NCBI RefSeq assembly: GCF_026571515.1
Contig: NW_026866846.1
Span: 62,001-126,000, forward strand
Reading direction: 5' to 3'
DNA length: 64,000 nucleotides
Source of the DNA: Ruditapes philippinarum
Lineage: Eukaryota
Made by a program: the position numbers and the translations under genes. The notes under the pieces are model-generated. The model saw only the letters and a list, made by a program, of their open reading frames with translations. It did no database searches and had not been told where the DNA came from. Each line of letters starts with the position of its first letter. Positions within the stretch are counted from its first letter, which is position 1. This document shows positions 1-64,000 of this stretch, one piece after another.

Positions 1-300
1 TCCCAATTTGGGTTACACGACTTGGTTTGTTTTTAAATGGGCTTCCGAGGGATCACTTTATTTCCAGATTTTTATACTTCACAACAGCTGGTGTCAAGTG
101 CTGTGTGGCAGCTGTTAAAAGTTGCCCCGTACTTCACTTCAGTGTTGTAACATTTTTCTGGTCCTTCGGGATCATTGATGCCAGCACTTTTAAGTGTTGA
201 GAATTGAGTACCGTTCAAGCCGGTGCTAGGGGACGTGAGGGAGGTTGCACTTATTCAGTATCCTTCATTTACAGACTCAATCAAACCGAGTCTGCAATTC
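1..300. repeat. Dispersed ~260-300 bp repeat family R1, copy 1
   Basis: Aligns by eye with 38114-38492 (e.g. acttcacaacagctggtgtcaagtgctgtgtggcagctgttaaaagttgcc vs acttcacaacaacaggtgtccagtgctgtgtggcagctgctaaaagttgcc). Ends in acagactcaatcaaaccgagtctgcaattc, also seen at ~38463, ~50838, ~62997 and reverse-complemented at ~50719 and ~61974. Confidence 0.85.
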
Positions 301-1194
301 TTACATATTTTTGTTGTGATTAATGCTTCCGAGTCCAGATTGTTACGACGCATTCCCTTTCCTTGCAATAGTTACCTATTTATAATGGAAAGTTACAAAC
401 ATAAAGCCCAGGGCAAAATGGAAGTTTTAATTCAAATACATTAAAACAACATGTTAAAGGGAAAAACTAGATAAAGCTTGAAGTGGTCCTCTTAAAATTA
501 TTTTATTACACAGCAAACATGGTTGGAACCGTATTGATAATGCAACATTTTGGCAATAGCGATGCTTCGTTTGATTCAATTCTGCAAGTCTTAATTTGTG
601 CAAATAATTTCAGTTTCTCAATTCTGTATTCTGATTTGTCGATCAGCGTATTCAGTTTCATATAATCAAAATGTTTTGTACTTAAATTTAGAGAACACCG
701 ATCTTCAAAGGAAAGTTGTGGCGGTCATGCGATAATGTCTGCATCTTATATTACATTATAGCAAAACTTTTGATACGTGTTTACGTTATGCTTTACACTG
801 ATTGTAAGCATTTGGGTATGTGGCATTTATTGCACACTTAATAACAGTAAACGATTCATCATCATTGTAAATATATTTTAGGATGATAAACACGTACAAA
901 AACGCAAAGATTCTAAATTTGTTTCTAGCATCGTGATTTTATCAAACGTTGCAAACATATTCATTGTTTACTTGTTGTTGCAAACAAACATGTTGTTTTA
1001 TTTTTTAATTGTTATTTTAAAAATGTATGAACTATTTTTTAACCTTTATGTTTTCATTAAAATTAAGTTTTTACCCTTTATGTTCACTAAATTAAGTTAT
1101 TTTATTTTCGAATCAAAATTTTATGCTTATGACATATAAACATAGTAAACACTATTTTGAAAAGACGCGGGTGTGATTGGAAATTTTAAATGTC

Positions 1195-1300
1195 GGATAT
1201 TAAGGCTCGCCGACACAGTATAGGTCATATTGCGACGTTTCAGCTTGCTTTACTGCTGGAGGAAGACATCAGGGTCACTCCTTTGCGAATCCGGCACGAG
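1195..1300 (-). mobile_element. SINE-like fragment (3' part); second copy at ~25410-25480 (+)
   Basis: acacagtataggtcatattgcgacgtttcagc...ggaggaagac is approximately the reverse complement of gtcttcctccaccataaaagctggaaagtcgatacatgacctatactgtgt at ~25425-25474. Confidence 0.5.
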
Positions 1301-2750
1301 CAAGTAACAAAGCATGAAATTGCTCATAACCAGTAGTTTAAAATTAACTAGACTGACATAAAATGTACAGATTTAATTTAAAAAGAAACAACATGTGTTT
1401 GGTTTACATATTGTTAAATAATTCTTGACCAAACAGAAATATTATTTTTAAGTGTTTATCTTGTATAAATACAAACATTAGGTTTGTTTGATATTTGATT
1501 AAGAACACATGTATCAAATGCATATAAATACTCGTTTAGGTCAAATCAAATTTTCGAATTTCAAATGACGAAAATGATTTAGAATTAATGTGAATATATT
1601 CTTATCATATTTTCATATTTCTATTGATTATCTGAAACATAACGTAACTTGGATTTAAATGTCATGTAATGATTTAACAAAAATATGGTTTTAACGAGTT
1701 TAAATGTATAAGCACAACTTGTGCAAATACTTAAATGACTTATGTATAGTTACACTTTTTAAATTGCGCTTGTACATTTCAAATAGTCCCGGTCGTTTCA
1801 AAGTTTTTCACTCGTTTACATCATTTTGTTCGTGTCTTTTTTGACATTGTTTAAAATGTTTGTACCAAAATAAAAATGAAAGCATGTGGAGAGTTCACTG
1901 AAATGACAAAATTATAAAAAGGCATGTTTATCAGGAAATTAAGCTAAAAGGTCAGATTCAATATGGTCAGTATGTAGATAACAATGCGTGACAACAAACT
2001 TAAATTTTTTTGTGCTGTTGTTTTATAAAAATGGATGCGTGTATGTAATTTTATGACAAAGTGGTTAATCTGTTACAAAAAAATGCCACTTATTTTTTAT
2101 TTGTTTGCCCCTTTAAAGTTATTTTCATGTTAAAAAGCAGATAAATGTCCGTTTATTTTGAATAAGCATAATTTTTGAAGGAGAAAAACACTTGACGACA
2201 ATTTCCGCATATTTGATATTCTACCAAAACAGTATACATTGTAATTTAAAAACATAATTGATGTTTAATATGTAAGCAAACAAAATTTTATACAAAACAT
2301 CATACGTATATATATTATTTAGCAGGGAACAATTTGGGTACCGTCTGTTTTTTATGTTTTGTTTTTTTAATTTCCTTTTTAATTCATGCGAATATTTTAA
2401 AAAGATGATTATAGAACAAAGTTAACTTTATAATTAAAAGTTGTAGTGACCATATTTTGAATATTTCATTTCTAAATGACCTGTTTTATCTACAGAATGT
2501 TAAAGACATTTTCAAATGAAATAGGGAATGAGCAGTCTCTAGTTAAACTTCAATTTTAACAATCTTGAACAGTTGCAAATAGTTTACACATGAACAGGTT
2601 ACCGAAATGTAATGATGATTGTCATTTTGAATATCATATTGTTGGCCGTGCCCGTTCTTGAATTTTAGTCATCTTGAACATAGTATAGTGAAAATTGAAA
2701 TGTTGAGCCTGATAATTCGTACTTTGTGACATATCTGAAGCAATATAAAA

Positions 2751-2975
2751 GCAGCGACATGACCGAGTAGTTAACGCGCGTCGCACTAGTAATGTCACGA
2801 TCGTTAGCCGCTTGAGTTCAAATCCCGTCAGGGGCAGGTCGTTGTTTTCGTAAGCAAAACAAAAATACACTCACTGCTCTATATTGGTTGGGTTTCGAAC
2901 GGATTCGAAAGTTTGTCTATAAGCTTATAGCTTTCAACACAATCGAATTAAAATAAATTCTTTATAAACCAAGCA
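2751..2975 (+). mobile_element. tRNA-derived SINE
   Basis: Pol III A-box-like tgaccgagtag and B-box-like gagttcaaatcc, A-rich tail. Homologous reverse copies at 3724-3935 and 58382-58598. Confidence 0.75.
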
Positions 2976-3339
2976 ATATGTGTAAAATGTCTGCATTTCA
3001 AGGTCTACGTGCACAGATACAACAGACACGGAGGAAGGTGGTATTAAATTCATCATGAACTCGGAAGCAAAGTCGTTAGAATGATTGATGTGCCCTAGCA
3101 ATAAGAAGCTGATTTAAACGCTTGTCATGAATTCAACATATCATAAACATGTGATTCATCCAAGGAAAAGGACAAAGCAACATTTGTTTATAAAAGCAGT
3201 ATCTATATCACAAGCATCACAGCAATTAATGAGCGTCATGGTCATTGATGTGTCAATTATAAGCATTTAAAGACTATCTTATTAATTTAAGGAAGTTCAG
3301 TTGATGTATGTACAACATACATTTGAATTGTGATTCAAA

Positions 3340-6300
3340 ATGATTTTGGGATTGTCATTTTACATATTCGTAAGTTTTGTAAAGGATTGTTTGATCCTGA
3401 TGTATAAATTAACATTTCTTACACGCATAAACATGAAAAACACTAGTCTAGGCTTAATTATGATTTAGTTGTGTTTAATTCTGAATATTTATTATTTGTA
3501 ACTGCAGATTTTCTAATTCATAAAGTCTTTAGTTATTTTTTCTTTCGTAATATTATGCAATATTTTACGGTCTGTTTGATTGAAATGTTTACATCAAATT
3601 GATTTTTGAAATGAAACGTTTAAATTAGATAAGCGGAATACTTTAATCGGAGAAATAATATGGCAAAAGTTTTCATTCGTTTGTTAAAAATGGATGGATC
3701 ATTGATGCCGCATTTGATAATAAGTTAATACTAATTTATTTTAGTTCGATTGTGTTGGAAGCTGTAAGCTAATTTAAACACTCTCAAAACCGGTCCTGGA
3801 ACAAACTAGTACGATGCAATGAGTGTAAATTGTCTTGCTCAAGGAAACAACGGCTTGCCGCTGACAGGGTTTGAACCTAAGCGGCTAGCAATCCTTAGAT
3901 TACTAGTCCGATGACTTAACCACTCCACCACATTTGACCATTTATAATGAGGTTAAATAAATGTTTAATATCATGGTGCCCGCTTCTTCTTCTTCTTCTT
4001 AGTTACGCATACATACAATGTCAGTCAAGTGAAAGCGCGTGAATTTCTGAATATTCTAACAAGCTATTTCACCTATATACTGATTTTTGACTAAGAAAAC
4101 ATTTGTTTGTGTTACTCACTAGTGTGAAAGGGTTCTGCACTTTATTCAATAAAACATATAAAATGTTAAAAAAGGAACTACTCAAAACCACCTCAACCTT
4201 CTTTTTATATCTGTTTTTGTCCCACGTATATCAAATAGTCACGTGATATTGGTACCGTGATATTGACATGTTTAGATGCATATTCAGTTAGAAAAGTCAA
4301 GCAGTTTTCAAGAAATGAAAATATAAATTACATGTATATGGACGTTCTTTTAGTTACTTTCAATAAATATTTCAAAAGTCGTAACCGAATTAATGTTTGT
4401 TTTGTAGCTCCTCATATGCCTGGGTATGGTTTGGATTGGTAATGCACATGTCTTACCCAAAGGTTTCCATCTAAGCAATTCATGTCAGGTAAGTTGTGTT
4501 CATAAACATATTAATAAAGTTATAATGTTGGAAATACCAAAGTTTTGTACAACTCGTCGATGATTTAGTAGCTTTAATGTAATAATTAAGGGATCATGCT
4601 TGAAACTAAAGTACCAATATATTTTCCTAATGTTTACTTACAAAGATGGGAATTGTTTCTTTTTTCACTTACACTTTATTATGATGCATACAATGAAGAG
4701 CAAATCTTTTAAAGCAAACAATTAAAATAAAATAAACAAAATGTTAAGAATATGTTTATAGTATAAAATATTACGGATATTCAAAATTTCTTGAAAATAT
4801 CAGACATGTTTGGTTTGGTTTTATGGCGCACCAGCACAATTTAGGTCATTTTGGGCCGAAACAGAAAAATTAAATTGGCTTACTAACTCGGGGGGTTACA
4901 AACTTTAGACAATGTCATGGGCCATATCCACCTCAGCTGCTGGAGCTAAAATGTGCATACACTTCAGTTGCCTCTTATGATTACGCAGGGTTAAACGATG
5001 GCTGCAACTCTAATGTATCAACCCGTGACAGTCAGCCACAACGGGCGTTAGGTATATCGGAGTATTGGAAAGGACATTGGGCAAAATATTCGCACTTGGT
5101 TCATAAGAAAAAGTAAAAAATTGGTTAAACCATTTCTCAAGTCCTTAGGAACTGACTTAAACAATTTTCTATCACAATGGAATGAAAATACCCGAATGAC
5201 GAATACCAACATTGAGATGAAGTACGAAATGACGGTAAACTGTTGGCATGTCAAAGTGTTGTGATGAGTTTATAACGTATTGGGAAGGAAATATCCATCA
5301 AAATTAAAACAATATTTGTCAAAAGTAATAAAAAGATGAAGCACAGAGTAACTTATACTAAAATATATTAAAAACTGAGAACAAAGATCAACAAGGCAAA
5401 TGCAACGTTCACAAAACGCCACCCGACAAAATCCAGCCACAACAGCAGGGCACCTAGAAGGCACCAAACTAAACCGATAGAGTACAAAAGGGCGGCGAAA
5501 AGAGGGGAGGGACATGTACTTAGTAAAATGATTAGAACTAAAAGGGGCCTAAAAGCTAACACTTTATATGACACCATATTGCAATAAGGGTGTATTGAAT
5601 TTTATTTATTGCATTCACAAATCTTGTGAATATATTTCTCTACATGAAGTTGGATTTATTTTGATAAGTCAGTAAGTCAAAAAGCAAGTCCATTATATAG
5701 GTTATGTTGTAAATATCATTGTCATATTTTTAAATGTCGAATCGTTTAAAATAACCTGTAAATTTATTCACCATTGATATGTTTCAGCCTCGTTGTCAGT
5801 CAGGAAAAACATGTGTTGTGTATAGGGGAAATGACGGCAATGCTCATGTAACATGTAAACGTAAGTAGTTTGGTTTAACACATTTACTTTAAAAAATATC
5901 TATACATAGAGAATAATAGGTTAGTGCCGTGGAGCAGAGCCAGATAAACTTTCTCCATCCACGGCACCAATCTATTATTCTATTTATCCTGTCACCGTTT
6001 TTTTTTTAAAGAATTTTATTAGGCAAACTACCTTTAATCACACTATCGGAAATGTTTCTATATAAAGAAAGAAGGCCCGAAGCGTGCATTATTCTACAAC
6101 AATGCACTCTCCGTTCTTATTATCTCCCTGTGTATTTTCACATTGAGGGCGCCATTTTGTTGAAAAATGTGATAAATAAAAGCAATTTTTTGTCGAATTT
6201 TGTTGTGAAAACTATCTAGAATGAAAGAAAATGGTCTAAGAAAATGAATTCGAACACCAAATTGACTATCTTTTATTCAGTCGTTGATTCTGTACAGACG

Positions 6301-8241
6301 TTTAAAGTATTGTTTACGTGACGTCACAATGTAGCGCCAAACAGCACGTGCAAAACAATCAAATCAAGTACGCTATTTTAATGTCGCAAACTAGTTAAGT
6401 TTTACATTTATTTCACTTTTAATAATTTTTATTTCGCTTGAAAAATTATAGAGTGAAATAAAATAAACAAACAAAGTTTTATCAACGTTTCCAAAATTCG
6501 TTATTCTACACACAGAAGATTTAACGACAGTTTTTTTCATACCACTGGAACGGCCTGTAAATCTTGAAAAGTAGTCCGGCAAAGAGGTGCTCATTCATGC
6601 ATACCACATGATCAAGTGCCGTAGATCAGTAAAAATATACGGCACCTTGTTATCGGGCCGAAATTGATACAAGTGACAGGATAATAAACATTTTATGTAG
6701 AAATAGTGGATGTGAAATTTATAACACATCTCATAATAAAAGCTAAACCTGTCCATTTTGTGTTTACTATATTTTAAAGTTTAAGTTCTACCTGCAAATA
6801 TTATAATAATCATAAATAAAAAAAACTTAAGCACGAATACAAATTTAATATACATTTATCATATTATCTTTTAATTACAAAAGAGACACATTCATGAAAA
6901 ATTTCCGAAACATGTTTCATCCAAACTTTTCTCTACGATAAAAGTAAAGAGAAACTGCCACAAATCAAATAAAACATTAATTTGTGAAGCAACCTATCCT
7001 TGATAAATTGGAAGAAATTTACCGGACATCGATATAACAGACGGACAAGAGCATTACCATAATACACCGACTGAGATAGAAACATCAGAAGATTTATTTG
7101 AATGTTTTAAGGCACGATAATAATATATAATCGGAGAATTGTAAATATCACGAATGTCACAAGGTGACTATGTTAACATCACTGGTGGAAATTAAAAGAT
7201 AAATCTGTTTATTTTAGGAATCGATCCCCATAAAGTCGTTTTAGATGGCACCTTCATAGTTTCTGCTCCAGCTCTAAACAGACCTTTAAACGATTTGACC
7301 TTAGTTAGTCAAAATACTGCTTATGAAAAGAACATCGTCGATTTCGGATCATTAATAAAACCATTACCAGACATTGGTGTAGAAACGGCTACTGCAAAAG
7401 ACGCCATCATATCCAATCCAGAAGGTTTACTGAATAGCATTACAACCTTCGCTGATTCCATAAGGCAAGATTTCAAAAACGAATTAGGATCTATTGATAA
7501 CAGACCTCAGCTATTTAACCCTGCTACCTTTGCTAAAAATGTAAACGATTTTCCTCTTTTCAAGAACCTTCCTTCACCAGAACATAACAAAGGTAACGAA
7601 AGAAAACGATCAAAATTTGAAGGTTTAACACTTGTAAGGAACGCCGACGGCGGTGTTGTTTTCCGACGCATCGGTGCTTCTCCACACCACCAATCATCAA
7701 GTCAAGGTCTGAATGTGGAAATTATATCTATTGAAAACAGAAATGTTTCAGACTCTTCAAATTTTGAAAAGGGTCATACTAGTCAAAAACCGATACCTCC
7801 ACAAACTCTTGAGAAGAAGAAATCAGCTGAACGTAAGTAATACATTATACTTTTAAATGGATCTTATGGATCTTACGCCGACATACATACTGTTATTCCC
7901 CAATAAGGAGAGATTTTGTATGTACAACAAATTCTTAACTGTTTGATATATTTCTTGTAGAACTTTTTTAATATAAATAACTTAATTGTTATTTTATTGC
8001 TAAACGTCTTTTCTTATTTACCACCAACTCATATCGCTTTACTATTTAATATATTTACCTATTTCTTTGTTAGGTGATTTTGAGGTTTCTTAATTTAATA
8101 ATACAAATTGTTACACAACTATTATTTTTAGATACAAATGCAACATGTACACCCTGCGTTCCGGATCAAAGATGCCCAGAAATGCAATATTGTTTTTATT
8201 CACCTACCTGCGCCAGACAAATATGTCAGCCATTGAATTAA
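3340..8241 (+). CDS. Cluster gene A: secreted Cys-module/low-complexity protein, ~302 aa
   Basis: Exons 3340-3369 (MILGLSFYIF), 4408-4488 (LLICLGMVWIGNAHVLPKGFHLSNSCQ), 5788-5860 (PRCQSGKTCVVYRGNDGNAHVTCK), 7218-7832 (contains ORF 7295-7840), 8132-8241 (TNATCTPCVPDQRCPEMQYCFYSPTCARQICQPLN*). All GT-AG, phases 0,0,1,1, 909 nt in frame. AATAAA at ~8317. Confidence 0.85.
3724..3935 (-). mobile_element. tRNA-derived SINE (in intron 1 of gene A)
   Basis: Reverse-complement homologue of 2751-2975, with gggtttgaacc (B-box rc), ttaaccactcc (A-box rc) and the core cttgctcaaggaaacaac. Confidence 0.75.
4807..5020 (-). mobile_element. SINE-like repeat with (AAAC)-type tail; second copy 58011-58220
   Basis: gtttggtttggttttatggcgcaccagcacaatttaggtcat...gttacaaactt...ggctgca aligns over ~200 bp with 58011-58220. 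Confidence 0.7.
5905..6690. mobile_element. Non-autonomous DNA element with terminal hairpin (Crypton-like architecture)
   Basis: Hairpin agaataataggttagtgccgtgga...tccacggcaccaatctattattct, followed by tttatcctgtcac, whose inverted copy gtgacaggataa lies at ~6673. Superfamily assignment is inference. Confidence 0.5.
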
Positions 8242-10087
8242 TTCAGGGCGATCTCATGTTTGTGAATATCAAATTATGTTTATCTACATCTTGCTTATTT
8301 TAATTATTTTGTTCGTAATAAATCATTATTAACAAATAAATTCCAGTGTTTTGTTCAAATATTATTGACATAAACATTACAATAATTTTTCTTTTCTTAA
8401 TTTGTTCATTATATTGTTAATGTTACCGGAGTCATAAAAACGAATTGTTGTTCCCACGATATTTGTTTCCTTTCTTCAAATATTGTATATTTGGTTCCCA
8501 AACACACATTGAAGCTTTCTAGAAAGGGAGATTTGTCGAGAACAATGAAACACACAAATATAATACTCTAGCTTGTTAAAACCTGATAATGAGAGTTCAT
8601 AAAAGGTTCAATGCCTCTTACGCCTACTGAACCCGGACGGAGAAATTATGTTAACATGTTTGTATGAGTGTATTATATATTTAATGTGAATCCATTTACC
8701 CGTTAAGACACAAAAACAGTTTTCTCGGTCGGGTACAGACCTCGGAGATATCACCAGTCTTGTCCTTTAAGGGTTAATTTTAAAGAACAACGTGCTGATA
8801 ATTAACCTCCATTCTATTTTCACGGAGTTCTTAATGTACAGTAACCTGAGACAGTTTGAAAATGAGGAAGCGCTGAAAAAGGCTGTTATGATTATGGACC
8901 TGCCTTTCAAGCCGTTACTATCTCTGCTCTAGGGGCTCACGCACCCTCGGCTTTAATCAGGATACCGGTAGCTAACTTCATACAAAATATGTTGTGCCGA
9001 ACTGTATAGATCATGCAAACTTGGTGTCTTACATGTCGCAGTCGGTATTCAATCATCTGCCGAACGCGATGTTATGTGCCTTCTCAACGACGTGCACGTA
9101 TCGAGGGGAAGAGGCATGTAGCTGTAACGCACTTTCCGTCCTTTGAAGAACTCTGTTAATATTAAGAATCAATAAACCATAAAACTTGAAACAAATATAT
9201 GGATGACGCATCAATGACAGCTTTACAGAATATTATCTTGCTTCATGATTTTTGTAAGACAGACGTACTTTAAAAAATATATTTCAATTTAAATTTCGCA
9301 ATCTTGTGTTCATTGTTTTACAATATTGAGATTTATACAAATAGATGTATGCATAGTTCATTACAATAAAATTGTACACAACAGTTTTAATCTTGACTGA
9401 ATGTTCGACCATTCAATAACAACAAAGTCAGTAATATTAAAATCTAGTCCGTGCTTTGATTTTTTGTGCACACGTGATAAAGACGGCGACACCTATAAAG
9501 GAAACATTGAAATCCGGACAATAATGATAATATGACATCAATGTCTTGGGTGAGTATTAGTAATAATATTAAAATCCCCCAAAATAACGAAACTACATGT
9601 GAAACAAATAAAAGTACTTATTAATGTAATATCGGAACTGTGTAGTAATTTGCAGATTTGTTGCACCATTAAGAGTTATCGCTTGTGTTTCGTTAGCCTA
9701 TCACGTAAATACAGGATTTAATATGATACAATGCATATATCATTGTAAAATGACAAGCATATTTCAGCAATAAAATTCTGAATAATGTGTGCAACTTTAA
9801 TTTCATTGTTTCAATGAAACTACTTAATATTTGTGGTCATTTTAAATGCTAATTAATCATCAATGATAAAGGATTGTTTTGATTGTTACTTATCCGCTTT
9901 CAGTTAAAAATAGGGAAAACAATAAATGTACAAGGTGAACAAATCTCTGGGTTTTAGTGTGAGACATATGTCTTTGTTTAGATATGATTGATCAAGTGAT
10001 GGTTTATAAGACTTGTTTATTTGCAATTCTGCAATAATATTTGCAACGTTTGAAATTGATAATATCTTTTTCCATTTGGATATAGTT

Positions 10088-13000
10088 ATGAACAACTTTT
10101 GTTTCTACCGCCATATTGTGATAACACTGGTAGGTAATTTTACTTATTTTAGTTATAGAAAAAGTATGATAAAATATAATTGATATACTTGTCAATTATA
10201 AGATATAAACACATGATGTTGTTGTTTATGTTACTTGAGACATCAGAAATAGTATGGTGTAGGTCAATGATCTCCTCTGTTTATTGTTCCTACACAGAAG
10301 CAGATCTTTATCAAGAACTGATAATATATGTTTGACAACTATTGAATAAAGTAATCCACACGAATCTTGCTCCTTAGTCAGTGTGTGTTAATTTCCAAAC
10401 ATAACAAAAAAATTGAATAACAGAGGCAGAGGTATGTGATCCCTGTTCACTGTGATATCGGACCGAAACTGTTGCACGTCGATCTGCATTTCATCAAATC
10501 ATTTATTTCTTCAATAGGTTCTTTCAATAAGCTTACAGACAAATGCATATTTTTCTGTGCAACAGGCAATGATTTCATTGATAATGGCATACATAAAGTC
10601 CAATTTCATTTGCTTTTAATCTACTTTTAAATTGCATGCATTTGTTATCGATTGCATGCATATTTTATTTATTTATTCATTTATTAAATTTTTCTTTCTT
10701 CAGATCATTTTTCAAGAAATGGTGGTCTTGTCCCTTTCTCACCGGGTTGGAACGTTTCAACTACACCGGAATATATGTAACGTGAGTCTGATTTAAAACT
10801 AAACAATATCTGCAAAGGTGTAGGCTAAGTAAGACGTTATACAAATCAGCATTTGTTTACATAAAAATGTCCTTTTAAAATCAAATTAAAATTATGTCAA
10901 TAAATTTACATGGGAGAGCAACATCCACGAAACAAAACATGTTACTTATAACATCAATACCCATACATAAATATACGTGTTACAAGTAACTGCCTTTTAT
11001 TTGTGAAAGTGAACAATTATCTAATAAGAGAGAGGAAACATGTTAAAAGATATCTTTTTGCTTATGCCAAACAGAGTTGTAGACCTGTTATGCGGCATTG
11101 TCTTTTAACATCTTATATTTGATAAAGTTACACAATATGATTAATTTGTTTTTTTCAATTGAAGTGTCTTTGTTTTATATTTGATAGACTATTATGGTCT
11201 TTTAGACTTGACTTATTGTGTAGGCAACAACAATGTTAACTTAACAATAAATGATTAAGCGTTTTTAAGCTTTGTGTTTTGTTTCTATATTTGGTTTGAT
11301 GAATACGTTCTTTGTTTTTATGGCTTTTTTGTTGTTGGTTTACATGTCCAGCAATAAAATATTCATAAATAGAAATAAACATACATGTATGCGGTTAGAT
11401 AATTGATTGCTTTTACTTTTTGTAATAATTGCATATATATTAAGCTAATTGTTTTGAAAACAATAATTTTGATTCCCGTCTTTACATTACCTTAAATAAG
11501 ACATATCAGAATTGTTTTTGATACAATCGACACATTTAAAAAAATGGTAGTATATGTATAAGAAAAAAATGTTTATAATTTTTTATTTAATTGATACGGT
11601 AAGAAAAGTAATTGGTAACATATTTATATTTCTTTTACAGAGAAGATGTGGAGGGTATCTTGCATGCATTGTTAGGGGAATAGAACAAAGGTGTGATCGT
11701 AAGTACCAATTAGGCGATACAAAAACAACAATTGTTGGAAATCTGATTGCATTGTAAACAACATGGAAAGCCATCTGTTTGTAGTTCTTTAAGTGTATAA
11801 AACTATAAATCTACTGCCTGTAGTTTACAAATATCAAAACACATGATTAACAAAGTAGGGCGGCGTTCAATGAACACAAGTCCCCCCCCCCCCAACTCAG
11901 GACCTGCGGCAAGGAGCCCAGTAGAATACCAAACAGGACAGGGCACACGGGCAAAATTTTGTTAGAAATTTAAGAAAGAATGATTTCAAAATATCTATAT
12001 AAAATAAATATGTTTGAGTATTTCTTAAAAATGTATAACACTATTTCAGATGAAATAGTTTTATAGAATTTAAAAACGATAAAATTATGCAAAAAAGATC
12101 CGAAACAAAATATAATTCTGCTATTTTGAATAGGTTTTTTAACTGTTGAAAAATGATTTTGTGCGTGCGTGATTCTCTCAAAAGGATATATACCAACAAA
12201 TTTCTTGAATGTAGGAATTTTGGAATTATTCTTTCTTAAATTTCTAACAAAATTTTGTAATTACAAGCAGCATATTTATAGTTTCATACACTTAATATCA
12301 AATATATCAAAACTTTAATAAAATGCAAGCAGCAAGGATATAGCTTTTTACACTTTAAGAACAAAAAGTGATAAATGGTGAAAACCATAGTAAAATAATC
12401 AAACGTCATGCTTTGCTCCCTTTTACCGCGCAATATTCATTAGTAAATAAATATCAGATACTTTCTTTGTTACAACTCTTACAAGAATTAATATCAATTA
12501 GTTATAGAAAACAGATATATCTCATGTTTCAGCTCTTTCAAGAATTAATATTAATTATTTATAATGTTCAGATACGTGCTTTGTTAAAACTCTGGCAAGA
12601 ATCACAAATTATGTTAGGTAGTCGATAGATTACATAATTTTTTTGAAAATCTTGAAAATGATATAGCTTAAAACAATTTGAAAAAGATGAAAAACAACAT
12701 TATATTGTTTTAGATATAGCCAATGCAGAAAACCTAGCATCACATGAAAACACATTTGTAATAACGAGACGAAATAATCTAGGATTTGTTTATCCAAACG
12801 AAATGCTTTCGGATAGGCAATTATCGGCTAACAATCATGTTATAGTACCTCAACCACTCGACTTATCAGGTTCGCAGCCAACTACAGTATTGAACCATGA
12901 ACAACAAACTGATGTTATAACAAGACACAGATCGGAACAAGATCTACACAATAGCCGAATTGGACAAGGTACTAGTTGAAATGATAGTAAATAACTTGAA

Positions 13001-13796
13001 AAAACTGTTGTGTTCTAGTCAAAAAAGTATAATTAAAACATCTCATTTGATAATAGTAACTAGAAGCACTTTGTATGTTAAAATTAATTCCAATGAAATA
13101 CCTTTGAATTTATCGGCCTACTTCTTAATTAAACTGTAATTATTCTGTAATCTTTTATCCTGTTATACCATGACCATATATATGTTCTAAACAGACTCAG
13201 CGTTGGTTGAAATGGTTGAAATGTTCAGATACGAAAATTCTAGCGATCAGAAATTATCGGCGTAAACCAGTTAATAACTTTCATTTTTGTGTTTCGTATA
13301 ATTTCTTTTCATATGTTTATTTCTCAGCAATAGCCCACACTCTTCTGCATAAAATTGGTAGAAATAGACAGGTGCCATTATCACAAAACAGTAGAAATAT
13401 TACGTCATTTGGACGGCGAGATTCTAAAATAAAACTAACAGACGATAAACAAGGGAACCAACCGACTGTCAATAGTGAACGAACAACGCCACCGGCCATA
13501 AATTCAAACGCAGCGCAAGGTAAAACATTCATATTTTCATATACATTTTGCTGCGACTATTTTCCTTTTCATACTCACTGCAAATTATAAGTAAAATTTG
13601 ACTGCAAGGAAACACTAGAAATTTTATCTCAGAAATATTATTATTTTCTGTTTTCTAATAATCCGTTGTTAAATATAAACTCTTTCCAGATAAAAGTGCC
13701 ACCTGTACAGTATGTGACAGCAATTCAGATTGCACGGACGGCAATTACTGTTACTACTCTGCAACATGTGCCAGGCGAACATGTCAACCTCTCTGA
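10088..13796 (+). CDS. Cluster gene B: secreted Cys-module/low-complexity protein, ~243 aa
   Basis: Exons 10088-10129 (MNNFCFYRHIVITL), 10704-10781 (IIFQEMVVLSLSHRVGTFQLHRNICN), 11641-11698 (RRCGGYLACIVRGIEQRCD), 12714-12968, 13328-13519, 13690-13796 (KSATCTVCDSNSDCTDGNYCYYSATCARRTCQPL*). Phases 0,0,1,1,1, 732 nt in frame. AATAAA at ~13886. Exon 1 choice is the least certain. Confidence 0.8.
11789..12295. mobile_element. Palindromic MITE bounded by TTAA (Kolobok/piggyBac-type target), with an internal insertion at ~11835-11950
   Basis: Left ttaagtgtataaaactataaat pairs with right atttatagtttcatacacttaa. Inner arms aaaattttgttagaaatttaagaaagaat / attctttcttaaatttctaacaaaatttt. Confidence 0.65.
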
Positions 13797-16794
13797 CAAT
13801 AACTTTCATGCAGTTTTAAAAAAGTCGTGTGGGTTTATTTAAATCTATTTATAAATATCTGTAATGAATTCCAATTAAATTATTGAATAAACAAACATAT
13901 TCTCGTGTTTTACTTTTGAATTTGTTAAATTACTAATTATTTTGATTGAAGCAATTTGTGCTGATGTTTGAGTTCACTTTCAAAAGCTAATCAGAAATGA
14001 GTTGGTGCTTGAAATGAAATGTAACATATGTGCAAACAAATTTTCAAAAATATTCTCAAATAAGGACAATACGAGTATATATTAAGTACTTTATGAAATG
14101 AAAAGTATATTCATAATCCAATTTTCACTTTGGATTCTTACTGATCTGCTATGCCATTTGTTTACCCATATTTAATTTTGTTACTAACGTAGTATGGCGC
14201 TATGTCTGTAAAAATTGACATAAACTTATAAACATATCAACACTTCAGTACGTGTGTATACATCATCATTTTATAAAGGACTTTAACAATAACTTTCATT
14301 ATTATAAGACTGACCGTGACACGCTTAATCAAGATCTATTTGTGCAATGTCATGGTCAAAAGATATAATCAAATGTTCAGATTTTGTTACAGGAGGATTT
14401 CAGCATTACTTTATAAAAAAATTCATGAACATGGTCAGTGCAACGTTTCGGTAAATAGTCAAGTCGAAGGACCTCGCTAATTTGATATTCACATTGACCT
14501 TCATCTTCAATTAATAATTAGAAAATTGATTTAAGCATGGTCAATAGACTTGGACATTCATTTTATCATCATGCAATAACTGTATACTACAAAGGCCATT
14601 ATAGTTAGGCGTTGGTTTTATTTTTGGCACAAGTTTTCCCTGTATCATGAACGAGCGAATCATCTAAGGCTATTTATTTACATCCTCGTACGTATTTTAC
14701 GTCACAAAGTGTGGTGTATATACTGGGCGCTACTTGCCATAAATATGACAGTAGTTAGTAGTCATTGACGTGCAATTAAACAGCTATCATACTTCCTCGT
14801 GTTGCGAAATAGCTCTATCATGGCCAGGACGATAAAACAAACATTTATCATTTATATTTTGATACAGCGCACTATTATTATCTCTTTATGACTCTTAGAA
14901 ATAAAAATAACATCACTCTAACTTCAAATTATAGAAGTACAAGTCAAAGCATATCCAAAGCTTGTTTGTTTCAAACGCTGCCAACTGTCAGTGTAATTCT
15001 ATCCAACTTAGGTTTAGTCTGAATGAACATCTTACCACTATTTATTTCATTAAAAGAGACCAATGCTCCAATAAGCATTTTAAAAATGGCAATTTTTCGC
15101 AATTTGTTCCCAGCAAGAGCAAGGTAAAAATGTAAACTCTGGCAAATTAGAGCTGTTGTTCAATGGTTTAATTCGTTTTACTAAAATCATTTTCTGAATC
15201 AATTGATGAATGATGATCATTTTTGAGACATGATTTCAATGTTTCGAGTGGTCATGTTTTCAATGAGATATCTTGTCTTGATAACATGAAAATATTTATG
15301 ATTTAGTAAGACATTCATCTTTTTTTTTAAATATTTATATGATTGAATATTTAGATATTTATACTTGTATGGATTTTTTATCCTTTCTTTTTGATGATGG
15401 AGTCATTCTTAAACCTCTCTTATATCAAGGTCATTATCATTCTTAACATTTTTACAATTAAACAGACAAATGTAAGGTATCTGGGACAGACTGCTGGTAT
15501 TTCCAGAGTGATTAAATCTCTAAAGCGATACTTTTACATCAGTACACGTCGTTTTAAAAATGCTTATAAATGTTGCATAATCTTTATATTGCTTTTCTTA
15601 ATATATTTTCTTAATTGTTTGTTCTTTTTGTCACTTTGACTTAATTAAGATGATACAATATAAAAAGGTAATGAGCTTTCAGTAATAACTAATTTAGATA
15701 TACTTTTATTAGAACCGAATTGAAAAAAGAAGTGTATAAGATGTTTCTGAATGAATAATAATATAGTGGGGGTTTTGTTGTAAAGCACGTAAGAGATAGT
15801 GCAAGTGGCTGTATCACATTCATTACTTTTTAATCATAGTATTATTGTATTATCATTTGATATAATGGAAAACTAAAACACAATATCAAAATTCATTATA
15901 TTATATCTAAATGATATGATACATGAAGATGATATACATGTAATCAATTAAGTACGTAAGCCACAAAGCAACAACTGTCAATTATATTGTTAAAACAAGT
16001 TATTTATAAATTATTTGAACACAATTAGTATTCACATGCTGATCAGAACCACTTTAATGTCTACTCTTCAACATCACGTGATTGAATAAGGTTACATTTA
16101 GAAGAGCGTGTAGGCTGAACAAATATTTTATATATACATATTATGATTAATGAGCTTGGTCGATAAACAAGGTATTTAAAACCGTCACGAAAACAACTTT
16201 TGAATTCATGGTTAAAAATCACTAAAATTTCTTAGACCGTTATAATGTTTTTTACAAAATTGATATCATTATGCTTGATGATTGATATCGAATTTATTAA
16301 TAGTAACTTTAATACTTTAATTGATAATAAACAAACAACTTAAAAACAACCGAATTTTTACTTATTTTTTTTTTGAAAATTTATTTCAATTTAGTCAGCC
16401 ATTATATTATAAATATAACTTTTGATTATGCAATAGTTGTTAGTTATATATGTCACTTGTCTTTTAATGACACATTCAATTAAGATATCGTTTTGTTTTT
16501 ATTTGTCAATTCATGTGCCAAAAGCGATAATAAAAACGCACATGTATTAGCCAGTAGTGATCTTCTACGACTATTACGTTATTTTGAGACACACGGGTGT
16601 TAAAAAGGTATCATTGTAATTACAGTACGTATATTTTTGACAATTCATAAGTAAACGTTTACAGCATATACGTAGAAAGCGATAATTATAACATACACGC
16701 TTTAGCCAGTAAAGGATCACCTACGATTATACAGCTATTTCTTCACTGAGGGTTGTTAAAAAAAACAGAGGTATTGTGATGTTATTTATCATAT

Positions 16795-17115
16795 ACTTGA
16801 TGAAATAAATAATGCGCATTTTCATGCTTTTTCCCGTATTTTCAATGTAAACAAATATTTTTCACTGCAGCAGTAAAATATATTTTCCGTATTTTCAAAG
16901 GTGTCTTGTCGGACTACTTTCTTTATAAAAAAATTAACGGGAAGTTAAATATATATTATAATAAACAGAAAATCTTTGGAAAGTCGCTTTTTTAACAGGA
17001 TTTATTTTTATCTTACGGTATGAAAATTGCTACCGCCACTCATTAATACTTATATTCATACCAGTCAATGAAAAAGAATCCTGTTTTTATAGAAAACACT
17101 CGAATATCTTCTATC
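16795..17115 (-). mobile_element. Non-autonomous DNA repeat family, copy 1 (others 44619-45025 and 50168-50545)
   Basis: Reverse complement of atagaggatattcaagttttttctataaa...gagtggcggtagc...gtagtccggcaagacacc...gaaaatacggaaaat. Confidence 0.7.
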
Positions 17116-18461
17116 TTTTGTTTAACAAAGGCCCCGAGTATCGATCTTTTGCATTTATGCAAGCTTAAAGGGTATAAAGCTATATCGTACGAAATATTTT
17201 TATATAATTTATCAGCAGTAAAATTGTATTGTTTTTGATTCTTGAAAAATTGTAGCATTATATATTGCTTCTGTTATCAAACACACATGGATATTATACA
17301 TAAACAAAATAAAATGTTCGGGACCAAAATATTATTTTGCTATTTTAAGTATGGTTTTAACCATCAAGCAATGCTTTTGTGCATGCACAATTTGCTTTTA
17401 ATACCATATCCTACCATATTTCTCTCATACAACCATTTTGGAAGCATTCTTTTTTAAAATTCAAAGAATATTTTTTTGCTGCAGATATATAGCTTTATAC
17501 ACTTAAATGCTTTTCTGGCCCTTCTGAATTTAAGAAATATTTTTATCTTGGAGTATCCATTAAAATATATAACAAAAAATGCAAAAGAGTCGCCGGAATG
17601 GCATGTTTATATCGACTAAATGTATATACCTGCATTAACTACTGACAAAACAAATTATAATTCCTTTGATTTAGCAAAAAAGACAAAAAATGATTTCCCG
17701 CTAAACCTCTTATTATGAAATGTTTCCAGATTAATACAATAACCCCAAAAATATATAAGTGTAAAAAAGTAATCGATACTAAAAACAAGATATTTAATAC
17801 CCACAAATAACTATGCAATTTGATGATGTCAAAAGAGGGAGAGTATTTTTTTACATGTAATGTAAACAATTCATGACAATAACAATGTTATATTTATATT
17901 AAATGTGTACAACAACATCAATCAATCCTTATTCAGCAATCGGCATGAATATGCCTTTGGCCATTTACAAGTTAATATTTACAGAACATAGCCGAGGACT
18001 CTATATATTATAATAATTAAAACGGTTTAACAAACACATTACACATAAACTTTGCTATACAAAATGAATAAATTAACATATATCATCAATTTGACTGTAA
18101 TGATATGAAACATTGTTTGCCTGTGCAAAATTATTTTTTCAATATAGAAAGGGTTCTTACTTTAAAAGAATCTTTAATATATGTCGCTATTATTACTTGA
18201 ATAGTTTTACTATATTTATTTATTAGTGTAACACATTAATTAAATTAAGGCCAAGATGTTTAATATTTTTAAAGCAATTCCTTTCTTATATTATATGATT
18301 TCGGACAAATCAATAAAAAATGATATTCAGATTCAATCTGTTTCTGATTACATAACGAACAAAATCGTTCATTTCTCTAAACAGTATGTCTGATGACAAG
18401 TTCAGTAAACCGTGACCTATGACAAATTTTGAACCAACCCTCATATATGTCATGTCAGAAA

Positions 18462-18503
18462 TGATTGACAGGTTATATCTTTGACGTAAAAAAGGTCGTT
18501 AAT
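18462..18503 (+). promoter_or_regulatory. Composite promoter element of gene C: TGATTGACAG + TGACGTAA + GTTAAT
   Basis: Same motif order and near-identical spacing 119-129 bp upstream of the ATG in genes C, F (39891-39930) and G (45917-45955). TGATTGACAG is the PBX-MEIS/PREP decamer; TGACGTAA is a CRE/ATF-like site. Confidence 0.6.
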
Positions 18504-18588
18504 TGAATATTGCATTGTAATCTTTACACAGTATATCTATGTTTATTTTATGTGAGAATATTTACAATCAGTGCATACCAACATCAAC

Positions 18589-21500
18589 ATGGATTCACAA
18601 AATTATATCATTAACATATTCTCTTTGGTAGGTAAATTATTTTATGTTTGATTTTGTTGTAACTTTATTATCACGTGTATTTTAAAGATTGAGTAAAGTT
18701 AAGGTATTTGAAGTATTGATAAGGTTTACTTCATTTTATTCAGTGTAATTTACATCTGCGGTTTTTTATTGAAAAGAAAAACCAAAGCATTTACATTTCA
18801 GCCTTGATGCATGGCGATAAGTTTTTCTTACACTACTGAAATTAAGGGATCAATTGCAGAAGTGGATTGAATAATTGAATTTTTATCATTTGATTTTGGC
18901 AGTTGGTTTAATAAAAAGGAATAAAATATCTGGTTAAAATGTCACTTGAAATATTTTAATATACATTCTATATATATATTATTTGTAATGATTCAAGTTA
19001 AAATTCGAGAAAGAGTGTCTTTAATTTCTTTTCAATATGTTTTCGGACTTTCCATACTATTTTTGCAGAATTTATTTATCCGATTGGGAAAGAGAACTGT
19101 CATATATCCTTAATATCATATGATAAATAAAAAATACTATCCTCTGTTTATTTCAGATATTATGCATATTCCCAAATATATTGTACACACAGCGTATAAC
19201 ATGCCCGGTAAGTAACCGATGTATCTATATTTACTCTTAAATAATTATAATACTGCATGTTTCATTGAATAACCGTGACGTTTATATAGTGTTTAATATA
19301 CACGGCTGTTGTCGATTCATGAAGAAATCTTTTTTCTCTAAAAATGACGCTTGCTGTATTATTAATTCGTTATAAAGATCGTTGACAGGTTATATGGCCG
19401 AACATAAACGGCTGTTTGCAATATAACCATAGAAAGCTGTTTATAAAGGGCCATATAACCTGTCAACGATCTTTATAACTAATAATATACACGGCTGTTG
19501 TCAATTTTTGAAGAAATCTCTTTTTCTCTCTCTAAAAATCAAAGTTTGCTTAATTATAAATTCGTTATAAAGATTCTTGACAGGTTATATGACCGCATAT
19601 AAACGTTATTTGCAATATAACCTTCGCATAGCGGCTGTAACATAACTAACTATACAAGACTGATTGATTAAAACGACCCAAATTTCTCATTAAAACTTTA
19701 AAGGGAATACTACAGTAACATGTTGTACAGTAAGACATGCAGACATAATAAAGACAGTTTGGTAGAATTCTATTTAATACTTTGCATTACCTTAGATAGT
19801 GATAACAGAAACATTGCCAGCGAAAAGTACAGTATTTGTTCCCCAAAATGCATCAAGTGCATTAGAAAAATTCAGTTATTCTATAACAATCAATAATGTT
19901 TGTCAATTTTAATATTCTTCAGCGTCTTGTTTAGATATATTTAGTATTTCCAATACTTCTTGTATGACGATGAGAATTTTGAAATACACATTTTTATCGA
20001 ATTCTGGAGAGGTGTTCTGTTCAATGTGACCTAGAAAAATGTAATATGGCCAATAATTTTAACTCTTGACTTGTATTATTCCTCTCAGTTTGAAAATTAA
20101 ACAATAACAAATATACTAAATCATGATAGCTAAACGCACACCGATCGTTTACACAGGGACCGTACACTGCTTTAACTAGAGTAACACGAACGATTCACCT
20201 TGAAAGCTACAAAGTTGACAGTTCAAATTGTGTCTATTTTGAAATAATTTTGCTTTTATGAGATCAAAGTATTTTGTGACTGAACTTTTTCAGACACCAT
20301 GTGACATCGGCTACACATGTGCAATGGTTAGACATGGGACACAACCTTCAGCGCCTGGTTGTATATGTAAGTGCCAGCTCTTATTGACGTCATGTTTAAA
20401 ATAATAGCAACATCCATACATTCGATATTTTATATTTTATACATTCAATCAATCGTTAAGAAATACAGATACAATTAACTGATCTTATATTAGGATATTT
20501 AAAACATCTACAGGAACTCTTACGTTAAAAATTAAATCGAAATTTTTAAGATATTAAAAAATTTCCAATTACATTTATGAAAATAAGGTTGAGAATTGAT
20601 TTGTATAGGCTTTTTATATATTAACAGCAATGCAGGAGGCAATTCTACTGCACCAAGCAATAAATGGTGGTCCCAGTGGTCCAGGATCTGGTATAAATAA
20701 TCAAGTTGGTGTTGGTATCCAACAGCAAACCCCGGGCTTTCCACAGGCACCACGACCAGGAGACCCAATTCCACCTTTTCCACAAGGAGCTGGAGGGACT
20801 ATCCCAGGCATGAATTTTCTTGGTAGTACTGATCCAAGGGAACCGGGTTTTGAACAAAGATTTGCACTAGGTTTAGGTGGACAACAACGCAACTTTGGAT
20901 TTGGACCCCCTGGTCAAGTAAATGGACAATTCGGACGACCACAGGTACCAACAGGGATGTCTGGACCAGCTTTTCTTGATCCAACTGCAGGCCAGTTTGC
21001 AGGTCAAGCTCCTGGTCAATTCCTTGGACCTTCCGGTGGACAGTTTGGTCCAAATGCTGGTCAATTTGGACCAAACGCTGGTCAGTTTGGTCCAAACGCT
21101 GGTCAATTCGGTCCAAATCCCGGTCAGTTTGGTGGGCCACCCCCGGGTCAGTTTGGTCCAAGTGCAGGTCAGTTTGGCCCTGGAGGGCCAATGGGATTCA
21201 ATCCCCAAGTTGACGGTGGGCAAAATATTTCTTCCTCTGCATCTGGTATTAGAGATAACACTAACATAGCTTGGCATGACTTTAGCCGTGGTGGTGGTAG
21301 TTTCCCAAGACCCGGTCTATCTGATAATCGTGCAGGTTCTTTTCAGCAAATAACTGATGCAGTCGATCAAACCCCTATTCGGATCGGTCAGTTAGGCCAA
21401 TTACCTCGTAATTTCGTTGAACGACCAGGTACATTTGGTACACGCCAAGGTCGTTTTGGGTTGCAGCCAAGGACCGACACATTCGATCCGAATTCTAACC

Positions 21501-24500
21501 AGTTTGGCGCTGCTGGAATAGAAATTCCATCAGTAGGATTTAATCCACAAGTGGTTGATCTAAGTATTGCTCCAACTCCATCTGTTCCTCACAACAGAGA
21601 TATGAATAACCAAATAAGTAATGATTTTTCACACGTTAGTCATGAGGGTAGTCATTCACAATTTGACAGGTCTAGACAATCCACCGGAGGGTTTGGTTCA
21701 ATGTCGAGTGTTCCCGATCAAACTGCTGGCCAGTTTGATCCACAACCACATGTAGACGGTGACAAAAGTCATATATCGCATGGAAGTGACAACAATTTTC
21801 CTCAAAGAAACAGTAGATTTCAAGGTGAGCAGTTTCACACTGACTTTGTTCCACACACTGACCCAAGACCCCCTGTCCAAGAAAACGTACAAGACATACC
21901 TGATGGTTTTGTAGGACAAGATTCGCAACAAACTAATTTTGAAACATTTGTTAATACCCCTCCAATATTGACTTTACCTGAACAAGGTTTACTGAACCGT
22001 GCCGGTTCAGCTAATCAAATTCCTTTGGGTACACGTGTGGGTTCTACAGAACCACAATCAAATATAAATAATGCTCCAATGTTAGTAAAATTAGACGGTG
22101 TAAAGACAGCTTCTGTGGGAGAACATTCTGTTGAACAAAGTAAAGTTTCTTCCATTAAAGAAGATTCTGCTGGGTTACACTATGTGTTTTATCCGCAGAT
22201 TAATGGTGCAGGGTTTAGAGTTAACATTACGAAGGACGGATTTTGTCCACGTGATTCAATGACACGCGATAGGAGCACGTGCATGAATAGCTGCTATTCT
22301 GATGAGAAGTGTCCACTTGAACAAAAATGCTGTCCAAGTGGATGTTCTCTTAGATGTCGAAAACCTAATTTAGCAGTTCAGGACCTTAATTCACGTCAAC
22401 AAGACGCCGAATTTAGCAATATTTCAGGTAAGTTTTTAACAAATATGTAAATTTAACATTTTTTTGCAATATCTGTCTTTTTACATTTAAAAGTTCGAAA
22501 AGGGTTAGATAAGATGAACAATTTATCAAAACAATGGACACTTTTCACGTTTACGTTCCAAACATACAAAATAATATGCACTTAACATACTGTTAACATC
22601 TTGCGTATTCAAATATTCATGTTTTAGATTTCTTTTTAATTTTAAATCTTTTATTTGTTTCAGAAGTAAAACATAAAAAAGAAAATTTGTAAGACATACT
22701 CGTATATACAATCAGATAAAAGAAATGTTAAAAACACGCTGCAGTTAGGATGAATTACAACTCGGAGTAAAAAGAGTCCCGCCAACAAAATTCATTGAAC
22801 CAGTATCTCTAACGGTCTTCATTATGTCACTTTATTACAAACCTTAGGAACATTATCAATCATATTTTAAGTTTCATCATTAAGACATTTATGTAGTTAC
22901 TATATATTTCTTTTTCATCCTTTTTGCTATCATTATCTTTGTTTTCAATTTTAACAAGTTCACCTTGTTCAATGATGTTAAGCTGTCAATTTTAAGCGTA
23001 GAAGCGCCTCTGTAAACAATACTTACATATATTTAAATGCAGAATGGAAACATAATTAGATTTCCCTTCATATAAGAAAATACTAATGCTTTTGTCATTT
23101 CGTGTTACACATCAGCAGAAGAATAAATTTAAGGAATCATCAATAAATAATAGAAATATACATAAGCTAAACATAATTACAAAATGATTTATCATTGTAA
23201 TACAAGTTTAAAAGTACTTCAGTCATAACTATTGTCTGGAAAAAGTGCTGAACTATAATGTTATAAGTAATATAGACGTACTGACGGTAGTTTGGTCTCG
23301 TTTGTACTTTTATCTTCATAAATAATAATGTTTCACATGAAATTGTATGTAAGGTCAACAGGTCAAAAAGTTTATTCTTGTAGGTAACAGCATACAAAAA
23401 TAATGGTATAAATCATCATTAATGACAATCGCCACTACATACTGATTTACGTATAAAATAACAATTGGGAAAATGTGTGTTTTATGGTCTATTTTTTGCT
23501 AAAATTCAGTTTAATTGTTAACGCGTTCATTTATGCCCACTTTCGTATAATAATTATAATAATACTTATACAAGCATTTGCAATGGCGTTTCATAACAAT
23601 TGGTATAAATTTCAGAACAAAGTCCACTTATTCTGGTAAGCCACAATGACAAAACATCGTTGTTTTGTTCATCAATGAATGTATCTTTCTTTACCGTTCA
23701 AAATGGCCCGCAATCTTTATATCCTTTAAATATTTACTGGTGTTTTATTGCATGAAGTCACACTTAACTTACCATACATAGGAAATTTACCGTAATAAGC
23801 ATGTTAGAATCGTGTCTAAATCAACCTTTTCAAAACATCTTCATCACAACAATTACTCTTGTTTGCTCCAGTATGCTTGTGTATAATCCTTTCCGTAATA
23901 AAATTTAAATTGCATGATTCTATTTCCTGTTGAAAACAGCAATAATTCCCCCATAGTTTTAGTTGATGCATGATCTCATTTTTAAATGACCAATAATAAA
24001 GTAGTAAAATTAATCTTTTAAATATCGCCACATGTAGCACTTAACAATAAAATAATAATTCATCATTTTCTATATTAAATATACATTGTATTACAAGCTA
24101 TATTTTATTTTTCATTGTTTTTATTTCTTACAAAGAATTATATACCAAATTCTGCCAAAAACATTTTTACCATACGTTTTGTAAATCATAGTAATACAAA
24201 GTGCTTCATTTATTGCACATTTATTCTAAATTCCTATTTCTATATAATTTACTATATAATGCAAAAACATTATCTAAAACATTTTACATTTAACATGATA
24301 ATTACGTTGAACAGTTATTTTTTGTCATTTGGTTAAACTACATTGTTTTCTTATTATTTCCTCTTTCACTATGTTTCATAATTATGTTTTCCCCATATTT
24401 ACAGCCGTAGAAGCAATGTGTCGACCTTGTAACTCTCACATGGATTGCAATTCACAGGATCAATTTTGTACGACAAGTGCTTATTGTGGACAAACCATGG

Positions 24501-24526
24501 TTTGTAGGCAGGTGGCTCGGAGATAA
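18589..24526 (+). CDS. Cluster gene C: large secreted Gly/Gln/Pro/Phe-rich protein with WAP domain and N- and C-terminal Cys modules, ~694 aa
   Basis: Exons 18589-18627 (MDSQNYIINIFSL), 19157-19207 (ILCIFPNILYTQRITCP), 20294-20366 (TPCDIGYTCAMVRHGTQPSAPGCI), 20628-22427 (1800 nt, ORF 20630-22450), 24405-24526 (VEAMCRPCNSHMDCNSQDQFCTTSAYCGQTMVCRQVARR*). Phases 0,0,1,1, 2085 nt in frame. Confidence 0.9.
19250..19640. mobile_element. Hairpin-type non-autonomous DNA element (second copy 33225-33510, opposite orientation)
   Basis: Palindrome gttataaagatcgttgacaggttatatggcc...ggccatataacctgtcaacgatctttataac, shared with 33232-33367. Confidence 0.7.
20990..21181 (+). repeat. Coding tandem repeat GQFGP(N/S)A, ~21-24 bp unit, ~9 units
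   Basis: GQFAGQAP GQFLGPSG GQFGPNA GQFGPNA GQFGPNA GQFGPNP GQFGGPPP GQFGPSA GQFGP, with synonymous variation between units. Confidence 0.9.
22232..22366 (+). other. WAP (four-disulfide core) domain within gene C exon 4
   Basis: KDGFCPRDSMTRDRSTCMNSCYSDEKCPLEQKCCPSGCSLRCRKP has the KxGxCP start, CxxxCxxDxxCPxxxKCCxxGCxxxC and 8 Cys. Confidence 0.9.
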
Positions 24527-26797
24527 TAAAATATGCATAGTGTTAATTGACAATGATATATTTTGTGACATCCTTTATCACGACATGGTTCGTACAGAAT
24601 AAGTGCAATAAATTGTATATAGTAACTCTTCATACGTTTTTGTGGTGATATTGACGTAATGTGTGTTCGACTTCGTGAACTTTATAACTGACACTGTTCA
24701 GACTTGCTTTGATTTAAAAAACTAAAATAGATTAACCTCTTTGACACCGGTCATTGAGTTGAATTAATAAATATAGTTATAAATGTTGAATTTAGTAATT
24801 ATTTTCAGTGTTTGCAATACTTGATCTAACGTGTTTCATCATTTATTCTATATCATAAATACCGGTATTAGATTTATTCGGGAACCTTTACCTACAGCGA
24901 GATATTTAAATAATTAAAATTAATTCATTAACATATCAAAACCTTATACCGGTATACCTTAAATTCCTAAACATTTAAATGTTATCATTTAAATGTTTGA
25001 TAATATTTAAAAAGATAAATATAAGTAATATCACATTCCATACTTAACATGATAGTGACCATAGTCTATTTTAGTATGTTTTGAATCGTGTATGATTTGT
25101 TAAAAAAATAAATCATGTAGACCAAAGAAACCACAATTCATTCATCAACGTTTAGCAACCATGTATTTCCGTGTTTATTTTATGCGGCTTTGTAAATAAT
25201 GGATAGGTATTCGTGTTGCTAGATAATGAACTCTAACTTAAAAGGAGGAAAAAAGAACTTACAATTGCATTTGTAAACGAAACGTGTATGCTCTTGGCAA
25301 ATCTCGAGATGTCGTAATGCATGTCGTTAGATGACTTGAATGATTTGATAATACTTAGTCATTATTACCCATTTTTATAAACAAGAGATCGAGCCGTAAA
25401 TAATGCACAGATTGGTAACTGAGGTCTTCCTCCACCATAAAAGCTGGAAAGTCGATACATGACCTATACTGTGTTGTATCAATATAAAACAGAGGTCATT
25501 TTAATAGGGAAAAGGATTTTAGTTAATCTTTAATATATTTATAGAAAGACTTTCTCCTGTTGTTATTATTATTCGACAGTAAAGACATATCAACAGTATA
25601 GATATTAGGTAAAATATCTCTGAACGATCATTACTTGTGTTCATATTCATGTTATAGAAGAACATAGTATGTGAATATACCTTAAATATAACTTTCAAAT
25701 ATTTGAGAAAATTATATTTCTGTTAGGACGTTATTATATGCGCGTAAAATATATCTAAGCTATTACATTTTCTCAAGTGTTTATCAGTCCATAACGATGA
25801 TTTATTGTCTAAATTACCATGACATGTTTAAATATCAGAAAAAGGAAACAACACAATGTAACATATAACACGTTATATCAATTCCATGTTCAGTAGTATC
25901 AAAAATGTTTAATAATATTTTAAAGCTTTTCACTGGACTCTTTTGTTCAGCAAATTTAAATTTTAGACTCTCGCTATATAGTTGAGTGCTATCTAATGAA
26001 CCTATTAAATAACGATTGTAGTTTCTGTGCATAATGAACAGTCTTCCATTTCTGTTGGCATCCTATATTCATTGAGTACAAACTAAATAGCTACATGCTA
26101 TTAATATAACATCAACAAAAAAATGCAACAGATATCAATTAATATACGTGTGTGCCTTAAAGTTTCATTTTTCATATTACACAAGTACGTTTAAAAACAT
26201 ACCAAGCTCTGGTAATTAACTTTAAGAGATGAAAAAGTACTTATGCATTAAAGATACATAAATAACGCATATGTAAGAAAATAAGGTAAGATCGAAATAG
26301 ATCAAACAAAGAGTTCATTTAACATCTATTAATACTAGAATTAATACATCACACAATGTTATTTTCCTTGTTTTCTTGGATTCCGAATTTTATGTTTTTA
26401 TTTGATTTATTTTGCTTGTGTACATTTTGTCAGATTATAAAGTTGATGAATAAAACATGCCAATTTCTTTTCTGTATTTATTTTATATTTCCATCTTTAT
26501 TCCCCCGACACCCCCCCCCCCCCCCCCCCCCCGCCCCCCAATCAAACATTTCTAAATTCGAGGTCTGACTGACTCTCCATTAACTTGTTCTTTTTCCCTT
26601 TTAAAGAATTTTATTGTATGCTTGAATTTAACTGTAAACTTTTTACAGACTGCACATGAAATAATCTGCAATGCTTTTTATTTTAGTTATCTTAATATAT
26701 TTATGCACTTTTCACACAGCTCTATACTGCAAAATCTATTTTCACACAGCTCTATACTGCAAAAATCTATCACCTTGTATTATGGTTTTATTCACAG

Positions 26798-26919
26798 GTT
26801 CAAACGTCGCAAGAATTGAAACAAACTGTAAAGGTTGCGAGGCAACAGAAAGTTGCCCAAGTGGACAATACTGTTACTTTTCTTACGCATGCGCAATTCA
26901 AATATGTCAGCCTTTGTAA
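26798..26919 (+). CDS. Orphan terminal 6-Cys exon (alternative last exon of C, or remnant/partial gene)
   Basis: Acceptor ttttattcacag, phase 1, SNVARIETNCKGCEATESCPSGQYCYFSYACAIQICQPL*. Cys spacing and CQPL end match genes A/B. No convincing dedicated upstream exons found. Confidence 0.75.
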
Positions 26920-28071
26920 TATTGTTAACCTATCACAGAGCACACATATGTTTGTTCAGGACACATTTGTAATCTTGAAATGTTGCTTAAAACTAACCAA
27001 GATTTGCTTGTAGATTATGTTTACTTGCCTGTTAAGTTTTCATCAAAATTCACAAAATGTAAAAGTACATTAGCACATATGTACAAAAAGTTTATAAATA
27101 TTAACTGTTTGTTTATTCATATTTATTATTTTAACTGCTTGTAAAACATACAATGTTGTTTCTTGGGTTTTTATGTTTTAATGTGTTTTATTTGATTTCC
27201 ATTAGAATGTAGTGTAAGGCTTAAACTATTTGATTTTAAGAAGGGAAATAAGATAAAAACTTTGAATTGGGAAAGTGCTGTAATACGTATTTTGATTGTT
27301 GTAAAATAAAATCATGTTTTTTATACTTTAGCGCTCGTACCATAATTTAAACATAAACTTATAGCGATAATTTTATTGTCATTTGTTGACATTAAAAGGA
27401 ATAAAAAATGATTTATTTTATTTTCATTTTATTCATGAGACAAAAACTTCCTTTTAGTTATCTTTGTAGATAAGCTATACAAGCTGTCTGATAACGTTAT
27501 TTTTTGTCAACAATATCATGCAAGTTTTTCTGTCAACATGAAGATTCAGATCTCTTATAACATTAAGAATGATTGAATTATTTTTAAGTTACAGGGGCAT
27601 TCGTGTCAATCAATTAATAATGTAAACAATGTAAACAGTGAACCATGTAGTTCAATACCCTTTTGATCGTAAACAACTAATTTGCAAAGATCATAGTTCA
27701 AATATTTCATCTATGCAAAAATTAGACTGTAAAAGGTCAACTCTTACATAGTTTATCCTGATATGAAACTGTGCTTACTTTTCATTTCTTTTGAAAACGA
27801 ACAATTATAAAAAAAATCTACGGAATGTTACATTTCTATTTTTTGTAAGACAACATCTTTTTCAAATTCCGTACGCAAATATTTCTGTTCAGTGGCGAAT
27901 GATAACATAATGTCAATATGAGTACATGCAGTTCGTTAAAACAGTAATTTGTATATCAAGTTATTCACACTAAATTATCGAAAGCTTCGTGGTATTTGTC
28001 TACATTAATCATTCAAAGTTGAAATACTTAAAGCTAATCAAAATAATTGTGTTTGATTTTGCTTTTTGCAG

Positions 28072-29953
28072 CTTGTTTAAATAGAAACCCTTGGTGTCCG
28101 GTTGGATATGTCTGTCAACGTCTACCAACGGAAACACCAGGTCAATTCGAAGATAGTTGTGTCCGTAAGTGTGAAACGTATGTTTTCATGTTTATTCATG
28201 CCATCATGTGGTAATCGGGTAAAGCATATTTGTCAGGAATTTTAGCAGAAAGCCACACCTATTCTTTGCTTTATATTGAGATTCAAAGAAAATGTTCTAT
28301 ATAAAACTTTATTTCATATGATTTTGGTGTTTCCGTTATGTTTTACCCATGCTGGACATTTCATATTGCATGGTGGACCAGATAAGTTTCGTGCTCTAAA
28401 AGACGTTATTTAAGCCCATTTTAAAATGGCATCATTTTCCTGTTATAAAGTTTTTAATATAGGAATATAGTTATTTTAATCCTCGTAAGCATTTTTTGAA
28501 ACATTATTAGATGAAAGATCTCACGTCTTTCTATAAAATTTGACATTTCAAAATAGCAAAACTGGTGCTTGAAATGGATTTACCCATAGAGATATCATTT
28601 ATGCTATGATATTATCAATCAAACAGATATAAGTGATCAATTAATAATGTCTTATTTTTTTTGAAGATTTAAAACGTTTAAAAGTATCAATTTTTGATAT
28701 CGAACTGCTTCTTCAATGTGGCTTCAAACTTATTTTCTCCTCTCTGATTTATTTGATTTTAATTAAATGTCTGCACTTTTATACAGGACATTCAAATCAT
28801 ATAGAGACGGTGTTAGGGTGCTAGAGCTTGAATGTTGCATGCGTCATTTTTTATCAGAAACTAAATTGTGTCAAGAAATGGTCTGTAATTTTTGACCTAC
28901 ATATGTACGTTGGTCTTGAGGTATCTATTTCAAATTATTTTGATATAATTATTCACTTCTGTAAGCTTTAGTTGCTGGTTTATGGTTTGCACTGCATATT
29001 CATATTTTGTTTCATCTGTTTAAAGGCGCATTAGATCGCAAATAGAAAAAATACATTTTTCTTTAGAAAGTATGTTTATAAAGTTTTAAACTGAGTTCAA
29101 AGCATTAGAAAAAAATATAATTTGAAGAGGATAGCGCTAAATGTGAATTAACTTGTATTAAATGTAGAAGTAGGAAAACGTTATCAAATGATATTTTGAG
29201 TTCCATACAAAACAAAGATACCTATAACATATATGTAATAGAAGCAAATGTTATTTTAGCTGTATGGCAAGTATTAATCTGTATGAGAATCTTTAAGCAT
29301 TGTACTTTTCAATCTACCTTATTTGTTATTTTAAACTTCTTTATATAGTACAACAGCGACAAAGGTCGTCCGTCAGACCGTCAACAATGCTTTCTGGATT
29401 GCACAATATCGGGTCTGGAAGAAGGTTACCTAGAACAAGACCTTCATCCTCAAATTTACCTGGGTCAAATTCACCAAGCGATCACTTAGATATACCAACA
29501 ATAAATCGTAATAATCCGGAGCCCCAGATACCTTTGTCATGGATACCACAGGTTGTACAGGACAACGATATTCCTAGCTCAGGAAATGTGGGACGCCGCA
29601 CGGTAACATTAGATGATATCATCAGGGAACAGTCACTTGAAGCAAGAGATGGAATAAGGCCTGGCCTTTTGAAAAAGAATGGTGTACAGAGACAACCTTT
29701 GACTAGAAACCACGCCTTTCAAAGGACACCTGTTCCCAGTAATAGAAACCAAGACAATATGCTTATTTCTACAGCAGCATCACCGTTTGGAGTATTTAAT
29801 TCAACAACAACGCGTCGGAATGATACAACTCGTTTGCCAATTAATACACAGGAATGTAAACCGTGTACAAATCACGCTGATTGTAATGACATATTTACAT
29901 ATTGCATAAACAAAACACCGTGTACTGGGAAAGTGTGTTTTAAAGTCACTTGA
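28072..29953 (+). CDS. Cluster gene D (5' signal exons not identified): Cys module + Arg/Pro/Ser/Asn-rich region + 6-Cys module
   Basis: Exon 28072-28164 (phase 1-1; CLNRNPWCPVGYVCQRLPTETPGQFEDSCV) and exon 29349-29953 (ORF 29300-29953) ending ECKPCTNHADCNDIFTYCINKTPCTGKVCFKVT*. Confidence 0.75.
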
Positions 29954-30529
29954 CATATGTATTTTATAGATTGCTTTCAGTGTGCATACAATTTTTATTA
30001 TGAAAAACGACATAATATTTGCAAGAAATGGCATTGAACTATTGGACTTATTACAGATGGCAATAGTTCATGTTTCTATGAATTTATATGAATGCATTGT
30101 ATTTTTATCAGTATCAGTATCCTTGATTGCTTGAAAAAATAATCCATGTTGTTATTTTTAGTTTGACACAAATATTTGTAAAGCTTGAAATGCTTTTCAT
30201 TCTGGCTACTTTTTATGGAAATAAAATGAACATAACTGTTATATTGTTATCATATTAAAGCTTAGCATGTAATATTGTAGTCCATATCTCCATGTTGGAC
30301 TGTTGTGACTTCCGCCATTATTGAATGTAAGAATGCTACAGAGATAAGTGGTATAAGGTCAATTGTTCTACTAGCTTAAAGGAACTTGAACATATCCATA
30401 ATAATACTAATAATACTAATAAAAATAACGACTTTATTTAAAGTCGCAACACTGTTTTGCAAGCACAGTGAGTCTCAGCCTCTATAAAAGTAAATGATAT
30501 TGCCACATGAAAAACAAACGCAATGAATC

Positions 30530-31840
30530 TATGATTGATTATGAATTATGTCTAGCTGAAACTAAAGTATTTCTTCACCAGTGAAGCAATTTATTATGAT
30601 TGATAATGAATGTCCAGCTGAATCTAAAGTATTTCTTCGCCAGTGAAGCAATTTATTATGATTGATAATGAATGTCCAGCTGAATCTAAAGTATTTCTTC
30701 ACCAGTAAAGCAATTTATTATGATTGATAATGAATGTCTAGCTGAATCTAAAGTATTTTTTCACCAGTGAAGCAATTTATTATGATTGATAATGAATGTC
30801 CAGCTGAATCTAAAGTATTTCTTCACTAGTGAAGCAATTTATTATGATTGATAATGAATGTCCAGCTGAATCTAAAGTATTTCTTCACCAGTGAAGCAAT
30901 TTATTATGATTGATAATGAATGTCCAGCTGAATCTAAAGTATTTCTTCACCAGTGAAGCAATTTATTATGATTGATAATGAATGTCTAGCTGAATCTAAA
31001 GTATTTCTTCACCAGTGAAGCAATTTATTATGATTGATAATGAATGTCTAGCTGAATCTAAAGTATTTCTTCACCAGTGAAGCAATTTATTATGATTGAT
31101 AATGAATGTCTAGCTGAATCTAAAGTATTTCTTCACCAGTGAAGCAATTTATTATGATTGATAATGAATGTCCAGCTGAATCTAAAGTATTTCTTCACCA
31201 GTGAAGCAATTTATTATGATTGATAATGAATGTCTAGCTGAATCTAAAGTATTTCTTCACCAGTGAAGCAATTTATTATGATTGATAATGAATGTCTAGC
31301 TGAATCTTAAGTATTTCTTCACCAGTGGAGCAATTTACTATGATTGATAATGAATGATGTCTAGCTGAATCTAAAGTATTTCTTCACCAGTGAAGCAATT
31401 TATTATGATTGATAATGAATGTCTAGCTGAATCTAAAGTATTTTTTCACCAGTGAAGCAATTTATTATGATTGATAATGAATGTCTAGCTGAATCTAAAG
31501 TATTTCTTCACCAGTGAAGCAATTTATTATGATTGATAATGAATGTCCAGCTGAATCTAAAGTATTTCTTCACCAGTGAAGCAATTTATTATGATTGATA
31601 ATGAATGTCTAGCTGAATCTAAAGTATTTCTTCACCAGTGAAGAAATTTACTTTGATTGATGATTTAATATCGGTTTAATATCAAAGCTATTTCTTAACC
31701 AGTAAAGCAATAAACTTTGATTGAGGATTGAATGTCTAGCATAATCTAAAGTATTTCTTCGCCAGTGAAGCAATTAAGTTTGGCCGATAATGAATGTCTA
31801 GCAGAATCTTAGGTATTTCCTTACCAGTGAAGCAATTCAC
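30530..31840. repeat. 62-bp tandem repeat (minisatellite), ~21 copies
   Basis: Unit gctgaatctaaagtatttcttcaccagtgaagcaatttattatgattgataatgaatgtc(c/t)a. Period 62 (30614 to 30676), homogeneous centre, degenerate edges. Confidence 0.95.
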
Positions 31841-33224
31841 TTGTATAAAGTATGTATGAATTAAAACCTAGCGAAATAATAAATATGATTAAGACAGTCC
31901 TTAAGCTGAAGTATCGGCATAAATAAAGTTAATTCAAAATATCTATGGAATAAAAATGAATTTGATATTGATTTTCTAATTATTGATTATGATTATACTA
32001 TAGTTAATCATTTTATAAGGTATTATTTTTCAGTCATAAAATGTACATTCAAATAATAATGTTCATTAATTCAACTGGGGTCAACATGAATGCACCGCAA
32101 AAGCAGAAGCTTAAATGAATCATAGCTTTAAAACAATTTTACTAGTACATGCAATATTTATTTCCATAACTTCCTTTCTCGGCACAATAACAATTTAGTT
32201 AATTAAACACTGGCAGTCTTTGTTTGATATCTGAAATGATATTTCTCAAAGCAATTTTGTGTCATAAAACTTTCATTTTATTAATGAGATGTGTGCGTAG
32301 ACCTATAGGTATGTGAATAAACAATATCAAAGGTAGTATTTCTGAGTTTGAATCAATCTGTGTCCCTTACAACGCACCAAATTAAGAAACGCTTAAAATA
32401 TCAGTATCCTACAGCGCTTTGCATTATATCTATAATAAAATACAGACAATTCAAGAATCACTTTTATAAATACAGGTTAAGAGTTGCTTCCCAGTATAAG
32501 CTTTTTGTGCATGTCTTATTATTTTAAGTTGTAGTAATAAATGTCAAATGTTTTTCCTCAATTTAATATATTGTTAGATAAGATAAGTTCAAATCAAATT
32601 GAAAAGTAATTGAATTCATCGCATATCAACAGAATAAAATGTTCTATTGTTAATAAGCCAGCATTTACAACAATTTGTATAAAACGATTAAAATCTTGTA
32701 ACATGAAACACTCATGTAATTAATACATGTTTATGATTTATAAAACATGGGAAATGCCTGTGAAATGGATACAAAATCTACGTAAATTTTTCTATAAAAT
32801 CTTAGAGGATGCTATTGTAAGATTGTGAAGTTTTAAATAATGTTAAGTCACTTCTCAAGAACCAATTTATACATTTATGATGCAGATATTACTGAAGAAA
32901 AATAAATAAAAAAGAAACTAGTATATAATGTTTTGCTTTAAACTGGTCCGTTTAATTATTTTATGATTACTTTAATGATCTATGCTCTTTGTTTCCAGTA
33001 GTTGAAGCATACAGAAATCAAATATTTACTAATAAAAACATGAAAATATAAGTCAAATACAATGACTGACCATGTTGAGAAGTATGGTATATTGTCGTAT
33101 AGGATATTTATAAAACACCAGTATCACCCATTACAGTCATTCGAGACGACTCAATTAGTTCAATGAGAGTGAGAAGACAAATATGAGCTATCTATTTGAA
33201 TAATAAAGATCTATTTAATGATAT

Positions 33225-33510
33225 ATTATTAGTTATAAAGATTGTTGACATGTTATATGGCCCTATATAACGGCTGTTTGTAAATATAATCCGAGCCGCT
33301 AGGCGAGGGTTATATTGCAAACAGCCGTTTATATACGGCCATATAACCTATCAACAATCTTTATAACGAATTTATAATACAGCAAACATCATTTTTAGAG
33401 AAAAAAGTAAGATTTCTTCATGAATCGACAACAGCCGTGTATATAAAACTATATAAACGTCACGATTATCCAATGAAAAGCGACGTTACAAACGTGCAGT
33501 ATTATAAAAT
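33225..33510. mobile_element. Hairpin-type non-autonomous DNA element (family of 19250-19640)
   Basis: Same palindrome, plus gatttcttcatgaatcgacaacagccgtgtata, the reverse complement of the ~19297-19330 segment. Confidence 0.7.
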
Positions 33511-33930
33511 TATATATATGTGCTGATACGATTTGATGCATTTATAACAAGCTATAATTAATTTAAGTTATCTGGCAGAGTTAAGTATGACCATATAAAT
33601 ACTTTCAAAAGTTTATTTCTAACTGCATTACGCTTCAAATAAATTTCTCTAAATAACTGAAATCTAGCAATCTGGAAACATAGAAACAGACTCTTTATAT
33701 TTGCCGTTCTTTTGATGATTTAATTTCTGAAAGGCATCTGTACTTGAGCATACTTCGTCTTTCATTGTGTTGCAATATCTTTCTGGTCCTTCATGATCAT
33801 TGGTTCAATTTTTTTACTGTGGTGACAATTGAATACTGCTAAAGCGTGAAAGATGTTGAACCAATTGTTTAAGAACAAATCTTCAATGAACAAAGTCAAA
33901 TCCAGTCAGCAATTTCAACTGTTCATTACT

Positions 33931-33992
33931 TTTTTTTTTTTTTTTTTTTTTTTCAGGCCCCAACTGGGTCACCCCATTTATTTCAAATTCTC
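33931..33992 (-). mobile_element. Tiny polyadenylated retrotransposed insertion with 16-bp TSD
   Basis: tcaactgttcattact is duplicated at 33915-33930 and 33993-34008. The minus strand between reads gagaatttga-AATAAA-tggggtgacccagttggggcctg-A(~23). Confidence 0.85.
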
Positions 33993-34740
33993 TCAACTGT
34001 TCATTACTAATTTACCAGTTTTTAAGTCCCATCACAAGGTGTTAATTGCTGTTGTAATTTGTTAAACAATGCCAAGTACTTGATATGGAGCTTTGCAATT
34101 CTGTGTTAATTTAGCCGTTTTCATGCTGATTTTAAAAATTTTAGGTCATATTTCGGCGAGCTATCAAACCGGCTTTCCTTGATAGCAAACAAGTCATTAA
34201 CAATTTCTCAACAAATTTTCACAAGTGACCAACTGCAAATCAGAAATGATTTTTGAATCAGATGTGACAGACAAACGACAACTTAACCCAACGTTCGAGA
34301 TAAATTGACGAATAACGCCTCCTTTGAGGACGGAATCAGCGGCGCCTGTATAACTAATCCGATTCTTTTCGGGCGGACTCCTTCGCAATCACTTGTACTT
34401 CTGAGCCGGTCTATTGGTTGTGGGCGCGATTTTAAACTATTTAGAATATCTCTGAATTATACAAACATTTACATCTTTCAACTTCTATTGATCTGAAAGG
34501 ATCTAATCTGCCACCATTTTCAAGCTTATAGCAACAAATATATTTCTTTACTGTATGAATATCTAGCTATCGTTTCACCTTTGCGTTTCACATTTTCATT
34601 TGTTTTCGGTGAACAAACACAATAGATCTATCTAATGTTTAACACAGTTCATTATACTTGCTAAATAATGACAAACCAGTTTAATTAGGTAAATAATTCA
34701 CATAACTGTCTTTGTACTTGTCATTTGTTTTCTTTCCAAA

Positions 34741-37462
34741 ATGGATGAAGAAATACTTGTAATCATTAAACTTTTGGTAAGTTTAAACTTGTTTTATGTG
34801 ATCTTTCTTTTTTTTACATAGCTTTTTTCAGACGGATAAGGTTAACATGTAATAGAGATGCAAGAACAGAATTATTTAGTTATTTGATTCAACTAATTAA
34901 GCACATAAGTTACTAATGTTACTTTGTCAATCTATAGCATTCATGCTGAGTTAATTTCTAGGCATATTTGATATTCTTATTAAAATCATCATGGTTTAAA
35001 ATGGCAAACGAAATGGTTGACCGTAGTTTGATTATTTACCAACTGTTATCTTCTTCAATATCGATATTGTACGAATATCTGTATTGTATATGTAGTACAT
35101 GTACTTGTTATACTGAAAAGGTCAATTGTATTAAACATGCAACATATTAACTTTGTCACTGTTACGTAATATAATTGAAGTTTAATTGTAAACCAAACAA
35201 AGCCATAGCGCACTACAAAATTTACCACGTGTCGATCTTTATGAGGATATAGCGTATATATCAGCCACTGTTATTTTTAAAGCATTTCCTCGAAAAACAT
35301 GTGCGATGCAAAAATGGGCGAAGATAGATCACAAGACAAAATATTTTTACACGTTTGGCGTATAAATAAATCCTCAACTCACAAAACATATTTGAATGAC
35401 ATGAATTGTTTGAACCTCATCTGGTCGCCAATATTGGTTAATGATATAATGTTTTTTTAAAAAGATCTTGACGAAAATCTCTTAAATTGCTAGTCCAACT
35501 GCAACTGTTGCCCAATGTAATGTGTCCTGCATATGACTAAAGCAGTTATTATAATTAAGAATTATGTAATGCTAATACATATTGTAATTGTATTACTTGA
35601 TAACCAAATCTTCATTCACTGAAAATGTTCAGTTCTTAAATTTAATATTATTTTTTAAAGGTTCTCTCTTTTGTATTGAGCATTGCGATTGGTCAGTGTC
35701 CGGTAAGTGTATTTTTATTAACTTGTATTTGTAACATAGTCTTTTATGTATTCTATTAATAATAGCAAATGGTCTAACAAAATGCTACGTAGTGGAACCA
35801 AAACAACAACATTAGGTTTATGTTAGACGAAATATTTGCAATTTATATCATTTCCAATTGAAATTTTGTCAAGATTGCAATCGTATTTTTGTATTCGTTA
35901 AATTATTTAGTTTGATTATTCTGTACCTATACCATTTCTTAAACCACATTTGTAAACAGCATGTGACTTTGGTTATACATGTATTTGCAAACAATCGTTT
36001 ATATATGGCTATATAACCCGTCAAAAATCTGTATACTTAATACATGGGACGTTAAGTCATGTAGTTTAAAAGAGGTTTGCGAAAAAGGTATGCAATTTCA
36101 ACTTGAAACTTATTGACTTTTTTCAGGTCGGCTTCGATTGTCCTGTTGGCCAAATTTGTGCAATGGCTAGACAGGACTACGGTCCAGCACGTCCAGAATG
36201 TATCAGTGAGTGTTAAATGCTATACTTTTCAAAAATGTTAAGAGTTATGTGCGAGCATACAGTAAAAGGTTCAGCTATAAGGTGTCTTTTTGTGCTCAGT
36301 TTGAAAAATTCATCATACAAATATGTGTATTACTAAATATAATTTAACTCTTAACAACTCATCATGAAAAAATGCCAATTTCATTGTCATAGATACATGT
36401 ACAGGTGTATTTATGTCAATTCGTTCCGCCGTTTGTTTTTATAAAAGTAGTTGTAAAATCATACAATACTATAAGAAAAAAAGATACGAAGAAAATGAAA
36501 TTAATTTCAACGTAATTGAGATAAAGCATTTCATATCACATGCGTTCGCAAGGAAAACACTGACATGTGCCGTTCGGATCAGAATATCCGTCCTGCAGGT
36601 ACATACCTATGGGCAAACCATGTTACCGCCCAGTAGACAGGTACCCTAGGGACGGATATTTTGATGTAAAACATTATATTTGACAGATATTACCAATCGG
36701 GTATACATGTTTATAACATTTATTTAAGACTCGGGAGGTGAGGAGGCCGCTTTATTACATCAGGCTATGGGAGGCAGACCAGCAAGTCCATATACAAGAG
36801 CAGATCATTTCGGATTTAATCGTTATCGAGGATCCCGATATCATTCTGGATATTTTGGACGCCCATATCTTGGCTTCCGAGACCCCTATGTAAGAGATAA
36901 TTGGAATCTAAGGACAGGCAGATCTAGATATCCGATCGGTATAACCAGATATCCTTCCGTGTTTGGACGCCAAGTTCAAACTTTCGGTGGGTATGTTCCA
37001 ACGGAATTGCCCGGTTTTCACGCTCATAAAATTGGCCCACGTCCAAGTGTTGTTAATGACATGACTGGATTAAAACGTCATAATGTGACCGTCGATAATA
37101 ACAATAAGAATGTTCTCACGCAAAACGGGTCAGGAAATGTGGATGTGAACCAAGTTGCATCACAATCTGCTACACCTACGCCTCCTGTTGATCCCATGCA
37201 TCCAAAACATCCTGGTCCTCTTGTTCCAGTTGACATCCATGATGTTCTTGGTCCAGGAATTCATCCGAAAATCACACATCCAGAAGTTGATCTACCTGTA
37301 GAACCAGTGGCTGGGCATGGTAACCAAGGTATCCCTCTTGGATTTGTACAACCAGTGGCTGGACATGGTAACCAAGGTATCCCTCTTGGATTTGTAGAAC
37401 CAGTAGCTGGACATGGAAATCAAGGTATCCCTCTTGGATTTGCAAAACCACGTGTTGTTTAG
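34741..37462 (+). CDS. Cluster gene E: secreted Tyr/Arg/Gly- then His/Pro-rich protein, ~296 aa, no C-terminal Cys module
   Basis: Exons 34741-34776 (MDEEILVIIKLL), 35661-35702 (VLSFVLSIAIGQCP), 36127-36205 (VGFDCPVGQICAMARQDYGPARPECI), 36729-37462 (SGGEEAALLHQAMGG..., ORF 36767-37462). Phases 0,0,1, 891 nt in frame. AATAAA at ~37749. Confidence 0.88.
37301..37444 (+). repeat. Coding 48-bp tandem repeat x3: (E/Q)PVAGHGNQGIPLGF(V/A)
   Basis: Three near-identical 16-codon units at the C-terminus of gene E. Confidence 0.95.
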
Positions 37463-38113
37463 AGGACGATTTATTTATATTGTTTTATATAAAAGCAAAA
37501 CATCTCACAAAAAGGAATCAAATGATCTAGTTTTCTTTGAACGCCGCCTTTCCTTGTTGTTCTTTTTCATCATATTTTGTATTTTGTCATTATCTTACTT
37601 TATTACAAAAATGCAAAAGAAGAGAGTATAATAGTTGTGAAAATAACATAAAGCGACAATTTGCTAGTTTGTTTCGCAGTATGTTTTGCTTTTGTATTTA
37701 GATAGCTTTTTATAATCGTTGTATATGTTCTTAAGCGATTTGCTTTGCAATAAAAGAAAATCTATAATGTGTTCCATTTTCTTGTTTTAATTATTTTTTG
37801 ACGTCAAAGGAATGAATTTAGTAAAATTATGTTCACAAAATGAGTAAATGTGAAACTATTGCATGAATAACTTTTAAATATTTTCTTACTTTATGATTTT
37901 AGCGAGGATATTACAAATGTCTATTACCGTCAATTACTAGTATATTACATTGTATATGATTTCATATAATGATGAACTGATCTTATGTCTTATAGTAAAG
38001 TCTGATTTTTAGGAGATTTTTGTATATATGAGGTAACTGTAACACGCAACGTCACTTACTGGATTACACCACTTATAATTTTCGTTGCTACCGTAATTTA
38101 TTTAACATTTCAA

Positions 38114-38492
38114 GTGTTAAAGGGGATTGGACGGTAACATACATTGTCCACTATCATCCATGAACAGGCTCAATAAAACAAAGCCTGTGACATTTTTAAT
38201 TTTGACGCTTTGGGCGTTCTTTAGGGATTCCGTTTTTTCACCTAATTTCCTGATTGGTTTTTACTTCACAACAACAGGTGTCCAGTGCTGTGTGGCAGCT
38301 GCTAAAAGTTGCCTCAAACTTCACTTCAGTATTGTTGTATTGTTCTGGTCTTTTGAGCAGTGATTCCTGCAGCACGTTATTGTTGAAGATATTGATTACC
38401 TTCAAAGCTGGAGATGGGGTGATTGGGAGATGTTGCGCTTAAATCTATATTATCTCTGTTGAACAGACTCAATACGCCCGAGTCTGCAATTC
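38114..38492. repeat. Repeat family R1, ~1.3 tandem units
   Basis: Hairpin motif recurs at ~38164 and ~38463 (period ~299). Homologous to 1-300 and 62945-63070. Confidence 0.85.
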
Positions 38493-39890
38493 GCATACAT
38501 TATTGTTTTACTGCTTATCAGGAATCAATCCTCTTCCAGACTGATACTAGAATGAGCAGGTTGCGTTGAAACAGTTGGTTGCTGTTTGTTTGTTTGTTTA
38601 TTTATTATTTTGCTTCAGCATACGTGACTATGCCTTATGACACCGTTTGCCTGCAAACGTGAAATTTTTCATGTATGCTGTTAATCTAAATAATAGATTA
38701 CCTGATAAAAATCGTTTATAATAGCTTTCTTTTAGCAGCTGAGATCAATTATTTAATCAATTCCCTTTATACATTCCAGACTTATGATATCTCAGTTACA
38801 CATGTCCTCAGAAAATGATCAAATATATACTCACCACTAATATAAATTGTGGTTTCCAAATATTAAGGCATATTGTTTTGTGCCTTACGATACAAGTAAA
38901 TCTACACATTTTGTTTAGACTTCCAAGAGACATACATACATAACTGGTGTCTGTCTGTCATATATATCTCCACAGACTACAGCATTCGGAGGCTATGGGA
39001 AAATTGAAGTGTTGAGTTGTATCACATAAAGTTCACTAACATAGTTCACACATACAAAAACAATATTGTGAAGAAAAACTTCTGCTTCCTTTGATGATAC
39101 ACAATTTGAATTTTATCAGCTTGCAATACATGATACAGTGATTGAAAATAAAAGTTGCTTGTAAACACATTAACGCATATATACATTGAATTGCGTAGGG
39201 TTTCTGCAAATGATACAGTGATTTCGTTTCTACAAAGGGAACATTATGAATTAACCTGATAAAGGTATAAAAAAATAAAAACATACAACCTGAAATCAAG
39301 CTTGCAAAAACTTCTGCATGTAATTAAAGCAAATATGTTAACCTGACTTTATTGCAATATGTAAATTAAAAGAATTCTAAATAAAGACAAAGCTCGAGTT
39401 AAACTTTTACTGTTAACGATAATTTCGATTTTAAATAGACCAATTAATGAACAATTTGGCTATTTTGCAATTCAAATCAGTCTATATGTTAATAACCAAT
39501 AAAGATATATTTATTTGAGGTTTCTATATCATTGATACAGTAAAACACTGGCCAATAAAAATGTTTGCCTTATCAATCAGCCAGGGTGAATGGTCGTTTG
39601 TAAGTGCATTATATCAATTTTTGTTTTGCATTAGATGGATGTTACAAAGTATGCTTTGCTTATTCATTATCCCTAGATTTTTCAAGTGAGGCAGCGACTC
39701 TGAATAAATATTATCACTGACAAAATGATAAAAAACTAGGGCTGTAATCCCAAATAAAAATCCTTTAACAATACATTAACCATTCTATAATTGAATAATT
39801 ATAACGGGGTCAAATAAAGGATTGCATTGTAATAGTGGTTTGAATCGTGCGATCTTTTGGATGGGCCCTTCTTTAAATTCCTGTCATCCT

Positions 39891-39930
39891 TGATTGACAT
39901 TGATTTGTTTGACGTAAAGGCAATGTTAAT
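39891..39930 (+). promoter_or_regulatory. Composite promoter element of gene F: TGATTGACAT + TGACGTAA + GTTAAT
   Basis: Matches the elements upstream of C and G in order, spacing and distance to ATG. Confidence 0.6.
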
Positions 39931-40019
39931 GATTGGCGCGTTAGATCACCAAATGCAAATTAAGTAAACGATATATATCAAGTAAGCACTCTTCAATTCA
40001 TTTATTTAGTGACTTCAAA

Positions 40020-42693
40020 ATGGATACGGAAATACACAGAAACTTCATATATGTTTTGGTAAGAATAATTTTCTTTTCTTTAACAATAGAAATGATACAA
40101 TAAATGAATTGTGAGTTAACGATACATGATAGAGCATTATGATAAAACTGCAACATTAAAAGTTTATTTTTCGAAGATTTAACATTAACCTTTGGACGTT
40201 ATATGAATGACTAACAAATTGGAGTCTTACCATGTAGCAGTTATTAGCGTCTTTCTGTATTTGTTGTCATATTTTACGGTCCCAAATTGAGATTCAGTGG
40301 TAATGGCGACTGGTTTAAGCCATCAGTGTCAGACTAGGCACCAAACCAAAACATTTGAGTTTGATCATATCCTTATTTAATCCAGTAGAGTGAAATCCAT
40401 CAGATAAACAAACTTCAGTTCTAAATTTGAAAAAGATATCTTAATATGTTTCAGTTGAAACTTTTGTTGTCCGTTTTTACGCACTGCTTTGCCATGTGCA
40501 CACTTTTTTAGAAATGGTTTACATTTTTGTATTTACAGTTGCTGGCTATATGTGTAAGCTATACCATTGATGCTATCCCTTGTCCGGTAAGTTTATGTTG
40601 TAATCTCAACTTTCCTTGAACTCACGACTTAATCCTTTTAGTAAATACGCTTATATATAGACTTATATATATATTCCATATAATATATGTTCTCTCTGCT
40701 TATAAAATACATCTTAGCTGCAATTGTTGTATTTGCTTCAAATTCTGCTTTGCTAATCAAAGTTCAAATGCTCATCATAGTATTACTGTACTCGTCTAGA
40801 AAAAAAATCACAATCTAAGGCTTATTTACGACGTCTTACTAGGACCAGGATATTTTTTATGGTTTTCGTGGATTGGACCTTCTTGTGATTATTTTAGTGA
40901 TAACTAAGATAACTATATATGTTCAAATTATTTTCAAAGGTATTGGTATTGTTCGATAGATCTAAATGATTTCATAATTTTCAAAGAAATGCGGCAGTAT
41001 TCTAAGCAGAATGGTGTGATTTGTACTATAAACTATAGATATACTATCGTGCTTCTCTGTGAGAACAATCACGAACATAATTTAAATTTAAAGTAAATGA
41101 TGCTCGTCGTTTTGTAAGTTTTTGTATTTATTTTTATCTTCAGGCATGGTATAGATATCGTGATGTTTATATCGACCTTGCAAGTATTTTTTTAATATGG
41201 ATTTGGTGCGAAGATATACTGCCTCGTGATTATTTACAAATCTTGACAATTTCTAGAACATTTCACTTTCATTTTTCAAAGTATTTGGTATACGAGAAAT
41301 TCAAAATATATCTCTCAAATTTGATAAAAGGAAGACATGTAATTGCTAAAAGTAGTCTTTGTATAATATGAAAGTAAACATGTTTTTGACTTTACAAATA
41401 TAATATATTATCCACTACGGTGGACACAATATGAAATAATAGTTGTGTACATTATATAAGACTTTGTCTAAAAAAAAAAGAATGCCAATATTTATTTTAA
41501 TCAGGGAATGGCTTCCATACGAGATTTATTCATTCCTTTTAAAGAAATTCGCAAATAAGAATTTCATGGATTTCATTGAAATTTTCTGTTTCATTTTTTA
41601 AAAATATTCTTACTTCAAACGATAAGCCAGTATAATCTTTAATTTTATGTTGATAAATGAGCATATGATTATAGCAATTTATTACAAAAAGCAAAGTTTC
41701 GTATCAATTGGTAAAGCTTTGATTTTTAAATCCATTTATAAATAAGTATTGAAAGTTAAAATGAGAGATTTATTTAGTATTTATTTATGTTTTTGCATCC
41801 AGGTTGGGAGGAGTATAGATTATTACAAAGAGCTTTAAATGGTGGCGCCACCGGTCCAGGTACTGGAATAGGAGAATCTCTGAGGCCAAGTATTACAGAT
41901 CTTTCGGATGTCTTACAACTTCACATCAATATAAACAATACAAATGATAATCAAATACAACAAACGGATTCGGGAAATGTTGCAGTAAGCCAAGTCAATG
42001 CTCAATGTAAGTTAAACTCATTTAATAAGACAAAAAAGAAATAAAATGTATTCGGAACTATTATCAGAAAATTTACGTTATTTACATGAAATGATACGGT
42101 TAAAAACAACAAAACTCTTATGTTAAAAAACGGAAGAATCTGCGAAATGAAATTATAAAGGAACTCTTTAAAATACACCTGTATTTTTTAACAATATTTC
42201 CGAATCTAATTTTGTGGTAATTAGATGAAGCAAATATTGTTATTTCATATCAATTGCCGGTGTCTGTATATATAAAGTGAACAATAAGAAAATAACCTGA
42301 GCAAAGAAAGTACGAATACGAGAGAAACGAACACAAAGCAAATAGTGACAATTTAAAAGTCTGTTTCATTGAGGCTGTTCATGAGAGAAAATGTTATGTG
42401 CATCACCTCTCACCCCGAGCACAATAGATTTAGACAAAATATTAAATAGAAGAAACCGAAAAACACTCATTCAATAAATACTGTAATCTCATTTACAAAT
42501 ACATTTTTCCGCCCTGCAAAATACATTGTATAACTATTTAAGTTATTTTTATTATATTTCCTTTTTTATTTCAGTGTCACCTGACCAGTGCCAAAGGTGC
42601 TCAAACGGGAGATGCCCTGGAAATCAACATTGCATATTTACTGCTGATTGCCCAGGAATGAAAATGTCATGTCGCTCAATCGTCGGTAGATAA
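40020..42693 (+). CDS. Cluster gene F: small secreted protein with Asn-rich motif and 6-Cys module, ~149 aa
   Basis: Exons 40020-40058 (MDTEIHRNFIYVL), 40539-40586 (LLAICVSYTIDAIPCP), 41144-41183 (AWYRYRDVYIDLA; weak donor), 41803-42006 (WEEYRLLQRALNGGATGPG...SGNVAVSQVNAQ), 42575-42693 (SPDQCQRCSNGRCPGNQHCIFTADCPGMKMSCRSIVGR*). 450 nt in frame. Confidence 0.82.
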
Positions 42694-43160
42694 CACTCAA
42701 AACAAGGACTACTGGACACAAATTGGAAATACCTATAAACAGAAAACACCAGTTTTAATGTTAATATTATTTGCCATATTGCATATACATATATATAAAA
42801 ACACATGAATACATCCCACTTGTTATGATAAAGTCTCTTATTTCATAATCATATCTTGATATAGTATTATGTTCATATATCAATCCAAATAAACGTTTAT
42901 AATGTTTTATTGCCTAAGCATAATGACAATGCAAGTTTTATAGTAGCAAATGAGCACCAGATTATCCACTTGCTACATGTATTGAAAGAATGTTCTATTA
43001 AAGAATATAAACCTAACATAAGGCTTCAGAATATAAAGCAAACACAATAAAAACGACCTGCAAAATACACAGAGTCATTTAATCTTTAACAAACATATCA
43101 TTTACCTTAAAAAGCCACATAGTGCATTGTGATATCAAATTCTGCAAAAGGTTGATTTCT

Positions 43161-43612
43161 GGCCCCGTGTTCACAAAGATTTAAGAATCAGGATCAAGAT
43201 CAGGATCAAATCTTAAAACTCAAATATTCTCCATTGTTTATCCTCATAGATTAAATATCTAATATTAACATGATAAAACTTGACTTGAAATAGCATGTTT
43301 ATGAAATTTTAGAATAAATTTATCGTTTTTTCTTTAAGATATGGGTATTTCACAGTTGATCCAAATATTGATCTTGATCCTAAAATTGATCCTTATTCTG
43401 ATCTGATTATTTTTTGTATTTGTTTTATTATTCATAGATTTTATCCCAAATAGGTTTGTTTCTTTGCAAATTAAATTATTTGTACATTTTGAATATGGAC
43501 CATTTTATTCTAGCAAAAAACGATCAATATTAGTTATAAAAAACAAAGAAAATAAAACCAGGATCACTTGATCCTGATCCTGATCTTTTCTTAGTGAATA
43601 TAAGTGAAGGCC
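43161..43612. mobile_element. MITE-like element with GGCC..TTCAC ends and GATC-rich subterminal repeats
   Basis: ggccccgtgttcac...atcaggatcaagatcaggatcaa at left; ttgatcctgatcctgat...gtgaa...ggcc at right. Confidence 0.5.
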
Positions 43613-44618
43613 ACAGATATAGTAAGCAATTTTCATTACTTACAAGTGATTAAAATTTTCAAGACATTTTCGCTGTACAATATTTAAGGATGTCGACATT
43701 TGTCGGAGAACCGTTTACTTACCAGAGGGAAGAATGCAATATTAAAGCTTTTGTTGTTTTGGTAGTATTTATTGTTGGATCACATGCAATTCGTTGGAAA
43801 AAAATGTTATATGTACTTTGCAATGTGTTTTTTAATATATATTTGTTTTACTCCTCGGTAAAAATATAAAATAAACACTTATGACAATAAAGAAAAAATA
43901 TCTATGTTTTCGTTATCATTTACTGCATTGCCCTCAATATGATTGCCTAATTAAGTCTTCTTTTGTGTTTTCCTTCTGAAACTTCTGGTACCGTGTGGAA
44001 ACATTTTACCCCTATTCCTTTGAAGAGACTTCTTAAAACTGTACAAAAATGTCTACATGAACAAGGCAATCTCACAGTGAACAATGGAGAATTATTGGCT
44101 ACAGATTTATGTATCACTTCAAAGTCACATGTCAAGCGACTTCATGTTCGTTTTATATATACTGTACCTTCAAATGGATTTTCTGAAAACTTGCTTCAGA
44201 TGTTAACCGACAATATCAATGATAAATCCATCTGTCAAAACTGTAACCTTATATCTCTGGATTCGAGGCACTTAGTTTGGCATTCAATATTAAGTTCATA
44301 CATTAAATACGTTAATAATCTTTCCATGGAGAGTTGATGGGCCGCCAGTGGTCTTTCTTCACAAAAAAAATCTATCTTAACACTTGTGATTCGATTCACT
44401 CGTATTCCAATCAATCAAATCCTTATACTTTACATAATAGAAACAAATCGTTAGTTTCAAGAAACTTCATAATTGTGTACTAAACATGGACATTGTCCTA
44501 AATCATATCATTTTATGTCACAAATTGACAAATAGAAAAAGATGAAGTCAAGTTCTCTGACCGTACATTGACACGTTAATTTGTATGTATAAATATATAT
44601 TGTAAATACACATAAATA

Positions 44619-45025
44619 TATAGAGGATATTCAAGTTTTTTTTCTATAAATACGAGGATTTCTATAAATATCTCGTACAATTTTTATTTTCATTGAGTGG
44701 TATGAAAATAAATAGTTAGTGAGAGGCGGTAGCCGTGAGGAAAAAATGATAAGTTTCGTACGACAAGATGAAAATAAGTCGTGAATTTATAGAAAAAACT
44801 TAAATTTTCTGTTTATAATATACAACGTTTACTTTCATGACATTACAAACTGTTTTTCAAAGACTTCCCCTTAAATGTTGAGTCTTTGCTGAATATAGAA
44901 GAAAGAAGTCCGGCTAGACATCAGTGACAATATGGAATATGTTTTACTGCGGTGAAAAATTAATTTTACAGTGCAAATACGGAAAATGAAAATACGCATT
45001 TTATTTCATCAATGTTTCTCAATAT
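44619..45025 (+). mobile_element. Non-autonomous DNA repeat family, copy 2
   Basis: Aligns along its length with 50168-50545. Confidence 0.75.
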
Positions 45026-45916
45026 TGAATATCCTCTATATATTTATATGTATTTACCACAAATTTTACATAAAAATAAACGTGTCGATGTATGGTAACC
45101 AGGTTACAAAACTTGACATTATCTGTTTCTATTGAGAATTTATAAGAATATAAAATATGTACTTTATTATTCTGAAAAAATACATTAACTGCGTTAGTGG
45201 TAAGTCTCAGTACAGCACTGATCGATACTTTTATTTGCCTCATTAATCACTCGAGGTGAATGATCGGTTGTTTATGCGCCATCAATATTTGTTTTACATC
45301 TTTTGGGTGTTACAAAACATGTCGATCACATTCAAATTTTTTTTTATTCTTTCTTAAAATAAGACAGTCGATATACATAAATACCAATAGCAAAAACTTC
45401 CCATAGCTTGGAACTATATGTTTCGCTTGCTTTATTCCAAAGTATTTATTTACCCATGTACATACAATATTTAGCAAATAAAAACTAGGATAAGACCTAT
45501 ATAAGCATCAACTTTCGGTTCTGATCCCTTTTCATTCATTTCATGCGTTGTAAAGTTCTATTTGTAAATTGTAAATGTGTATACTTGTTTGAAATAACTA
45601 TGTGTAAAGTATAAAGTATTTAGAATTGTATTTGTGTTACTGGCAAATATTGTATTTTAATAATAAAGACTAAAATTGAATAAACTAAACCTTAAAATAG
45701 AATGTCATACAGGGCAGTTTTCAACATGCTACACGCTCGGTTTGATTGGACGTATGCGTAAACGTAACATGTAACGTCCATGTCCTCAGTCCCCAGCTGA
45801 AAAAGGTCTTGACTTAGTAAATATGAGTAATTATTATTTTATTCTTGTTCTTGGTTTTAAAGAACTAGAAATAAAATGGGTTTTGAATCGGCCCTCTTTT
45901 AAATTCCTATCACTGT

Positions 45917-45955
45917 CGATTGACATCGTTCGTTTGACGTAACAGTATTGTTAAG
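45917..45955 (+). promoter_or_regulatory. Composite promoter element of gene G: CGATTGACAT + TGACGTAA + GTTAAG
   Basis: Matches the elements upstream of C and F. Confidence 0.6.
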
Positions 45956-46035
45956 TAAATGTATGTTTATCAACTTATATTGAATGATATATACTTTGTA
46001 TGTACTTGTCAAGTCATTAGTTTAATATGTTCAAA

Positions 46036-49000
46036 ATGGATACGGAAAAATCGAAAATGGTCATTTATTTTTTGGTAAGAAATGTTTACTTTATTGCAAC
46101 AAAACTTTGAATGCGGATTTAAACATTATGCTATCGAATAAAACAACCTGACAGTCTTATTAATTCCTTAAAATAATTTATATAATCGTGTTAGATAGTC
46201 GTGCAGACAAGCAGTTTCATGGTCATAAAGTATTGGTTGCTTGCTAATTTATCCATTATCATTAAAGTTTTGACCTTAAAACATGTCAAAAATAATACTT
46301 ACTTAATGTAAAATTTTGTTCATTCTGTTTTCATATGGATATTATTTTGCAATAATCAGATTCAGTTCTACATGCAAAAAATACATTGTAATCTTTAAAA
46401 AATATAAAATAACTAAAAGTAAATGTTAAAATTACCTTAAAACCTCTCTCTCTGTTGTTTAATTTGTATGACCTGCTTAGTCTTATATTGTACATTATTT
46501 CTTTAAAGTTGCTGGTCATATGTATTAGCCATACAGTTGATGCTATCCCCTGTCCGGTAAGTATTTACTTAGTCATTTCAAAGAAACTAGTAATACAATA
46601 CATTATATGGATAAATAATAGTGCTCAATTTCTCAATTACTTACTTTTTAAGTCGAGCATTTTTATTCAAAATTTGTGTTTGATATATTTAGTGGTTGAA
46701 AAAAAATATATTGTCAAATTTAAGCGTTCTTTTTTCAAATTCTTGGAAACATTTACTCAACAACAACTTATCATTTGATATTATATGATATTATCAGCGT
46801 ATCATGCTGTGTAAAATTTCAAAACATAATTTCAGCCACAAAGCTGTTTTGTCTTTGTACAATCAACATTGTTCCCAATACATCTGTCGCGCAAGTGCGT
46901 CTCGACGGAAAGATGAATTTTATTAATGCTTACTTTACCCTATGTAAGAGTGACACATGTTTCATATAAGCTTAAAGATTTCTGCTCAATCGTGGATGCA
47001 ATTGGTAATTTGATTAGTAAATATTGAAGAAAAAGAGTGTCGAGAGTGATACATTCTGTGCATGCCGGAAGAAATAGTAAATTGAATTATTATATCAAGA
47101 TCTTAATTTTCAACTCCTATAAGACTTTATTTCCTACATTTACTTTTATTGGATTATAAGGTTATGATTAATTGATTTTTTATGTAAAAAGTTGGTTAAT
47201 ATTTAAAATATGAATAAAAAAGAACCACAAGGGATTCCGTTAACGAAACGCCCAAATAGACTGCAACCGAGAAGGGCAGCTAAAATAATACTCCTTCTAC
47301 AGGCTTATACTCAAATGTTACATAGAACAACTAAACATAAGAGAGAACATTTTAAGTTACGTAAGTCCATTTTCATTGAGTTAGTACTTAAATATTTACA
47401 GAATTGGTATAGATACCGGGTATGTCACGGTCGCTCTTGTACTGTTGTAAGGCATGGTTTTGGTCGTGCAAGGTACGATTGTCTATGTAAGTAACACCGT
47501 TTATGATTTATTTTTTTACACACATTCTACTGATATAATTCCACGCAATCATGTACTTTGATTTATGACTGTCTATTATGTAATTTTCTACAAAGACCGA
47601 AATGAACCATCTCCTCCTAAATACGTAAAAAGGCCCTTTGAACTTATTTTTTTTTTTCATAGTTAACTTTTCAACAGAATTTAATCGATTTTATATTAAA
47701 TTTAATATATTATCATTTAACGAATTACATGTTTTGGTAAAATGTATTTAGTAAGTAAAGTCAGGATTGACAATTTGATAATTATCGCATTTTTGCATTA
47801 GGTACAGGATTCCTATTTTGAAGTACATTTTGACTCCATATGACTTTTTTTTATTTTTTCGGCTCTTCCCTGTATTTTTACACTTTTATATGTATATTGT
47901 GTAAATGACTTTTACTTCTGTTTTACCTTTAGTCCGATAAGATTATAACTATAAGCTACTAAAAAGATCAGTTAGACAATAACTACTATATTAAAGATTT
48001 ATTGTTCTTCTAAATAGCCGCACAGGAGGCTGAATTATTACAAAGAGCTCTTAGTGGAGGTGCCACAGGTCCAGGTACAGGATTAGGAGAATCTCTACAC
48101 GGACGGTCAAGATTATTAGATCTGTCAGAACGCTTACAACTTCATATCAATATCAACAATGACAACAACAATCAAATTAATCAAGCCGATTCAGGAAATG
48201 TTGCAGTCAGCCAAGTGAACGCAGAATGTGAGTTAATGTTAAGAGCACCTATATTCTATAAGAATATAACAATAAGAAATAAATATTTGAAAATTAAAAT
48301 AGAAAGGAAAAGAGGAATTTGATAAAGTTTATATGATGTTCACTGTAGGTGATCGTGATGTCCAGTAAAGCTCAGAATCTGAAAAATTATTTCATAAATG
48401 TATGATAAAATGTCTTCTCTTGAAAAAGCATATACATGTATAGGGTGAGTTAGTAATATATAAAAGCTATAAAATAGTGTCATAATGAAAGACTAGTTAT
48501 ATGTTGTCTATTTTTTTCTTTTAATTTCGTCAAGATAAATGCAAAATGTTGATTTCTTAAACAGTGCAGAATAATTATATTTTATAAACTTTCTAAAACT
48601 AATGTTTTTACGAATTTCTTGAGTGTTACTGTCTGCATTGAATTCAATCGTAACATGCCAATACTATTTGAACTGCGTCACGACAAAACCAACATAGTGC
48701 GTTTGCGACCAGCATGGATCCAGAACAGCCTGTCCATCCGCGCAGTCTGATCAGCATCCATGCTGTTCGCTTACCAGCCCTATTACAAAAAAGAGAAACT
48801 GATAGCGACAGCTTGGATCCTGATCAGACTGCGCGGATGCACAGGGTGGTCTGGATCCATGCTGGTTGCAAACGCACTATGTTGGTTTTGTCATGGCGCG
48901 GCTCATTTTGTTTATTGCAGTGTCACCAGATCAGTGTCAAGCATGTCCAAATGGAATATGTCCGGGACAACAACATTGTGTTTTTACTTCCTCCTGCCCA

Positions 49001-49036
49001 GGAATGGAAATGTCGTGTCGGTCAATTACTGGTTGA
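46036..49036 (+). CDS. Cluster gene G: paralogue of F with intact N-terminal Cys module, ~165 aa
   Basis: Exons 46036-46074 (MDTEKSKMVIYFL), 46509-46556 (LLVICISHTVDAIPCP), 47402-47486 (NWYRYRVCHGRSCTVVRHGFGRARYDCL), 48018-48227 (AQEAELLQRALSGGATGPG...SGNVAVSQVNAE), 48921-49036 (SPDQCQACPNGICPGQQHCVFTSSCPGMEMSCRSITG*). Phases 0,0,1,1, 498 nt in frame. Confidence 0.9.
48669..48905. mobile_element. Palindromic MITE in the last intron of gene G
   Basis: ~100-bp inverted arms: gacaaaaccaacatagtgcgtttgcgaccagcatggatccag...catccgcgcagtctgatcag / ctgatcagactgcgcggatg...ctggatccatgctggttgcaaacgcactatgttggttttgtc. Confidence 0.9.
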
Positions 49037-50167
49037 TTAATCCAAGGGACAAAACAAGCAAAGAAAGGACACAAAATTAATTGGGAAAATAATCAAAACT
49101 TCTTTGTTAAATAACAAAGATTATTTACTGTAAATTGCACATGATGAACCTGAAGTAGTTTAATAGATTTATCGAGCATATCATTTTATGTCACCTTACT
49201 TCAATATGACTTAACATATGGAATTACAACTTTTAACAATGTATTACATTTGAAACTTTTGGAACTCGTATAATTGTTCCGAGGTTAACAGAGTTTAAAG
49301 ATAACATGTAAAAACAGCATCATCTTATGAAATATTTGACACTCTTAAATGCTTCTATTTTTTAAATGAAATATTGCAATCCGAAATAGAGTAAAATTTG
49401 AAATACGCAAATATAGCAATTAATAAACGGCAACAACAAAAGGATACGCAGAATTCTACAACCAATATGATCTATTTTCTTAAAACAAATTATTAACACG
49501 CAAGTTTGAACAAATCATTTCAGTTTAAAAAGATGAATATATTTAAGGAAAGAACCGGTTATATTAAATACTTTGAAAATGAGAAATGAAGGCAAAAATT
49601 CACGTCTGTTCATTGTGTTTTTGAGAGCTTTTTTATATATTTGCAGAATAACATATATGAATGTTCAACCCAATCTACGTGTTGCATTTATTCAAAAATA
49701 TACCCTATTTTAGAATGAAAAGTGTGGAATGTGCACGTGATTCTTGTTGAACGCAACCTAAACAACAAATAAGAGGAAAATGGAAATTTAAACCAAGCTT
49801 ATTAGAAATTTTTAATCACTGATCTAAAATGTATTTCTGACACGCTTGAAGATAAAAAGTAATTTTCAACAAAATATCACTATGGTTATACCGGATGTAT
49901 ATATATGAAATTCATGATAAAAACTTCATTTTATTTAAAAAATGTATTTTTGATGCACTGTTTTTAATGTCTTGGCCTAATTAAAAAAACCTCAAATAAA
50001 CAGTATCTTCTTTTATGCCATTTGAAGTAAATAAAGCGAATTCACGATAAAAACTTTATTTTATTAATTCAAAGAGGTCATTCATGCAAAAAGTGTTAAG
50101 TTAAGCGAATATTTTTAAACGTTATTATAAGCTGAAGACAAACTTGTGATGCTGAGGGGAAAAAAGA

Positions 50168-50545
50168 TATAGAGGATATTCAAGTTTTTTCTATAAATAC
50201 ATGATTTATTTTCATCGAGTGGTATGAAAATAAATATTTCATGAGTGGCGGTAGCCACGAGTGAAATATGGTAATTTTCATGCCACAAGATGAAAATAAA
50301 TCATGTTTTTATAGAAAAAACTTGAATTTTCTGTTTATTATAGACATTTTTCTCTTTCTTGACATTAAAATTTGAAAGACTTTCCCTTAAATTTTGAGTA
50401 CTGGCAGAATTTAAAAGAAAGTAGTCCGGCAAGACACCATTGAAAATACGGAAAATATGTTTTACTGCAGTGAAAAATAAATTTTTACAGTGAAAATACG
50501 GAAAATGAAAATACACATTTTATTTCATCAATATTTCTCAATATT
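50168..50545 (+). mobile_element. Non-autonomous DNA repeat family, copy 3
   Basis: Internal palindrome tttctataaatacatgatttattttcatc...gatgaaaataaatcatgtttttatagaaa; homologous to 44619-45025. Confidence 0.75.
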
Positions 50546-50659
50546 TTATTTAAAAGTATATAATAAAACTAATAAGTTTTGCTTAGCGTCTGTAAGCATA
50601 TTTTAAACGATAGCCGTCTATGAAGAGTCGATGGCATCGTACGTAATTAGTTAAAAAAT

Positions 50660-50905
50660 AAATCTCGAAAAAGAATAGATCTCCCGGGAGCACTGACAAC
50701 CAGGTTAGAAAGTGAAAATTGCAGACTCGGTTTGGGTGAATCTATTGATGAGAGAAAACGGAACTTGCTTTGCTTAAATGCTTATGCGGTGCTAAGGAGC
50801 ATGGACGGTAACTTGCACTTTTCAGTACCGTATATGAACAAGCTCAATCAAACCGAGTCTGCAACATTTTCAATTTTGTCGTTTTGTGCTTTCTAAAGGA
50901 ATTTA
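50660..50905. repeat. Repeat family R1, two oppositely oriented fragments
   Basis: ttgcagactcggtttgggtgaatct (~50719, reverse), then gtgctaaggagcatggacggtaacttgcac...ctcaatcaaaccgagtctgcaac (forward). Confidence 0.75.
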
Positions 50906-51393
50906 GTTTGTCTCTATTATTTTTTCGCACCAATTATCCCGCCTCTTAGTAACAGAATAAGCAGAACTCAATGTTTAATACTATAAGAATCTTACACTGC
51001 CTGCCGGTACAGACTGGAATATCTAGGTCGAGGGTAACTGTTTACGGCGGTAACGAGGCTCTTTTCAGAACAGAAATTACGGAAACAGATATTCTCATTA
51101 CGCACTTTTTTCTTATATTAACGTATGAACTTACAACTTCATTCATAACGGTAAAATGACGTCATATTAAGAACGTAATTTATTTATAAAAGACGCGCGG
51201 CAATGACGACATTTTAAGCACGTAACTTGTCTTACATGGGGGCTTAAACTGTAACGGTAGATAATCATGTCTGATATGCGAGAAAATACGGTTCTGAAAT
51301 CAATTATCCCGAAGGACAGAATATATAACAAAAAAAAACTGAAATGACGTACGGAGCATCAGATATAAAAATAAGATAGAACGAAACCGCTAA

Positions 51394-53786
51394 TGCAGGC
51401 GTCACACTGTCTCGAAATTGACACCAGATGGGCATACGAATATGAAATTCTTAATTTCGTGCGAAGATAGCCCCGAAATTGGTCGACAGTCTCTCAACAG
51501 CCGAAACAAGTACGATTCCTACAGAAGGTCACGCGATCGCATCCGAGCCACACACGATTCCTACCGAAGGTCACGCGATGGCATCCGATACACACACGAA
51601 GTCACCTCAAAGATGCAATTTTGTACCAAGTAGTTTACCAGCAGGACACGCGAAGGTCACAGGATAGGTACACGACGTCGTATTTTGAGTACGATGCCTT
51701 CGTACGTGGTTACGAAGGCGTCAAGTGACCTTCACCTCCGGGTGGTATACAACCCACGGCCAACCGCGGCAAATTTCAGTTGCAGATAGTATTGGGAGCT
51801 AATTAAACTACGTTTAAACTTTATTTTGGCTCTTCATATTACTATCAAAAACAATTCTATTCACACAAAAATCTATGATAAAAGTGATGACTTTGATTAT
51901 GGTATAGTAAACTATCCACATTTAGATGGAGACGTACCGCATGCAACATCTGACGGGGTATATGTATCTCAGTAAATAAGATTCGCTAGAGCTTTTAGCA
52001 ACGTGAAGGATTTTAACAAGCTAAATATTTTCATTACTAGTAAGCTACTCAAACAGGGCTACCGCTATTATAAATTACGTAAATATTTTACAAAATTTTA
52101 CAATCGTAACTTTGATTTAATCTCAAAATTCAGTAGTGATTCAAAAATGATTTTAATGGAGATGTTATTTACAAACTTCGCAAGATCTTTGGTCATTGTA
52201 ATTTTTCTGTTGCCTTTACTAAAATTATTAAACGTTTAACCAAAAGAGGTTTTGACCCTACTTTTTTAGATATACCGCATGCTTAGTGTTCAACACTTTA
52301 ACAATTGGTCCTTTCCTCGACGGACCAAGTGATATACTCTATGATGGACAGTTCTTAATGCCCTTTGGGACTGAATTGCCTTAATGTTCGTCTTCTGCCT
52401 TGCTTCGTCGGGCCCTTGTAGGTGATTTTTTGTTACTCTGTCTTCCTTTAAAATATTGAGTACTTTTGTTATGATCATATGTGTATTCCTTTATTCATTG
52501 TACATGATCGTTTCGGTGTTTTACCATAACAACTGTTATAAATTTACCTCTACTTGGCGGGGATTCATTTTATTTACACCGTCTCGTTTATAGGAACATG
52601 ATGGGCTAACAGTGAGGTTTGGTGCACCATTAACCGGTTTTAACTGCCCAGTAGTACTTATGCTGCTGACCGGACTAAGGCGGCGCCCCTCTTTGTTCCT
52701 CAGATGCATGTCTTTGTTATTTCATACTGTTTTGGTGACACTTGTGTCAGTGTCCCTTGTTGTTTTCTCATCTACGGTAAGTATTTTCCCTTTTGCCCCT
52801 AGTTTTATGTATTTAATAAATCAATCATTTATTTGTTTTCCTTGATTTCCTTGTCGTTTACCATTAATTCGTCTTATGTGTCATTTAAGTGATAAGCCTA
52901 TCAGTGCTTTACCTTGCGCCCTTTCCGTTTTTCTGAGGGTCCTCTTGTGTTACTTGGTTCTAGTTGCTGGGTCGTTGGGGTTGCGTTCATTAAACGCTAC
53001 CTTTCCTTGTTGATCTTGTTTATCATATTTGATAAAACTTTATCATGCTACCCAAGGTGGGCCTGTGGGCCTTATCATGTTTTCTGTGCTGCTGCCTTCT
53101 TTTTCTCGGTTGACTCATCATCAAAGCAAGGAATTCTGTGGGAAATTTACTGAAAATTATTGTAAATTAATTGCAAATAATGGAAGCTTTTGATGTCTCT
53201 GTAGACATGTGCAAGAGTGACAGATGAGGAAGATGGTTTAGCCGTTTTTATGTCCACCATGATAAACATGCAACGGTTGAGCCACTAAAAATGCTTTCTT
53301 CGGCCTCATCGTGGTCCCATCTCGATGACATCGTACCAAAATACGATGGTGACACGACGGTATTGCGAGGGCTTCACGTAGTCGTGTTCCCTTTTTAAGA
53401 CTATCGGGAATCTTCGTGTTTACTTCGTATTGTCTTCTTGAGGCTAAAAATGCCAGATTGCATCGATGATCACACAAAGAAAAGACGAAGACCACACGAT
53501 TTGACAAGATGGCTTCACGATGGCCTTGCGAAGGGCAAAATTGACATACGAATTCAACACGAAAATGAACCTTCGCAATGTCTTCGGGCAATTGTTTGGC
53601 ATGCCAAAGATTTTGGAACCGCTCACGAAGTTGCTGCCGGAGCTGGTAATATTCAGCCGGGGATCATACGATGACAAAAGATGCCCTCACGAATGGCACG
53701 ATGTTATTACGATCAGATCCGAATTTGAGCATTTCCTTATTCGTGTGTCCATCTGATGCCAAATTCGGGACAGTGTGACGCCTGCA
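51394..53786. mobile_element. PIF/Harbinger-type non-autonomous DNA transposon (TAA TSD, ~70-bp TIRs)
   Basis: taa|tgcaggcgtcacactgtctcgaaattgacaccagatgggcatacgaata at left is the inverted counterpart of tattcgtgtgtccatctgatgccaaattcgggacagtgtgacgcctgca|taa at right. A 3-bp TAA duplication is characteristic of PIF/Harbinger. Confidence 0.85.
51815..52330 (+). pseudogene. Penelope-like retroelement RT C-terminal fragment, degenerate, nested in the Harbinger element
   Basis: IHTKIYDKSDDFDYGIVNYPHLDGDVPHATSDGVYVSQ*IRFARAFSNVKDFNKLNIFITSKLLKQGYRYYKLRKYFTKFY fits the YDKRDDF..IVNFP..YGVYISQLIRFAR..KLL.QGY..KL.K.F.KFY pattern of Penelope-like RTs; in-frame stop. Confidence 0.85.
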
Positions 53787-54496
53787 TAAAGAACACCTAA
53801 AATCGCGCCAATAAGACAGTCATCTTGTAGACCAGAAACGAAACTAGACAACTCTGACAACAAAAGATTGTTTTCCTTCTTCCACAATGCTTGCCCTGCA
53901 AGACTATACTGTTAGACCCAACTTCGACATTAAGTCGAAACATTAGCCGTGTAGGACTGCTGTGATGAAATAATATCAAATAACACCCTACCAGACTATG
54001 GGAAATGGACACTGGCGTAAGTTCAAGTTGATTAAAGCTTGCAATAACATACTGCAACGGCGAGCGAAATATTTTCATCAAAGGGAATTTAAAGGAACGG
54101 ATATTTCATACATTGTCATAGAGCGGCAAAAAGACATTAATATTTTCAACCTGTGTCAGCCTAATGTTTTAAAATACTAAAGAAATTCAATGGTTAATTT
54201 AAACATCTCATGCTTTTTAATTATGATACTCCAAATATATAGATTTAACCTGTCACAATCGTTCTTTAACATGCTCACTCCGCTTATTTAGTTAAGACGT
54301 TATGTGAATAGTTTTACCCCTCAATGAATATAAAATAAATTTATACTAATTGATGCAAATTTATTTCAAAGGACCAATCAATTTTATTTGTCATGTCCTC
54401 ACCATTAAAAACATTGACGTACTTTGTTGATTATTTATTTTGTATTTATTTTTATCTTAAAACGTGTTATTATTTAACTGATGAGCGGACAGCTCA

Positions 54497-54503
54497 TATA
54501 AAA
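54497..54503 (+). promoter_or_regulatory. TATA box of gene H
   Basis: TATAAAA ~70 bp upstream of ATG 54568. Gene I has TATAAAT at 59169-59175. Confidence 0.45.
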
Positions 54504-54567
54504 AGATGTTCAATTGACACTTTGGCTAAACATACATTTAGTACTGCCTTTGCAAAGGATTGCAATA

Positions 54568-56515
54568 ATGGGTGCTTTAAAATCACTTGCTTGCTGCTGT
54601 CTGTGTCTGGTAAGTATTTCATCCTTTTTTATATTGAAAGTTTTTTCATAATGATTAGCATTAATAATATAACATTTCTATCGCTTGTGTAAACTTTTCT
54701 TTCGGCTGTTGGGATATACATGCAATACTCTTTTTAACATTCTTACGCAAAGCACTTATGTTAACAACATGATGTGAACGATATTTAACTTTTCATTGAC
54801 TAACAGCCTATTAATCTTTAATGTTTAGTGATAGTTATATAAGTATGAATAATGTTGTCTTTAACTACATCTAGAGCTAATCATTGTTTTTGTTATTTTC
54901 CAGGTGGTTTGCTTTTTGCCAGATTTTACAGTTGCCCAATACCTTTCATCAGGTAGGTTACTTACATGATGTGAAAACTAAACTATGTTTAGATAACTGA
55001 ACGATTAAGATTAATTATAATTAAGAGTGACCTTTTGCAGACATGTTAATAAATTTAAATTTAATCTATAATTCACTTACAAACTTTATAATAGAGTCAA
55101 ATCGTATGTCAATAAAGATTAACAATGGGGCACAACATACACGCAATGAAGTCCCCTCAATTTACTGTAGCATAAGGTTCTCATTGAGGTCGCGCAATTG
55201 GAACACAACAAGCTATAGATAATGAATTATACTTTGATTAAATCATGCTAGGGGAGTTCACTAACGTTTTTTTTATTCATCTGTTAGGATAGTAAAATAA
55301 ACGAAAGTCCTGTATAAGACAAACAAACATCTATAAGAAACAAAGAAAAGTATATTTTGTCTTACAGCATTTGGAGCGATGCGAGGAGGAGTCATGTACC
55401 CTGGATATCCTGGATATCCATCACCAGCAATATACCCACCAGCCGACATGTATCCATCAGGAGTCATATATCCCGGTATGGACATGTATGACCCTTATCT
55501 TGAACGAGGACGACCAATTATAGGCGGGGATCTTATCCATCGTCCTGCCGTTGTAAGCGATAGGTCAGACAGAACTGTAGAACACATAAATATATCCAAC
55601 AACAACCAAAATATTCGTGAAGAAGTTGGTTCCGGAAACGTTGTCGTAAATCAAGGTAAGGTAGACAAAGACAGTATTTTTGCTGGCGTTTTTATAAAGT
55701 AATACTTATGGCGATTGGGTTGTTTTGTGTGTGTATGTTTTTTTTAATACATGTATAAGAAATATCCGTATAATACTGAATGGTTAAATATAGCATTCGT
55801 AGCGTTTTTATCGTTTGTGGCAGTGTATTAGCCATTCACATTCTGTTTTATAAGAAACACTATGTTATCTAGCCAAAATAGTCAAAGTATTTTATCTCAT
55901 AGATTTACTTATTTCTTTTACTTAAAGGTCCGTTATGCCTCAGAAATACATGTACTACCAATTTTATTTCTCAAAAACTTTCAATTGTTGGTTATATTGT
56001 TATAGTTTCAAAATAAAACTCATTTGCCGTATACATGGACTATCTTTTGCAACTATAGCTCTGTTGGCCATTGGACTAATTATAATTAATTAGTATTTTG
56101 TTTTGAAGTCAAAATACTATTTTGTTTACATTTTGCTACCTTTGTTGCACACAACTGTATGTTCAACATTACATTCTTTAATTGTGTAACATCGAATAAG
56201 TTCTAAATCCATTATTAATAAACTATATAACTCCTGTTTGGCATTTCTAAAGAATTGAAAAATATTGATTTTTGAGACATTATATGCCTTTAATGATAAG
56301 TTTTAAAAGAAATACATAGTTGAGCAATTGAAATTCATTCATGGTAGAAATTTATACCAAAAATTTTCTTATTTTTAGTTACATCAAATAATGCAATGTG
56401 TAATTGCCAAATTGGTAGATTTGATCAGTGTCCGTATCCTGAACGATGTGTTAGTGAGGGAACATGTACAGGAGGAAGTGGAATTTGCCGGAACCCTGGA
56501 TTGTTTATGATATAG
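54568..56515 (+). CDS. Cluster gene H: secreted Tyr/Pro/Met/Gly-rich protein with Asn-rich motif and CxC-type 6-Cys module, ~171 aa
   Basis: Exons 54568-54609 (MGALKSLACCCLCL), 54904-54952 (VVCFLPDFTVAQYLSS), 55368-55655 (FGAMRGGVMYPGYPGYP...GSGNVVVNQ), 56379-56515 (TSNNAMCNCQIGRFDQCPYPERCVSEGTCTGGSGICRNPGLFMI*). Phases 0,1,1, 516 nt in frame. Confidence 0.9.
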
Positions 56516-58010
56516 ATGTTAATTGTTTTCATATATTTTTATACAATAAAATAATACATTAATATAAAATGTTTTAGTGTCATAACTCATTTTATCACCG
56601 TGATTTAAATTTCTAAATAATGTTTTACCAGAGAAAGATCAGCATATGAATGTATATAACTATCGTGTCTTTTGAGATGATATGTTTCAACTATCTGGTT
56701 TTTATTCTCGTTGGTCTAGAGTAATCTCTCTTTTCCAAAATTACAAGAATACTAGCAATAAATTACCTTCAGCAAACATACATGTATACATTTCAACACT
56801 TATTTTCATTTTACAAAAAGTACATGTATATTGCATTGTCAAATATATGTTTAATAATGCAGTGCAAGCTCACCATTTTTATCAACAACTTTTCAAGTTA
56901 TTAAATATGTTTTCTTGAATATGTTATGATGCCGATACCAACAACTACTTTAAATTTGCCAAAAAAGAAATGTTGACAATTAATTGCAAAACTCGTTGAA
57001 ATGACATAAATTTGTTTGCAATTTCTCGCAATAAAAACGAGTTTTACAATAAAAGGGAGTTTTACAATAAAATTTCGAAATTACAACTTATAGTCGAGGT
57101 ATTATTTTGATTTCATTTCTCAAGAAGGACGAATAATGATGTATAAGTAGTAATTTTCATTAAAGAAACTAAATGGTTTGACATTTCTTGCAAACTTTAT
57201 GTTAAAATATTTGATACTGACAACAGTTCAATTGCTGCAATACTTTTATTTTAAGAAAACGCAAATATGTTGCATTTTCTAATTCAAAGAAAACGAGTTT
57301 TGCAATAAAACCTTTGGATACACGTAAACTTCATGACTACCTTCTTCACGATCGTTTACATTTTAATTGCACTCTTGACAAAACATCTACTTTACAATAT
57401 TCGTTTTTCACCTGATGGAAATATGAGTCTATGGCAATGCTTTCATGTTGAAACAGTCCATTTTGATGCTAAATTTGCTGAATAGTAAATAACGCCACCA
57501 AAGTTACAGTTCAAACATAAATTCGACAATTTTACGTTCCCTTGAAACTTTTATCAGATCTACATAGTATAACATTTCTCAATTTATTGATGCAGAGTTT
57601 ACAAACAATATATTATAAAACAACACTAAACCTTGGTTGACACTTATTTTCGGTGACATGAGTTAGCCCGGAAGTAGCGACAACGCAATTAAGCATATAT
57701 TTAACTAGTCATATACCTTAATTATTTTACCTTAAATTCCTTTTTTATATCATAAAATTAAAAACAAATCAATCCAGTTAAGAATGCCTTGCAACAAATT
57801 TATTTAGAGATGAAAAATAATCATTTTTATCCCACGATTTTAGATTAATATACATACATGTTTTAGGGGAATGAAAATAAGGTTTTTAAAAGTACATCAC
57901 CCTTCATGTAAACTATCAATGACCTGAAGTATTTTAATATAAACAAAACCATTTTCTTAAGGATAATGACATTCGCTTGACAATATTTGCTGAAGTATGT
58001 TAACCATAAT

Positions 58011-58220
58011 GTTTGTTTTGTTTGCTTTTATGGCGCACCAACACAATTAGAGTCATATGGGGCCAAAACAGAAGAGATAATTTTTGGCTAACCCAGGCGT
58101 TACAAACTTAAAGCAAACACCAAGGGTCATAACTACCTTATCTGATGAAGTTAAAGGGTTTATAGAAATTCGATTATGCAGAGATCACGCAGAGATAAAC
58201 GGTGGCTGCAGTTTCAATGC
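58011..58220 (-). mobile_element. SINE-like repeat (family of 4807-5020)
   Basis: Direct alignment with 4807-5020. Confidence 0.7.
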
Positions 58221-58381
58221 CTCAACTTTGAAAGGCAATCCCTCAATCACAAGGTGAACAAATATCTTAATTTGAGTACAAGCATACCGGGACAAAAAAG
58301 ATAGTATGTCTGTATAATAAAAAAACATTCAAAATTACGTAATGCTTAATACGTTAATTTTACGGCTTGCGAACCCTTATC

Positions 58382-58598
58382 GTTTGGTTTATACAGAATT
58401 TATTTTAGGTTGATTGTGTAGGAACCTATAAGCTTATAGACACACTTTCTAATCTGTTCCTGGAACCAACCAGTGAGCAATGAGTGTAAAGTTTCTTGGC
58501 TAAGGAAACATCGACTTGCCTCTAACGGGCTTTGAACCCATGCGGCTAGCGATCATTAGATAACTAGTCCGACGCGTTAACCACTCGACCTTGCCGCC
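58382..58598 (-). mobile_element. tRNA-derived SINE
   Basis: Reverse homologue of 2751-2975; tttgaaccc (B-box rc) and ttaaccactcgacc (A-box rc). Confidence 0.75.
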
Positions 58599-59281
58599 AC
58601 ATACGACACGATAACAACCCAGCCATGCCGCCACATCAACCCTTATTGTTTCACCTCGGCTAATGACTGAAAGTATCGTGATAATACAAAGCCACTACCG
58701 CTTTCTTACGACAGTTTTCGGACACCTATTGTTAGTATATTTTTGTCAAAAGAGACGATGTATTTTTCACTTTGACGTCATTATTTGATAAGATTTCAAT
58801 ATGTTGTCTTGAATACAAACTAATTAGTGACAGTAATCCTCAAAACTCGGTATAACAGATTTTCATGAAAGTAGAAATAATGTTAGAGATATTGTCCCTA
58901 TATACTCAATCATTTATAATGTTTATGCTTTTATCTTTCATTTTTCATGTAATCATAGGGTTAATCAACCAGTGTGAATATACAAGTTTATAGAATGGTA
59001 GTTAGTACTTTAGCGTCACAACGATACTAAGTAAATTAATTCATAAATAAACCATCCACATTATAAACAACGTTTGAAGTTTTTATGATCGATGTAAAAC
59101 AGTCAAATAACAATCTTTCAAACTGACACAATTAACTGTTTAAAAAACGCGGACAGTGACGTTTTATGTATAAATTATACGTTAATCACGCAACGTTGTT
59201 CTAACAGATGAGACTATTTTAGTGTACAAAAAAGAAACAAATCATTCGTAATCTTAAACTCGTTTGTAAGGACTAACAGAA

Positions 59282-60953
59282 ATGGATATTATCAAATATT
59301 TCGGCTGTTTTGTTTGTTTGGTTAGTATACTTATTGATTTCCATACACATTTAATGCTACAACTTAACTTCTCCTTCAAAAATATTCTACATTTAATAAA
59401 GGCATCTGTTCAAAGTCTCTGTAACAGTAAAATATAGATATATGTTACGTTATCAGAAGCTTTTTTATAATAATTTATTCTATTCACTTATTCACTTTTA
59501 ACTGTGCGTATATTATGTGCCTTTTGCAAAAATATTGAATTTGTAAAGCATAGGTGTGGGATGTTGCTAAACAGACAAATTATCAGAATCTACAATTTTC
59601 GTTTTTATGCTGCCTAAGAACTCCGTTTTTTACAAATATTTCTGTGATTAACTCAGTTATTGTATGTGCATAAAGAAATTCAGTAAGTTTAAATATAATT
59701 TTTATACAGGCACTGTTCTATGGTCCAAATTTCTCGGAAGCACAACACATGATGGGAGACCCGTGTAAGTTTCTTTTTGATTTTATTTCATATTGTCGTT
59801 TAGATTATTATAAAAAATAAAGATACTGTAACACTGAATTCATAAAGTAGTAGTTATTAGAACACAGCTAAACAGATTATTTTATACGTAAAAATTATAT
59901 TTGATAATGTCAAAATTTCAATCATAAACATGGTATTCTGTTTAAACGCTATGGTCTCTTTGTTGACATTCATACAGAAAGTAAAACAAACAATTTTGTA
60001 AATGGTTTATATCTGTATCTGATTTTTCTTTACAGTTTATCCCCGTAGAGGAGGGTTTCGAAGAGGAATGTATCCTAGAATTCCGCCGATAAGGCCGTAC
60101 CCCCGAAGAATAATATATCCTGATACAGGCATTTATGAACCATCAATCCTCCCAGTAGTTCGACGTCCAGCTGTTGTTAGTGACAGATCCGATGCTCGCA
60201 GACAGAATATAAATATAAGCAATAATAACGAAAATATTCGAGAAAACCATGGTTCTGGTAACGTCAACGTAAATCAGGGTAAGTAATTTATATAAGACTC
60301 ATAATAACATCTTAGCACTGATGACCTTCTCCTATTACCTTAAATACTAAATGTAAGAAACATGCGTGTTTCGTGCGGGAATATCAATATAGCGAGCCAA
60401 CAATATGTGCTGCCATCAGCTAAAAAGGCTTATCGGGCAAAAATATGAGTACGCTCAGTTTCTGCCAGCTACATAGGCTAAGGAAATGACTCTTGTCTTT
60501 TGTAATTAGCATGTACTCAGTTAAGACTATTTGAACTGTAATGATTATCATATTTTTTCCAGACTGATATCACTTTAACACACATCTTGTAAGTATGAAA
60601 TAAAACCAGATAGGTTTGTCAGTATTTTTGAAATGATCATTACAGTTATAATATTATTATAAGATAAAATGTTAAAGATTTGTTTCTATGATAAAGTTAC
60701 TTGTACCTTGTTAAGTTGTTTTTAAATAGCTTTGTACTAGATTCCATTAATGCATACACACTTATAAACAAACAATATCATTTCAGTAACAAACTCCAGA
60801 ACGAGAAGATGTGACTGTCACGCAGATCCGTTTATGCAGCAATGTGGACCATATCAACGATGTGTTCGAGACAGTACTTGTACCGGAGGAGCAGGTAACG
60901 GCGTGTGTCAAGACGCTGGTTTTGGTGGGGGCCATGGCGGAATGATGATTTAA
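59282..60953 (+). CDS. Cluster gene I: paralogue of H, Arg/Pro/Tyr-rich, ~167 aa
   Basis: Exons 59282-59320 (MDIIKYFGCFVCL), 59710-59764 (ALFYGPNFSEAQHMMGDP), 60036-60278 (YPRRGGFRRGMYPRIPP...GSGNVNVNQ), 60787-60953 (TNSRTRRCDCHADPFMQQCGPYQRCVRDSTCTGGAGNGVCQDAGFGGGHGGMMI*). Phases 0,1,1, 504 nt in frame. AATAAA at ~60978. Confidence 0.9.
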
Positions 60954-61914
60954 TTGTACCATATCAGAAAGTTGTCAAATAAAATTTTATATATTTAAAA
61001 CATGTGTATGCATTTCTTATATCATTGATATAAAAAATACAAAATATGCCCATAAAAAGACAATGTTATAAGTACAGAAAAAGGGATATAAAAGGGCAGA
61101 CTATTAAGAAAAGTCAATAATTTTTCTCTGATGACAGCAAATTCACTTTTTGATCTTTTAGGTTAATGTTATTGTGAAAAATGCAAGATAGCTTAGTATG
61201 ATGCTCAATGGTGCAACTTTGCGGATTGTGTTTAAATGAATGTAGTATATTTCAATCCATTTTCTTTCCACTCCACCCCCCCCCCCCTCATGTTTTTTCT
61301 CATTGTATAGAAGTTGCATGCTAATCAACAACATTTTTTTGTAACTATAAAGAAGAATGATAGTACACTGCTGATTGAAAGCATGAAAATGCATGTCATT
61401 GCAACACAAAATCTGTTTGCACCTGACATTAACCTATGATTGATAATAATTAATCACACAATTAACTATCAACAATCTATCGTAATTTCGAAATATGTCG
61501 AGCTTCATCCTGTTTTGCAGTTTTGATATTACATTCTGTTGCAATATCAATGTACAGACATTTGGTTCATTCCTCTAGCAAAACGTCTTAATCATTTAAA
61601 ACTGGCGAACGTTTCTCACGTTGTGACTAAAAAAAAGATCTGAAGTTTGTTCCGATGATGGAAGAATGAAGTTTCTAATCCCAAATAAGCCATAACCTCT
61701 GTTAGTCTGTTAAGTCCTTCCCTTGATAAATGCTTTTCTTTTTTCTTAATATTTAATTACGATTTAAAATACTCTTCTTATATTGATATTATAATAAATA
61801 AACTAGTGAAAAATATAAACATAAACTAAAAAGGTTGTCGACTCGGAAAGAAGCTGGCTTAAGGTTTGACGGAAGAATTAGACTGGCAAGTTAAGCAACC
61901 TTTTCCATTTCTAA

Positions 61915-62400
61915 AAATCTCGAAACAAAGTGATCCATCGGAAGCATTAATCACGACAAACTTACAAGAAAATTGCAGACTCGGTTTGATTGAGTCTGTA
62001 CATCTAAAACATTGAGTCTAAAACATCTTGAACGCAGCTTTTGCACTTAAACAAAACTTAATAAATCTACAAGTAGCTATCCGACTCTATTGAACAAAAA
62101 TTTGAACAAAAACAGTTTCACACACGTTGAAAATTAATAGTTGACCTCCAGTTTTTAACAGTGTGTGTTTGTAGAGCTCAAAATGTAAAAAAAGGAATCC
62201 CTTAAGAACATCAATATTAGCAAAAATAAAAGGTGTTGCAGGTCTGGTTTGCTCAGTCCTATGATTGTTGGCTTTGCATTGTTGATATCTGTTCTAATTA
62301 TTTTAAATATGTCTGATCATATACCGTACTGTCAAGTACAAGCCACCATTCACGTCCCCTAGTGCCGGCTTGAGCAGATTTCAAAATTAACATTAAATGT
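61915..62400. repeat. Repeat family R1, ~2 degenerate tandem units (reverse orientation to copy 1)
   Basis: ttgcagactcggtttgattgagtctgta (~61974), gttgcaggtctggtttg (~62235), tcacgtcccctagtgccggcttga (~62350). Confidence 0.75.
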
Positions 62401-62944
62401 TAAAGATTTTACCTAATAAACATCCGATAAGTTTAGAACAGTTAATGGTACACGTTAGTCATATTCAAGGAAAAGCTGTGTATAGTTCCCAAGTAATAAA
62501 TCCGTGTACCCGTAACGAGAAAACAATATGATTTTGAAAGGGGACAAGAGGTTATGAAACTGTATATTACAGATAAGCTTTCAAAACCAAAAAAAAAAGA
62601 AAAAAAAAGAAAAGAAAAAAACGGCAAAATACTCTAAGGATGAATATTCAGTATTCAAGAAGGAATACTGGAACCAACAAATTGAAAGAAATAGAAGTAA
62701 ATTAGTTCCAAGCGGAATAAAGACTACTAGGGATGATAAAAATAACCGGACTTGACCATAAATGAAACATGAACAAAAAACATAAACAAATGAAAAAGTT
62801 ATGCTTTTAATGAAATGCGGCGCATATCATGGTTTTCAAAGTCGCTTTTACGGACAAGCAAATTAGATTTTTTATAGGTATTGCTTTCCGATTCAGTGTG
62901 ATATATAACAAAAATTCACAGCCCTAGTCCTGTTAAAAATGTTA

Positions 62945-63070
62945 ATCGTGCTAGGGGGCGTGGACGGTAACTTGCACTTTCCAATACCGTTCATGAACAG
63001 GCTCAATCAAACCGAGCCTGCAACATTTTCAATTTTGCCGTGTTGGGCTTTCTTTAGGGATTCTGTATTT
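62945..63070. repeat. Repeat family R1 fragment
   Basis: gtgctagggggcgtggacggtaacttgcac...acaggctcaatcaaaccgagcctgcaac...tttagggattc. Confidence 0.8.
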
Positions 63071-63749
63071 ATCTATTTGACAATAGATAACATTTTCTGT
63101 CTCAAAAGAGTCTCACAACATTTTCTCAAAAGCAAAAAGTGGAGCTTTTGGCTTCAAGGCATTTCATAAATGTGTCTATTTCTCCTTAAGTTCATTCGGT
63201 GCACTTTTGCAGAGAGTAACCTGTCAGATGATACAGTAAAAGTTGGTATAAAATGCTCCCGTACACTCAACTGAAACCTTATTCTAATTCAATGAATTCG
63301 ATGAGCTGGCGATATTCTGACTCATAGCGAGGAGAGGCATTAAATACACTTGGAACTGGTACAGGGACATATAGGCCTCTATCAGATTAAATTAGAAATT
63401 AGATTACATGGACGGTTTAAGTGACCTACAGCTTGACCTAAAATGCAGTTCTTGTTCACATTGAGGTGCATTATCACCAGTTAACATTGAAGGGTACGAC
63501 GGTGACGTGTCCCCGTATCCGATAGAGTTCTGCTACTTATCTGTTAAGGTTGATGCACACTCATTAAGCCAAGAAAACATCAACAATTAGAGTAATTTGT
63601 TGAGCTATTATACGTTATAACAAATCACGATATACATGTAATTGTTTATGGATCGTATATTGATATTGCTGGTTAGTGTATGCTACATGACCCGATTAGG
63701 CATTTGTTTTTTATCAGATAATAGCTTGTTCAAGAACAAAATAGTATTT

Positions 63750-63797
63750 TCATCATCATCATCACCATCATCATTATCATCATCATTATCATCATTA
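63750..63797. repeat. (TCA)n microsatellite, imperfect
   Basis: tcatcatcatcatcaccatcatcattatcatcatcattatcatcatta. Confidence 0.9.
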
Positions 63798-64000
63798 TAT
63801 TTATTGTATCATAGTTTGGGGACATTTCTGTTGAAAATGTGTCAGAGTTAAATCGTATACATTACATATACATGCACAGTGCGTTAACTGGAGTGCAGGT
63901 ATTTGTTACCCGCACTCCAGAGCATGCCCATTGATTGGCTCATTTTTCCTGGGGTTTACTTATTGTGACGGCAGGGAAAGGGAAAGCGACAGAAATATCA

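What the first reader, a model, noticed from the sequence alone, without database searches (positions are those of the whole stretch)
3340..60953. Tandem cluster of ~9-10 modular secreted proteins built from a shared exon toolkit, largely invisible in the ORF track
Seen: eight complete models and two partial units, all + strand and head to tail. In all eight complete genes the signal peptide is split by a phase-0 intron after a 10-14-codon first exon (ending TTG/CTG|GT in 7 of 8). Each gene takes a different subset of shared modules: N-terminal 4-Cys (A,B,C,D,E,G), ExxLLxxAxxG (C,E,F,G), Asn-rich SGNVxVxQ (E,F,G,H,I), C-terminal 6-Cys (all but E). Between these sits an unalignable low-complexity segment with gene-specific chemistry (GQFGP; Y/R/G then H/P; Y/P/M; R/P/Y; S/N/R). 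Module use shifts progressively along the array. Established: secreted low-complexity proteins with Cys modules and WAP domains typify molluscan shell-matrix and adhesive secretomes, and phase 1-1 exons favour exon shuffling. Inference: a lineage-specific combinatorial system in which conserved disulfide modules and an assembly motif carry interchangeable disordered payloads, probably a co-expressed extracellular material (shell matrix, periostracum, ligament, byssus/mucus) or defence family. I do not recognise it as a named family.
Basis: partly seen in the sequence, partly recalled or inferred. Interest (0 to 1): 0.92.

Follow-up and report, generated by a model that had tools for sequence, protein, structure and literature searches.

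The report
Clam-specific tandem family of secreted proteins
A 112-kb head-to-tail array of about 13 related genes in the Manila clam encodes small secreted proteins with disulfide-rich ends, a conserved asparagine-rich motif and very different low-complexity middles; the hard clam has it too, no named family matches, and the function is still only inferred.

Summary
The window is Ruditapes philippinarum DNA. It carries eight intron-containing genes (A, B, C, E, F, G, H, I), all on the + strand. Each has a signal peptide split by a phase-0 intron and a different subset of four shared modules.

Genome-wide, three tested modules (N4C, Asn-rich SGNV, C6) occur only on this contig. The array runs about 50 kb past the window, with five more H/I-type genes.

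Corrections:
- ExxLL, the low-complexity core and SGNV share one exon, so the pattern fits tandem duplication with module loss better than free exon shuffling.
- Gene F stays in frame only through a 40-nt Cys-less relic of the N4C exon.
- RefSeq already models C, G and H as "uncharacterized"; my spliced G and H models match those proteins exactly.

Pfam finds only the WAP domain in gene C. The C6 model has no significant PDB match. No paper names these genes.

A structural extracellular matrix role is the best-fitting inference, but no expression data could be obtained. The same scan has other first-reader notes on this window (s1-806830, s1-806860) and on the downstream continuation (s1-810682).

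The parts
3340..8241 (+). Gene A. Exons 3340-3369, 4408-4488, 5788-5860 (N4C), 7218-7832 (N/S/P-rich core), 8132-8241 (C6). 302 aa.
   Evidence: Open spliced model with AG/GT boundaries, intron phases 0,0,1,1. No RefSeq protein was found in the searchable length range.
10088..13796 (+). Gene B (tentative model). Exons 10088-10129, 10704-10781, 11641-11698 (short N4C), 13328-13519, 13690-13796 (C6). The ORF 12662-12976 may be a further exon.
   Evidence: N4C HMM E=5.5e-5 and C6 E=1.3e-12.
18589..24526 (+). Gene C (LOC132733981), long form. Exons 18589-18627, 19157-19207, 20294-20366 (N4C), 20628-22427 (ExxLL, GQFGP repeats, His/Ser/Asp zone, WAP), 24405-24526 (C6a). An internal alternative donor lies at 21824.
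   Evidence: P0001 and P0002 are 94-99% identical. Splice sites read. Mercenaria isoform X1 (P0003) has the same WAP+C6 end.
22232..22366 (+). WAP four-disulfide-core domain inside the large exon of gene C.
   Evidence: PF00095, E=9.9e-9, 35.8 bits against a cut-off of 20.8.
26798..26919 (+). Alternative terminal exon of gene C (C6b), joined from donor 21824. This is RefSeq isoform X3.
   Evidence: P0002 maps here at 97.6% identity. The phase-1 junction reads RFQ|GSNV.
28072..29953 (+). A phase 1-1 exon holds a whole N4C module (28072-28164), followed by exon 29349-29953 (S/N/R-rich core plus C6). It is used as an alternative 3' cassette of gene C (isoform X2).
   Evidence: P0001 maps here at 97-99% identity. 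Mercenaria isoform P0004 has the same architecture. Only one weak candidate for an own first exon was found (27408-27465).
34741..37462 (+). Gene E. Exons 34741-34776, 35661-35702, 36127-36205 (N4C), 36729-37462 (ExxLL, Y/R/G core, SGNV, H/P region, 16-aa repeats, stop). No C6.
   Evidence: The Mercenaria orthologue LOC123553993 (P0024) has the same architecture and also lacks C6.
40020..42693 (+). Gene F. Exons 40020-40058, 40539-40586, 41144-41183 (40-nt Cys-less relic of the N4C exon, weak donor GTATTT), 41803-42006 (ExxLL+SGNV), 42575-42693 (C6).
   Evidence: The frame is open only when the relic exon is included. No spliced protein was found for F.
46027..49036 (+). Gene G (LOC132733988). 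Exons 46027-46074, 46509-46556, 47402-47486 (N4C), 48018-48227 (ExxLL+SGNV), 48921-49036 (C6).
   Evidence: The spliced model is identical to XP_060576671.1 (P0015).
54568..56515 (+). Gene H (LOC132733972). Exons 54568-54609, 54904-54952, 55368-55655 (Y/P/M core plus SGNV), 56379-56515 (C6 variant).
   Evidence: The spliced model is identical to XP_060576652.1 (P0010).
59282..60953 (+). Gene I. Exons 59282-59320, 59402-59420, 60036-60278 (R/P/Y core plus SGNV), 60787-60953 (C6 variant with a Gly-rich tail ending MMI).
   Evidence: The fragment P0011 covers the core exon.
37034..37153 (+). Example of the 40-aa Asn-rich module (consensus RRPxVVxDxSxxxxxxINVSNNNxNxxxxxGSGNVxVNQ). Other copies in the window: 41874-41993, 48095-48214, 55535-55654, 60158-60277.
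   Evidence: Alignment A2. Whole-genome search finds 10 copies, all on this contig. Library search finds it in Ruditapes, Mercenaria and unnamed transcript assemblies only.

Best explanation
Shown. This is an old tandem gene family confined to one locus of the Ruditapes philippinarum genome. The window holds 8 genes and about 50 kb downstream holds 5 more, roughly 112 kb in all. An orthologous set of uncharacterized genes lies on one Mercenaria chromosome.

Every product starts with a hydrophobic signal-peptide-like N-terminus encoded across a phase-0 intron. Up to four conserved pieces follow in a fixed order:
1. a 4-Cys N-terminal module (N4C);
2. a short helix, ExxLLxxAxxGG;
3. a gene-specific low-complexity core, predicted to be disordered in the one protein modelled (gene G);
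4. a 40-residue Asn-rich motif, usually carrying an N-x-S/T sequon, followed by a C-terminal 6-Cys mini-domain (C6).

Module content changes stepwise along the array. A-B have N4C and C6. C has N4C, ExxLL, WAP and C6. E has N4C, ExxLL and SGNV. F-G have (N4C), ExxLL, SGNV and C6. H-N have SGNV and C6. Gene C further swaps its C-terminal end by choosing among three alternative 3' cassettes.

Inferred. The proteins are secreted. Their small disulfide-locked ends and the Asn-rich motif act as common handling or assembly pieces. The divergent cores (G/Q/F/P, Y/R/G, Y/P/M, R/P/Y/G) supply the material chemistry of a venerid-specific extracellular matrix: shell organic matrix, periostracum, ligament or byssus. 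The family arose by serial tandem duplication with divergence and module loss, plus one capture of a neighbouring unit as an alternative 3' end.
For: Locus restriction: whole-genome six-frame searches place C6, SGNV and N4C only on contig C15333.

Extent of the array.

Gene models:
- RefSeq proteins for C, G and H match my exon joins.
- Spliced transcript-derived proteins from other species show the same module order: P0006, P0023, P0025.

Conservation: orthologues with consecutive LOC numbers lie on one Mercenaria chromosome. Best-score pairs are C-C, E-LOC123553993 and H/I-LOC123553996/7.

Secretion signal: the N-termini are hydrophobic, with a maximum Kyte-Doolittle 10-residue mean of 2.3-3.3.

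Fold:
- Six Cys are invariant in 13 C6 copies, and the AF2 model of C6 has pLDDT 76.
- In the full-length gene G model, only the signal helix, the ExxLL helix and C6 are confident. The rest scores under 55.

Composition: the cores differ strongly in composition and pI, from 5.2 to 9.5.

Background: lineage-restricted secreted proteins with repetitive low-complexity domains are typical of mollusc mantle secretomes, for example shematrins and KRMPs (PMC5400390).

Age: there is almost no DNA-level similarity between units in the window except F/G, which fits old duplications.
Against: - No expression or proteomic evidence was obtained, so tissue and material are unknown.
- A, B, E, F and I have no spliced protein in the searches made. 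F depends on a weak donor.
- The self-association test of SGNV+C6 gave no answer.
- SGNV and N4C are not confidently folded.
- Several cores (I to N) are cationic and Pro/Arg/Tyr-rich, which suits antimicrobial peptides as well as matrix proteins.
- WAP domains occur in both immune and shell proteins.
Confidence: 0.55

Rival explanations
1. Host-defence family. The products are precursors of secreted antimicrobial or mucosal-defence peptides. The cationic Pro/Arg/Tyr-rich core is released at the conserved [R]RP site that opens the Asn-rich module. The Asn-rich/C6 part acts as a pro-region or a second effector. The WAP domain in gene C acts as an antimicrobial or protease-inhibitor domain.
For: - Cores of I and J-N are strongly basic and Pro/Arg/Tyr-rich: I has pI 9.5 and 13% Arg, and the sequences are shown.
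- R-R-P or R-P is nearly invariant at the start of the module.
- The C6 profile's best but non-significant matches are knottins and a plant AMP.
- WAP is present.
- Small secreted products in tandem arrays are typical of bivalve AMP families (my own knowledge).
Against: - H is acidic (pI 5.2) and Y/P/M-rich. C is a protein of about 500 to 700 aa, depending on isoform, and G/Q/F/P-rich. A is not low-complexity.
- Pairwise best-score matches to Mercenaria suggest slow turnover rather than the fast gain and loss usual for AMPs.
- No match to any known AMP family.
Confidence: 0.2
2. Another secreted role unrelated to hard or adhesive materials. Candidates include mucus or feeding-structure proteins (gill, labial palp, crystalline style), egg-coat or gamete-recognition proteins, or peptide-hormone-like precursors.
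For: The same features argue only for secretion: signal peptide, small disulfide modules, N-glycosylation sequons and low-complexity cores. Nothing here fixes the tissue.
Against: Tyr/Pro/Gly/Met- and Gly/Gln/Phe/Pro-rich cores are more typical of cross-linked structural proteins (inference from composition). No mucin-like Ser/Thr/Pro repeats or hormone-like dibasic arrays were seen.
Confidence: 0.15
3. The modules are independently mobile exons and each gene was assembled combinatorially by exon shuffling.
For: - Core exons and the 'D' N4C exon are phase 1-1.
- 'D' places a second N4C module downstream in gene C, a true cassette capture conserved in Mercenaria.
Against: - ExxLL, the core and SGNV share one exon.
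- In A, B, C, E and G the N4C module is split over two exons with phase 0 then 1, so it is not a symmetric cassette.
- Module order is invariant and module content changes as a gradient along the array.
- F retains a decayed N4C exon in place.
Confidence: 0.12
4. Chance ORFs or dead gene relics, not a functional family.
For: Most exons are short and the DNA is AT-rich.
Against: - HMM hits are separated from background by 4 to 12 orders of magnitude in E-value, depending on the module, and all lie on one strand.
- Frames stay open across all joins.
- The Cys are invariant.
- Orthologues and spliced transcripts exist in other species.
Confidence: 0.03

Closest known systems
Lineage-specific mollusc mantle-secretome proteins with repetitive low-complexity domains, such as the pearl-oyster shematrins and KRMPs (PMC5400390)
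   Same: Secreted, taxonomically restricted multi-copy families. Short conserved, partly Cys-bearing ends flank fast-diverging Gly/Tyr/Pro-rich low-complexity cores.
   Different: No sequence relationship. This family has its own modules (N4C, ExxLL helix, 40-aa Asn-rich motif, C6). It occurs in venerid clams, and mantle expression or presence in shell has not been shown.
WAP four-disulfide-core proteins (PF00095), for example shell or immune WAP proteins of molluscs
   Same: Gene C carries one bona fide WAP domain.
   Different: Only one isoform class of one gene has WAP, so it is an accessory domain and not the family signature.
Small disulfide-rich mini-domains (knottin / EGF-like / follistatin-N type)
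   Same: C6 has about 35 residues, six invariant Cys and two short beta-hairpins in the AF2 model.
   Different: No significant match: Foldseek best E=1.6, VIA Z<=2.2, PDB profile E>=0.015. The disulfide connectivity is unknown.
Linear Pro/Arg-rich antimicrobial peptide precursors of bivalves (such as myticalins; recalled from memory)
   Same: Signal peptide, then a cationic P/R/Y-rich stretch, then a basic site and a non-cationic C-terminal part, as in genes I to N.
   Different: Other members are acidic or large. All carry conserved Cys modules that those precursors lack. No sequence similarity was tested or found.

Membership tests
WAP (PF00095) | Eight-Cys four-disulfide core scoring above the Pfam gathering threshold | tested here: met
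   Gene C large exon: 35.8 bits against 20.8, residues 542-586 of the ORF, i.e. window 22232-22366. Mercenaria orthologue P0003: 38 bits. No other gene in the array has it.
Any Pfam family, for the N4C, ExxLL, SGNV and C6 modules | Significant hmmscan match | tested here: not met
   No family at E<=1 apart from chance-level hits (SinI restriction endonuclease, DUF4384, Kazal_C7), for exon translations and for ten full-length proteins.
Knottin / EGF-like small disulfide-rich folds (for C6) | Structural match of the six-Cys core to solved members | tested here: inconclusive
   The AF2 model has pLDDT 76. Best Foldseek E=1.6 (EGF-like, follistatin), best VIA Z=2.2 (spider knottins), best PDB profile E=0.015 (cyclic knottin).
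Mollusc shell-matrix / biomaterial RLCD proteins | Secretion signal plus a low-complexity core | tested here: met
   Hydrophobic N-termini and biased cores. AF2 shows a disordered middle.
Mollusc shell-matrix / biomaterial RLCD proteins | Expression in the secreting epithelium and physical presence in the material | not testable with these tools
The LOC ids are absent from papers and from two Mercenaria omics supplements.
Cationic Pro/Arg-rich AMP precursors | A cationic mature peptide in all members | tested here: not met
   Approximate mature pI ranges from 5.2 (H) and 5.9-6.5 (C, F, G) to 9.2-9.5 (B, E, I).
Cationic Pro/Arg-rich AMP precursors | Antimicrobial activity or immune-induced expression | not testable with these tools
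   Needs bench assays or RNA-seq.

The most novel reading that the evidence does not exclude
The 40-residue Asn-rich motif and the C6 mini-domain together form a previously undescribed docking or self-assembly unit, for example an Asn-ladder/cross-beta or glycan-bearing unit. It would target a set of chemically different disordered payloads into one venerid-specific extracellular material. Gene C would switch its docking end by choosing among 3' cassettes, making this a genetically encoded, single-locus 'materials kit' conserved since before the Ruditapes-Mercenaria split.
Probability: 0.2. Interest if true: 0.7.

Novelty: new variant of a known kind. Interest (0 to 1): 0.5.

Why it matters
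If these proteins build a clam biomaterial, the locus gives a compact natural experiment. The conserved end modules stay the same while the disordered chemistries differ (G/Q/F/P, Y/P/M, R/P/Y/G), all at one locus shared by two commercially important clams. That would help explain how heterodont bivalves, which are much less studied than pearl oysters and mussels, make shell, periostracum, ligament or byssus. It would also supply new small disulfide modules and an Asn-rich motif for protein-material design. If instead the family is a defence family, it would add a new class of bivalve effector precursors. In either case it shows that several genes here (A, B, E, F, I) may be missing from current annotation.

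Tried and rejected
- Joined sequences. Joined (spliced) models were not sent to any search or folding tool, so there was no signal-peptide predictor run and no database search with joined sequences. I worked exon by exon by reference and used RefSeq or Logan proteins returned by the tools. Joins were translated only inside local scripts.
- Homologue searches with the gene E and gene A core exons returned only unspliced JGI fragments.
- The ESM Atlas gave no usable lead for gene G.
- Foldseek, VIA and the PDB profile search on C6 found nothing significant.
- Complex prediction on two copies of SGNV+C6 (gene G residues 88-168) returned 'no answer'. This is not evidence either way.
- Literature. 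No paper holds the LOC ids. Two Mercenaria omics supplements lack them. Motif strings gave only chance hits. General shell-proteome searches gave nothing specific.
- I looked for cryptic SGNV copies in A-D and for N4C or ExxLL in H-N and found none.
- I looked for an own signal exon for 'D' and found only one weak candidate, 27408-27465.
- Rejected: chance ORFs; membership of any Pfam family other than WAP; free exon shuffling as the main generator.
Full report
**Source and overall picture.** The window is AT-rich animal DNA (about 30% GC). A search with the 1.8-kb open exon at 20609-22447 returned two Ruditapes philippinarum RefSeq proteins at 94-99% identity (LOC132733981 isoforms X2 and X3) and Mercenaria mercenaria relatives. 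The genome search places the window at contig C15333:62001-126000 of a 1.41-Gb assembly.

**Checking the observation: modules.**
- C-terminal six-Cys modules are at 8146, 13704, 24419, 26827, 29855, 42589, 48935, 56399 and 60810.
- N-terminal Cys modules are at 5788, 11641, 20294, 28072, 36127 and 47402.
- ExxLLxxAxxGG is at 20636, 36743, 41811 and 48026.
- SGNVxVxQ is at 37130, 41970, 48191, 55631 and 60254.

Profile HMMs built from alignments A2, A3 and A4 and run over 134 kb separate true copies from noise by many orders of magnitude. SGNV gives 10 hits at E<=3e-13, then 0.34. C6 gives 14 hits at E<=2e-7, then 0.046. N4C gives 6 hits at E<=6e-5, then 0.22. Six Cys are invariant across 13 C6 copies.

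**Checking the observation: gene models.** I rebuilt the models from splice sites and frames.
- Each of the eight genes (A, B, C, E, F, G, H, I) begins with a 10-14-codon first exon ending in GT at phase 0. Seven of the eight end in TTG or CTG, exactly as reported.
- A second exon completes a hydrophobic leader.
- Later introns are phase 1.
- All joined frames are open.
- The joined G and H models are identical to RefSeq XP_060576671.1 and XP_060576652.1, which came back independently from the library search.

**Corrections to the anatomy.**
1. Isoform X2 joins the same donor to 28072 and then 29349. The full exon (donor 22427, with WAP) joins 24405, as in Mercenaria isoform X1. Mercenaria has the same X1 and X2 architectures (P0003, P0004), so the arrangement is old. 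This agrees with the scan's separate note s1-806830. Only one weak candidate for an own first exon of 'D' exists.
2. ExxLL, the low-complexity core and SGNV lie on one phase 1-1 exon. In A, B, C, E and G the N4C module is split between the end of exon 2 (first Cys) and a phase 0-to-1 exon. The modules are therefore not one-exon cassettes.
3. Gene F keeps, in the position of G's N4C exon, a 40-nt relic (41144-41183, 'AWYRYRDVYIDLA') without Cys. This relic preserves the 0-to-1 phase, and without it F is out of frame.
4. The array is larger than the window. Whole-genome searches find C6, SGNV and N4C only on this contig. Five further H/I-type units (J to N) lie at contig positions 132.6-176.9 kb. 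That gives about 13 genes over about 112 kb, with nothing related in the 20 kb upstream.

**Relatives.** A profile of the 40-residue Asn-rich module was searched against 1.84 billion representative proteins. It found 19 proteins at E<=1e-3.
- The named ones are R. philippinarum LOC132733972 and LOC132733988, and M. mercenaria LOC123553993, LOC123553996, LOC123553997, LOC123553999 and LOC123555334. All are 'uncharacterized'.
- The Mercenaria genes all lie on one 88-Mb chromosome with near-consecutive LOC numbers.
- The remaining hits are unnamed records: fragments and proteins from Logan, ENA and JGI assemblies. They include the spliced proteins P0023 and P0025, with P0006 coming. The 597-aa P0019 looks like a chance low-complexity match.

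Local scoring pairs C with Mercenaria C, E with LOC123553993 and H/I with LOC123553996/7. DNA self-comparison shows almost no nucleotide similarity between units in the window except F/G at 79%, whereas J, K and L are younger copies. The family's diversification therefore largely predates the Ruditapes-Mercenaria split.

**Comparison with known families.**
- Pfam finds only WAP in gene C and its orthologue.
- The C6 alignment folds into a small two-hairpin domain (pLDDT 76). It has no significant match: Foldseek best E=1.6, VIA Z<=2.2, PDB profile E>=0.015.
- In a full-length model of gene G, only the signal helix, the ExxLL helix (residues 62-73) and C6 are confident. N4C and the Asn-rich module score low.
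- The ESM Atlas gave no lead.
- No paper contains the LOC ids, and two Mercenaria omics supplements lack them.

**How it most likely works.**

*Shown.* A single-locus, venerid-restricted family encodes products with signal-peptide-like leaders, conserved Cys-bearing ends, a conserved Asn-rich motif usually containing an N-[IV]-[ST] sequon, and cores that differ sharply in composition and charge (pI 5.2 to 9.5). Gene C uses alternative 3' ends.

*Inferred.* The proteins are secreted. The disulfide modules and the Asn-rich motif are common handling or assembly elements. The cores give material-specific chemistry in an extracellular matrix. This matches the well-documented pattern of lineage-specific secreted proteins with repetitive low-complexity domains in mollusc mantle secretomes (PMC5400390).

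*Origin.* The stepwise change of module content along the array, the fixed module order and F's relic exon point to serial tandem duplication with divergence and loss, plus one capture event ('D').

*Rivals.* The main rival is a defence role. Cores of I to N are cationic and Pro/Arg/Tyr-rich and are followed by a conserved [R]RP. However, H, C, F and G are not cationic, and the members pair with Mercenaria orthologues. A self-association test gave no answer. The function therefore remains an inference.

Only exon references and proteins returned by the tools were used, so no signal-peptide predictor or exact look-up was run on my joined A, B, E, F and I models.

**Verdict.**
- The finding is real and well described.
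- Its interpretation is partly right: it is a lineage-specific secreted modular family with no named family.
- It is over-stated on exon shuffling and on being invisible to annotation, since RefSeq models C, G and H.
- It is a new family within a known kind of mollusc gene family.
- Interest is moderate, and would be higher if tissue or proteome data tie it to one material.

Noticed in passing
window 18481-18489, 39909-39917, 45934-45942 (also 24651-24659): The exact CRE-like 9-mer TTGACGTAA lies on the + strand 93-111 nt upstream of the start codons of genes C, F and G. A fourth copy lies just after the C6a exon of gene C. H has a one-mismatch copy 154 nt upstream. With one mismatch allowed, the motif is not enriched overall (32 observed, 22.8 expected). 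It may be a shared promoter element.
   Followed up: partly
window 30530-31837: A 62-bp satellite of 21 copies with 93% matches, in the intergenic space between the gene C cassettes and gene E.
   Followed up: partly
window 37297-37450: A 48-bp (16-aa, VAGHGNQGIPLGFxxP) coding repeat of 3.2 copies at the 3' end of gene E. The JGI fragment P0007 carries more copies, so copy number seems polymorphic.
   Followed up: partly
L003-L008 (contig C15333:132591-176937, beyond the window): Five more H/I-type genes (J-N) with G/Y/R/P/D-rich cores, the Asn-rich module and C6 variants with Gly/Met-rich tails. J, K and L are recent duplicates at 77-89% DNA identity. This is the region of the scan's note s1-810682.
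   Followed up: partly
window 64800 onward (L003:800-1733): A 283-bp head-to-tail array (99% between copies), with related inverted copies at window 41-333 and 38238-38507. This matches the scan's note s1-810734.
   Followed up: no
window 50600-54300; L003:1727-3058; L004:2062-6028: GC-richer stretches with long ORFs that look like retroelement remnants sit between array members. The L003 and L004 ORFs look reverse-transcriptase-like by eye. None was run against Pfam.
   Followed up: no
window 56500-56512, 60939-60950; L007:343-369: H-type products and their Mercenaria orthologues end in a short hydrophobic tail ([MF][MFI]I) after a Gly-rich stretch (GLFMI, GGMMI, GIMMI, GGMFI, EHFI). This is a conserved C-terminal feature of unknown meaning.
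   Followed up: no

What the first reader, a model, noticed from the sequence alone, without database searches (positions are those of the whole stretch)
8132..60953. Nine copies of an unrecognised C-terminal 6-Cys module in four spacing classes
Seen spacings: A, B and orphan C-2-C-5-C-5-C-5-C-4-C (Y-C-aromatic-aromatic-S..CA...CQPL); C and D C-2-C-5-C-6-C-5-C-4/5-C; F and G C-2-C-4-C-5-C-5-C-6-C; H C-1-C-7-C-5-C-5-C-6-C and I C-1-C-8-C-5-C-5-C-8-C. There is no adjacent CC, so it is not the C-C-CC-C-C knottin framework or WAP. It has its own phase-1 terminal exon except in D. Inference: a compact three-disulfide domain with fixed Cys and fast-evolving loops, either a cross-linking/targeting handle or a released bioactive peptide.
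Basis: partly seen in the sequence, partly recalled or inferred. Interest (0 to 1): 0.7.

Follow-up and report, generated by a model that had tools for sequence, protein, structure and literature searches.

The report
Six-cysteine cap on clam secreted proteins
Seven neighbouring Manila clam genes end in a small six-cysteine domain that matches no catalogued family, also occurs in the hard clam, and likely stays attached as a folded docking cap on proteins predicted to be secreted into a structural matrix, rather than acting as a released defence peptide.

Summary
In detail: nine six-Cys modules with the stated spacings, eight on their own phase-1 terminal exon. The window is a Ruditapes philippinarum tandem cluster. 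The nine modules belong to seven genes: 'orphan' and 'D' are alternative 3' ends of gene C in RefSeq, and a Mercenaria orthologue has the same C-to-D form. No module reaches a Pfam cut-off, and PDB sequence matches are weak. A family profile finds a matching cluster in Mercenaria mercenaria and unnamed assemblies (22 six-Cys modules in all). AlphaFold predicts a small hairpin fold of the knottin/WAP superfamily; the Cys spacing fits a WAP core lacking one disulfide (inferred; no sequence homology signal). Loops differ between classes, but classes C and D are conserved across species (69-79% against 21-39% in spacers); F-I classes are less so (29-46%). Synonymous change exceeds amino-acid change in 6 of 6 paralogue pairs. 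Modules are near neutral, with no shared cleavage site. This argues against a hypervariable released peptide and for a retained cap on a Gly/Pro-rich matrix protein. Tissue and ligand are untested. A new family on a known fold; moderate interest.

The parts
8132..8241 (+). Gene A terminal exon, module A (2-5-5-5-4), phase 1
4408..7832 (+). Gene A upstream exons: 4408-4488 (signal-like), 5788-5860 (4-Cys N-module, rest), 7218-7832 (spacer); first coding exon not placed with confidence
   Evidence: my model from GT/AG and frame; no RefSeq protein retrieved
10088..13519 (+). Gene B (LOC132733987) exons 1-5: signal, 4-Cys N-module, spacer
   Evidence: P0005 mapped; three joints in run X6
13690..13796 (+). 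Gene B terminal exon, module B (2-5-5-5-4)
18589..22427 (+). Gene C (LOC132733981) exons 1-4: signal, 4-Cys N-module, LLxQAxxGGxxGP motif, Gly/Pro/Gln-rich spacer; internal donors after 21215 and 21824
22244..22357 (+). True 8-Cys WAP domain inside gene C exon 4 (isoform X1 only)
   Evidence: Pfam PF00095 E 1.7e-08; coordinates
24405..24526 (+). Gene C terminal exon 1, module C (isoform X1 and a short form spliced from 21215)
   Evidence: joints in runs X1 and X6
26798..26919 (+).
   Evidence: RefSeq XP_060576666.1; this joint was not among the 15 of 62 joints shown
28072..28164 (+). Gene C isoform X2 internal exon: second 4-Cys module
   Evidence: present in Mercenaria P0024; joint to 29349 in run X6, table 5c
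29349..29953 (+). Gene C isoform X2 terminal exon: spacer plus module D (first Cys 29855)
34741..37462 (+). Gene E (LOC132733982): family member with N-module, both family motifs and His/Gly/Pro repeats, but no C-terminal module
40020..42006 (+). Gene F exons 1-4; exon 3 (from 41144) frameshifted against G; exon 4 carries both family motifs
42575..42693 (+). Gene F terminal exon, module F (2-4-5-5-6)
46027..48227 (+). Gene G (LOC132733988) exons 1-4: signal, 4-Cys N-module, helix-like motif, Asn-rich motif
   Evidence: P0001 mapped; motifs
48921..49036 (+). Gene G terminal exon, module G (2-4-5-5-6)
54568..55655 (+). Gene H (LOC132733972) exons 1-3: signal, Gly/Pro/Tyr spacer, Asn-rich motif; no N-module
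   Evidence: P0004 mapped
56379..56515 (+). Gene H terminal exon, module H (1-7-5-5-6)
59282..60278 (+). Gene I exons 1-3: signal, Arg/Gly/Pro/Tyr spacer, Asn-rich motif
   Evidence: my model, open from ATG to stop with GT/AG borders
60787..60953 (+). Gene I terminal exon, module I (1-8-5-5-8) with a Gly/Met tail

Best explanation
The module is the last domain of a tandem family of venerid clam proteins; it is predicted to fold as a small three-disulfide hairpin and likely stays attached as a class-specific docking cap on Gly/Pro-rich proteins that are likely secreted into a structural matrix. Shown: gene structure, family membership in two clam genera, alternative terminal modules, conservation. 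Predicted: a short first strand, a turn and a C-terminal beta-hairpin carrying Cys4 and Cys6. Inferred from strand register and the WAP overlay: bonds Cys2-Cys4 and Cys3-Cys6 (a disulfide-directed hairpin core) plus Cys1-Cys5, which equals a WAP core without its first-to-sixth bond. Inferred mechanism: the protein is exported by its signal peptide; folded Cys modules at one or both ends of a flexible spacer bind partner proteins or the polysaccharide/mineral scaffold; the conserved Asn-rich motif would help chains pack by beta-strands; gene duplication and a choice of last exon swap the cap and so the binding specificity. The matrix is most likely of mantle origin (shell organic layer, periostracum or ligament); foot secretion is the alternative.
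For: All nine modules are C-terminal in proteins with a hydrophobic N-terminus (read by eye; no signal predictor was run) and low-complexity spacers rich in G, P, N, S, R or Q. Cross-species conservation exceeds that of spacers: D 22/28 against 113/373 and 67/170; C 20/29 against 109/508; the module tree groups D with Mercenaria D (95) and C with two unnamed homologues (92, 94). pN < pS in 6 of 6 paralogue pairs, e.g. F/G pN 0.15, pS 0.71. Cys4-x5-Cys5 is kept in 22 of 22 six-Cys modules. Net charge -3 to +2; a basic pair or R-x-x-R lies within 14 residues upstream in only 5 of 21 sequences, at no shared place. Alternative terminal modules occur in both genera: three in LOC132733981, two in Mercenaria LOC123553994. 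AlphaFold pLDDT 80.9 for module C; 14 of 48,161 chains reach Z 2 or more, nearly all small disulfide-rich folds, among them omwaprin (Z 2.5, rmsd 1.7, 29 aligned, model residue 7 on chain residue 21, which puts Cys2 on WAP Cys3 by the numbering). Analogues in print: quagga byssal proteins combine Pro/Gly/Tyr repeats, an ordered six-Cys region and GNVVG repeats (PMC6474901); WAP domains occur in the shell proteins lustrin A and perlwapin (PMC5854119 passages).
Against: No tissue, localisation or binding data were obtained. None of six family motifs matched a family peptide in the Mya shell peptide table (one unrelated hit). The F/G/H/I classes are only 29-46% identical to their nearest homologues, about the same as the H spacer (31-34%), so strong conservation is shown for C and D only. 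pS is near saturation on 28-44 codons, so episodic positive selection is not excluded. Fold matches are all weak (best Z 3.2-3.8; no Foldseek match at E 0.001), ICK toxins rank as high as WAPs, and module I is low confidence (pLDDT 59.8). AlphaFold can mis-assign disulfides in such peptides (PMC11035057 passages), and I could not read the model's bonds. Gene E lacks the module, and A, B and C lack the Asn-rich motif, so neither part is required in every member.
Confidence: 0.5

Rival explanations
1. The module is a tethered protease inhibitor that protects the secreted matrix, as WAP and squash-type knottin domains do; different classes would block different proteases.
For: Structural neighbours include EETI-II (Z 2.9), the SLPI half-domain (Z 2.5) and 6atu (Z 2.4, rmsd 1.3; elafin by my recall). 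Carboxypeptidase-inhibitor Pfam E 0.11 for B. Isoform X1 carries a true WAP next to module C. Protease inhibitors are common in shell and foot secretomes (PMC5854119, PMC5549309 passages).
Against: On the WAP overlay the long loop between WAP Cys1 and Cys2, which holds the elafin reactive site (recalled), is absent; no conserved Lys/Arg/hydrophobic P1 position is seen in the 22-module alignment. All matches are below significance.
Confidence: 0.18
2. The module is cut off and acts as a defence or signalling peptide (knottin-like antimicrobial, chitin-binding or ion-channel active); the rest is a pro-region.
For: Own terminal exon, tandem duplication and loop diversity resemble peptide families such as MgCRP-I (PMC4558851). 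ICK peptides lead the fold lists, and tachystatin B is the only match for module I (Z 2.1). Module I has R-x-x-R directly before Cys1.
Against: MgCRP-I has a conserved dibasic site, net positive charge and positive selection in the mature peptide; here there is no shared site, charge is -3 to +2 and pN < pS. The upstream parts are 130-650 residues long and carry their own conserved folded modules (84% identical N-module plus motif in C), unlike a disposable pro-region.
Confidence: 0.12
3. The cysteines serve intermolecular disulfide or thiol-quinone cross-linking or redox control in a curing secretion, and the module has no specific ligand.
For: Cys-rich proteins are associated with the byssal cuticle in Mytilus (PMC6474901 passage). 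Two Mercenaria members have a four-Cys version.
Against: An even number of Cys with fixed spacing, paired loss (6 to 4) and a confident monomer model for C point to intramolecular bonds; class-specific loop conservation implies a recognition surface.
Confidence: 0.1
4. The proteins are mucus, gamete-coat or larval secretions, not shell-related; the module recognises cells or glycans.
For: Two raw RNA runs laid on the B/C region gave only low depth (about 1-2 reads on the large C exon in X21, none in X23), which fits restricted expression; no shell proteome link was found.
Against: Gamete-recognition proteins usually diverge fast between species (own knowledge), whereas C and D are conserved. 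The tissues of the runs are not given.
Confidence: 0.1

Closest known systems
WAP four-disulfide core (PF00095; omwaprin, elafin, perlwapin, lustrin A WAP)
   Same: Predicted hairpin core overlays on the C-terminal part of WAPs; the spacing of WAP Cys2-3-4-5 (3-5-5) equals Cys1-2-3-4 in one homologue (3-5-5) and is close in the rest; a true WAP sits in the same gene.
   Different: Six Cys, no CC doublet, no N-terminal WAP loop; no Pfam WAP match; the module profile scores two WAPs no better than Cys-fixed shuffles (58 and 99 of 300 shuffles reach the score).
Inhibitor cystine knot / disulfide-directed hairpin peptides (lambda-MeuKTx, tachystatin B, EETI-II, framework IX conotoxins)
   Same: Six Cys, about 30 residues, short strand plus hairpin; top fold matches.
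   Different: The extra Cys lies in the hairpin loop rather than next to Cys3, so the inferred bonds (1-5, 2-4, 3-6) are not the ICK set (1-4, 2-5, 3-6; textbook); the module is part of a large protein and is not cationic.
MgCRP-I of Mytilus (PMC4558851)
   Same: Bivalve, secreted, six Cys, module on the last exon, gene duplication.
   Different: C-C-CC-C-C array, short pre-pro-peptide, dibasic site, phase-2 last intron, positive selection, reported only in Mytilus.
Dumpy DPY, Dickkopf N-terminal and DUF7107 modules
   Same: C-x5-C-x5-C core; weak matches (Dumpy E 0.18-0.2; Dickkopf_N E 0.011; Atlas feature scores 0.78-0.82).
   Different: All below curated cut-offs or the tool's bar; they cover only the central Cys; these occur as tandem repeats or larger domains, not as a single terminal cap.
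Dreissena byssal proteins Dbfp5 and Dbfp7 (PMC6474901, PMC12993968)
   Same: Secreted, Pro/Gly/Tyr repeats, an ordered six-Cys region (Dbfp5) and Gly-Asn-Val-Val repeats that resemble the end of the family's Asn-rich motif; Dbfp7 has 33% beta-strand by CD.
   Different: The Dbfp5 Cys region is central and contains a CC doublet; no family motif was found in the paper's text or supplement. An analogue, not a homologue.

Membership tests
WAP four-disulfide core | Eight Cys including a CC doublet | tested here: not met
   Six Cys, none adjacent, in 22 of 22 modules
WAP four-disulfide core | Match to Pfam PF00095 | tested here: not met
   0 of 9 window modules; only the separate internal WAP of P0007 and P0028 matches; profile test no better than Cys-fixed shuffles
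WAP four-disulfide core | Fold of the C-terminal hairpin core | tested here: inconclusive
   Omwaprin Z 2.5, rmsd 1.7, 29 aligned; tied with ICK rows
Inhibitor cystine knot | Bonds Cys1-4, 2-5, 3-6 forming a knot | not testable with these tools
   Model bonds are not returned; strand register suggests 1-5, 2-4, 3-6; AlphaFold is unreliable on this point (PMC11035057)
Inhibitor cystine knot | Small triple-stranded sheet with C-terminal hairpin | tested here: inconclusive
   Predicted for C (pLDDT 80.9) and weakly for I (59.8); best Z 3.2-3.8 and 2.1
MgCRP-I | C-C-CC-C-C array | tested here: not met
MgCRP-I | Short pre-pro region ending in a conserved dibasic site | tested here: not met
   Basic pair or R-x-x-R in 5 of 21 sequences, no shared position
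MgCRP-I | Positive selection in the mature peptide | tested here: inconclusive
   pN < pS in 6 of 6 pairs, but near saturation and no site model was run
Lustrin Cys repeat, EB, chitin-binding CBM14, Dickkopf_N, DPY, DUF7107 | Pfam match at the curated cut-off | tested here: not met
   0 of 9 window modules and 0 module matches among 19 homologues; best is Dickkopf_N at 16.5 bits against a cut-off of 25
Molluscan shell matrix or byssal proteins (functional class) | Signal peptide plus low-complexity regions and small Cys domains | tested here: met
   Architecture and composition; signal peptides judged by eye
Molluscan shell matrix or byssal proteins (functional class) | Recovered from shell, periostracum or byssus; mantle or foot expression | tested here: inconclusive
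   No family motif or accession in two clam supplements; run tissues not given

The most novel reading that the evidence does not exclude
A venerid toolkit for building extracellular materials: chains that self-assemble through an Asn-ladder beta motif and end in an undescribed three-disulfide 'WAP minus one bond' domain, swapped as an address tag by alternative last exons in a way kept in two clam genera.
Probability: 0.2. Interest if true: 0.62.

Novelty: new variant of a known kind. Interest (0 to 1): 0.36.

Why it matters
It defines an unnamed clam protein family and domain that databases label 'uncharacterized' or misname ('collagen-like', 'decreased expression in renal and prostate cancer protein-like'). 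If the bonds are 1-5, 2-4, 3-6, it is a natural reduced WAP-type scaffold with tolerant loops, of use for understanding how knottin, hairpin and WAP folds relate. If the matrix role holds, it gives testable parts for how burrowing clams build shell coverings, a group with few characterised matrix proteins. It does not overturn any general principle: lineage-restricted, Cys-capped low-complexity secreted proteins are common in molluscs.

Tried and rejected
No whole genome is held for this window, so the cluster's ends were not mapped. Pfam, NCBIfam (a prokaryotic library) and PDB sequence searches gave no significant module match; two short N-module queries were out of frame and are void, but the same modules were covered within P0003 and P0040. 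Alignment A3 held one out-of-frame exon and was not used. ESM Atlas: feature hits under 0.9 for the orphan module, no usable hit and TM under 0.4 for G. Word-index search with G alone found only itself and a fragment. The search for related loci could not use alignment A6. Run search: no RNA holder listed. Complex prediction of three copies of mature G: no answer, alignment not used, no evidence either way. Sequence homology to WAP was tested and not found. The two four-Cys Mercenaria variants were considered as a guide to disulfide pairing and rejected: the lost pair can be read in more than one way. P0027 among the 26 profile hits is an unrelated four-repeat protein and was dropped; P0002 and P0008 are intron read-through fragments. 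Literature: no paper held the accessions, six family motifs or 'bivalve + disulfide-directed + hairpin'; searches listed no description of this family (listings and abstract starts only). Subscription papers such as the Manila clam and Mya shell proteomes (recalled) were not searchable and could hold these proteins under other names. Earlier scan notes: nothing.


Full report
Observation. An order-4 Markov null gives one match in 200 windows (the pattern was fitted to the claim). Eight modules follow a phase-1 acceptor; D lies within a long exon. A profile of 22 modules finds no further copy in the window.

Identity and gene structure. A profile of the nine modules retrieved RefSeq proteins of Ruditapes philippinarum that map exactly onto the window: B = LOC132733987, C = LOC132733981, G = LOC132733988, H = LOC132733972; E = LOC132733982. 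LOC132733981 has three RefSeq isoforms ending in module C (X1), the 'orphan' (X3) and D (X2), so nine modules belong to seven genes. Contigs of two runs whose RNA status is a guess show GT-AG joints for three introns of B, for 22427-24405 (both runs), for a further in-frame short form 21215-24405 (X1) and for 28164-29349 (X6). Only 15 of 62 joints were shown, and the joints into the orphan exon and into 28072 were not among them. The C-to-D form is independently supported by a Mercenaria protein with the same parts in the same order (P0024); the orphan joint rests on RefSeq alone. Models for A (first exon unplaced) and I are mine. Gene F has a one-base loss and a lost donor in exon 3.

Family. 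A profile of the short members, run over 1.84 billion representatives, gave 26 hits at E 0.001 or better: 3 are window proteins, 1 is unrelated (P0027, dropped) and the rest share family motifs or are fragments of these genes. Of 20 looked up, 6 are Mercenaria mercenaria proteins on one 88-Mb record (consecutive LOC numbers for four of them), 8 Logan, 3 ENA and 3 JGI; a seventh Mercenaria gene came and a further Ruditapes member outside the window (LOC132733989). Every named source is one of these two venerid clams; the unnamed ones cannot be placed, so the range beyond Veneridae is open. Shared parts are a hydrophobic N-terminus, an optional four-Cys N-module (A, B, C, E, G), a motif LLxQAxxGGxxGP, a low-complexity spacer, an Asn-rich motif ending in SGNVxVxQ (E, F, G, H, I) and the terminal module. 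In all, 22 six-Cys modules and two four-Cys variants were collected; Cys4-x5-Cys5 is invariant. Mercenaria LOC123553994 also has two isoforms with different terminal modules.

Evolution. Module D is 22/28 identical to its Mercenaria orthologue while the spacers are 30% and 39%; module C is 20/29 identical to an unnamed homologue against 21% in the spacer. Against this, G and H are only 29-46% identical to their nearest homologues, whose orthology is uncertain. In six of six paralogue pairs pN is below pS, with pS at 0.64-0.86, that is old duplications (28-44 codons, so weak per pair). The classes are therefore old and at least partly conserved, not a hypervariable repertoire. Net charge is -3 to +2, and there is no shared processing site.

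Fold. AlphaFold gives module C a bridge at residue 7, a short helix-turn and a hairpin at 19-24 and 30-35 (pLDDT 80.9); module I shows a similar three-strand pattern at low confidence (59.8). Foldseek has no match at E 0.001. The wide aligner lists 14 of 48,161 chains at Z 2 or more, best 3.2: ICK peptides, EETI-II, four WAP-type chains (one named by my recall), agouti and Dickkopf; module I matches only tachystatin B at Z 2.1. These scores show a common small disulfide fold, not a family. Cys4 and Cys6 face each other across the hairpin and Cys5 sits in its loop; with the omwaprin overlay this suggests bonds 2-4, 3-6 and 1-5, the WAP set without its first-to-sixth bond (WAP pairing from established knowledge). 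This is inference: I could not read the model's bonds, a sequence test against two WAPs was negative, and AlphaFold has mis-paired Cys in a comparable peptide (PMC11035057, passages).

Known families. No module reaches a Pfam cut-off; PDB sequence matches are Dumpy DPY (E 0.18-0.2) and lambda-MeuTx (E 0.48). It is not MgCRP-I (PMC4558851, abstract and passages), not WAP by Cys count, and not the Dbfp5 Cys region (PMC6474901: passages, section 13 part 1 with Table 2, section 22, supplement part 1 of 3 and a supplement search). PMC5854119 (passages and supplement search), PMC6003135 and PMC5549309 (passages), PMC12993968 (passages) and PMC9781830 (supplement search) give analogies or blanks only. 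Searches for accessions and motifs found no paper; the library lacks most subscription journals.

Mechanism. The best reading (0.5) is a retained, folded, class-specific docking cap on a secreted structural protein with flexible spacer, often with a second Cys module at the other end, most likely in a mantle-derived matrix. Gene structure, conservation and charge are shown; fold is predicted; connectivity, secretion, tissue and binding are inferred. Rivals are a tethered protease inhibitor (0.18), a released defence peptide (0.12), plain cross-linking or redox control (0.1) and a mucus, gamete or larval role (0.1).

Verdict. A real, apparently undescribed domain and gene family of venerid clams on a known small disulfide scaffold: a new variant of a known kind. 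Interest 0.36. It would rise to about 0.6 if the reduced-WAP bonds, exon-swapped targeting and Asn-motif self-assembly were shown.

Noticed in passing
window 41805-42005, 48020-48226, 55547-55654, 60170-60277, 37061-37159: An Asn-rich motif (alternating Asn/Ile, an Asn run, then SGNVxVxQ) is conserved at 44-56% in homologues, more than the C-terminal module in these classes; it resembles one rung of a curli-like beta-solenoid (resemblance recalled) and the GNVVG repeats of Dbfp5/7.
   Followed up: partly
window 19157-20710, 35661-36793, 46509-48100: A four-Cys N-terminal module (C-x3..9-C-x4..5-C-x8..14-C) followed by the LLxQAxxGGxxGP motif is the most conserved part of gene C (47/56 identical to Mercenaria); no Pfam match.
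   Followed up: partly
window 22244-22357: A true WAP domain inside gene C exon 4, kept only in isoform X1 and conserved in homologue P0028 (31/46 over the region).
   Followed up: yes
window 21215 to 24405: An in-frame short splice form of gene C seen in run X1 that is not among the three RefSeq isoforms retrieved; homologue P0030 has a similar short layout.
   Followed up: partly
window 41144-41226: Gene F exon 3 has a one-base loss and a degraded donor against G, yet its later exons look conserved (pN well below pS): a recent pseudogene, a rescued splice or an assembly error.
   Followed up: partly
window 37297-37450: Gene E ends in three 16-residue His/Gly/Pro repeats instead of the module; a JGI fragment (P0026) has five, so the repeat number varies.
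   Followed up: no
window 60918-60950 and Mercenaria P0019, P0031, P0041: Gly/Met-rich tails follow the module in the H/I class, recalling Gly/Met-rich ligament proteins (recalled, not tested).
   Followed up: no
window 30500-31860: A 62-bp tandem repeat of about 20 copies between genes C and E.
   Followed up: no
window 71-310, 38115-38502, 50789-50918, 62948-63077: Dispersed repeat copies with short open frames, probably decayed transposon pieces; 53400-54100 is a further GC-richer stretch with open frames on both strands.
   Followed up: no

Follow-up and report, generated by a model that had tools for sequence, protein, structure and literature searches.

The corneous beta-proteins of feathers and scales (beta-keratins) come from a tandem gene array and polymerise through a beta core of about 34 residues with variable Gly/Tyr/Pro/Cys tails; they are intracellular, and their hydrophobic hairpin core has no Asn ladder. 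RHIM and fungal amyloid signalling motifs are short Asn/Gln/Gly/Val motifs common to different co-stacking proteins and act as cytosolic switches. In the available portion of PMC13252134, lepidopteran chorion is established as amyloid by cryo-EM, with one indel-free central domain and variable flanks, whilst the available portion of PMC10192328 defines curlins by four or more tandem repeats (4-62) of about 23 residues per chain, with a Q-X10-Q kernel, a four-residue X-G-X-X arc and two motifs, a and b, of the form N-x-psi-x-psi-x-Q.

The window, a stretch of 64,000 nucleotides from Ruditapes philippinarum, holds a nine-gene tandem array, and the five peptides that a sequence-only reading had singled out as an Asn-rich, curli-like motif all lie inside its spliced, signal-peptide genes and translate on the forward strand from the positions assigned to them (5/5). 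The motif is present as quoted, but the conserved unit is larger: one indel-free block of 32 residues, extending 8 residues further upstream, to D-x-S/T, with an R-P-x-V-V-like lead-in. Its length, described as near-fixed, is exactly fixed, the gene E peptide having been quoted one residue too early. The five blocks, each of 32 codons on the forward strand, lie at 37058..37153 (gene E, D1 to Q32), 41898..41993 (gene F), 48119..48214 (gene G), 55559..55654 (gene H) and 60182..60277 (gene I), with a phase-1 intron one base past Q32 in both H and I. A degenerate DNA pattern of the motif matched five times in the window and never in 100 dinucleotide-preserving shuffles, and the peptide pattern had no match in 200 three-base-word shuffles. 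Since a 16-sequence profile run on the window found only these five places (E at most 1e-15; the next match at 0.47), genes A-D lack the block. Chance low complexity as its origin was rejected by the shuffle controls together with the proline and composition counts.

Gene E (34741..37462, + strand; four exons, 34741-34776, 35661-35702, 36127-36205 and 36729-37462; 296 aa, model identical to XP_060576667.1) encodes a signal peptide, an N-terminal four-Cys module, an Arg/Gly/Tyr/Pro arm, the block and then a Pro/His arm with three 16-residue repeats, and has no C-terminal Cys module. Gene F (40020..42693, + strand; five exons, 40020-40058, 40539-40586, 41144-41225, 41803-42006 and 42575-42693) has an exon 3 three bases shorter than that of gene G, with one of three Cys left in frame, and its exons 4 and 5 are joined within one X1 contig. 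Gene G (46036..49036, + strand; five exons, 46036-46074, 46509-46556, 47402-47486, 48018-48227 and 48921-49036) runs from a signal peptide through a four-Cys module plus helix, GGATGPGTG and the block to a six-Cys module; its model equals XP_060576671.1 minus three leading (N-terminal) residues, and its introns 1-3 were confirmed as GT..AG joints in X2 transcript contigs. Gene H (54568..56515, + strand; four exons, 54568-54609, 54904-54952, 55368-55655 and 56379-56515; 171 aa, XP_060576652.1) places a Tyr/Pro/Gly arm between signal peptide and block, followed by a six-Cys module, and two of its exon joints were seen in transcript contigs, the joint 55653-56377 in both X1 and X2. Gene I (59282..60953, + strand; four exons, 59282-59320, 59710-59764, 60036-60278 and 60787-60953; 167 aa, XP_060576653.1) has the same order with an Arg/Pro/Tyr arm. 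The matched RefSeq models are Ruditapes philippinarum proteins (E, H and I identical, G nearly so). Genes A-D (3340..29953, + strand), of the same array, have four-Cys and six-Cys modules flanking long polar linkers, gene C additionally carrying a WAP domain and genes B and D being partial models only. Signal peptides were assigned by eye, without a predictor, from the sequence and the N-terminal helix of the AlphaFold model. Spliced F, G and H transcripts and E sequence co-occur in contigs of two studies (X1 and X2), and the exons of the block genes reached a depth of at most 3 in two raw RNA runs whose tissue is not given.

The 16 family sequences include four consecutively numbered genes of a second venerid genus, Mercenaria, and were collected with a motif profile that relatives having lost key residues would escape; each of 17 family matches in the profile search had one matched stretch per protein. 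The block is indel-free in 16/16, with flanks that are scarcely alignable, and N14, N16, N18, S25, V28, V30 and Q32 are invariant, whilst SGNVxVxQ, earlier called invariant, holds in all five window genes but in only 10/16 across the family. Pairwise block identity is 34-81% (median 47%), and proline is absent from positions 6-32 (0/432 residues, versus 213/2177 elsewhere in the same proteins). Over the 10 pairs of the five paralogs' blocks, synonymous difference (0.55-1.17, near saturation) exceeds non-synonymous difference (0.12-0.39), so selection acts on the protein; the near-saturated values also led us to reject recent duplication or gene conversion. Gene E has a Mercenaria ortholog (30% identity, E 2e-17) which retains the block, with no Cys after it in either protein. 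Judged from the aligned sequences, the block is common to family members by descent, and the convergence once proposed for it fails among the five genes, where the motif is inherited. A tree of the 38-column block left 10 of 13 inner branches without support, and no claim is drawn from it.

This protein family is previously undescribed, being unnamed in RefSeq and without a Pfam or solved-structure match. A homolog search with the N-terminal module of P0015 recovered P0015 itself only, and the three matches among those listed in a second search were all already known. An exact degenerate DNA pattern gave no match in GTDB genomes or in the JGI metagenome collection, which is weak evidence of absence because the pattern was strict and the JGI scan missed clam-like JGI proteins; such proteins turned up among JGI proteins in a separate search. 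Six of the family's gene ids went without mention in the literature searched, and supplementary tables and subscription Manila clam shell-proteome papers could hold them. Literature on amyloid or Asn-rich proteins in bivalves, supplementary files aside, likewise held nothing on the block family, nor did the available parts of PMC5854119, PMC9524096 and PMC7887640.

The alternating, two-faced beta pattern with invariant Asn and Gln that had been proposed from the five peptides is borne out, as a predicted feature, by the 16-sequence alignment. Even positions 10-18 and 26-32 contain no charged residue (0/144; mean entropy 0.35 bits), compared with 18/128 and 1.68 bits at odd positions 9-17 and 27-31, the two sets having been picked after the alignment had been seen, and positions 19-24 are charged in 27/96 cells. 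All 12 N-glycosylation sequons in the block, found in 10/16 sequences, begin at odd positions, sequons at N14 or N16 being impossible by construction. The idea that the invariant Asn residues are themselves glycosylation sites was rejected, with no sequon at 14, 16 or 18.

The block is not a curlin, and the likeness had rightly been put forward as analogy rather than homology: no curlin family was matched in Pfam at E up to 1 by the five motif exons or the 16 family proteins, and set against the available part of PMC10192328 the clam block occurs in one copy rather than 4-62 repeats per chain and has a different spacing. The curlin-like Q-x-G-x-G-N arc does not stand, this being the least conserved part of the block (Q22 and G24 occur together in only 7/16). 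The N-to-Q spacing does differ, as had been stated, but through a three-residue arc (Q-X9-Q) and not a shorter last strand; Q22/Q32 is found in 10/16 and the curlin-like Q21/Q32 in 2/16. Relative to the curlin motifs described there, the exact half-repeat of motif b, N-x-psi-x-psi-x-Q, stands at block positions 26-32 in 3/16 (4/16 with Ser; a Gly start in 12), the first hydrophobic residue of motif a is replaced by Asn in 16/16, nothing in curlin corresponds to the invariant N14-x-N16-x-N18, and the block, from eukaryotic, spliced genes, has an extra strand, I10-I12-N14. What it would share with CsgA/CsgB is the predicted alternation of inward Asn, hydrophobic and Gln residues, along with the half-repeat likeness of N/S-x-V-x-V-x-Q at 26-32 in 4/16 and the pairing of Q22 with G24 in 7/16.

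Two AlphaFold2 monomer models give the Cys modules a pLDDT of about 70-90 and the block one near or below 50, without secondary structure, although low values with 12-16 sequences may reflect a shallow alignment alone. A complex prediction for three G and three H blocks scored 0.00 and 0.02, where the mark was 0.34, and, being run without alignments or controls, counts neither way. A solved-structure sequence search returned a single match (E 0.45), two ESM Atlas queries gave no usable feature match (structure rows TM ≤0.41), and no fold search, those with the six-Cys module included, reached E 0.001 or Z 3; their faint rows, for follistatin at E 3.4-8.2 and for a single knottin-type peptide at Z 2.0, are weak matches.

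By analogy with moth chorion proteins, we consider it an even call that the block serves an extracellular material as its cross-beta assembly core. Predicted to be disordered in the monomer, it would build a cross-beta fibre after secretion by stacking, each chain supplying one rung. The even residues I10, I12, N14, N16, N18, G/N26, V28, V30 and Q32 would then line the interior as hydrophobic and Asn/Gln ladders, a variable charged loop would span residues 19-25, and the odd-numbered residues, with their sequons, would point outward. The fibre would carry the Pro/Gly/Tyr/Arg-rich arms and the small disulfide modules as projections, which could undergo cross-linking within an extracellular organic layer. 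For the block proteins we infer the beta structure, the stacking, the mixing of paralogs and the material. Several observations count against a fibre core: 10/16 blocks have a sequon, and glycosylation of every rung would get in the way of a homopolymer stacked in register; the conserved pattern is equally compatible with binding a common partner; and four paralogs (A-D) work with no block at all. More speculative is the wider proposal, which we hold only tentatively, that venerid clams build extracellular material from a heteropolymeric amyloid in which each of at least six secreted paralogs supplies a single Asn-ladder rung of one common fibre and thereby displays its own arms and disulfide modules along it, the composition being set by the array genes switched on. 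Paralog mixing may be limited because the blocks are only 34-81% identical.

In the main rival to the fibre core, possible but clearly the less probable, the block is a recognition segment that stays disordered until it binds a partner common to the family, be it a scaffold protein, a sorting receptor, a polysaccharide or a mineral face; it would anchor different payloads there and make no fibre itself. The single conserved face, fixed length and predicted monomer disorder would suit coupled folding and binding too, and outward sequons are readily accommodated. Against this, no partner is known, and the invariant Asn, Val and Gln strictly alternate, no charged or aromatic anchor being invariant; amide ladders typically show such a pattern more than docking motifs do. 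We find it unlikely that the block instead closes into a small dimeric or trimeric beta-sheet or beta-helix which clusters the Cys modules: one copy per chain, the variable charged loop at 19-24 and glycosylation sites in 10/16 would fit, yet no similar solved sequence emerged (the single match at E 0.45) and the pattern seems to give no hint of sheet-edge capping.

Still less probable is a role as mucosal or humoral defence effectors, the block driving microbe-triggered nets like the big defensin N-terminal domain. These proteins are secreted, with Arg/Pro-rich arms upstream of a six-Cys module, paralog C has a WAP domain, and the available part of PMC6805989 offers a mollusc precedent in big defensins; the lack of any defensin family match at E up to 1, the missing C-terminal Cys module of gene E, the retention of orthologous types across two genera and near silence in the two raw RNA runs of unspecified tissue all speak against it. 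Most improbable of all is the reading that makes the block a pro-region, or a folded piece, of the neighbouring six-Cys module; its place 5-14 residues ahead of the first Cys in eight full-length six-Cys relatives might argue for this. In genes F-I, where it had been placed directly before the Cys module, it is indeed close (7-9 residues), but a phase-1 intron intervenes. The independence claimed for the motif is upheld, with the block on a different exon and retained in E and its Mercenaria ortholog, both without the module; the six-Cys module in turn occurs without the block in A-D and folds by itself in the two AlphaFold models. The block is not part of the six-Cys module.

Should the block, as a fibre core, polymerise, its 16 sequences (34-81% identical) would be a natural test set for paralog mixing in one amyloid fibre, a question that the chorion work leaves open; it would also provide a tag of 32 residues by which folded modules could be displayed on fibres, as well as candidate components of a poorly known organic layer in two farmed clams. 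Even without polymerisation, it would still be a new conserved interaction motif. Among known systems, RHIM-type motifs are cytosolic, in contrast to the clam block proteins with their signal peptides, and had no Pfam match here. Corneous beta-proteins, likewise unmatched in Pfam scans of the motif exons and 16 family proteins, share the tandem array, a conserved core of similar length and variable tails. The Cys spacing of big defensins differs from that of the clam six-Cys module, and those scans matched no defensin profile. As far as the available part of PMC6805989 goes, mollusc big defensins are similarly secreted with a segment ahead of a six-Cys module, but their assembly domain is hydrophobic whilst the clam block is polar. 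Chorion has no sequence match to the block, and no chorion family appeared in the Pfam scans of exons and family proteins. In the available portion of PMC13252134, the chorion cA core has 51 residues and is Gly-rich and hydrophobic (the clam block, 32 and Asn-rich), the genes number hundreds rather than the six known here, and amyloid is demonstrated, where for the clam block it is a prediction. The organisation is nevertheless of the chorion type, with a single indel-free conserved domain, variable flanks and secreted tandem paralogs: as described in that portion of PMC13252134, both are secreted paralog families with one indel-free domain per chain and flanks varying in length and composition, and both pose the same question of how many paralogs make one matrix.

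The window carries nine plus-strand genes, A to I, with short exons and GT..AG introns, in AT-rich DNA (mostly 28-36% GC), whose products have apparent signal peptides as judged by eye (the models of B and D are partial). For E, H and I the exon models agree residue for residue with Ruditapes philippinarum RefSeq proteins, and the G model lacks only three additional N-terminal RefSeq residues; all matched array proteins are named 'uncharacterized'. An N-terminal four-Cys module occurs in A-G, an Asn-rich block in E-I and a C-terminal six-Cys module in all but E. The 694 aa model of gene C also has a WAP domain (22231-22365; Pfam E 9.6e-09), which comes after a long Gly/Pro/Gln/Phe repeat arm. 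H, I and the profile matches P0012 and P0016 end, after the six-Cys module, in a short hydrophobic Met/Ile/Phe tail common to both genera, Ruditapes and Mercenaria. A 62-base tandem array (~19 copies, 30400-31860) lies between D and E, and the 3' end of E holds three 48-base repeats (37297-37450), a copy number that varies since a close relative, P0001, has five.

The sequence-only reading had described a near-fixed-length Asn-rich motif in E-I; its five quoted peptides were all found in place, the copies are equally long once in register, and five matches in the window against none in 100 shuffles place the motif far above chance. Conservation extends over 32 residues, D1 to Q32, a block preceded by an R-P-x-V-V-like lead-in. 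Scanned with a profile, the window yields these five copies alone, so genes A-D are without the block. A profile from the five window blocks, run against 1.84 billion representatives, gave 19 matches at E up to 0.001, 17 of which carry the block on reading; P0014 and P0017 were rejected as unrelated repeat proteins. Six of the matches, outside the named set, are distinct from the window genes, a sixth motif-bearing protein, LOC132733989, is encoded outside the window, and Mercenaria mercenaria has four consecutively numbered block genes (LOC123553993, 994, 996 and 997). Because every named match is from Ruditapes or M. mercenaria, the named range is two venerid genera, although a five-sequence profile could miss distant forms. 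Neither the six family gene ids looked up nor a title on the family was found in the main texts of the open-access literature searched, by id or by topic. The block is genuine: a conserved element, so far undescribed, of an array of venerid genes.

Counts were made on 16 sequences (near-duplicates P0001, P0003, P0004 and P0013 dropped, three RefSeq equivalents added), each with one block and none with an indel in it. Seven residues never vary: N14, N16, N18, S25, V28, V30 and Q32. D1 and S3 are kept in 15/16, and only I, L or V occurs at positions 10 and 12. Proline is absent from positions 6-32 (0/432 residues vs 213/2177 elsewhere). Outside positions 19-25, even positions are never charged (0/144; entropy 0.35 bits) whilst odd ones are more variable (18/128; 1.68 bits), a contrast somewhat inflated because the sets were chosen after alignment inspection and the members retrieved by motif; the stretch 19-24 varies and is frequently charged (27/96). 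The five window copies show synonymous differences of 0.55-1.17, near or at saturation, and non-synonymous differences of 0.12-0.39, which marks them, on sequence comparison, as old paralogs under protein-level selection.

Transcript contigs from runs X1 and X2 (two studies; the RNA label is a guess) were placed on 36600-56599, with gene I beyond this stretch. These contigs contain GT..AG joints for G and H, one from X1 bridges exons 4 and 5 of F, and exon sequence of E is present; as the runs were selected for containing E, the evidence free of that choice is confined to F, G and H. Two raw RNA runs (sampled at about 4 and 6 in 100) gave depth 3 or less on motif-gene exons there, and E, F, G and H look co-expressed and sample-restricted. 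F exon 3 (41144-41225) has 82 bases vs 85 in G, overall phase being preserved; it reads one of three Cys, the other two frames hold G-like Cys-bearing words and its donor, GTGATT, is weak. The difference may be an assembly error or a real compensated shift. G intron 4 contains an inverted-repeat element (48669-48905; 98-base arms, 90%), likely a high-copy miniature transposon, with very high depth in all four runs examined. In I intron 3, an AG..GT-flanked 26-base segment (60563-60588) skipped by RefSeq would introduce a stop.

Besides the block, an amphipathic helix C-terminal of the four-Cys module (20628-20706, 36729-36780, 41803-41881 and 48018-48096) is conserved; it is followed by GG(A/P)(T/S)GPG in C, F and G and is also kept in Mercenaria; module plus helix is modelled by AlphaFold2 at pLDDT 73-85. 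The module spacing is reminiscent of follistatin N-terminal domains, follistatin rows appearing in fold searches at E 3.4-8.2 only.

Our favoured reading, at about even odds, is that the block is the polymerisation core of a fibre. The block is predicted to be disordered, is proline-free, two-faced and of fixed length with invariant Asn/Gln, and sits in a secreted chain. In amide ladders Asn and Gln are satisfied through self-stacking, and for the block this would most simply be achieved by stacking on other copies. With one copy per chain each rung would come from another molecule, making a mixture of paralogs within one fibre conceivable, though we hold this doubtful. The case for a core is weakened by frequent sequons (12 in 10 proteins, every one starting at an odd position) and a median block-to-block identity of 47%. 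Binding of a common partner would explain the block features equally well, and we give it lower odds than the fibre core; a closed oligomer is improbable, and a role in driving immune nets more improbable still. Least probable is that the block is folded into the Cys module, the outcome that the sequence-only reading had named as refuting its proposal. A phase-1 intron lies between the two in F-I, and the block persists without that module in E, as had been pointed out, and also in LOC123553993, the Mercenaria ortholog of E (30% identity across 280 columns). AlphaFold2 models G and LOC132733989 with the Cys modules at pLDDT of about 70-90 and the block close to 50 or lower and devoid of secondary structure, modest support given shallow alignments (16 and 12 sequences).

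For the proposed core, the analogy drawn with curlin holds as partial likeness of one strand, not homology. In PMC10192328, the curlin repeat is two N-x-psi-x-psi-x-Q motifs linked by X-G-X-X (a Q-X10-Q kernel), with 4-62 repeats per chain. Block positions 26-32 correspond to one such motif (exact in 3/16, Ser start in one, Gly start in 12), which places all its inward residues on even positions. As the preceding motif, N16-x-N18-x-x-x-Q22 is a poor fit, with Asn in the first hydrophobic slot of all 16, Q22 in 10/16 and an arc of three residues rather than four, a possible geometry since that text mentions three-residue arcs for one curlin. With one copy per chain and no curlin profile match in the block proteins, they fall outside the curlins. 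The closest organisational precedent is the moth chorion family (PMC13252134), in which one 51-residue indel-free domain with variable flanks is amyloid by cryo-EM; as that fold contradicted earlier solenoid models, caution is due over any beta-arch drawing of the block. If our model is right, the block would work like a known kind, a paralog family with a common amyloid core, but with different chemistry.
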